From: a virus
Taxonomy: Duplodnaviria > Caudoviricetes
Length of the DNA stretch: 25,869 bases
IMG/VR virus record: IMGVR_UViG_3300044674_000385
Span: 1 to 25,869 of that record
Strand: one strand, 5' to 3'
Shown here: in pieces, positions 1 through 25,869 of the stretch
Position numbering within the stretch: the first letter of the stretch is position 1
How the letters are laid out: each line of letters starts with the position of its first letter
Translations under genes and position numbers: made by a program
Notes under the pieces: generated by a model
Databases searched by the model: none
What the model was told of the DNA's origin: nothing
What the model saw: the letters and a program-made list of their open reading frames with translations, nothing else

Positions 1-181
1 TAATCTACTGATTCCTAGTTTTTCTGCTAGGATTGTGAATACAGGAATACCTCTATCACCTAATCTGTTTAAATCTTCTAGTCCTAATCCACCAGCAGTT
101 GTTCTAGCATACAAATCAGTTATGGCTTGTAAAGCACCAACACTGTCTGCGGAAACACTTGCTACATCAGCAAATAAACGT
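1..181. repeat. Terminal direct repeat, left copy (circular or circularly permuted genome, unit length 25,688 bp)
   Basis: 1-181 matches 25689-25869 except at 127/25815 (t/c) and 145/25833 (g/a). Confidence 0.97.
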
Positions 182-498
182 AATTGTTTTATACTAGGAT
201 CTAATCCTGCGGCTTTTAATTTGATAACACTGGCTGTTAGATCTTCAACTGAGAATACACTCTGTTTGGCAAATTCTTTAATTTGTTCAAATGCTTGTTC
301 GCCTAATTGAGCATCTTTATAAAGAATACTTAAACTAGTTCTTAGGTCTTCAAATCTAGCACTAACATTGGCTATTTCTTTAAAAACAAAAGCAGAACCA
401 AATAAAGCACCTAGTCCAGCAAGTGTATTTTTTAAACTACCAATGGATTGCTGGGCACCCCGTGTATCTACGTCTACTGTATATCTTAAATCAGCCAT
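1..498 (-). CDS. Tape measure protein, N-terminal 166 aa (continues across the junction into 25688..23841; 781 aa in total)
   Basis: ATG at 498 gives MADLRYTVDVDTRGAQQSIGSLKNTLAGLGALFG...SARFEDLRTSL...FAKQSVFSVEDLT...LYARTTAGG, in frame with the 653-aa ORF at the window end. Missed by the ORF track. Directly downstream of the tail chaperones and the gp10-like gene. Confidence 0.93.
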   Translation of the reverse strand, partial: MADLRYTVDVDTRGAQQSIGSLKNTLAGLGALFGSAFVFKEIANVSARFEDLRTSLSILYKDAQLGEQAFEQIKEFAKQSVFSVEDLTASVIKLKAAGLDPSIKQLRLFADVASVSADSVGALQAITDLYARTTAGGLGLEDLNRLGDRGIPVFTILAEKLGISRL

Positions 499-499
499 A

Positions 500-796
500 T
501 TATTTCCTTAATATTTCACGGGTAATCAATTTCTTGATGTATTGTTCCGTAGGTTGGCTCATACCCCTTGGTGCTTGTTTACTCCAACCTTTATCTAGAG
601 GGACAGCATAATTGTAATTGGCTTTTATTTTTCTTCCTTGTAGCCTAGTTCTAGCACGAGCATTACCTGTGTCAATTGGAGTTATACCCTTCCAATATTC
701 ATAGGCACGCTGTGGTAATTTTTCAAACTTAGCTACAATTTTTCCAGCACTAGGACTAATTCTATCTCTAGTTTTTCTTAGCTTTACTGTGGCCAT
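500..796 (-). CDS. HK97 gp10-like tail completion/neck protein
   Basis: Basic 98-aa protein with TPIDTGNAR and YAVPLDKGWSKQAPRGM motifs, in the tail module. Confidence 0.75.
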   Translation of the reverse strand: MATVKLRKTRDRISPSAGKIVAKFEKLPQRAYEYWKGITPIDTGNARARTRLQGRKIKANYNYAVPLDKGWSKQAPRGMSQPTEQYIKKLITREILRK

Positions 797-1052
797 TCTT
801 TTTTGCCCTCTCTAACATTTCTTGTAGTTGAACTTGACTTAGTCCGTGATCACTCTTGTCTTTCCAACCACCTTGTTGTTTTTTATTTAGATATGATTCA
901 TAAGCTGTAGCTAGGTTAGCAACACGCATATCTAAATTGTCCCCCAACTTCATTACTTGTGATGGTAGATAACCATATCTCTTAGCAACAAAGTCAAGTA
1001 CCAAATAACTTGAAATGTCAGGAGTTATTTCGTGGAAGTTGGGGTCGCGAAG
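768..1052 (-). CDS. Tail assembly chaperone GT, frameshifted C-terminal part (fusion ~193 aa)
   Basis: The -1 frame from the slippery site is open: LRDPNFHEITPDISSYLVLDFVAKRYGYLPSQV..., ending at 768. The TTG start called at 1004 has no RBS. Confidence 0.85.
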   Translation of the reverse strand, partial: LRDPNFHEITPDISSYLVLDFVAKRYGYLPSQVMKLGDNLDMRVANLATAYESYLNKKQQGGWKDKSDHGLSQVQLQEMLERAKKNGHSKAKKN

Positions 1053-1348
1053 TTTCCCAACGCTTGTACCGTTTTTTCCACAGCCTTGATCATAATGTCA
1101 TTTGGTAAAACATTTCCGTTTACTAGCACAGGATTGCCTTTTTCATCAAGAATAAGGTCTTTCATTACTGCTAATACACTTCCAATATTCTGTCCGCCTT
1201 CAAGGTTGGCCAATTTCATAAATGTTTCCATATCTATACGATCGTATACCCAGAATTCTACGGCTTCACCATACGCCTTTACGATGGTTTCGTCGTCAAT
1301 AGTAATTTTGGTTAGTTTTGGCTCTTTGGCGAGTTCTGTTAGTTTCAT
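1025..1348 (-). CDS. Tail assembly chaperone G
   Basis: 107 aa, between tail tube and tape measure; GGAG RBS; slippery heptamer near the 3' end. Confidence 0.85.
   Translation of the reverse strand: MKLTELAKEPKLTKITIDDETIVKAYGEAVEFWVYDRIDMETFMKLANLEGGQNIGSVLAVMKDLILDEKGNPVLVNGNVLPNDIMIKAVEKTVQALGNFATPTSTK
1052..1058 (-). promoter_or_regulatory. Programmed -1 ribosomal frameshift site G GGA AAC
   Basis: X XXY YYZ heptamer in the correct phase (TTG GGA AAC), analogous to lambda G/T GGGAAAG. Confidence 0.88.
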
Positions 1349-1351
1349 CTG

Positions 1352-1525
1352 TTAGTCTCCTTGTCTTTCTATCAGTTTGTTAAGGACAACAACAAGAAAG
1401 TTTAATCTACTTCTTGCTTTCTTAACGTCCTTTTCAGCACAGTTTAATTCATTATTGGCTTTGTTGATTTCTGCCAATACACTCTGCTGTAGTTCTATAT
1501 CAGTCTTTTTATCTAATACATCCAT
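1352..1525 (-). CDS. 57-aa coiled-coil protein (below the ORF-track cutoff)
   Basis: MDVLDKKTDIELQQSVLAEINKANNELNCAEKDVKKARSRLNFLVVVLNKLIERQGD; AGGA RBS and TAAATA upstream; fills the gap exactly. Confidence 0.8.
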   Translation of the reverse strand: MDVLDKKTDIELQQSVLAEINKANNELNCAEKDVKKARSRLNFLVVVLNKLIERQGD

Positions 1526-1542
1526 TAATCTGTCCTACATTG

Positions 1543-1548
1543 TATTTA
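1543..1548 (-). promoter_or_regulatory. T4-like late promoter core TAAATA (chaperone/tape-measure/tail-tip operon)
   Basis: ACTAAATAC just after a terminator and 17 nt before the ATG at 1525; no -35. Confidence 0.7.
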
Positions 1549-1556
1549 GTCTTTAG

Positions 1557-1585
1557 AAAAAAAGAGGGCCTAAAAAGACCCTCTT
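1557..1585 (-). terminator. Rho-independent terminator
   Basis: AAGAGGGTC-TTTTTA-GGCCCTCTT followed by a T run, downstream of the tail tube gene. Confidence 0.85.
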
Positions 1586-1631
1586 AATGCCCTCTATAGA
1601 GTTGAGAACCATAGCCCTCACGCTCTATAGA
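1557..1631 (-). ncRNA. Putative ~70-nt hairpin small RNA
   Basis: TAAATA at 1632-1637, then TCTATAGAG-CG-TGAGGGC-TATG-GTTCTCA-A-CTCTATAGA (G-U pairs on the - strand), then the terminator; no ORF. Confidence 0.5.
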
Positions 1632-1637
1632 TATTTA
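1632..1637 (-). promoter_or_regulatory. T4-like late promoter core TAAATA
   Basis: ACTAAATAT immediately after the tail tube stop codon. Confidence 0.55.
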
Positions 1638-1643
1638 GTTTTA

Positions 1644-2144
1644 TTATGGTGTTGCTGTATCATCTACAGTGTAGTCACCATCCACAGTAATTGTGATTGG
1701 AGATACCCAAACAGGCGAATCAGCAGATACAGTTGGTGCTAGACCAGTAATGTATCCTGAACCAGTGACTGTTACGCCTTCTGTTCCATCATCTTCGTCA
1801 CCCATATACAGTGAAAAACTAACTTTAGTTTTTAGAGTAGACATACCAAAGATGCCTGCTCCTGCCACTGTAGTGGAACTTGAATATGATCCATCGTCTG
1901 TTCCAAAGAATGAATCTTTGTCAAGAACTAGGTTCATAGCCAAGCTGTTTGTTGCTGTAGTAGCAATTTGGTTTTTGGACGCTGTGTCCAATTGTGTCCA
2001 AGTAAAAACGTCGTTAGCCGCATTAATCGTTACGTCTTGAAGAGCCGCTACACTTAGAGAACCTGTTAAAGTTCCTGCGGAATCTGTAAGACTAAGAGTA
2101 ACCTGCTTTGACGCTACACCTGGTGCTGGATATATATATGCCAT
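1644..2144 (-). CDS. Major tail tube protein
   Basis: 166 aa, beta-rich, Ser/Thr-rich; GSGYITGLAPTVSADSPVWVSPITITVDG resembles siphovirus tube C-termini; lies between tail terminator and chaperones. Confidence 0.85.
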   Translation of the reverse strand: MAYIYPAPGVASKQVTLSLTDSAGTLTGSLSVAALQDVTINAANDVFTWTQLDTASKNQIATTATNSLAMNLVLDKDSFFGTDDGSYSSSTTVAGAGIFGMSTLKTKVSFSLYMGDEDDGTEGVTVTGSGYITGLAPTVSADSPVWVSPITITVDGDYTVDDTATP

Positions 2145-2166
2145 AGTTTTCTTCCTTTATGTTATC

Positions 2167-2562
2167 TTAGGTTTTTACCCTATTGAAGTTGTATTCCACC
2201 TGGCTAACAAGCAAATCGTTCTCATATGTAGTAGAAACTACACAGTTCCTATTTACAGAACCATCAAAAGACACCGTGTCTTTGATGCCTCTTAGAGAAT
2301 CAACTGTACTTGTATAGTTCGCTGGAACGTTCTTAGCATCAACGCTGAAATAGACGGTTACTGATGTTAAGCTATTGTTTACGACGGTTCCATCTAGAGC
2401 AGTCACCAAAGGTTCTTCTGTAGATTGTATTGAGTCAACATAGATAGTTTTTGGATTGAACAAATATAGTCCATTGCCGCCATCATCATATGGAAATTCG
2501 TTTGATACATTGTATCCACTAAGTCCCAAATTTTTGATTTTGTCTAGTACATCTGTTCTCAT
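2167..2562 (-). CDS. Tail terminator/completion protein
   Basis: 131 aa, directly upstream of the tail tube; alternating beta/alpha pattern; stop/start overlap with the upstream gene. Confidence 0.65.
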   Translation of the reverse strand: MRTDVLDKIKNLGLSGYNVSNEFPYDDGGNGLYLFNPKTIYVDSIQSTEEPLVTALDGTVVNNSLTSVTVYFSVDAKNVPANYTSTVDSLRGIKDTVSFDGSVNRNCVVSTTYENDLLVSQVEYNFNRVKT

Positions 2563-3071
2563 TATCTAACTCTCTTAAAGACATATTGGCCTGGATCTTT
2601 TTCAGTGCTGGCAATAGTGCCGTCACTGTCAAAGTCATACCAATCGCCTGCGTTGATCAACTCCGCAAACAATGATTCTGATTTGTTAGCATAAAAACTC
2701 ATCTTAGCTCTTTCAGCATTATCTTCATTTCCAAAGTCTGCTACTTGAGGTAAAATGTATTCTGCTAACGCCTCATAGACAGTCAAATCAGTAAAGTCGT
2801 TTTGCCTGTCAGCAATATTGTCTACGTCCACAGCAGGAATATCTGCCATAGTACGGATGGTGATTGAACTATCACGATTAGTGTAATAACTCCTCCACCA
2901 ATCCGTTTGCCTAATCTTTGCTAGGATTCTTTCCGTTGCTCTGATTAGTGCGTCTTCAACAATATCATCAGTAAGGCCCTCATTTGAATCAAACAGTCTT
3001 TGATCCTTTGCTACTACATCGCTGTAATCAGCAAATGATATAACAGAGTTGTTGTCGTAAATGAAAGCCAT
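2562..3071 (-). CDS. Head-tail connector/adaptor
   Basis: 169-aa helical protein immediately after the capsid gene (ALIRATERILAKIR helix); AGGAG RBS. Confidence 0.65.
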   Translation of the reverse strand: MAFIYDNNSVISFADYSDVVAKDQRLFDSNEGLTDDIVEDALIRATERILAKIRQTDWWRSYYTNRDSSITIRTMADIPAVDVDNIADRQNDFTDLTVYEALAEYILPQVADFGNEDNAERAKMSFYANKSESLFAELINAGDWYDFDSDGTIASTEKDPGQYVFKRVR

Positions 3072-3085
3072 AATCTATCTCCTAA

Positions 3086-3916
3086 TTACACTGCGTCTTG
3101 GATTAAGATACCGCGACCTGCGTCAATTAGAGCTGGTTTTGCGTGTAGGCTAGCAACAATGTCATTACCCACTGCTTCTGCTCTACGTGCTACCTCAATG
3201 TCAACATTTTTCTGCATCGCAATTCTCATTGCGTCTTGACCAAAGATAGCCATTTTAGCACCTGTTACGCCTGTGTTTGTAGCATCTAAGTAAGATGAAA
3301 CAAAGCACTGAACGCCAGCGATTGTGCCAACAAAACCATTTCTTAATGCTTCACTCTGGAAGTCACCACCAGCGTATGCTTGTGATCCAATAGCACTCAT
3401 AAGAGCCGCATATGAACCAGCACCAACTACGCCATATAGTTGACCTGTTTCGCCAGCAGAACGGATTGTTCCAACAGCACTAAAGATTTCGTCTAAGTCT
3501 AAATCACCGCTTGTGATTTCTTGAGCAGTTAGGTTACCCATAACACCCATAACAGCAGTATCAAAAGCATTTGATACAGCGTTACCTAAAACACGACCAA
3601 TTTCGTTTGGATCAATAGCACCCAAGTCTCTTAGGACTGAACGTGCCGCATATAGATCACAAGTGATTGTGTTTTTAGTGTCTGCAGGTAGAACTGCGTC
3701 TACGTCTACACCAGGAGATGCTTCAGCTGAAAGTGTGGTAGCACTAACAGAAGCAAGTTCTGGAACTTGTAGCACACCATTTGGTGCGTTAACAACTGGA
3801 ATCAATTGTCCGCCTAGGAACAATGAAGATTCGTGTGCGGCGTATACTGTTGCCGCTTTTACGGGTACAACTAGAGCATCTGTATTAATAACGGATGCGT
3901 ATGCTGAGTTTGCCAT
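3086..3916 (-). CDS. Major capsid protein (HK97 fold)
   Basis: 276 aa after the scaffold; EIGRVLGNAVSNAFD backbone helix, GFVGTIAGVQCFVS, DIEVARR motifs; strong AAGGAG RBS. Confidence 0.9.
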   Translation of the reverse strand: MANSAYASVINTDALVVPVKAATVYAAHESSLFLGGQLIPVVNAPNGVLQVPELASVSATTLSAEASPGVDVDAVLPADTKNTITCDLYAARSVLRDLGAIDPNEIGRVLGNAVSNAFDTAVMGVMGNLTAQEITSGDLDLDEIFSAVGTIRSAGETGQLYGVVGAGSYAALMSAIGSQAYAGGDFQSEALRNGFVGTIAGVQCFVSSYLDATNTGVTGAKMAIFGQDAMRIAMQKNVDIEVARRAEAVGNDIVASLHAKPALIDAGRGILIQDAV

Positions 3917-3939
3917 AGTATTTCTCCTTTTTGGCTAAT

Positions 3940-4626
3940 TTACAAGAGGCCTTTTTGTCTTGCCTCTTTATATAGTTTACGATGTTCTGGATTGCTCATA
4001 TCCAAATTGCTGAGATCAATATCGCCACCTGTGTTTGGAACGCCTACACTACTTCTTGTGTTAGTAGTGCTTGCCCCTGCTCTCTTAAAATGTGGATTTT
4101 GTGTTAACCACTCTTTAACAAATTCATCTACAGATAGCAAATTACCAGAGTCTGTGTATCGCACATTGCCTTCCTTGTCAACAACCTCAACATCTTCGCC
4201 AGTCTCGTTAAGTCTAACGTGTGTAGATAGCAGTTGTCTCACCTGTTCAGGATTGACACTGTCGTATCTTGCGGCGGCGTCAATTAAAGGTGTGTTAACA
4301 CGATACTCTCTAATCATCTGATCTCTTTTTTGGATTTCAGCATCCTTTTTAGAAGCAAGTTCTTGTAGAGTCTTTTCAAACTCACCCCTTTTGAGGGCTT
4401 CTTCTTGGCGACGTTTTTCTTCTTTCGCCTTAAGTTCTTTTAACTCTTCTACATCACCCAAGTCTGCGTATCTGCTTTCTAATTTTTTAGTTAGACTGCC
4501 ACGCATACGAGCCATCATATTATCTACCTCGTCTTGTGTGTATGTTTTTACTGCTTCTGCCTGATTTTCAGTTGTTACTTCAGCATCAGTTGCTGGGTCA
4601 TTAGCCAATGTTTGTTCTACGGTCAT
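3940..4626 (-). CDS. Capsid scaffolding protein
   Basis: KTYTQDEVDNMMARMR motif, charged coiled coil (EKRRQEEALKRGEFEKTL), WLTQNPHF; precedes the capsid gene. Confidence 0.88.
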   Translation of the reverse strand: MTVEQTLANDPATDAEVTTENQAEAVKTYTQDEVDNMMARMRGSLTKKLESRYADLGDVEELKELKAKEEKRRQEEALKRGEFEKTLQELASKKDAEIQKRDQMIREYRVNTPLIDAAARYDSVNPEQVRQLLSTHVRLNETGEDVEVVDKEGNVRYTDSGNLLSVDEFVKEWLTQNPHFKRAGASTTNTRSSVGVPNTGGDIDLSNLDMSNPEHRKLYKEARQKGLL

Positions 4627-4659
4627 TGTTACCTCGCCTCCTTTATGAGTTATTAAATG

Positions 4660-4665
4660 TATTTA
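4660..4665 (-). promoter_or_regulatory. T4-like late promoter core TAAATA (scaffold/capsid operon)
   Basis: GCTAAATAC overlapping the upstream stop codon, 33 nt before the scaffold ATG with AAGGAGG RBS. Confidence 0.7.
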
Positions 4666-5010
4666 GCTTTTATCCGTAAAAAAGCCTATTTTTGAACGGA
4701 TACTATATAATTTAGCACGATCTTGTTGTATCAAACACGGAACTGGAGCACTGTAGTCTTCGTAACTAGGATGACTCCATAGCCACTCTTCTTCAGGCCT
4801 TTGTTCATTCAATCTGTTGTGTATCTTTTTCAACTGTCTTGCGTTGTGTTTGCTTGTATAGATCCTTGCTTCATAGTTGCCAAGGTCAAATACAATACCT
4901 TGCCATTCTACAATATCTATTAAATTGTTGCGGTGTGCCTGTAGACTCCACGGACACACTGCTTTTATTGATTCAAAGTAATCGTGCCAATTAACCTCTA
5001 CGGCCGCCAC
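4663..5010 (-). CDS. Hypothetical protein (VCPWS motif)
   Basis: 115 aa; GTG start overlapping the upstream small gene, AAGG RBS; function not recognised. Confidence 0.7.
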   Translation of the reverse strand: MAAVEVNWHDYFESIKAVCPWSLQAHRNNLIDIVEWQGIVFDLGNYEARIYTSKHNARQLKKIHNRLNEQRPEEEWLWSHPSYEDYSAPVPCLIQQDRAKLYSIRSKIGFFTDKS

Positions 5011-5146
5011 GATTTCCTTTTTTCTTCTTCTTTTTCATAGCCATTTCAATAGCCCTCCCTTGACGTTCTGCTTCAGCACGAGTAGCAAAACATTTGCCTG
5101 TGCTACCCCATTTGTAACCGCCTGAAGCACACTTCATTACTGGCAT
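4991..5146 (-). CDS. 51-aa highly basic protein (below the ORF-track cutoff)
   Basis: MPVMKCASGGYKWGSTGKCFATRAEAERQGRAIEMAMKKKKKKGNRGGRRG; ATG abuts the portal stop. Confidence 0.75.
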   Translation of the reverse strand: MPVMKCASGGYKWGSTGKCFATRAEAERQGRAIEMAMKKKKKKGNRGGRRG

Positions 5147-6616
5147 CTAAGATGCCTCCACTGGAGCCACGCCTTCTCCTGGGTGGAACCAACCCTGTGC
5201 GGCCAATTCCAAATGTTCTTCTTCCGTACGAGCAAGTCTACGTTCTCCTGTTTGTGGATCCTCCATTATGTGAGGTTCAAAGTCTGGTAATTTTATTTCT
5301 TCTTCTAGGTCCATCCAATCAAGCAATTGACGATCAATTTGTTTTATAACTTTAGGATCTGTAGCAGTTTCTTTTGCTGTTCTTAACTGTTGGATTTCAC
5401 TTGCTTTGTCTCTGATGTTGAAACTGTTAGGATACATAATATCTCCATTCCAGTCAACACCTAGATAGTATGACATCATCTTCCACATCTGTTCTTCAGC
5501 AAGTTGTAGTGAACTTGCTTTCTGAGAAAGACGAGCATTAAGTAGACTGAATTCAACTTCCATTGCTACGCCACTCATTGTTCTTGATTCTGAGGCACGC
5601 ACAGCACCTGTGTTAGCCATCTTGTCAATTGCGGCTGTGGTGTGTTCAATGCTTTTGTAGATTGAATCAATACTTGCTCCTGAAAACTCAAGAGCGTATG
5701 GTTTTAAGCCAGGGTCTAAATTCTCTTCTATTTGAATAACTGATCCTGGCCCAACACCCAAGTTTGTGTTTGGTGTAGCAACAACACTAGGATGAGTGTC
5801 TAGTTTGATCGCTTCAACTGCCTCTGACGTACAGTTATAGATCATCTTCTGTGCGTAGGCAATATCTTGGATGTCTGAAATACCAATGCCTCTAACCTCT
5901 GAACGCTGGTTATAGGCACAAATTGCTGGGATCCATCCAAGTTCATTAGGTTCTTCAACCCTTGAAATGATGCTTTGTTCTTCAGTGTCAACAACACTGG
6001 TAACAATTACTTCTGGATACCATTCTTTGATTGTTTGTTGACTACCATTAAAGTCTTCTACATACTTGAAATAATCTAATTTGTATTTTCCAATTGGATT
6101 TCTATACCAATTCCAGTCAGTTACTGCCAATGGCGTCAACATATTAAGATATGGACGCACACCTGCTTCTAATTCTTCTGCCTGTGTTGCTAAACTTAGG
6201 TTAGGTTTGGTTAATATTAGCCAGCAGTGTCCAAAAACTGAACTCCAAGTGCTGACTTCACGCATAATTTCATTAAGACTGCGACCATCTTGATCAGCAT
6301 CTTTCAAAAATTCTTCTACTACAGGATTGTTTTCTAGTCCGCCTAGTTCTCTCCAAGGCTCTTCTCTAAATAAAAAACTATTGTAAACACTTACTACACT
6401 TTTACAATGGTTTTCTAGTGGTGTTGTTTGAAGTCTGTTGTTGTATTCTCTTGGTGTTTCCAATTGATACTTGGTTAGATGTCCTGCTTCAGTGTAGACT
6501 TCTCCGCCTAAATAACTTTGGTAGGCAAATTCCCAACGTTCTCTATATGTTGTATAGATATCATTGGCACTGAGCAAGGTTGATATTTGATTTTGTATTA
6601 ATTGATTAGCGTCCAT
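5147..6616 (-). CDS. Portal protein (SPP1 gp6-like)
   Basis: 489 aa after TerL; YLGG, TPLENHCKSVVSVYNSFLF, LGWIPAICAYN, SDIQDIAYAQKMIYN, SGVAM motifs. Confidence 0.92.
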   Translation of the reverse strand: MDANQLIQNQISTLLSANDIYTTYRERWEFAYQSYLGGEVYTEAGHLTKYQLETPREYNNRLQTTPLENHCKSVVSVYNSFLFREEPWRELGGLENNPVVEEFLKDADQDGRSLNEIMREVSTWSSVFGHCWLILTKPNLSLATQAEELEAGVRPYLNMLTPLAVTDWNWYRNPIGKYKLDYFKYVEDFNGSQQTIKEWYPEVIVTSVVDTEEQSIISRVEEPNELGWIPAICAYNQRSEVRGIGISDIQDIAYAQKMIYNCTSEAVEAIKLDTHPSVVATPNTNLGVGPGSVIQIEENLDPGLKPYALEFSGASIDSIYKSIEHTTAAIDKMANTGAVRASESRTMSGVAMEVEFSLLNARLSQKASSLQLAEEQMWKMMSYYLGVDWNGDIMYPNSFNIRDKASEIQQLRTAKETATDPKVIKQIDRQLLDWMDLEEEIKLPDFEPHIMEDPQTGERRLARTEEEHLELAAQGWFHPGEGVAPVEAS

Positions 6617-6627
6617 ATTTGTTCCTT

Positions 6628-7869
6628 TTACCTTACAGCCCAGGTCCTTGGTTGTTTGATTGTTACTGTCTTCCTAATAGGATACAGGTATGCCACACAA
6701 TAGGACAACGCATCAAACATATGGTCATAACCTGAATCTTTATCAGGTTGTTGACTGCCTTCTTTGAAGGTATGTTTATCTAAACTCTCTATAACATATT
6801 TAGCCTTTGAGCTAACAAACAGGTGATTTTTACCATCTGCGGAGCTGAAACGAGCGTTTATAGCATTGATACGATCTTTAACAGGATCGTGTTTGCGTGG
6901 TGCCTTGACAGCAAAGCCTTTGTTGGCCAGTATCAAATGGTCACTCACACCACCACTTGAAGTCTGCGATCTTGACCCACTAGGATCTGGGAATACTGTG
7001 ATTTTACTGTGTGGGTATCTCGCACGGATCTCATCCGCTACTTCTGCTGTGTGTGAATTTGGTAGTTTTACTTCATCTATTACGTAGATGTCATCGCCTT
7101 GTTGAACTGCTATAGCGGCCACACAAGGATTGATATTGAAGTCCATTCCTATGATTAAATTTTTAGTATCTAGCACAGGAGGTTCTTTGATCATAGTTTC
7201 TCTGTCCCAGGCCCAAGCAACACGATTTGAGAAACTTTCAAACGTAGCAAGAAACTCTTGTCTATACTGTTTGTCACTCATATCCTGCTTTGCGGCTTCA
7301 AGTTCATCAAGTGTAACAAAGCCACCATCTGCTGTTGTGTATTGGAATGCGGCCCAGTCTTTGTTTTTAGGCTCGCCAGCAAATGTGTATAGGTCAAAGA
7401 AAGGATTGGCCAGGCCTTTGGGTGTGCCAATAAAAAGGGCTCCGCCCTTACGATCCGCCAGAGCAGGACGTAGCACTTCTCCCCACAGTTCTTCAAGCTG
7501 GCAGTCAGCGGCTTCATCTATTACAACATAGTCTAGTGAGATACCTCTTAGTTTGTTAGGATCATCTGACCCTTTTAAACTAATGGTGCTACCGTTCTTA
7601 AGCACAATAGTTAATTCAGTTTCGTTTATTTTGAACACCCATCTTAGATCCGTTAGTTTGTTTTTAAGAGGTTTCCACATAATCATTTTGGCCGCACGAT
7701 AACTTGTGGTAACATACATTATGTCCTTGTTGGGAACACGGGCACGGTAACAGATTTCTCTTAGGCTGAGAAATGATTTACCAAACCTTCTGCCTGCGGC
7801 TACACATTTAAATCGTGACTCATTGTCTGCGATTGTTCTCTGGGGATCACTTAGCTTCAAATTGTTCAC
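6628..7869 (-). CDS. terL: Terminase large subunit
   Basis: Walker A AGRRFGKS, Walker B LRGISLDYVVIDEAA, motif III FIGTPKG, nuclease IGMDFN and DHMFDALSY. Confidence 0.97.
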   Translation of the reverse strand: MNNLKLSDPQRTIADNESRFKCVAAGRRFGKSFLSLREICYRARVPNKDIMYVTTSYRAAKMIMWKPLKNKLTDLRWVFKINETELTIVLKNGSTISLKGSDDPNKLRGISLDYVVIDEAADCQLEELWGEVLRPALADRKGGALFIGTPKGLANPFFDLYTFAGEPKNKDWAAFQYTTADGGFVTLDELEAAKQDMSDKQYRQEFLATFESFSNRVAWAWDRETMIKEPPVLDTKNLIIGMDFNINPCVAAIAVQQGDDIYVIDEVKLPNSHTAEVADEIRARYPHSKITVFPDPSGSRSQTSSGGVSDHLILANKGFAVKAPRKHDPVKDRINAINARFSSADGKNHLFVSSKAKYVIESLDKHTFKEGSQQPDKDSGYDHMFDALSYCVAYLYPIRKTVTIKQPRTWAVR

Positions 7870-8203
7870 TACCTCTTGCTTGTAGAAATTCTTTTCTTGT
7901 AATTATTTCACAGTTGTGTTTACTCCACGCACCTTCTGGATCAACCCTAGCAAGACACAGTTTGTCTGCTTCTCTGCCACGCTGTTCAAACAGTTCAGGT
8001 GTCCATAGATCAAACCAATCATCTGCGGTTAGTTCATAGGCTTCTCCTCTATAACGTGCTTGTGCTTTGTGTCGCATATAGGCATAGTATCTGTTGCGTT
8101 GTTCTTGATCCTTGTATTTGTGTTTGTCAGGATTGTAGTAGCGTCCTGGCTTGTTGTTTGGTGCGTGTTTGCTTAGTATTTTGGGTAGATAGTTCGTTGC
8201 CAT
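7847..8203 (-). CDS. HNH-like (T7 gp5.3-type) protein, possibly catalytically degenerate
   Basis: Probable start ATG 8203 with AGGAGG RBS (118 aa); HKAQARYRG-x3-ELT-x3-W-x3-W...RG...LARVDPEGAWSKHNCEIIT pattern; overlaps the terL start. Confidence 0.6.
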   Translation of the reverse strand: MATNYLPKILSKHAPNNKPGRYYNPDKHKYKDQEQRNRYYAYMRHKAQARYRGEAYELTADDWFDLWTPELFEQRGREADKLCLARVDPEGAWSKHNCEIITRKEFLQARGSEQFEAK

Positions 8204-8213
8204 CTTGCCTCCT

Positions 8214-9029
8214 TTATTGTGTTTCAAACATTGTTTCAAATGTGTTGTGATAGATATTGGGATGCCATTCACAGGGCACAAAGAATAGATCCATATCGCC
8301 TTTGCGTGGCACACCGTTGTGTTCAATTGTTTTATATGTGCTGGTAAACTCACCGTCCAACCAACCATCACGTTTGGAACACACACGGTAGTCCCAACCA
8401 CGGATATATTCAATTAATTGTTCAGCACGGTAGTTGAACTTTGAACATTGGTGTGCTACTATTTCTAACTGTAGTAGAGGACGGTTACGACTTATGGTAT
8501 CCTCTGCTCCTTGTAGCACGTAGAGTTCATATCCTTCTACATCTATTTTGATAAAGTCCACCTCGTCAAATTTGAAACTGTCTAGGGTGGTTACGCTCAC
8601 AGCAGTCTGTAGTTTTCGTTGGCTTGCCCTTGCTCTAGGATTCTTATCGTAATGAGCAAGATGATTGTGTCCACCATTGCGTTCGTGTAGTATAATGTCT
8701 GCGGTGTGAACAGTTTCTCCTAGGGCCACAGGATAGAGTGTGACATTGTCTGTGCCGCATCCGCTCACAGTCCTCCTCCAAAGTTCTTGGGCAAGGTGTG
8801 TAGGTTCAAAACATTCTACAGTATCAAATACCTCTGCGTAGTTAACAGCATTACAAGCATTGTTAGATCCTATGTCTACAGCTCTGCGACTGTGAGGCAA
8901 TAGTGTTTGAGCAAACTGCCAATTGGTCTTTTGATACTGTCCATACTTGAGTCTCTCTCCGTACAGTGTGTCTCCACTTTCAATCCAATAGGTCTTGCCG
9001 TCTTTGCTGTGTATGGGTTCAATGTTCAA
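8214..9029 (-). CDS. FkbM-family SAM-dependent methyltransferase
   Basis: VDIGSN motif I, CFEP, TLDSF, IKIDVEGYELYVLQGA, RPLLQLE; start probably TTG 9029, overlapping the upstream stop. Confidence 0.9.
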   Translation of the reverse strand: MNIEPIHSKDGKTYWIESGDTLYGERLKYGQYQKTNWQFAQTLLPHSRRAVDIGSNNACNAVNYAEVFDTVECFEPTHLAQELWRRTVSGCGTDNVTLYPVALGETVHTADIILHERNGGHNHLAHYDKNPRARASQRKLQTAVSVTTLDSFKFDEVDFIKIDVEGYELYVLQGAEDTISRNRPLLQLEIVAHQCSKFNYRAEQLIEYIRGWDYRVCSKRDGWLDGEFTSTYKTIEHNGVPRKGDMDLFFVPCEWHPNIYHNTFETMFETQ

Positions 9030-9528
9030 ATTCAAATACCTTTTCAAATTGTGTAGGAGCAATCCAATCAGGATCAAGTCCGTCCCAATCTAGATCATAC
9101 ACTCCTATGTCACTGTCCTTGTTCTCAATTAGGATGTTCATCTCTTTGTTATACAGTTCTCTGAACCTCATCATCATTTGAAAGAATTCAGTTTTGATTT
9201 TCTTGCCACTGTCTGGAACTGTTGTAAAGTTCTTGCCATATTCTCTTACAAGGTTCTTCTCTTCTCGCATACTAGGGTTACACACATTAGTGTGGAACTG
9301 TTGATTGTCTATCAAGTATTCAGCTACCCTACTCATCTGTTGTAGCAGAACTCTATCTTTAGATTTGCGTATAGTCATAAACTCTCCAGCACCACGTATA
9401 ATGTTTTCAACATCAGTGTTGGTTAACTTGTGCCAACGGTTGATAAACGTACTCCTAGGGATTTGGCCATTGTGATTACAGTAGCGATTCTGTTCTTGAA
9501 CTATATCAAAAAATCTATCTATACTCAT
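9019..9528 (-). CDS. Hypothetical helical protein, likely expressed early; candidate helper-interacting factor
   Basis: 169 aa; AGGAG RBS; preceded by both TATAAATA and a consensus sigma70 promoter; C-terminus TQFEKVFEFEH. Confidence 0.8.
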   Translation of the reverse strand: MSIDRFFDIVQEQNRYCNHNGQIPRSTFINRWHKLTNTDVENIIRGAGEFMTIRKSKDRVLLQQMSRVAEYLIDNQQFHTNVCNPSMREEKNLVREYGKNFTTVPDSGKKIKTEFFQMMMRFRELYNKEMNILIENKDSDIGVYDLDWDGLDPDWIAPTQFEKVFEFEH

Positions 9529-9555
9529 ATACTACTCCTGTTGTTTGTTATATTG

Positions 9556-9563
9556 TATTTATA
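9556..9563 (-). promoter_or_regulatory. T4 late promoter, exact consensus TATAAATA
   Basis: TATAAATA 27 nt upstream of the ATG at 9528. Confidence 0.75.
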
Positions 9564-9630
9564 CAAATATACTAAAAACACCGTTAAAAAGGATCAAGAG
9601 GTCTTTGTCACGGTCTACCATTGTTCTTAC

Positions 9631-9659
9631 AGTATAACACCTTAGAAGTGGATTGTCAA
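9631..9659 (-). promoter_or_regulatory. Sigma70 promoter
   Basis: TTGACA-17 nt-TATACT with an extended -10 TGn. Confidence 0.85.
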
Positions 9660-9733
9660 TGGTTTTTGGACAACTGTTTTTTGGTTGATTAGCGTTAGAT
9701 TTCTGGTTGACAACTTGATGTGAAGGAGGCAGA

Positions 9734-9826
9734 TTATACCAATATTCCTAATGGATCACACACTATCACTAGTGCTATTGCCGCAATGCCTAGCACAAAG
9801 ATCCAATCACTACACTTTGTTTTCAA
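9734..9826 (-). CDS. 30-aa single-transmembrane peptide (below the ORF-track cutoff)
   Basis: TTG start overlapping the upstream gene end; MKTKCSDWIFVLGIAAIALVIVCDPLGILV; weak RBS. Confidence 0.45.
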   Translation of the reverse strand: MKTKCSDWIFVLGIAAIALVIVCDPLGILV

Positions 9827-10526
9827 CTAGAACTATCTCAAAGCCTGCCGCAACACTTGTTGATGCTCCTGCTTTGGCTCTTATTTCAATGTCTGTTTTC
9901 TCAGGTATTGCTTGTGGAACTACCCAACGTCTTTGGAATGGCACAGCAAAACTGCCTACTATTCCTTTGGTTAGGAACACACCATTCTGTTCTCTATACT
10001 GTAGTTTTGCTACTACTTCTTTTTGTTTTTCAATACTGATGTTTGCCGCAACTAGATAACCTGTGTAGTTGTTAGGTATAGTATACACTGCCATCAGTGT
10101 TTGATTGTATGGGTATGTAATCTGTGCGTATGTAGTAACGCCATTTTGGATTGTTACATCATCTGTTGGTTCTGATCCGTTGCTTACATATGCTCTAAAC
10201 ACTCTGAGGAATTCACCTGTGGTTGTTGCTGTGCCTACACCTGACAGTGTTACAGTTTCACTTAAACTATCATAGTTTGTGTCTAGACCTTCAATTGTAA
10301 TTTCTACACCGTTGTCTGTTGCTCCTGCGGCACTGGTTGCTGTCATTGCGAGTGCTGAGCTAGGATATGCGTATGTTCCGCCACCGTCCCATACTGTTTC
10401 ATATGTTGTGCCTACGTCTGCGTTGTATCCAAACTTGTCAATGGCTGTTGTGTCTTTGAAACTGCCAATGCCTACAGCAAATCCAGGATCTAATACTGCT
10501 TTACTGAGGTTAAGATTGATCGCCAT
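9810..10526 (-). CDS. Beta-rich putative virion-associated protein
   Basis: Probable start ATG 10526 with AAGGA RBS (238 aa); KFGYNADVGTTYETVWDGGGTYAY, FLRVFRA, NQTLMAVYTIP, IPEKTDIEIRA; Thr/Gly-rich. Confidence 0.65.
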   Translation of the reverse strand: MAINLNLSKAVLDPGFAVGIGSFKDTTAIDKFGYNADVGTTYETVWDGGGTYAYPSSALAMTATSAAGATDNGVEITIEGLDTNYDSLSETVTLSGVGTATTTGEFLRVFRAYVSNGSEPTDDVTIQNGVTTYAQITYPYNQTLMAVYTIPNNYTGYLVAANISIEKQKEVVAKLQYREQNGVFLTKGIVGSFAVPFQRRWVVPQAIPEKTDIEIRAKAGASTSVAAGFEIVLVENKV

Positions 10527-10701
10527 TGTCAAAATCCTTTTCTGAATATGTCCAATTGTCTTGATCACAGTCTTCGTACGGGTGATCTCCACCGCAGTTA
10601 TCACACTTCTGTAACTGTTGTTTGGCTGGTTTTAGTGCTACACTACCACTGTCTATGATGTGTAGTTTACGTCCTTGTTTGTCAGTCTTCCAGGTTTTCA
10701 T
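10510..10701 (-). CDS. Small zinc-knuckle-like protein
   Basis: ATG 10701 with GGAGG RBS (63 aa); CDNCGGDHPYEDC = C-x2-C-x3-H-x4-C. Confidence 0.65.
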   Translation of the reverse strand: MKTWKTDKQGRKLHIIDSGSVALKPAKQQLQKCDNCGGDHPYEDCDQDNWTYSEKDFDNGDQS

Positions 10702-11128
10702 CTTGTTCCTCCACGTATTCTTCAATGTTTACTGTTGCTTCATCAGCTTCTACCCAAGGCAGTGGCTCTGTGTTGTCTGTGTTAAATGGTGAGTCACTCA
10801 TACCTAATAGGTTTTTGGCCATAAAAATCTGTAGTGCGGCGTTCATATGCTGTGTAGCATTCTTAATCATTGCTTGACGTAGACTCATTTTAAGTTTTTC
10901 ACGCCCTTTTAGTAATTCTACGCTAAAGTTGAATCTGAGAGTATTATCATTAATACCAAACCAGTCTGCTATTTCTTTGTCCTTGAGGCCTATCTGTGCG
11001 AACTGCTCCACTTCTTCTGGTGGAACAACTGTCTTGTCACGACCTACTACAACACCATCTACTTCTTTGGTGCCCCATTTGCGATCGCCATTTTTCTGTG
11101 GTGTTGTTGGGTTGTCTACTCGTTTCAT
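10682..11128 (-). CDS. terS: Terminase small subunit
   Basis: N-terminal HTH (GLKDKEIADWFGINDNTL) followed by oligomerisation helices (GREKLKMSLRQAM...AALQIFMAKNLLGMSD). Confidence 0.75.
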   Translation of the reverse strand: MKRVDNPTTPQKNGDRKWGTKEVDGVVVGRDKTVVPPEEVEQFAQIGLKDKEIADWFGINDNTLRFNFSVELLKGREKLKMSLRQAMIKNATQHMNAALQIFMAKNLLGMSDSPFNTDNTEPLPWVEADEATVNIEEYVEEQDENLED

Positions 11129-11133
11129 ATTAC

Positions 11134-11139
11134 TATTTA
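11134..11139 (-). promoter_or_regulatory. T4-like late promoter core TAAATA, probably giving a leaderless terS mRNA
   Basis: TAAATA-GTAAT-ATG: only 5 nt before the start codon, no SD. Confidence 0.65.
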
Positions 11140-11319
11140 CCCTAGTTGCGAATTATAGGTTGTTAAACGGCTTTTATCCAGTTCAAATTGAAGTTCTAGA
11201 GGTAATCCATACAATACATAGGTATTACCTTTGGGATTGATCCAATATTTTGTGTGTTTAAATACCCAACTTATTTCATTGTATTGATCTGTGGTTAACA
11301 CAATAGATATTTGATTCAT
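11137..11319 (-). CDS. Hypothetical protein
   Basis: 60 aa, GGA RBS, fills the gap between the control region and terS. Confidence 0.55.
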   Translation of the reverse strand: MNQISIVLTTDQYNEISWVFKHTKYWINPKGNTYVLYGLPLELQFELDKSRLTTYNSQLG

Positions 11320-11328
11320 TGTTTTTCC

Positions 11329-11401
11329 AATTACTCAAAGTCAAACTGCGTTTGCCTTACTCATCACTTGCGTGATTCGTTTTGCTTACGCCTTTGTAAT
11401 T
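11329..11401 (-). other. Multi-hairpin element (GCA triloop, GCAA tetraloop); candidate single-strand initiation signal or structured leader
   Basis: Outer stem AATTAC..AAAG/CTTT..GTAATT enclosing ATCAC-GCAA-GTGAT and CAAAC-GCA-GTTTG. Confidence 0.45.
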
Positions 11402-11402
11402 G

Positions 11403-11408
11403 TATTTA
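11403..11408 (-). promoter_or_regulatory. T4-like late promoter core TAAATA
   Basis: AATAAATAC between the structured RNA and the hairpin element. Confidence 0.5.
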
Positions 11409-11414
11409 TTTGAT

Positions 11415-11721
11415 GTTACTTTCTGTAGATTGTTTCAGTCAGACGGAACCTGTTACGGTTCCATCCTCTTTCTGTGAGTTGCCCCAGACAGACATTGTGG
11501 AAGCAGGTGTTTTATGACACGTGTTCTGGGACTCTAACCTTTTCCCTACCTGCGTTGACACCCTTGCGGGCGTGTAACCTCGTTCCTATTGTTACACTGT
11601 TTGAACACGCATTGCCTGTGCGTCTTAGGATAATATTTGTATGAGGATTTACAACCCCTTCCTGTGTTTTCAATGACGCTTATATAGCCTAAGTTACTGC
11701 CTACATTTTTATTTATCTAAT
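11415..11721 (-). ncRNA. Putative ~300-nt structured RNA (candidate replication primer/origin RNA)
   Basis: No credible ORF; downstream of consensus sigma70 and TAAATA; helices 11442-50/11457-65, 11558-63/11568-73 (GCAA loop), 11572-78/11591-97, 11607-11/11619-23; crossing helices 11548-53/11503-08 and 11525-30/11483-88. Confidence 0.65.
11710..11715 (-). promoter_or_regulatory. T4-like late promoter core TAAATA, in tandem with the sigma70 promoter
   Basis: GATAAATAA 12 nt downstream of the sigma70 -10. Confidence 0.55.
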
Positions 11722-11727
11722 ATCAAT

Positions 11728-11756
11728 ATTATACTGGTTTTTTTGGCCTATGTCAA
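11728..11756 (-). promoter_or_regulatory. Sigma70 promoter, perfect consensus
   Basis: TTGACA-17 nt-TATAAT, immediately after a terminator. Confidence 0.92.
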
Positions 11757-11767
11757 GAGATTTATTC

Positions 11768-11814
11768 AAAAAAAAGGCTCCAACTACTGCCCATTGCGGG
11801 CTAGGTTAGGAGCC
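11768..11814 (-). terminator. Rho-independent terminator
   Basis: GGCTCC...GGAGCC stem with inner GCCC-GCAAT-GGGC, followed by T8. Confidence 0.8.
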
Positions 11815-11950
11815 ATAAAAACCCACGGAGAGGTTTTTTGTTAGGAGTGTTAGTTGTCAGAACTAACAAAAAGAAAAAGACAGGTAATGGCAGTAACCCT
11901 GGCAACCTTACAAACAAAACCAAGACAGGAGTGGTTGCGTCTTTCTCTTC
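11768..11950 (-). ncRNA. Putative ~180-nt regulatory sRNA with anti-SD loops
   Basis: Bounded by TAAATA (11956-61) and the terminator; outer stem AAGAGAAAGAC/GTCTTTTTCTT; several hairpins; ACUCCU twice, CUCUCC, UACUGCCAUU in loops or linkers. Confidence 0.6.
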
Positions 11951-11955
11951 ATTAG

Positions 11956-11961
11956 TATTTA
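11956..11961 (-). promoter_or_regulatory. T4-like late promoter core TAAATA
   Basis: CATAAATAC overlapping the stop of the zinc-finger gene. Confidence 0.6.
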
Positions 11962-12237
11962 TGTTTTCTTGTGATTATAGGTCAAAATATGGTTTAATTG
12001 CGTTATATTTGATAATTCAAACTCACCTGTTTTAGGATTTTTGTAATTGTTACAGGCTGTACATTTTACTTTGACGCCGTCTTTGGTATGATTATAGATT
12101 ATTCTTTGTTTGGTTACCTCTAGTTGACAGTATTCACATTGCTTAGGTATTTCTTTTAGTTTTGCTGTTCTAGGTGTTACACCATCATCTTCAAAAGATA
12201 AATCTAAACGTTCAAGTATTGCTTCTGGTATTTTCAT
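11959..12237 (-). CDS. Zinc-ribbon protein
   Basis: 92 aa, CEYC...CTAC; ATGA overlap with the upstream gene. Confidence 0.7.
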   Translation of the reverse strand: MKIPEAILERLDLSFEDDGVTPRTAKLKEIPKQCEYCQLEVTKQRIIYNHTKDGVKVKCTACNNYKNPKTGEFELSNITQLNHILTYNHKKT

Positions 12238-12500
12238 AGGAGACTCACAATAACAGCAATAAATGAACCAATGATTGTAGCTGTAGCACCAATGAGAGCA
12301 ACCATAATCTGTGTGTTACCACGTTTATGGTCGTGTTCTAATTTATCAATCTTACTGTCAAGACTGTCAAATCTAGTATCTATCTTTTTAAACTTCTCAT
12401 CCATTTGTTCTAATCGTTTATCCATTTGTTCATACCTTAAGGCACATAGGTCTACGTGAGCCTCAAGACTTTCCTTTTCAAGCTCCGTAGGTTGAGTCAT
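12234..12500 (-). CDS. Coiled-coil protein with C-terminal transmembrane helix (XhlA/holin-like)
   Basis: LEAHVDLCALRYEQMDKRLEQMDEKF heptads plus IMVALIGATATIIGSFIAVIVSLL; at the end of the tail module. Confidence 0.6.
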   Translation of the reverse strand: MTQPTELEKESLEAHVDLCALRYEQMDKRLEQMDEKFKKIDTRFDSLDSKIDKLEHDHKRGNTQIMVALIGATATIIGSFIAVIVSLL

Positions 12501-12838
12501 TAGGCACTCCTATTTTTTACGTTAAGGCGGAAGCTACGTCTATCAACGGCACCGTCTGCTGTAGTAATCTGTGCTGTAACAATGTAGGTTTTATCTACTT
12601 GTCCACCAGCTAGTTCTACATATGTATCTGTGTTTGAATCTGTTATACCACTAGATTCTATTGTTACTGGAGTGGGATCATTTCTCCTTGCGGCGACACT
12701 GTAGCTAACACTCGCTAAACTGTCTCCTTGTGCCAACCAAGTACTCCAATCAAAGGTATAGATTAATTGAGCATTTACGTCTTTGTCAATTTCTAAACCG
12801 TAATTGGTTTGGTTGAATCCACCTCTGTTAATTGGCAT
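12500..12838 (-). CDS. Tail fibre adaptor-like virion protein
   Basis: Probable start ATG 12838 with GGAG RBS (112 aa); KDVNAQLIYTFDWSTWL...LAGG...YIVTAQITT...DRRSF motif. Confidence 0.65.
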   Translation of the reverse strand: MPINRGGFNQTNYGLEIDKDVNAQLIYTFDWSTWLAQGDSLASVSYSVAARRNDPTPVTIESSGITDSNTDTYVELAGGQVDKTYIVTAQITTADGAVDRRSFRLNVKNRSA

Positions 12839-12839
12839 A

Positions 12840-15617
12840 TTAGTCTCCTTGTATTGTATATGTCCTTGTTTCTTGTGGAACTGTATACGATCTGGATTCA
12901 CTATGGATCGTAAATGTTCTTGTTTCTGCTGGTACTGTATACACATATTGATCTACGTGTATAATTCTGTAATCAATGCTAGGTGTGAACAACGCACCAA
13001 AGTTAATTACAGCATCAACCTGTTTACCAGCATTGGTTGATTGTGTAAATGTCGCAGATAGATCTGCTTCAAAATCTGTAAATGCTTCAACAGTTATGCT
13101 AGGAGTAAACGCACCACTTAGATCAATGTCAAAGTCACGTATTCTATTTACATCAACTGTTTGTGTAACAGCACTATCAAGGTCTGCTTCTACGCCTTTG
13201 ATTTGATTAGCATCAGTGCTTATTGTAAACGCACTATCTAGATCAGCACGAGCATCTTGGCTACTTGTAGCATTAGCAACAACTGTAACCGCACTAGATT
13301 GTGTACTTTGGCCTTGTTTTATAACACCAACGTCTGCGGAAATAGTTGCTCTACTCGCAAAAGCAAGGCCACCTTGAGCAATAATAATTGGATCAATGCT
13401 AAAGCTGAATATACCATCAAAGCCCATTAGGCCTTGGCCTATTTTGTTGATAGCTGTTAGTTGAGTGTTAAATGCGTCAAAGTCTGCTTCAACATCTCTA
13501 AATCTTTGTGCGTCTGTGCTTTGTGTAAACTGACTGTTTAGTGTTAAACTAATATCAACTGTTTTAGTTGCTGTTGTGCTTTGTGTAAACGCACTGTCTA
13601 GGTCAACGTCACCTGGTCTTATTCTTAGTCCATCTACAGTCTGTGTGAACGCACTGCTCATAGTCTGTTCTGCTAGACCAATAAAGCCACCTGATATGTC
13701 AACACTTAAACTTGCGGCACTTGAAAGATCAGCACTATAGTTTAGTATGAAACTTTCGTCTATGTTTTGTGTAAATGCGGCACTCAAACTTGCTTGTAGT
13801 TGAACGATCTCATTTACATCTGCGGCAAGTGTAAACGCATTGTCTAGTGCTACAAGTGTGTTGCCTATTTTGTTAATTGCTGTAACTTGACTGTTAAACG
13901 CATCAAAGTCAGCACTAAAGTCTACCAAGAAGCCTGTTTCAACACTTAGACTTGCGGCACTGTCTTGTGAACTTGTGTGATCAAATATAGCATTGGCATT
14001 ACAGGTTAGTGTGCCAGCACTTGCTTGTAGTGTAGCAAATTCAAAGATACCACCACCTAGGAAACTTAAACTAAAGGCACTGTCTAAACTTGCGGCACCT
14101 GTTAGTGTTAATCCTGTTTCGTCATTTAATGTCTGTTCAAATTGATGATATAATACTGTATCATCATCGTTTGTTATACTACTGGGTGTACCTGCTACAC
14201 CTGCTGTGCCAACTTTAAATACTACTCTATCAAAAGTAGGTTCGTTGGTTTCAAATTCAGTTGGATACAATGTAAATTGATTATAGGTTCCACCTACTAA
14301 ACTACCTGTATAGGTTGCTGAATCTGCTAAAGTGTTACCACGATACAATTCAAAATCGTTACCATTCCTTCTTAGTGTAACGTTTCCTGTTAAGGTTGTT
14401 AATGATTGGGTATCTCTTAGTTCTAGATATGTGCCATCAGATTTTTGAATCCAAGCCGTTAATTGAGAAAACGTATTGTCAACTCTAGATAAACCTATGT
14501 TAATTTTACCATCAGCATTTGGATATTTCAAAATAGGAGTTGCGGCACCTGAATCTACTATGCTGTTAAATCCGCTACCAAAACTAGCAAAAACTGTGTC
14601 ATTAAAAGTATCAACATTTGTGTCATTCTGACGGAAATACATATTGATATAGAAATCTTGTGATCCCATTGTAATGTTAGAAGTAGTTGCGGCTAAAGCA
14701 CTACCTAAATATACAAGAGGATTGTTAAGTGGTTCAACAGCATAACTGCCATAATAGGCACTTGGTGAAGGTGCTGATACAAATTGTGAACTACCTGTAT
14801 TAGTTGACCAAGAGTTTGTAAAGCCACTATATTGGTATGCTACAAAATTGTTTGGTCTACTAAAGTTAAGAGTCTTTGTTACATATTCAATTGCGTTTGT
14901 AGATTGTGTAGCAACCGCACTGATTGATGTAGAGGCACTTTGTAATTTACCTACTGTTGCTGTTAGTGTTGTTGTGACTGAGTGTGTGTTCTCTGTGAAA
15001 TCAGAGCCACCTATAGATAGTATGCCAGTGACCGCAAGTAATGTAGATGATGTGTTTAGATTTGCTTCAATGCCACGTGTGTAAGTGTCATTGGCTGTTT
15101 GCGTGAATGCTGATGAGAAGGCAGATGCGTGATCAGCAGTTTTGACGCCTTGTAAACTAAGGTTAACAATGTTATTAAGAGTGCTGTCATTATCTCTAAT
15201 TGGAGATACTGTGGCTGTCAATGTAGCACTTGAATCTAGAATCGCTGTTGAATTTAATCTGCCTACTGCTGAGAAACTTGGTGTAAACAACGCACCAAAG
15301 TCAGCTTCTAGTTGTTTGATTCTAAGACCAGTTGTGCTAATTGTGCCAGCACTGCTTAAATTACTGTCGCCTTGGTGTATTCTTGTAGCATCTACACTGA
15401 TAGTTGCTTGTGAACTTAGTGTAGCGTCTGCTTCTGTTACTGCTAGAGCAAAGTAATCTGTTTCAATATATTCAGGAATAAAGTAGCCTGTGTCATCTGC
15501 GACAGCTACTGTGAATGTTGGAGAAAAGGCACCACTAAGGCTTATTTCTGCTTCAGCTACATAACCAAAGTAGTCATCTGCGATATAATCACTTTCAAAA
15601 TAAAATTGGTCAGCCAA
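12840..15617 (-). CDS. 925-aa repetitive tail/fibre protein with an inserted lectin/LamG-like domain
   Basis: TTG start with AGGAG RBS; ~22-23-aa repeats (ADLDSAFTQT.D..RIR) flanking a ~250-aa non-repeat insert (QDFYINMYFR, LRRNGNDFELY, NDDDTVLYHQFE). Confidence 0.7.
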   Translation of the reverse strand: MADQFYFESDYIADDYFGYVAEAEISLSGAFSPTFTVAVADDTGYFIPEYIETDYFALAVTEADATLSSQATISVDATRIHQGDSNLSSAGTISTTGLRIKQLEADFGALFTPSFSAVGRLNSTAILDSSATLTATVSPIRDNDSTLNNIVNLSLQGVKTADHASAFSSAFTQTANDTYTRGIEANLNTSSTLLAVTGILSIGGSDFTENTHSVTTTLTATVGKLQSASTSISAVATQSTNAIEYVTKTLNFSRPNNFVAYQYSGFTNSWSTNTGSSQFVSAPSPSAYYGSYAVEPLNNPLVYLGSALAATTSNITMGSQDFYINMYFRQNDTNVDTFNDTVFASFGSGFNSIVDSGAATPILKYPNADGKINIGLSRVDNTFSQLTAWIQKSDGTYLELRDTQSLTTLTGNVTLRRNGNDFELYRGNTLADSATYTGSLVGGTYNQFTLYPTEFETNEPTFDRVVFKVGTAGVAGTPSSITNDDDTVLYHQFEQTLNDETGLTLTGAASLDSAFSLSFLGGGIFEFATLQASAGTLTCNANAIFDHTSSQDSAASLSVETGFLVDFSADFDAFNSQVTAINKIGNTLVALDNAFTLAADVNEIVQLQASLSAAFTQNIDESFILNYSADLSSAASLSVDISGGFIGLAEQTMSSAFTQTVDGLRIRPGDVDLDSAFTQSTTATKTVDISLTLNSQFTQSTDAQRFRDVEADFDAFNTQLTAINKIGQGLMGFDGIFSFSIDPIIIAQGGLAFASRATISADVGVIKQGQSTQSSAVTVVANATSSQDARADLDSAFTISTDANQIKGVEADLDSAVTQTVDVNRIRDFDIDLSGAFTPSITVEAFTDFEADLSATFTQSTNAGKQVDAVINFGALFTPSIDYRIIHVDQYVYTVPAETRTFTIHSESRSYTVPQETRTYTIQGD

Positions 15618-15626
15618 AGCCTACTC

Positions 15627-17195
15627 CTATTGTGCTGTGTATCTAATTAAGACGATGCCTTTACCGCCGTTGCCGCCTTCATAGGCAGTTCCTGATGAAG
15701 TAGCACCGCCAGTAGATCCTCCTCCACCGCCAGTTCCATCTGTACCACTAGGTGCTTTACTATTACTACTAGCACCATCACCGCCGCCACCTTGACCACC
15801 TGAGCCTACAGTGTTTCCTGAGCGATCAACGCCGCCGCCACCACCGCCACCAAAGTAGCCGTTGTCACCTACGCTTGTTCCAAAGTATGGTGAAGCATCA
15901 TAACCTATGCCGCCGTTGCCTCCACCACTTGATGTAGCATTGGCTCCGTTGCCTCCAGCACCACCACCGCCACCACCGTGACCGTCAGTGCTACCGCCAT
16001 AACCATCGCCACCTGCGTATGCTGTGCCTGTAGAACTAGCTCCTGATTGACCAGTGACTGATTGGCGACCATAGCCACCACCGCCACCGCCTCCAGAACT
16101 ACTAGGTGCGTAGTTATTATAAACGTGTCCGCCGTGGCCACCGCCTCCAGCTGTGTAACCAAATGCTGTTGTGTCATCGCCATTTTGTGACGGACCAGTT
16201 GAGGTTCTAAAAGTAACTTTACCACCTCTTCCTCCATCACCAATGGTGATTGAATAACCTGTGCCGTTTGTTACAGATACTGAACTTTGATAGAGGACTT
16301 CTCCTCCACCACCAGCACCACCTGAGTTGTAGTAGCTGTTGTGTTTGGATTCACCACCTCCACCACCTCCAACTAGGAGAACATCTAGGTTACCATCTGC
16401 GATAGCAGTAAATGTACCATTACTAGTAAATTCGTGAATTCTATATTCTGTTGCTCCAGCATTGTATTGGAATACATTGTTACCGCCTGTGCCTAGTGCG
16501 TTAAATGTATCATCTTCAAAAGTTGTAGATCCATCTGTGCCATTACAGTGTAGTAACATTAAGGTATCTGTGTCATTGGCAAATTCACCACTTGGAACTG
16601 TAAATCCAGCTGTGTATCTTGCTGTTGATGAAACACGAACTTCATCTATATTTCCTATAAATCCATTAGAACCTGAACTGTCTTGAGCACCTACCACAGA
16701 GTTTTGACTTTGTTGAATGCTTGGTGAACCTGTTCCTGATCCGTCTTCAGTTCCATCAATATAAATTTTGAAACTTGATCCGTTTCTTACCCAAGCAATA
16801 TGTTGCCAAGTGCTTGAAGATAGTGTGCCTGTTGAAGTAAAACTTGGACCGCCATTAATAAACAATCCTACTTGTCCTGATCCGTTCATATACATTGTAG
16901 TTCTACCTGAACTACCTGCTGAATATTGTGAAAAGAAATAGTCTACAGCACCAATTGAAGTAGGATATACCCACATCTCAACAGTCCAATCATCAGTTGC
17001 TGGTAGTATTGGTGTATCCAATAGAAGAGCATCACCAGTGCCATCAAATAAACCACTAGCACCACCAAATTTAGAAATTGCTGTGTCTACTTGTGCGTCA
17101 CCATATGCTGTAACAGTTACTGGTTCTCTACCAGTATCTCCTGCTACTGTTCCAGGGTTAGCTAATGATAAAAGTCTAGTTGCTCCTAATGGCAT
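15627..17195 (-). CDS. Tail fibre/receptor-binding protein: LamG (ConA-like) plus glycine-rich domain
   Basis: SKFGGASGLFDGTGD, DWTVEMWVYP, WQHIAWVRNG, GNIDEVRVS, then HEFTSNGTF...VLLVGGGGGG...GGNGGKGIVLIRY. Confidence 0.85.
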   Translation of the reverse strand: MPLGATRLLSLANPGTVAGDTGREPVTVTAYGDAQVDTAISKFGGASGLFDGTGDALLLDTPILPATDDWTVEMWVYPTSIGAVDYFFSQYSAGSSGRTTMYMNGSGQVGLFINGGPSFTSTGTLSSSTWQHIAWVRNGSSFKIYIDGTEDGSGTGSPSIQQSQNSVVGAQDSSGSNGFIGNIDEVRVSSTARYTAGFTVPSGEFANDTDTLMLLHCNGTDGSTTFEDDTFNALGTGGNNVFQYNAGATEYRIHEFTSNGTFTAIADGNLDVLLVGGGGGGESKHNSYYNSGGAGGGGEVLYQSSVSVTNGTGYSITIGDGGRGGKVTFRTSTGPSQNGDDTTAFGYTAGGGGHGGHVYNNYAPSSSGGGGGGGYGRQSVTGQSGASSTGTAYAGGDGYGGSTDGHGGGGGGAGGNGANATSSGGGNGGIGYDASPYFGTSVGDNGYFGGGGGGGVDRSGNTVGSGGQGGGGDGASSNSKAPSGTDGTGGGGGSTGGATSSGTAYEGGNGGKGIVLIRYTAQ

Positions 17196-17204
17196 TGATT
17201 ACTC

Positions 17205-17825
17205 CTACGCAAAACCAGTAGCTAATGAAGCATAATATGTACTTCCGTCATACAACACTGTCATAATATCTACTGCTGAATTTGTGTTAGATAATGTGTT
17301 ATCTGTCGCAAAAGCCATTGTAGAAGTTAGTGTATGTGGGCCGCCTGATGTTGGTTGTTTAATGATTAAGGTCATAGATTGACCTGCTTCTGCGTTAGCA
17401 AAAGCGTTAAATGTAATACTTCCTGATAGTGTAATTGATTGAACATTGCCGTTAGCAACATCAGGTGTAATAGTGCCTGTTGTTGAACCGCCAGTATACA
17501 CAGTTTCTTTGTAATTTTCTAATTGAACATCTTGAACTGTGTTTGCTTGTCCATCAAGTGTGCCGCCAAGTTGTGGTGTTGTATCTTCAACAACATTTGA
17601 AATACCACCTGCCGCCGCGGCCTGTAATTCTAAATTTCCTGATGTAGAATTATATGTTAGAACATAACCATTGGTTAATGAACTAATATCAACATCACTC
17701 AAATCGCCAATAGATTCACTGTTGATGTTTTCTAATTTGTCTGTATTTAGATTACTGAAGTTAGCATCACCTTCAGCAAATGTTAAAGCACTGCCTTTGG
17801 TGCTTCTTAAAACTATTGTGCTCAT
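17205..17825 (-). CDS. Tail fibre-like protein
   Basis: MSTIVLRSTKGSALTFAEGDANFSNLN N-terminus, LSDVDI repeat, DTTPQLGGTLD, C-terminal beta domain; AAGGAGG RBS. Confidence 0.7.
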   Translation of the reverse strand: MSTIVLRSTKGSALTFAEGDANFSNLNTDKLENINSESIGDLSDVDISSLTNGYVLTYNSTSGNLELQAAAAGGISNVVEDTTPQLGGTLDGQANTVQDVQLENYKETVYTGGSTTGTITPDVANGNVQSITLSGSITFNAFANAEAGQSMTLIIKQPTSGGPHTLTSTMAFATDNTLSNTNSAVDIMTVLYDGSTYYASLATGFA

Positions 17826-17844
17826 TGAGTCCTCCTTCTAAGTT

Positions 17845-17876
17845 AAAAGAGGGTGCCCCTACCTGAGAGACACCCT
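17845..17876 (-). terminator. Hairpin/weak Rho-independent terminator
   Basis: AGGGTGTCTCT-CAGGT-AGGGGCACCCT then CTTTT; short U tail suggests partial read-through. Confidence 0.65.
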
Positions 17877-17882
17877 ACTAAA

Positions 17883-18296
17883 TTATGCTAGGCTAATTGT
17901 TAAGTTGCCTGCTGAAACCTGGAATGTGTCACCAGATTCAATTGTCTTAGAAGTTGTCACAGCACCGTGGAATAACACGTTACCGCCAGTTGAAGCATCC
18001 ATTACTGCTACGTGAGTAATAGTTCCCCAGTTAGCAGTTGCCGCTGGAAATGTAATAGTTTGTGTGTTAGATGTTGAACCGCCTGAAGCAGTGTCAAAAG
18101 CACCTGATGCTGAATCAACGTCAATGTCTTGACGAGCATATGAACCACCTGAAACTTCAGATGTAATTGTGCCTGATTCTAGGCCATCGTCAGCTGTCCA
18201 TAAACCTAGGTATAGGTTAGTTGGCTGAGTAAATGCTGTGTTGTTAAGTACGTGATCTAGTACTTTGTTTTCTAAATAATCGCTTGCCGCACTCAT
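17883..18296 (-). CDS. Abundant tail fibre/decoration-type structural protein
   Basis: Start ATG 18296 with AAGGAG RBS (137 aa); SDYLENKVLDHVL...YLGLWT...EVSGGSYARQ...FPAATANWGTITH...GDTFQVSAGNL; has its own promoter and terminator. Confidence 0.75.
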   Translation of the reverse strand: MSAASDYLENKVLDHVLNNTAFTQPTNLYLGLWTADDGLESGTITSEVSGGSYARQDIDVDSASGAFDTASGGSTSNTQTITFPAATANWGTITHVAVMDASTGGNVLFHGAVTTSKTIESGDTFQVSAGNLTISLA

Positions 18297-18369
18297 AGTA
18301 TTCTCCTTATCATTAGATTGTCTGAGTTCATTATAAACGACAGACAATCAAATGTTGTCTGTTCAATAG

Positions 18370-18375
18370 TATTTA
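18370..18375 (-). promoter_or_regulatory. T4-like late promoter core TAAATA (fibre operon) with phased upstream T-tracts
   Basis: ACTAAATAC; homopolymer tracts at 18387-93, 18398-404 and 18409-14 (11-bp period). Confidence 0.7.
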
Positions 18376-18416
18376 GTCGTAAACGTAAAAAAACGTCAAA
18401 AAAAGGCGAAAAAAGA

Positions 18417-20276
18417 TCAATCCCAGTATCCTGTAAATGTAGATACTGTGCCTGTTAATAATGTATCTCCACCACTAGGTAAAGGATCAAAACTTGTTAT
18501 AACATCAATTTGAGCACCGCCAGCACCTGTAACATTATCAATGTTTACTGTTGAGTCTATGCTTAATGCCGCACTGCTTTCACCTGGATTAGTTACACTA
18601 ATAGCAGTTGGCACTGCCGTTCCACCCACTGGTGCTCTTGGTAGTAATGCGTATTTTTTAACAGCAATGCTTTTTAGGTATTGTGTATCAGCGTCAAATG
18701 TTCCGCACCAAATTACAGGAACACTTACATAGTCGCATTCAAAGTCACCTGGTTTAGATACACTTGGTGGTATTGGTCCTGTTGTGTCATTGTTAGCAAC
18801 TTGTATGGTAACACTGTTGCTACTAACACCACAATAATCTGTAGGTTCACCTGTGTATGTAAATGTTACTACAAGATCTTCATCTTCATTATAGGTGCTG
18901 TTATCTGTGGTAACAATTGATCCTAAACTACCTGCGTTTGAAGTAATAGTAACAGTGCCAGTTAGTGCTGGCGAACTTACTTTACCACTAGCTGATCCTG
19001 TGATAGCATAGTTTATTGTGTCAGCATCATCAATACCTACAGTAGTAATATCTACACTTGTTACAGTATCTCCTTCTGTAATGCTTGTAGAACTAGCAGT
19101 TATACTAGCCGCATATTTGGTAGGAGCAGGAGATACATCATAACTTGTTGAGTTATCTCCTAGGTTTACTTGTATAGTTTTTTGTTCAGTAACAGTTGGT
19201 GTAAATGATAAACTGGCTGAATTGCCTATTGATTTGACTGTGCCTGAAAGAGGTATGTTAACTTCACTAGCAGTACATCCACTAATACTGTAATTGTAGG
19301 TATAGTCTGGAGTGTTGATAAAACATACTTCACAATCGTGTTGTGCTGTTAGTGTAATTGGTGTGCCACTACAAATAGTTGTATCAGCTGGTTCGTCGTG
19401 TGTTAGACTTGGAATCTTAGCACCTGCTTCCATTAATTCTTGGGTAGCATCGTCAGCAAATTTTAGTTCTTGTTGATTTGTTTCTGTGCCTTCATCACTT
19501 GTTAAGAAACTTCTTAACAAACCTAAACCTAGATTGGCCGCAAGTAATCTTCCCATTTGATTACCAAACGCAAAATCATCTTTTGCGTCAATGTCAGTGT
19601 TGAATACTTTAGATTTGATGCCTGTAAAATTGCTACGATATTCATATGTCAAACCAGTGTCAGTAAAAATGTTGGCATCATATTCTTGAGCAATAACACT
19701 GAAGATTAAATTGCCGTCATCAGTATCTTCTTCATCAACTTGTATAACTCTAAATAATTTGTTAGTAAAATCTAGAGCATTGTTTGTTACGTCAATTAGA
19801 TCGCCTGCCCTCAACGCATTAGCTTCAAAGTTTGCTCTAAATTCAATAATTTTATCTAGTCTACTTTGTTTTAGTTCTCTACTGGCAATAAACTTTGCCT
19901 GTGTAGGATCATTAACAGTAGGTAATTCAATTTGTAATTGGTTGTCTAGTTCTTGCGGGAATCTATCTGCTGTAGCAATGTTTAAAACTATAACATCTGT
20001 TGTGTCTCTTGTATCTCTGTTAGGAAATGTAACTTGAACACTGTTATACATTTCATTAACACCACTACCACTAAGACTTATTTCTCCAATAATATTATCA
20101 TCATCAAAACTTTTAGTGCTAGAACCAGTTGTGTTTAGAATAACGCTCCATTGACCTAGACTAGGATCCCAAGTTAAGAAACAACTACCACTTGTTGCTA
20201 TTTGATCTATATTAGCAAGAACATTGTTGCTTGTATCAATTATACCGTTAATTCTAGATTTATTATTAGTAGCCAT
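18417..20276 (-). CDS. Tail tip/central hub protein (gpJ-like, C-terminal part) with Ig/Calx-beta-like domains
   Basis: RINGIIDT, FDDDNIIGEISL, YNSVQVTFP, LRAGDLIDVT, KLFRVIQV, AQEYD; ITASSTSITEGD in the C-terminal half. Confidence 0.75.
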   Translation of the reverse strand: MATNNKSRINGIIDTSNNVLANIDQIATSGSCFLTWDPSLGQWSVILNTTGSSTKSFDDDNIIGEISLSGSGVNEMYNSVQVTFPNRDTRDTTDVIVLNIATADRFPQELDNQLQIELPTVNDPTQAKFIASRELKQSRLDKIIEFRANFEANALRAGDLIDVTNNALDFTNKLFRVIQVDEEDTDDGNLIFSVIAQEYDANIFTDTGLTYEYRSNFTGIKSKVFNTDIDAKDDFAFGNQMGRLLAANLGLGLLRSFLTSDEGTETNQQELKFADDATQELMEAGAKIPSLTHDEPADTTICSGTPITLTAQHDCEVCFINTPDYTYNYSISGCTASEVNIPLSGTVKSIGNSASLSFTPTVTEQKTIQVNLGDNSTSYDVSPAPTKYAASITASSTSITEGDTVTSVDITTVGIDDADTINYAITGSASGKVSSPALTGTVTITSNAGSLGSIVTTDNSTYNEDEDLVVTFTYTGEPTDYCGVSSNSVTIQVANNDTTGPIPPSVSKPGDFECDYVSVPVIWCGTFDADTQYLKSIAVKKYALLPRAPVGGTAVPTAISVTNPGESSAALSIDSTVNIDNVTGAGGAQIDVITSFDPLPSGGDTLLTGTVSTFTGYWD

Positions 20277-20280
20277 CTGT

Positions 20281-22104
20281 TTATCCTATATCATACCAAT
20301 ATATTTTGGTACCTCTTTCTGTTGTTGCGTCACCTACAACTAATTTATCTGTGCCATCAAAAGCAAACATACCACCAAAACGTGGATAGTAACTAGGTGG
20401 TGTTGCTTCATCACTTAAGGCATCTGGCGGATAAATTTTCTTGCCTGTAATTTGTGTTGCTGTGCTTGGATCATATATCCAAACTCTTCCATTTACATTT
20501 GTTTTTACACTGGTCATTGAACTTATAAACAGATAATCGTCTGTCATAGTCATATGTCTACCAAATTCTGTGTCACCAGTAACTGGGCTACTCATACTAG
20601 GAGGAGATGGTATATTTCCTATTAGAACTCCTGTTGATTTGTTGTAAACCCAAACTTGTCCATCTCCATCATCTGAGTATGAAGCAACTGCTACATAACT
20701 ACTGCTGATTGCCACACTGCTACCAAACCCTGCGTCAAATAAATTAGCAGGTGTAGTTGTTTGTGTTAGAGTGTGTCTTAGAGTAGATCCTTGGTATACA
20801 TATGCTTTGTTTTGTCTAGGAGCTCCTGCTACAAACCATCCGTCATATGCGGCTAACATATTTTGTGGATTGTTGTTATCAACTAGATCTGTTTGTGTAA
20901 CACTAAATCCTAAAGTGCCAGCATCACAATCAACATAGTGTACTGTGTCAGTGCCTGGAGCACTTACTACTACAATGTCATTGGCATAGTCATATACTTC
21001 TACTTCAAATCCAAAATATTCATTTCCTGTAGTTGTTGGATTTATTGATCTTTGGTGAACACCGCTTTTATTAAACACGTGAACAACACCATCTGAGAAT
21101 GAATCAACATCTTCTTGTGGTGACCCTACTACTAGGTAATTGTCTGTTATTGCTACCGCAGTACCAAAGTTAGCATTAGCTTCAGGAGTAGGATTTGCTA
21201 CAAGTAAAACTTCATCTAAACTTGTATCATAAACATATGCTACACCAGAATTTGATAAAGGAGTTGGAGGAGGATCGTCAGATAGTTCTCCAACAAAGTC
21301 ATCTTCATTTCTTGCTCCCATCAACACTTTTGTTCCATCGTATGCTAAATCTGTCACAAAATGGTCAACAGCATCTGTAGGATCACGTTGCGGATTAGCT
21401 AAAGTTAGATATGGTGCTAACGCTTGTGGTGTTACTGCTCCTGCTTCACTTATGGTAGCAACACTTGAAAGCGTTGCCGCAGGGCTTACATAATCTACTC
21501 TAGATTGTGCTATTATACTGCCTCTTGCTACTAACAAAATACCAGTAGTATCTGGTAACATTGAAGCAACCATTGGCAGACTTAAATTAGCACTACCAAA
21601 TACTTTTGTAGCTTGACAAGTTAAAGTAGCAACTGCTTCGCAAATTGTTTCAGGAATGTATAAACCTACTTGCCAACTTTTGGTTTTTGGAGTACTGTTG
21701 TTTGTGTAATTTATTGAACTGTCATAAAAGAAACTACCAAAAAAAGTGCTAGGCACTGTAATAGTTGGTGCCGCTACTTGATCCCAAATATCTCTGCTGT
21801 CTATACCATCTATTGTATAAACTTGATTATAGATACTTACACTACAACCACTTGGCACAACACTCCAAGTAACAGTTGCTCCTGGCACAGCACTAACATC
21901 AATGCTGTAACTACATCTTGCTTCAGCTGGTTTAATCACTTCAATAATATCTATTGTTCTTTCCGCTGAGAAAGATTGAGCTGTAATTGTTTTATTAATA
22001 TCTCTTGCTGTAGGAAAACTAAACAACACATCACTAGGTCTGTTATCTGTAAATGTAAAAGTGCCGTCGCTAAAATTGTTTAATTCTAATAATGTTGTTG
22101 TCAT
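20281..22104 (-). CDS. Tail protein with FG-GAP-like beta-propeller
   Basis: Repeats FGTAVAI...VVGSP, FGFEVEV...VVSAP, FGSSVAIS, FGRHM, with SGVAYVY/GVVHVF/GQVWVY/GRVWIY. Confidence 0.8.
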   Translation of the reverse strand: MTTTLLELNNFSDGTFTFTDNRPSDVLFSFPTARDINKTITAQSFSAERTIDIIEVIKPAEARCSYSIDVSAVPGATVTWSVVPSGCSVSIYNQVYTIDGIDSRDIWDQVAAPTITVPSTFFGSFFYDSSINYTNNSTPKTKSWQVGLYIPETICEAVATLTCQATKVFGSANLSLPMVASMLPDTTGILLVARGSIIAQSRVDYVSPAATLSSVATISEAGAVTPQALAPYLTLANPQRDPTDAVDHFVTDLAYDGTKVLMGARNEDDFVGELSDDPPPTPLSNSGVAYVYDTSLDEVLLVANPTPEANANFGTAVAITDNYLVVGSPQEDVDSFSDGVVHVFNKSGVHQRSINPTTTGNEYFGFEVEVYDYANDIVVVSAPGTDTVHYVDCDAGTLGFSVTQTDLVDNNNPQNMLAAYDGWFVAGAPRQNKAYVYQGSTLRHTLTQTTTPANLFDAGFGSSVAISSSYVAVASYSDDGDGQVWVYNKSTGVLIGNIPSPPSMSSPVTGDTEFGRHMTMTDDYLFISSMTSVKTNVNGRVWIYDPSTATQITGKKIYPPDALSDEATPPSYYPRFGGMFAFDGTDKLVVGDATTERGTKIYWYDIG

Positions 22105-22862
22105 TGTACATTAATCTCGCTTACTGGTATACCCGCACCATATCTTGTATTGGTTAGGTAATCATACATTACATCACCTGGTTTAGTCATTGTGTTTGAC
22201 AGTTTAAATTTGATATCTCTACCTATTGTTGTTAATTTGTTTTTAGCATCATATTGTATTCTTAAGATACAAAAGATTGTATCATTCATTTGATCAGTAG
22301 ACGACCAGCCTGGCATAATATCATATGCGTTACTGGTATTGCCTGTTGACTCACTTGTAAAACTTGTAGGACTAGTGCTTGATCCATTGAATGGATAAAC
22401 TTTTATTTTGTTTTGCCAAACACTGCTTGAATTACCATTGTCATCATAAATTAAATCACTGGTTATACCATCACTCTTAAAACTGATTCTAAAATTATCA
22501 AAATATATTTCTTCAAAACTTATTACACTAGGAGCAGTGCTAATTAAACGTCCTGTCTTTTCACAAAGAGCAAGACAGATAAACATTGCTGTGTTATTGT
22601 CTGCTAGTCTAGCATCTACAATCTTACCACTGATATAACCACTACCATATAACACAGGTAATGAATATTGTGTGTCTGGATCAATAGTTACTTCAGTGCC
22701 TTGAGGTGTTGTATCCTTGTTTGCTTTGTTAGCACTTTTGTTTAGGCGATTCAAAGCATAACCTAGCAGTGCTGTTCTTGCTAAACTACTGCCAATACTG
22801 TTTCCTTTTAGAAAACCAAATGCCTGTTTGCCTACACTTTTTATGCTATCTATAAAACTCAT
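22101..22862 (-). CDS. Tail tip protein, N-terminal part (gpI/J-like)
   Basis: LPVLYGSGYISG, ALCE, C-terminal KPGDVMYDYLTNTRYGAGI. Confidence 0.75.
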   Translation of the reverse strand: MSFIDSIKSVGKQAFGFLKGNSIGSSLARTALLGYALNRLNKSANKANKDTTPQGTEVTIDPDTQYSLPVLYGSGYISGKIVDARLADNNTAMFICLALCEKTGRLISTAPSVISFEEIYFDNFRISFKSDGITSDLIYDDNGNSSSVWQNKIKVYPFNGSSTSPTSFTSESTGNTSNAYDIMPGWSSTDQMNDTIFCILRIQYDAKNKLTTIGRDIKFKLSNTMTKPGDVMYDYLTNTRYGAGIPVSEINVQ

Positions 22863-23455
22863 TAAGGTGCTCCAAAATCAAATTTAGTGCCTTTTAGTGT
22901 AGGCACTCTACTCATTGCTGTGTCAGTTGGATAAAATTTTTGATGACTTTCTGGATTTGTTTTTCTACCTGATATCTTTTGAGATAACAAATCAACAGTG
23001 CTGGCACATTCTAACAATACTAAATTAGTAGCATCTCTTTCTTCAAGATCAAATTCTTCTTGTAGAGAGTAGTTGTTTACACTACCTATAAATCTTGCTT
23101 CAACTGTGTCAATCAAAGTATCTGTAGCAACATCAAAATAACCACGATATATTTTTATAGGAGCACTTTTAATTTTACTGTGAACAATTTCGTTAATGCT
23201 GTTAGTAGGCACACCTGAAAGTGTTACTGTAATTGTGTTTGAACTTGCTCTTAATTCACTTGAACTAGGAGATATGTTTAGTAATTTGCCAAGAGGTATA
23301 TAACTTTCACTATTGATTACAATAGTTGAATCAAAGTCGCTAAATGTTAAAACTTGAGGAGAATATGAACCGCCACTGCCTGTTCTATATTCATCTATCT
23401 GTAGTCTAACAAATAGGCCTGTTTTGACACTTGTATATGTGTCTAAGTTTGCCAT
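22862..23455 (-). CDS. Tail hub/gpL-like minor tail protein
   Basis: ITVTLSGVP, IKIYRGYFD, RFIGSV, GRKTNPESHQKFYPTDTAMSRV; second gene after the tape measure. Confidence 0.7.
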   Translation of the reverse strand: MANLDTYTSVKTGLFVRLQIDEYRTGSGGSYSPQVLTFSDFDSTIVINSESYIPLGKLLNISPSSSELRASSNTITVTLSGVPTNSINEIVHSKIKSAPIKIYRGYFDVATDTLIDTVEARFIGSVNNYSLQEEFDLEERDATNLVLLECASTVDLLSQKISGRKTNPESHQKFYPTDTAMSRVPTLKGTKFDFGAP

Positions 23456-23836
23456 CTATACCTCCACAAAAACAAATGGACCGCTCCATCTTACTTGGTC
23501 ATATCCAAACAATTCCCATTGAGGGAAAGCAACACAAATTACATTGTAATTTTCTTCACTGCCTCCTGGGTCAACGTTTCCATAATACCAAGGTACTCTA
23601 GAATATAGAATACTAATGTTATCTGTTGTGTGTCTATCTAAAGCCTCAGCACTTTCAATGTCTGATTTGTAGTCACTCCAACGTGGTCCATCTGGTAGTC
23701 TTACTGTAAATATCTTTTTAGGTGTTCCACGACTCACAGCTTTGACTGTTCCGTTTCTAGATTGTGTGCTTGCCACAGTATCAAGTCTATTGATACTTAA
23801 ATTTGTAGCGTTGTTGAATATCCATTGAAAACTCAT
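23456..23836 (-). CDS. Distal tail protein (Dit/gpM-like)
   Basis: 126 aa immediately after the tape measure; SRNG and terminal WSGPFVFVEV. Confidence 0.65.
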   Translation of the reverse strand: MSFQWIFNNATNLSINRLDTVASTQSRNGTVKAVSRGTPKKIFTVRLPDGPRWSDYKSDIESAEALDRHTTDNISILYSRVPWYYGNVDPGGSEENYNVICVAFPQWELFGYDQVRWSGPFVFVEV

Positions 23837-23840
23837 CTAT

Positions 23841-25869
23841 CTATCTCCCTACTGGTACTTTTCTAGCACCTTGTGATGCTACTGCGTGAATAAAGCCAGG
23901 ATCACTTGCTACTAACTGTTTGAAACTTCTAGCATCTACTGCGTTAATATTATATGTTACATTGCCTCCTCCAGCACCTAAAGGAGTAACAGTGCCTGGA
24001 CCTGATACTAGTTCAGGACCATTTTCACCAACAACACCAAATGTGCCTGCTGGTATCATACCACCATTAGCAAAGAAACCACTAAACATTCTGCCTAGTT
24101 GACTTCCTCCACCTCCAGCACCACCAAATCCACTGAATGTTTGGGCAATCAACTGTTGAATTTGACTTCTCAATAATTGTTCTAGAATATCATTGATTAG
24201 GTCTTTGAATTCTAGTTTACCTGTTTTAACAAAATTAACAATGGTATCTTCCATTCCTTTTGTAACTTTGTTAAACATTTCGCCTGCTTTCTTAGCGGCG
24301 TTTGTAGCATTGTCTTGATAACTTTGGAATGCTTCTTTCCAACCATATTCAAATGAACGTTGATATTCTCTTTGTTGTTTGGCAGTTTCAGTTATCTTTT
24401 CAAATGCTTTTGTTGCTTCATTTTCTAGAATTTTGATTTCAGCAAGGTATTGATCAGTTGTAATTAAACCATCTTCCCATAGGTATTTGATCTTTCTAAT
24501 ACTTGCCGCTAGTTTATCATCAATACTACGACGTATACCTTCAAGTTCTCTTTGAAATGGTGTTAGTTTAAGATCTTGTAGAGCATTATCTGCTTCTCTG
24601 ATCATATCATTAAAGTCTTGTTGTAACTTTCTATGATTGTCAGTTAACAGTATACTTGCTTCTTGCTGTTGACGTATTTCTTCACGTAACTCTAGTTCTT
24701 GTCTTAAACCGCCTAGTGTTTCATTATACAGATCAGTAATTAAACCAATTTGCTTTTCAATCTCATCTGCTTGTGCTCTGCTTTCTTGAGTGTCTTTTGC
24801 TCTTAATTCTGTAATTTCTCTTTGTAAAGGATTAATTGTGTTATAATATCTTTGTGTGAAGGCATTTAATTCTCTTTGAACATTGGCTTGACTTTCTGTC
24901 ATCTTTAACAATTTGCCTTCTTGTTCAACAGATAATTTTAACGCATTTACACCTTCTTCATAGGTAGCAAAGTAATCAATAGCACTTTTTGTTACTTCGT
25001 CTTGTTTATTTTTTAATTCTTCTAGTTGAGCTCTAAAATCTGTAGTAGCACCAGCATCAACTTCAGGTGCTTGTGTTAGAGGTCCATCTGGAATTTGAAA
25101 TGCGTCGCCTTGATTTTTAAGGTTTTCTAAATCTTCACCTAGTTTTTTAATTGCGTCAGATGATTCAGATGTAGCTTCTTCAATTTGATCAACAATCACT
25201 AATGCGGCCGTAACACCTGCGGCAACTTTTACTAAACCAACACCTGTAACACCTTGTAACAAGGCACCTGCTGTTGCCGCTTTCCTAAATCCATCAGCAA
25301 GTTGTAGAACACTGCCTGCTATGTTTAAGATTACGCCTGCTGTAGCGTATGTAAACACACCACCAATAATAGCGGCAAGATATTTTAAGTTTTCAACTAG
25401 GAATGTAATTGTAGCACCAAAGCCAGCACCTAGTGTTTCAATTAATTCATTATTTTTTTCTATGAAAGCAGTTATGCTAAAAACTGCTTGTGTTAACGCA
25501 TCATTAAAACCGCCTTCACCAAAAGTATCTGCCGCACCTTGTAATGCGTCACCTAGGTTACTAAATGCTTGACTTAGATTGTTGGCTCTTTGTTCAGAAG
25601 AACCACTAAATGTTTCACTTAGTCCTTCTTCTAAAGCACGTAGGATAATTTGTGCTCCTTCAGCACTTTGTCCTAATTTTGAAATTTCTAATCTACTGAT
25701 TCCTAGTTTTTCTGCTAGGATTGTGAATACAGGAATACCTCTATCACCTAATCTGTTTAAATCTTCTAGTCCTAATCCACCAGCAGTTGTTCTAGCATAC
25801 AAATCAGTTATGGCCTGTAAAGCACCAACACTATCTGCGGAAACACTTGCTACATCAGCAAATAAACGT
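23841..25869 (-). CDS. Tape measure protein, main part (N-terminus at 498..1)
   Basis: LEDLNRLGDRGIPV tape-measure domain, long coiled coil, lambda gpH-like C-terminus (GWKEAFQSY...FVKTGKLEFKDL...FANGG...VVGENGPEL). Confidence 0.93.
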   Translation of the reverse strand, partial: RLFADVASVSADSVGALQAITDLYARTTAGGLGLEDLNRLGDRGIPVFTILAEKLGISRLEISKLGQSAEGAQIILRALEEGLSETFSGSSEQRANNLSQAFSNLGDALQGAADTFGEGGFNDALTQAVFSITAFIEKNNELIETLGAGFGATITFLVENLKYLAAIIGGVFTYATAGVILNIAGSVLQLADGFRKAATAGALLQGVTGVGLVKVAAGVTAALVIVDQIEEATSESSDAIKKLGEDLENLKNQGDAFQIPDGPLTQAPEVDAGATTDFRAQLEELKNKQDEVTKSAIDYFATYEEGVNALKLSVEQEGKLLKMTESQANVQRELNAFTQRYYNTINPLQREITELRAKDTQESRAQADEIEKQIGLITDLYNETLGGLRQELELREEIRQQQEASILLTDNHRKLQQDFNDMIREADNALQDLKLTPFQRELEGIRRSIDDKLAASIRKIKYLWEDGLITTDQYLAEIKILENEATKAFEKITETAKQQREYQRSFEYGWKEAFQSYQDNATNAAKKAGEMFNKVTKGMEDTIVNFVKTGKLEFKDLINDILEQLLRSQIQQLIAQTFSGFGGAGGGGSQLGRMFSGFFANGGMIPAGTFGVVGENGPELVSGPGTVTPLGAGGGNVTYNINAVDARSFKQLVASDPGFIHAVASQGARKVPVGR
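25689..25869. repeat. Terminal direct repeat, right copy
   Basis: 179/181 identical to 1-181. Confidence 0.97.

Follow-up and report, generated by a model that had tools for sequence, protein, structure and literature searches.

A small tailed virus with its own virion genes that probably parasitises giant T4-related phages

Background

PLEs integrate into their hosts, encode Rep and take virion parts from their helper, and eukaryotic virophages use the late promoters of theirs. Virophages make their own particle and parasitise a giant virus (PMC13359090). Capsid-encoding satellites are already known in bacteria: MiniFlayer, MulchRoom and Ando, from Streptomyces, encode terminase, portal, capsid and scaffold, all three lack replication genes, MiniFlayer has no integrase either, and their helpers are large virulent phages (PMC10690885, PMC13587820). 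Among satellites of jumbo phages, the I55 island of Pseudomonas phage JPTI55 is described as integrating at tmRNA and being packaged in helper capsids (PMC12772148). In the literature we found no fully tailed capsid-encoding satellite tied to T4-type jumbo phages.

Here we analyse the window, the entire 25,869 nt of IMG/VR record IMGVR_UViG_3300044674_000385. The original prediction read it as a satellite reversing the classic arrangement, in that it makes its own particle and takes replication, late transcription and lysis from a T4-like phage. The virion genes bear out the reversal, although MiniFlayer and its kin show that this arrangement is not new.

Results and discussion

The overlapping ends of the window (Table 1), identical except for 2 mismatches, give a closed unit of 25,688 bp, as had been proposed. 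The tape-measure reading frame crosses the join, and a single 8,187-nt Logan contig spans 18017-25869 and continues into 1-515, so that it bridges the join; this contig is an independent assembly, though its run is possibly the source sample, and the evidence for closure consists of short reads. Relatives form an aquatic family whose contigs reach 24-30 kb, the longest being 27,266 nt among 80 TerL loci, 26,062 nt among 80 capsid loci and 29,836 nt among 80 metagenome TerL loci. IMG/VR assigns a terminal-repeat class to 3 of 15 related records (23.6, 25.4 and 26.1 kb), and a fourth has a 77-nt repeat near its end. It is extremely improbable that the window is a virion block mis-circularised or excised from a larger genome: the reads are short only, the overlap copies disagree at 2 positions and IMG/VR classes the record as linear, but a separate assembly and a gene both run through the join, the terminal-repeat relatives have different break points, and no contig exceeds 30 kb in any of the three 80-locus sets.

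Table 1. Features of the window
Feature	Position	Strand	Evidence or remark
End overlap	1..181, pairs with 25689-25869		2 mismatches; join bridged by Logan contig
Tape measure, 781 aa (start 498)	1..498 (5' part) + 23841..25869 (3' part)	minus	Pfam Tape_meas_lam_C, E 5e-22
Neck/tail block	500..3071	minus	98-aa neck-like gene, then 78-, 107- and 57-aa genes; likely 166-aa tail tube, 131-aa terminator and 169-aa head-tail protein, by position
Neck-like gene, 98 aa	500-796	minus	phrog_169/5
Major capsid protein	3086..3916	minus	phrog_267, E 1e-8
Head scaffolding protein	3940..4626	minus	phrog_206; TAAATA upstream at 4660-4665
Portal, SPP1-type	5147..6616	minus	family matches; TAAATA 6797-6802, inside terL
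Terminase large subunit	6628..7869	minus	family matches
HNH/endonuclease VII-like, 118 aa from likely start	7847..8203	minus	phrog_1035, E 7e-5; cluster in 11/17 genomes
FkbM-family methyltransferase	8214..9029	minus	family match; C-terminus HNTFETMFETQ resembles jumbo polymerase tail
All-helical protein, 169 aa, predicted clamp binder	9019..9528	minus	family-wide; tail TQFEKVFEFEH
Sigma-70 promoter 9631-9659, then TATAAATA 9556-9563	9556..9659	minus	sequence; upstream of 169-aa gene
238-aa gene	9810..10526	minus	phrog_8198; non-virion block
Terminase small subunit	10682..11139	minus	phrog_309; TAAATA 11134-11139, 11 nt before ATG
Short hairpin-motif array	11344..11394	minus	follows structured element; like arrays follow jumbo element; function conjectural
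Pseudoknotted element core	11405..11598	minus	common to jumbo phages; candidate replication-primer RNA/origin
Sigma-70 promoter 11728-11756 and TAAATA 11710-11715	11710..11756	minus	read into structured element
Predicted late small RNA	11768..11961	minus	TAAATA 11956-11961; anti-RBS/anti-start motifs; two terminator-like hairpins
11-nt complement of jumbo major-capsid start	11855..11865	minus	in hairpin of predicted small RNA
Zinc-ribbon protein, 92 aa	11959..12237	minus	conserved; 20 distinct homologues; leads weak
Coiled-coil protein, 88 aa, holin-like (weak)	12234..12500	minus	C-terminal hydrophobic segment; haemolysin/XhlA-type matches; hydropathy 2.4
Fibre block	12500..18347	minus	gp77-like adaptor, 925-aa repeat, LamG/Gly-rich, 206-aa and gp80-like proteins; TAAATA upstream at 18370-18375
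Tail-tip block	18417..23836	minus	Phage-tail_3 protein, FG-GAP protein; 253-, 197- and 126-aa genes

All called genes lie on one strand, as had been claimed. Matches in PHROG, Pfam and NCBIfam to portal, TerL, TerS, scaffold, capsid, neck, tape measure and tail/fibre genes uphold the prediction of a self-encoded head, packaging motor and non-contractile tail for most parts, the tail tube, terminator and chaperone being assigned by position alone; no sheath was recognised by family searches in the tail-tip block. Within the neck/tail block, genes other than the neck-like one have no useful family match and are conserved in 13-17 of 17 genomes. The same searches of the genome recognised no replication, integration, sigma or endolysin family and no partition or repressor gene, in line with the predicted lack of polymerase, initiator, integrase, sigma factor and endolysin, and tblastn at E<=1 found no match in 17 small genomes to eight jumbo core proteins (gp55, a putative clamp, PolB, gp46, gp47, SSB, UvsX and an exonuclease). 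It is not the case that all unassigned non-virion ORFs are 169 aa or shorter, because the 238-aa phrog_8198 gene, which has no homologue among the 16 relatives compared, sits in the non-virion block. Small ORFs of 92, 60, 63 and 115 aa remain without explanation, and we count them against the satellite reading.

TAAATA is not enriched genome-wide (22 observed, 28 expected); 9 of 14 sense sites are intergenic, against none of 8 antisense sites, where intergenic DNA makes up about 5%. Over 17 genomes the corresponding counts are 103/206 and 14/93, at recurring genes: 16 intergenic sites precede the scaffold gene, and the portal site keeps a conserved distance of about 190 nt. In 23 of 59 cases the distance from the box to the ATG is exactly 11 nt, whereas control hexamers show this in 11 of 330; this spacing corresponds to +1 if the T4 8-mer begins at -13 (PMC2988020), and the terS late mRNA is predicted to be leaderless. 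With no conserved -35 position, the sites have the form of T4-type late promoters, a TA(TA)AATA box located roughly one turn ahead of the start, in the 6-mer core only; the full TATAAATA occurs once in the genome. In jumbo phage fragments TAAATA outranks every other permutation between genes (103 vs 78) and is followed by an ATG after 10-11 nt in 30 of 100 cases, and these fragments encode a late sigma (phrog_12791) closest to those of PA5oct/MIJ3 and Atu_ph07. The Rak2-like phage CBB is likewise reported to have an ATAAATA motif ahead of structural genes and a gp55-like sigma (PMC5259590). The predicted late promoters thus have both the placement and the spacing of T4 late promoters and counterparts in gp55-encoding aquatic jumbo phages, whose gp55-type sigma may recognise them.

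The structured element of the window, whose pseudoknot rests in part on pair counts, has 72-87% identity over 100-200 nt in its best matches to motif-scan loci and is homologous to that of the jumbo gp55-gp47-gp46 operon. We estimate that the motif occurs in ~730 IMG/VR stretches; among 80 flanked loci the neighbours were jumbo-type in 76, satellite-type in 2 and neither in 2, and in large jumbo fragments the element lay downstream within the gp55 operon in 5 of 5. The predicted RNA-type origin therefore has a counterpart in gp55-encoding aquatic jumbo phages, although a 45-kb stretch of PA5oct showed no sign of the element. Among the relatives, G001, G003, G005, G007, G011, G012 and DSL-LC06 gave no match to the jumbo-type core, and neither did G002, apart from one weak 21-bit match elsewhere. 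We reject the Polynucleobacter-1 RNA motif (RF01718) as an identity for the element: the window matched no Rfam model at E<=1, 14 loci yielded none at the gathering score, and 7 loci yielded none at E<=1. The anatomy of the region resembles a ColE1-type RNA-primed replicon, and the element may be a replication-primer RNA or origin, the weakest step of our reading; since it has a perfect sigma-70 promoter, priming could also be host-driven. That promoter, a second one before the 169-aa gene and the 88-aa holin-like ORF had not featured in the original prediction.

The slot that holds this element varies among relatives, which are not independent genomes (G007-G009 are near copies). In G002, G013 and L565 it holds a 341-490-aa gene with polymerase-A-like motifs recognised by eye, which found no Pfam, PHROG or PDB support; the proteins of G002 and G013 share conserved Y-D-I and H-D-G columns, and the model reaches a pLDDT of only 41. 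G005 has another gene pair there, and G001 and G003 a second type of non-coding region, all 9 of whose 9 occurrences are on contigs of up to 25 kb. Relatives collected by TerL or capsid lie on contigs of at most 30 kb, with terminal-repeat genomes of 23.6-26.1 kb, and some carry a candidate Rep. Because of these genes and the sigma-70 promoter of the origin candidate, dependence on a helper appears weaker for replication than for late transcription.

A possible but rather unlikely alternative is that the window is a waiting phage-plasmid, a circular replicon copied by host enzymes, through a sigma-70 RNA primer and hairpin array or, in relatives, a small Rep, which depends on a jumbo phage solely for late transcription and lysis. 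The consensus promoter reading into the element and the alternation of RNA-type cassettes with candidate Rep genes fit this, it would solve the problem of co-infection without an integrase, and 9 nt of the small RNA match the downstream leader of the window itself, as in copy-control RNAs such as that of ColE1. However, no relative was found by TerL or capsid in 185,579 GTDB genomes, a search that reaches close relatives only, the non-coding region matched no plasmid, genes for partition or repression were not recognised, and the element occurs mostly in jumbo context.

The early 169-aa protein belongs to a family of 29 distinct sequences and is modelled as all-helical (pLDDT 90). It had no PHROG match, no tblastn match from jumbo gp55 and no clear fold match (best Z 5.5, no sigma among the matches listed). 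Its tail resembles the C-terminus of jumbo PolB, xx[NT]TFxSLF[DE]FG in 80 of 80, as the clamp-binding reading had proposed, a clamp-binding C-terminus being expected to resemble the end of its cognate DNA polymerase; by a regular expression tuned after inspection of the data, similar tails occur in 18 of 29 early-family proteins, against 4 of the family's 427 other proteins and 17 of 446 from jumbo phages, and in 4 of 7 further early proteins. The protein is thus predicted to bind a clamp, for which a jumbo 243-aa gene is the candidate (2 clamp annotations among the 30 matches listed). Jumbo gp55 proteins have no obvious C-terminal clamp tail.

The predicted small RNA (fold z -3.2) has motifs conserved in the family. 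Across 720 jumbo start windows ATGTCAGAAC occurs only in the capsid gene, and ATGTCAGAA is present in 58 of 71 parsed capsid starts (9 of 80 loci unparsed), the 80 loci having been picked by a protein similarity to which the N-terminus contributes. The anti-capsid 8-mer is found in 13/21 and 1/6 family regions (14/27), against 7 of 1,685 background windows, and a second motif (14/21) matches the leader of the jumbo head operon, which was present in 28 of 42 loci. By duplex energy one non-capsid jumbo start outscored the capsid start, and G007 carries the anti-capsid target in its own leader. The RNA may pair with the helper's capsid start and lower its head production. This antisense match is a fourth link to a helper, one absent from the earlier list.

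That the window is an autonomous minimal lytic phage, relying on the host for replication and on an activator of its own that escaped recognition, with the jumbo-like signals as captured relics and the small RNA as a weapon in chance co-infection, seems to us distinctly improbable. The conserved 92-aa zinc ribbon and the 169-aa helical protein have no assigned function, gene exchange with jumbo phages is evident (a GIY-YIG gene 46-51% identical, and the small ORF before the element), and the relative DSL-LC06 (OR003941; 29.8 kb, circular, TerL 43% identical, with intergenic TAAATA and no annotated replication gene) was presented on publication as an ordinary, uncultured phage in a main text that never uses the word satellite (PMC10611076). 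But no endolysin was recognised, TAAATA spacing is exactly that of the jumbo phages with no conserved -35 position, the 169-aa protein matches no sigma factor in sequence or among the listed folds, and four separate features converge on one phage group.

We therefore consider it fairly probable that the window is a tailed satellite virus, with its own head, packaging motor and non-contractile tail, that needs co-infection of the cell by an aquatic jumbo phage related to PA5oct or Rak2 in order to multiply. The absence of recognisable copying and late-switching proteins, the late motif, the structured element and the capsid-matching small RNA together make parasitism of giant T4-related phages probable, and because promoters, element, polymerase-like tail and small RNA all point to them, such jumbo phages are the candidate helpers. 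The original satellite reading is supported, each of its three hints leading to one helper group, and its T4-like helper is right as to a gp55-encoding phage, but a jumbo related to PA5oct, Rak2 or Atu_ph07 fits better than a generic T4-like phage. We infer helper dependence from this convergence. Once the genome has entered, transcription of the 169-aa gene and the element would be driven by host sigma-70; the element may then serve as R-loop primer or origin for the helper replisome, whose proteins would likely copy the satellite genome, and the 169-aa protein would dock on the helper clamp through its tail. A helper gp55-type sigma could read the TAAATA boxes before terS, portal, scaffold-capsid, tail and fibre genes, the late small RNA could pair with the helper's head-operon leader and capsid start and reduce head production, and release might rely on the endolysin of the helper, with the holin-like protein possibly setting its timing.

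Comparison with known systems

Membership of P4, PICI, cf-PICI or PLE groups was considered and set aside: there is no integrase family, primase or Rep and no GTDB relative (close relatives only), and the genome has its own tape measure and tail-tip genes. Under the definition drawn from MiniFlayer, it encodes its own virion proteins and has no recognisable replication genes, though some relatives have a candidate Rep; none of MiniFlayer, MulchRoom and Ando is among the best 40 of 2,098 TerL matches. DSL-LC06, unlike this genome, lacks a detectable jumbo-type core.

MulchRoom and Ando use the helper tail, whereas the window encodes a tape measure along with complete tail-tip and fibre blocks (PMC10690885, PMC13587820); for MiniFlayer the listed genes include a tail fibre and adaptor and no tape measure (PMC10690885). 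The passages on these three describe neither a late promoter of the helper type nor an origin element in common with the helper, nor an RNA directed against it (PMC10690885, PMC13587820). A parallel to the small RNA is SviR of the PLE satellites of lytic ICP1, a satellite RNA that lowers translation of helper targets (bioRxiv 10.1101/2022.04.08.487710); here, by contrast, the genome encodes its own virion and the capsid operon of the helper is the predicted target. I55 resembles the window as a jumbo-phage satellite but, unlike it, integrates and is packaged in helper capsids (PMC12772148). The late promoters share with T4 and CBB the -10-only TAAATA box, the +1 spacing and placement ahead of virion genes, and the hydrophobic-acidic C-terminal tails recall the T4 gp55/gp33/gp45 system (PMC2988020, PMC5259590); unlike those systems, this genome has the promoters and none of the factors, and only the 6-mer core is conserved. 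The resemblance to eukaryotic virophages, an unrelated lineage in another host domain, is a functional analogy: a particle of one's own and a giant virus to exploit.

Closure, gene content and relatives

The window is a closed unit of 25,688 bp: its two ends share a 181-nt overlap that contains two mismatches, a tape-measure frame of 781 aa spans the join, and an 8,187-nt Logan contig, a separate assembly possibly from the source sample, bridges it. These three observations bear out the closure claimed in the original prediction, and misassembly of a larger genome is highly improbable. All seven runs with at least half of the sampled window words are estuary metagenomes; no RNA run was among the carriers listed, and runs with a small share of the words were set aside. 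Every called gene lies on the minus strand, in agreement with the co-orientation already described. Family scans of the window identified TerS, TerL, portal, scaffold, capsid, a neck gene, tape measure, tail-tip and fibre genes, together with an HNH-like nuclease and an FkbM methyltransferase; position alone is the basis for calling tail tube, terminator and chaperones. The same scans found no polymerase, primase, helicase, SSB, integrase, repressor, sigma factor or endolysin, as had been claimed on inspection, and a tRNA search of the window found none. The accompanying claim that all unassigned non-virion ORFs are 169 aa or shorter is contradicted by a 238-aa gene of the non-virion block, and two sigma-70 promoters of consensus type as well as a holin-like ORF of 88 aa had been overlooked. 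A 925-aa protein, for which family scans gave no match, contains degenerate repeats whose spacing is a multiple of 60 nt (20 aa); it could serve as a fibre for adhesion or for attachment to the helper. The LamG fibre resembles cyanophage baseplates (37-41% over 40% of the protein), a similarity that we did not use to call a host.

The genome belongs to a family of small genomes, in which the longest contig measured 27.3 kb among the best 80 of 97 TerL loci, 26.1 kb among the best 80 of 170 capsid loci and 29.8 kb among the best 80 of 128 metagenome TerL loci. Virion genes are syntenic across the compared relatives (15 IMG/VR records and DSL-LC06; 14 taken whole and G014 as the first 20,000 of its 20,732 bases), and three of the relatives taken are terminal-repeat genomes. 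The proposed check of whether relatives of similar size lack the same modules found candidate replication genes in some of them. DSL-LC06, the only deposited relative found with the window's layout, is published as an ordinary phage in the available text of PMC10611076. Close-relative scans of GTDB with TerL and capsid found no relative, prophage or host. The non-virion cargo of relatives includes glycosyltransferase, FkbM and DNA-methyltransferase genes, and some carry ORFs of 265-287 aa, P-loop-like by eye, for which comparison with reference family proteins gave no match.

Coordinates of the features discussed (L, individual retrieved loci; G, genomes compared)
Feature	Location	Strand
Region bridged by Logan contig	window 18017-25869, then 1-515	
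FkbM methyltransferase	window 8214-9029	-
169-aa early protein	window 9019-9528	-
Region of raised read depth	window 11251-11700	
Structured element, core	window 11405-11598	-
Match to PA5oct gap (18 nt)	window 11675-11692; L426:21519-21536	
Small-RNA late promoter	window 11950-11961	
TAAATA box of small RNA	window 11956-11961	
Zinc-ribbon ORF, 92 aa	window 11959-12237	-
925-aa repeat protein	window 12840-15617	
Polymerase-A-like slot gene	L084:2061-3128	-
Polymerase-A-like slot gene	L181:2546-4018	+
Polymerase-A-like slot gene	L565:1402-2427	-
Second non-coding cassette	L082 ~4950-5300	+
Second non-coding cassette	L085 ~1650-2030	-
Antisense gene pair, G005 and kin	L089:1347-2431	+
Antisense gene pair, G005 and kin	L190; L069; L562	
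G006 cassettes	L091:60-1400; L092 from ~4300	
Non-virion cargo of relatives	L099:1732-9017; L535:2322-3173; L537:3348-4031; L183:14490-15824	
P-loop-like ORF	L552:1660-2523	-
P-loop-like ORF	L570:1386-2183	+

Late-type promoters

The hexamer TAAATA is not enriched in the window (22 occurrences against 28 expected), and its signal is carried by position and strand only, not by count. In the window, 9 of the 14 sense occurrences are intergenic and none of the 8 antisense ones; over 17 genomes the figures are 103/206 sense against 14/93 antisense, counts that are not independent because the genomes are related. Across these 17 genomes it recurs before the scaffold, gp80-like, 57-aa, HNH, terS and portal genes. 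Of 59 cases, 23 have an ATG exactly 11 nt further on; control hexamers give 11 of 330. Because the T4 late-promoter 8-mer begins at -13 (available text of PMC2988020), this spacing would place the ATG at +1, and leaderless late mRNAs are therefore predicted for the family. Intergenic TAAATA with the same spacing is also present in fragments of jumbo phages, here meaning aquatic relatives of PA5oct, Rak2 and Atu_ph07 that encode a gp55-type sigma, and a predicted ATAAATA late motif with a gp55-like sigma is reported for the Rak2-like phage CBB in part of PMC5259590. The bias in placement and the ATG spacing thus agree with the late-type promoters of the original prediction, which would be read by such a sigma. 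Before the early gene, which encodes the 169-aa protein, a sigma-70 promoter was found by pattern within 160 nt in 8 of 26 cases, and in 0 of 7 new loci in a shorter search.

A structured element shared with jumbo phages

The window contains a structured non-coding stretch whose motif occurs in an estimated 730 IMG/VR stretches, the best alignments reaching 72-87% identity across 100-200 nt. Of the 80 element loci retrieved with flanking sequence, 76 sit beside jumbo-type genes, 2 look satellite-like and 2 were left unclassified. Five large jumbo fragments (104-145 kb, 29-40% complete) carry it in the downstream part of an operon that encodes late sigma, gp47, gp46 and a GIY-YIG protein, the sigma being nearest to those of PA5oct/MIJ3, Phosso and Atu_ph07, with Rak2-like phages next. 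A small ORF before the element is common to the small relative G004 and jumbo-context loci, and four relatives share the GIY-YIG gene with jumbos at 46-51%.

In a core alignment of 55 sequences, a pseudoknotted structure gives pairing in 98.8% of cells; two-sided changes number 26 against 4.4 in shuffles, but are confined to 4 of 24 pairs, a number of covarying pairs matched by 68 of 500 shuffles. The core model matches four more small-genome types outside its training set (59-96 bits); most relatives gave no hit to it, and neither did the 45 kb of PA5oct that surround gp55. The gap that separates gp46 from the baseplate hub in PA5oct, syntenic with the gene neighbourhood of the jumbo element, contains an 18-nt match with one mismatch, which was not counted as evidence for the element. 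For PA5oct, the available text of PMC7318152 describes sigma-70-like promoters and four non-coding RNAs at positions other than the element. An Rfam search of the window and related loci gave no match, including to Polynucleobacter-1 (a table row in the accessible part of PMC2864571), and the non-coding region of the window matched no cultured phage or plasmid. As a possible sign of a jumbo origin, GC-skew turning points lie 5-6 kb off the element in 4 of 5 jumbo fragments, but they coincide with a switch of gene direction at gp55. In three estuary runs, raised read depth around the element shows that other carriers of it were present, a signal too weak to count as co-occurrence. If it acts in replication, the captured element would be a natural minimal candidate for the unmapped jumbo origin.

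A variable slot, probably the replicon

Between the predicted small RNA and terS, relatives carry a jumbo-type element, a second non-coding type, a polymerase-A-like gene or other genes, a variety that favours taking this slot for the replicon. The polymerase-A-like slot proteins (335-490 aa, recognised by motifs) gave no Pfam, PHROG or PDB match; 44 homologues were found, most of them on contigs that are short or reach 24-30 kb at most, while a single one comes from a 169-kb contig that bears the name Burkholderia vietnamiensis. In the small relatives G001, G003 and others, the second non-coding cassette, which is conserved, comes after a basic ORF of 99-120 aa, on contigs of at most 25 kb only. 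For a candidate Rep of the relative G002, a single-sequence fold was unusable (pLDDT 41) and a profile search found no relative in the PDB. The slot of G005 and its kin holds an antisense gene pair of 171 and 189 aa. In G006 the cassette is inverted, and the two contig ends hold different cassettes between common flanks, as if two strains differed only in the slot.

The absence of a replication gene thus probably does not extend to the whole family. Such variation also fits host-driven, plasmid-like replication, and the window could be a phage-plasmid that needs a helper late only, a reading that we consider unlikely but give real weight.

Polymerase-like tails of small proteins

All 80 of 80 jumbo family-B polymerases end in xx[NT]TFxSLF[DE]FG. 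The group that includes the 169-aa ORF spans the family and comprises 29 distinct proteins, and with a tail pattern tuned after inspection of the data, polymerase-like tails are found in 18/29 of these and 4/7 new members, against 4/427 other family and 17/446 jumbo proteins. The window FkbM likewise has such a tail, as does one DSL-LC06 glycosyltransferase. The clamp-binding-like tails noted at first thus have their counterpart in the jumbo polymerase, and through such a tail the early protein may dock on a clamp. A 243-aa gene near the jumbo polymerase has a clamp annotation in 2 of 30 listed matches, and a PCNA-family clamp and gp33 are reported for group-2 jumbos in the available text of PMC7824862. 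The gp55-type sigmas of the five jumbo fragments (275-300 aa) have no counterpart of the clamp epitope at the C-terminus of T4 gp55.

The 169-aa protein is confidently modelled as helical, with no clear known fold. Examined as a possible hidden sigma or Rep, it had no Atlas match and no PDB match at E<=0.001. Among the matches listed, the best VIA Z was 5.5, to generic helical bundles, and the only good matches to viral models were two uncharacterised uncultured-phage proteins; nothing in these listed matches marks the ORF as a sigma or Rep, though it may belong to a family missing from them. The zinc-ribbon ORF gave weak Atlas leads only. An autonomous phage with an activator of its own that has escaped recognition seems to us quite improbable.

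A predicted small RNA and the jumbo head operon

Downstream of the zinc-ribbon gene, a TAAATA box stands ahead of a folded stretch (z -3.2) that terminates in terminator-like hairpins. In the window and its equivalents this late promoter often overlaps the last codons and the stop of the zinc-ribbon gene, which accounts for the recurring -DK C-terminus of that family. Within the predicted small RNA, 11 nt are complementary to the jumbo capsid start. A survey of 720 jumbo start windows placed ATGTCAGAAC at the capsid gene only, in 3 of 5 fragments, and ATGTCAGAA is present in 58 of 71 parsed capsid starts (9 of 80 being unparsed) at loci picked by protein similarity. The anti-capsid 8-mer occurs in 13/21 and 1/6 family regions; a background of 1,685 windows, those regions included, has it in 7. 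Two further conserved seeds, in 17/21 and 14/21 family regions, match the start and 5' leader of the first jumbo head-operon gene, a leader present in 28 of 42 loci; the leader seed is absent from the window. Against targeting of a helper stand a 9-nt match of the small RNA to the window's own downstream leader, a self-target in the relative G007, and one non-capsid jumbo start with lower duplex energy. Silencing of head genes by this RNA would have a precedent in SviR, the small RNA of the satellite PLE, as partially described.

Interpretation and relation to known systems

We favor, as the probable explanation, that the window is a satellite virus of a PA5oct/Rak2-related jumbo, rather than of a T4-like phage in general: the helper would supply late transcription and endolysin, and probably replication, and the satellite would damp the helper's head genes. 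Adding the weight of the phage-plasmid reading to this one, helper dependence in some form is therefore very likely. The sequence itself shows closure, gene content, where the motifs sit, homology of the element, likeness of the tails and the complementarity, whereas use of the promoters, origin function, clamp binding, repression, lysis and the dependence on a helper are inferred from these. Evenly balanced, in our judgement, is the fuller proposal of a widespread aquatic family of "phages of jumbo phages", fully tailed and passing for ordinary small siphoviruses, with their own virion, a captured RNA-primed jumbo origin, a clamp-docked protein, all late genes on a gp55-type sigma and a multi-seed antisense RNA silencing the head operon, which would make them a true bacterial counterpart of virophages. 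If so, many small tailed genomes of aquatic viromes now counted as independent phages would be parasites of abundant jumbos and may limit jumbo bursts; promoter, tail motif and antisense seeds offer sequence handles that name the helper group without culture.

Within a literature search of openly accessible main texts, no fully tailed satellite was tied to T4-type jumbos and the family was nowhere described as satellites; the available text of a 2026 review (PMC13359090) names only ICP1, MindFlayer and I55 as large-helper systems. As far as the accessible part of PMC12772148 describes it, the jumbo satellite I55 has no particle of its own, whereas the window encodes one, and EPIPs differ from the window family in the portion of PMC12822802 available. 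Because capsid-encoding, replicase-less satellites of Streptomyces are known (PMC10690885; PMC13587820, both in part), the arrangement is not unprecedented. If our reading is correct, capsid-encoding satellites would extend from these few tailless or short-tailed cases to a large, fully tailed family, and virophages would gain a counterpart in bacteria.

Follow-up and report, generated by a model that had tools for sequence, protein, structure and literature searches.

A structured noncoding element with matching repeats as a candidate RNA-primed replication origin in small tailed phages and T4-like jumbo phages

In the genome of a small tailed phage, a noncoding element on the minus strand comprises, in this order, a promoter, a predicted folded RNA, a candidate guide displayed in a loop, a matching candidate target, A+T-rich DNA, and single-strand hairpins. 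This order of parts parallels the anatomy of the ColE1 and T4 origins. By analogy with these systems, the element may be an RNA-primed origin run by the replisome of a jumbo-phage helper, a reading on which we are evenly divided. A first-pass annotation of the window (the whole stretch of DNA analyzed, 25,869 nt) had already suggested an origin or primer RNA; the fold and a ColE1-like repeat signature speak for this suggestion, while the GC skew does not support it. The features are listed in Table 1.

Table 1. Features of the element and its surroundings in the window, and cassettes carried by relatives (locus named with the position).
Feature	Position	Strand	Remarks
92-aa ORF with two CxxC pairs	11959..12237	-	last upstream gene; borders the slot in relatives too
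Sigma-70-type promoter, TTGACA-17-TATAAT	11728..11756	-	12/12 consensus
GATAAATA, T4 late-promoter-like motif	11710..11717	-	counterpart TATAAATA in L005, L007, L263
5' domain of the predicted RNA	11598..11706	-	conserved blocks in four near homologues; shorter than the jumbo form
7-bp hairpin GUGUAAC/GUUACAC with conserved GGAACGAG loop	11572..11597	-	stems 11597-91/11578-72
Pseudoknot core	11503..11556	-	AAC/GUU crosses GCAGGU/ACCUGC and GGGA/UCCC
Copy 1 of the imperfect 26-nt repeat	11468..11493	-	ACAGAAA (11475-69), the proposed guide
9-bp hairpin GAUGGAACC/GGUUCCGUC between the heptamers	11442..11465	-	11465-57/11450-42; 97.7% paired in homologues, its center being part of the search pattern
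Copy 2 of the repeat	11419..11444	-	CU-ACAGAAA (11428-20), which on the template strand is the proposed DNA target
A+T-rich stretch, candidate unwinding element	11392..11418	-	A+T 0.73 in the 30 nt tested
Mini-hairpin module	11343..11391	-	GC-GTAA-GC, ATCAC-GCAA-GTGAT, AAAC-GCA-GTTT
Terminase small subunit (TerS)	10682..11128	-	first long downstream gene; phrog_309, E 6e-8
Type B cassette	L402:2990-3440, L033:390-840		window's 5' domain, divergent cores
Type C cassette	L047:4460-4830, L025:6140-6460, L555-L563		9/9 pattern matches in small phages
Type D cassette	L070:460-900, L050:2640-3050	-	opposite strand
Type E cassette	L405:1520-2000		

Genome setting, promoters, and predicted fold

Once its ends are merged, the window is a circle of 25,688 bp. 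The terminal overlap of 181 nt (1-181 and 25689-25869; 2 mismatches) lies inside the tape-measure gene, and contigs from runs X1 and X2 bridge position 20000 to position 1 via 5,688 letters. The genome is complete, though the record is listed as linear and 91% complete. All long ORFs are carried by the minus strand, with a siphovirus-like virion module that encodes terminase small and large subunits, portal, scaffold, capsid, neck, tape-measure, and tail proteins. Among the 32 window ORFs scanned, none matched a polymerase, helicase, primase, Rep, integrase, or lysin family; 15 of the 32 had no PHROG match and could hide an initiator. The family searches and the closed circle thus bear out the earlier remark that recognizable replication genes are missing. 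The element lies in the largest gap between long ORFs of this genome (830 nt, 11129-11958), directly upstream of the TerS gene, and the flanking 500-nt windows have an A+T content of 0.61-0.62. The CxxC ORF on its other side matched no family at the cutoff. A further gap, of 281 nt, has a two-promoter layout like that of the element, with a second sigma-70 site (11/12; 9631-9659, minus strand) followed by TATAAATA (9562-9569, minus strand), and precedes a 169-aa ORF, an FkbM methyltransferase gene, and an endonuclease VII-like gene.

The perfect sigma-70 promoter noted in the first-pass annotation is present, with TTGACA at 11756-51 and TATAAT at 11733-28; about 0.04 perfect matches are expected per window. 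The tandem TAAATA motif that had been read next to it was also found, as GATAAATA at 11717-10. The T4 late-promoter consensus is TATAAATA. The element is preceded by TAAATA, with a sigma-70-like site some 40 nt farther upstream, in 5 of 9 small-phage loci, and in seven small-phage stretches ATAAATA occurs 29 times on the coding strand versus 2 times on the other. The sigma-70 site is perfect in the window, but the conserved feature is the late-type TAAATA, or the pair of a sigma-70 site and TAAATA. Between 11216 and 12008, a consensus scan listed no promoter on the plus strand from which an antisense counterpart of ColE1 RNA I could start. The window yielded no sigma gene; the jumbo phage G002 encodes a late sigma factor.

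Taken alone, the window sequence gave weak signals: the folding z was -1.94 on the minus strand and -1.56 on the plus strand, and an exact repeat of at least 8 nt arose in 267 of 500 shuffles. It is the comparison with homologues that makes the predicted fold and the repeat real. In an alignment of 49 of the 81 dereplicated cores, we detected 95.6% pairing in a 22-pair core, a structure that was derived from the same sequences and was partly fixed by the search pattern (which held one strand of GCAGGU/ACCUGC and the center of the 3' hairpin). Compensatory changes were found across the homologues, in 70 cells versus 15.5 in shuffles (0/500 as high), and when the core was slid out of register, pairing was at most 47%. 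The top mutual-information pairs fall in the pseudoknot core. There, GCAGGU/ACCUGC (11553-48/11508-03) is paired in 97.6% of the cells, AAC/GUU (11556-54/11538-36) in 93.9%, and GGGA/UCCC (11546-43/11531-28) in 89.3%, each with compensatory changes. The AAC/GUU helix is the best-supported piece, lying outside the search pattern and showing two-sided changes in all three pairs. A pseudoknot had been suggested before, formed by GCAGGU/ACCUGC and CCCAGA/UCUGGG. The former helix is conserved, but CCCAGA/UCUGGG was rejected because only 30.4% of the homologue cells are paired, and the conserved crossing partner is AAC/GUU.

The remaining helices that had been read from the window (GUGUAAC/GUUACAC, GAUGGAACC/GGUUCCGUC, and the ACGCCC-GCAA-GGGUGU hairpin at 11573-58) are present. 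The first of them is kept in the sense that stems of 3-7 bp and of differing sequence surround a constant GGAACGAG loop (88 distinct homologues; the loop motif was not found in 7 loci). An HMM of the 5' domain did not match the window. One homologous copy, L291, lacks the whole pseudoknot core, between the GGAACGAA hairpin and the sequence before copy 1, by natural deletion or misassembly. The element includes the stretch first delimited but continues past its start to about 11340, the mini-hairpin module.

Among 1,053 cells, G-U pairs on the minus strand exceed A-C pairs 78 to 5, in line with the previous statement that the noncanonical pairs are G-U on this strand. This fixes the strand, but not the choice between RNA and single-stranded DNA, which according to PMC5737381 cannot be separated by G-U evidence.

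Matching repeats as candidate guide and target

As had been pointed out, ACAGAAAG occurs twice (11475-68 and 11426-19), within copies 1 and 2 of the imperfect repeat, and in the window copy 1 provides the loop of CUC-ACAGAAA-GAG. The strongest covariation in the alignment is identity between the repeats, not complementarity. The heptamers, which are absent from all search patterns, are identical in 80 of 81 dereplicated homologues, with 14 variants; the homologues are related, so this count, like that of the wobble rows below, overstates the number of independent events. When heptamers were dealt at random, a mean of 31.1 and a maximum of 42 were identical (10,000 shuffles). The sole mismatch, L088, has an 8-nt repeat in a different register. 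Furthermore, the identity rule also holds in divergent cores found via the 5' motif (L316, L321, L330, L333, L343, L350, and L355). The distance between the copies ranges from 49 to 68 nt and shows no helical phasing.

Copy 1 contains one base more than copy 2. When this extra base is skipped, two further positions match in 79/80 and 80/80 homologues, including three joint changes, and the next base is G in copy 1 and A in copy 2 in 33/80, while the reverse (A/G) occurs in 0/80. When G-T and U-G wobbles were scored over 28-30 nt, copy 1 on the copy-2 template outscored the reverse in 63 of 66 rows; the reverse was better in 2 rows, and 1 was a tie. Of the 66 rows, 2 were wrong picks (uL287 and uL312); the 197 segments included 3 in which no repeat was found, and the repeat finder itself required the one-base skip. 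In the window, the duplex energies (-28.2 versus -22.3 kcal/mol, RNA parameters) are likewise in favor of copy 1 on the copy-2 template. The wobble bias could partly reflect constraints that the fold places on copy 1 in the RNA.

A third site, complementary to the heptamer, was rejected, since within -450..+300 an exact complement occurs in 1 of 58 loci only; wobble-tolerant complements were found in 14 loci, at scattered positions. The lack of a consistent complementary site in this range suggests that the partner of the heptamer is not in the RNA. The simplest reading of these comparisons is that the sense-strand copy 1 would pair with the antisense strand at copy 2. A 7-letter stretch that almost always equals a downstream site makes it likely that the predicted RNA sticks to its own DNA. 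The homologues thereby point to a ColE1-like signature, in which a stretch of the upstream RNA would match the downstream template strand.

A short guide that is displayed in a loop and covaries with a DNA site is known from the IS110 bridge RNA and from EBS1 of group II introns. In contrast to these systems, no recombinase, maturase, or reverse transcriptase gene lies near the element, and the target would be its own downstream DNA. The likeness to EBS1 raises the alternative that the pseudoknot core is a ribozyme whose 7-nt guide loop directs nicking or joining of the template at the bulge, with no RNase H step. Such an activity would suit the compact and highly conserved core, the covarying pseudoknot, a possible base triple (columns 23-35-40), the constant one-base bulge, and the placement of the guide in a 7-nt loop, preceded by C in 76/80 and followed by G in 76/80. 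However, no Rfam ribozyme or intron model matched, part of the core conservation was imposed by the search pattern, and cassette types B and C keep the repeats with different folds, which argues for pairing rather than for one catalytic fold. We consider a ribozyme quite improbable.

The DNA that follows copy 2 is A+T-rich, with a mean of 0.70 over 60 nt in the homologues. In the window it is followed by the mini-hairpin module, a candidate single-strand signal on the displaced strand, which contains 2 of the 4 such mini-hairpins of the whole minus strand. C-G-closed mini-hairpins with GNA or GNNA loops were detected within 200 nt in 41 of 68 homologues, at a density per 200 nt of 0.65, which compares with 0.24 for the opposite strand and 0.009 for coding DNA upstream. 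GNA loops account for 36 of the 44 downstream hairpins (GTA 19, GAA 14), and three-base loops of this kind are typical of stable DNA hairpins.

Their dominance would also be expected if the element acted as DNA, either by strand slippage that extrudes hairpins or through a protein on the two repeats, with the promoter only opening the duplex. Slipped pairing would yield the identical wobble direction, and according to PMC5737381, G-T wobble and covariation fit single-stranded DNA equally well. Against this, tandem promoters point into the element in 5/9 small-phage loci, the upstream multidomain fold of 300-450 nt would be hard to extrude from a duplex, and repeats bound by a protein would not be expected to show unphased spacing or perfect identity across 14 variants. 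An action as DNA is therefore, in our judgment, very unlikely.

Distribution, neighboring genes, and the exchangeable slot

The element is present in an estimated 630-870 IMG/VR stretches: 120 matches of an estimated 630 were listed for the gapped core pattern, and 120 of an estimated 870 for the independent 5'-domain pattern. The 19-nt core motif was found in 11 viral stretches. These searches bear out the earlier suggestion that large aquatic phages have similar sequence in their genomes. The core matches, 133 when duplicates of one contig are counted, comprise 84 in a jumbo context, 10 in small phages, and 39 of unassigned context; five of the latter belong to records with an expected size of about 30 kb. 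The small carriers are tailed phages of 24-30 kb without polymerase or helicase matches. In four runs that contain the window's phage, many other contigs share the 30- to 40-nt core, and some of them extend into jumbo-type flanks. Among the 24 runs listed as holders, none was an RNA data set, which has no bearing on expression.

In T4-like jumbo records the element is single copy (5/5). The gene order is late sigma factor, SbcD-like, SbcC-like, small ORF, nuclease or resolvase, element, and a converging baseplate-hub gene; we take the late sigma, SbcD-like, SbcC-like, and baseplate-hub genes to be the counterparts of T4 gp55, gp47, gp46, and gp26. The gene just upstream of the element encodes a GIY-YIG-type nuclease (name from the record annotation) or a RusA-like resolvase. 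A search anchored on the SbcC-like gene gave 43 of 80 loci with 1.8 kb downstream. The core is present in 36 of these and its 5' part in 1; the other 6 stop at the RNA start or ahead of it, owing to the insertion of a 550-aa gene. Similarly, in the 5'-motif-anchored search, the core was recognized by HMM in 59 of 65 full-length loci. L312, L323, L327, and L338 share the 5' domain and have a different core; an 11-nt direct repeat around a hairpin was seen by eye in L312. Numerous jumbo contigs (L475-L554) stop at the element or within it; the probable cause is a break in the assembly graph where co-occurring phages have the 30- to 40-nt core in common, although physical DNA ends at the element are possible in these contigs.

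Blastn searches of 50,697 named phage records with three variants revealed no real match and no cultured carrier, and one variant gave short chance matches only among the 72,556 plasmids of PLSDB. In 185,579 GTDB species genomes there were 2 pattern matches, one a true element on a phage-like contig (L565) and one a chance match inside an ORF (L564), and no sign of prophage carriage. The comparison with Rfam 15 brought up no known RNA class: nothing matched in the window at E <= 1, and 12 related loci gave, at E <= 2, a single miRNA match far below threshold. No covariance-model match was obtained for ARRPOF, PAGEV, GEBRO, HEARO, GOLLD, ROOL, group I/II introns, RNase P, or small ribozymes. 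A full-text literature search, which covered journals outside subscription, found no description of the element, and none is contained in the part of the Minerva preprint that was available. Six core motifs are absent from six supplementary files of PMC10690425, and the RNA may be among the 10,000 unnamed candidates of that study.

Between the CxxC ORF and TerS, close relatives carry other cassettes (types B to E, Table 1), which are four further structured cassettes outside Rfam. The type B carrier L402 has a capsid 89% identical to that of the window. Types B and C have their own direct repeats around a hairpin and share the downstream mini-hairpin module, and the copies of type C change together, with TTTTCCAAG present twice in 5/9 and AGTTCAAG twice in 4/9. 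None of the jumbo loci examined contained type C, D, or E. In G009, type D and the window's type are arranged in tandem, against the gene direction. In a tree, the small-phage elements fall in at least 4 places among the jumbo ones (4 changes); in a one-clade test, a single origin of the small-phage elements was not rejected (p-AU 0.13).

The window's type was detected in 5 of 6 small genomes that are at least 90% complete, four of which were chosen knowing that they carried the element; of the blind pair, G009 has it and G008 does not. The complete G008 (terminal repeats) contains no cassette of types A to E by HMM, and the family can thus apparently do without the element. The slot of G008 (L271:1290-2431) holds two divergent unknown ORFs and an adjoining 16-nt tandem repeat, and the element-less relatives L080 and L071 (1688-2536) also have divergently transcribed unknown ORFs in the slot. 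These divergent ORFs are a candidate protein-initiated replicon. The slot proteins L271:1347-1859 and L071:1691-2536 gave no Pfam, PHROG, Atlas, or PDB-sequence lead; the former has 50 homologues and a predicted model with a pLDDT of 88.

Small basic ORFs lie directly upstream of cassettes at L047:4120-4468, L025:5843-6149, L050:3006-3350, L109:4354-4620, and L273:166-402. Their kind tracks the RNA type, with EQxQLxGYW before types C and D and NPxxGFDKAWH before types A and B and some jumbo elements. They are absent from the window, and the three scanned had no Pfam match; possibly, they encode RNA-binding partners. In addition, runs of short ORFs, each ending in GAGGAGACAGCG(T)AATG, occur upstream of TerS in L025 (6930-8030), L051, L058, L079, and L080 and form a cassette-like gene array.

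The neighboring genes bear on another explanation, that an RNA-guided hybrid marks a cutting site where a nuclease, a resolvase, or the terminase cuts the R-loop for packaging or recombination-dependent replication. TerS follows the element in the window and in L007, L048, L088, L103, L111, and L143, the jumbo nuclease or resolvase gene is located just upstream, and a late-type promoter suits a late function. Moreover, contigs that start at 11436 and end at 16.7-17.0 kb (window 11436-17008) are 1.5-1.9 times deeper (159 versus 90-104 in X1; 105 versus 56-62 in X2), as terminal redundancy beside a packaging start would give. However, X4 and X5 show no clean depth step at the element, the deeper contig includes a GC-rich gene at 15.5-16.5 kb, and X1 and X2 may be source samples; the step could reflect a packaging start or base-composition bias. 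The element is also far from TerS in G010 and G011 and reversed in G009, and small phages that own a terminase would have no clear use for a borrowed jumbo packaging signal. We regard a cutting site as unlikely.

In the window, the element heads the packaging-head operon, which would fit a regulatory RNA that acts by antitermination or pausing on the late operon. An alternative of the same group is that the RNA is copied into repeats by template jumping, in the manner of telomerase or DRT2, since terminal redundancy of a template also yields identity covariation. The downstream genes, however, differ between jumbos and small phages, which speaks against a regulatory role. The reverse transcriptase-template or concatemer model (retron, DRT2, telomerase-like) was rejected: RVT_1 matched in 0/5 records, viral contigs contain no tandem unit copies, and no joint between copies was seen in the contigs examined, which drop rare forms. 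For a regulatory RNA or template we see only a slight chance.

Proposed mechanism and relation to known origins

PolB, a DnaB-type helicase, and a 5'-3' exonuclease were detected in 2/2 jumbos and 0/3 small genomes. The Pfam families RNase_H and RNaseH_C were found in 0/5 records. The window and the complete G008 and G010 have virion genes and no replication genes, unannotated ORFs aside. By its gene content, the window's phage fits the profile of a satellite that has its own virion genes and no recognizable replication genes. A helper replisome is proposed because the complete 25.7-kb genome lacks such genes. Since jumbos carry the same single element together with genes for polymerase, helicase, and late sigma, we see in the small phage a presumed satellite that would use a copy of its helper's origin.

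We propose the following course of events. The host polymerase would start at the sigma-70 site, or the late polymerase of the helper at GATAAATA, a motif that is present and whose use is presumed. The RNA of about 300 nt would fold its pseudoknot core, for which covariation was observed, and present copy 1 in a loop. In the wake of the polymerase, this copy would pair with the copy-2 template strand 49 nt downstream, with one base bulged, and this pairing may reach about 26 nt via G-T and U-G wobbles; we infer the hybrid from the identity covariation and the wobble direction. The hybrid would then persist into the A+T-rich stretch, as ColE1 and T4 oriF suggest by analogy, and a 5'-3' exonuclease or RNase H would trim it to a primer. 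The displaced strand would fold the mini-hairpins, at which helicase and primase may load, again by analogy, and the replication proteins of a co-infecting T4-like jumbo would extend the R-loop.

The element would thus work like ColE1 RNA II on a T4-type replisome and is a member of neither family nor of an Rfam family. In ColE1, the hybrid persists only if the rG stretch of the transcript contacts a dC stretch in the template (PMC4412123), and the displaced strand loads the helicase (PMC5043065); the latter source still calls the start of the persistent hybrid speculative. The element resembles RNA II in its predicted promoter-driven folded RNA and in an upstream stretch that would pair with the downstream template. 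ColE1 encodes no initiator; in the window no Rep match was found, and the 15 ORFs outside PHROG families may include an initiator. It differs in its occurrence in phage genomes, in having no sequence match in PLSDB or Rfam, and in having, in place of the G run, a lineage-variable, mixed-sequence 7-mer in a pseudoknotted RNA of about 300-450 nt.

According to PMC3016281, T4 origins combine a promoter with an A+T-rich unwinding element, and any plasmid that has a preformed R-loop in this element is a template for the T4 replisome. They are described there as about 100 bp long, with MotA middle promoters that are shut off late and no need for a specific R-loop sequence. Like oriF and oriG, the element has a promoter followed by an A+T-rich candidate unwinding element in T4-like phages, and its jumbo carriers have T4-type polymerase, helicase, and RNase H-family exonuclease. 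In contrast to oriF and oriG, it has a conserved fold, a matched guide and target, and one copy per record, and its sigma-70 and late-type motifs and sequence-constrained fold and repeats differ from a MotA middle promoter with a sequence-independent R-loop.

The plasmid motifs ARRPOF, PAGEV, and GEBRO are structured, average 223-349 nt, and lie in replication regions; ARRPOF is in a region that still replicates when its rep gene is absent (Weinberg 2017; PMC5737381). They share with the element the long structured form, while the element is in phages and without an Rfam match. The satellites Ando, MulchRoom, MiniFlayer, Phanie, and cf-PICIs have virion parts, lack lysis and replication genes, and rely on helpers, according to PMC13587820. 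Ando, MulchRoom, and cf-PICIs borrow tails and integrate, whereas the window genome encodes head, tape measure, and tail and has no integrase match. Unlike the named satellites, the window's phage, whose helper dependence is presumed, shares a noncoding element with its candidate helpers.

The GC skew had been put forward as a check of the origin, and it provides no independent mark. The total skew follows the coding strand and turns 5-6 kb upstream of the element, at the switch in gene orientation (3/3 jumbos). At four-fold sites, the element-sense strand is C-rich, opposite to the usual G excess of the leading strand, and in G009, where the element runs against the genes, the four-fold skew (-0.26) does not flip, compared to -0.16 to -0.43 in five same-sense genomes. 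The skew was rejected as an origin marker, being confounded by gene orientation. Further observations count against an RNA-primed origin: G008 lacks the element, and the conserved promoter motif of the element looks late, whereas T4 origins are shut off late. Together, the cutting-site, ribozyme, DNA-structure, and regulatory explanations hold about half of the probability.

A wider reading, which we put forward tentatively and think somewhat doubtful, is that of a re-addressable family of RNA-guided origins, in which a loop of 7-9 nt opens, and perhaps nicks, its own DNA, and satellites swap jumbo-derived cassettes. As part of this reading, a widespread class of satellites of 24-30 kb with complete tails would plug into the replisome and late sigma of the helper, having no replication protein of their own and taking up the cassettes repeatedly from jumbos.

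To our knowledge, hardly any replication origin has been mapped in the large T4-like phages of aquatic habitats. In these phages, 14 guide variants, each matched by its target, amount to a natural swap experiment, and guide, target, and bulge of this compact system can be altered individually. If the proposed origin is true, the origin of an abundant jumbo-phage clade would be defined, a short programmable RNA that seeds R-loops would be at hand, and satellites that encode their own heads and tails would parasitize replication rather than virion parts.
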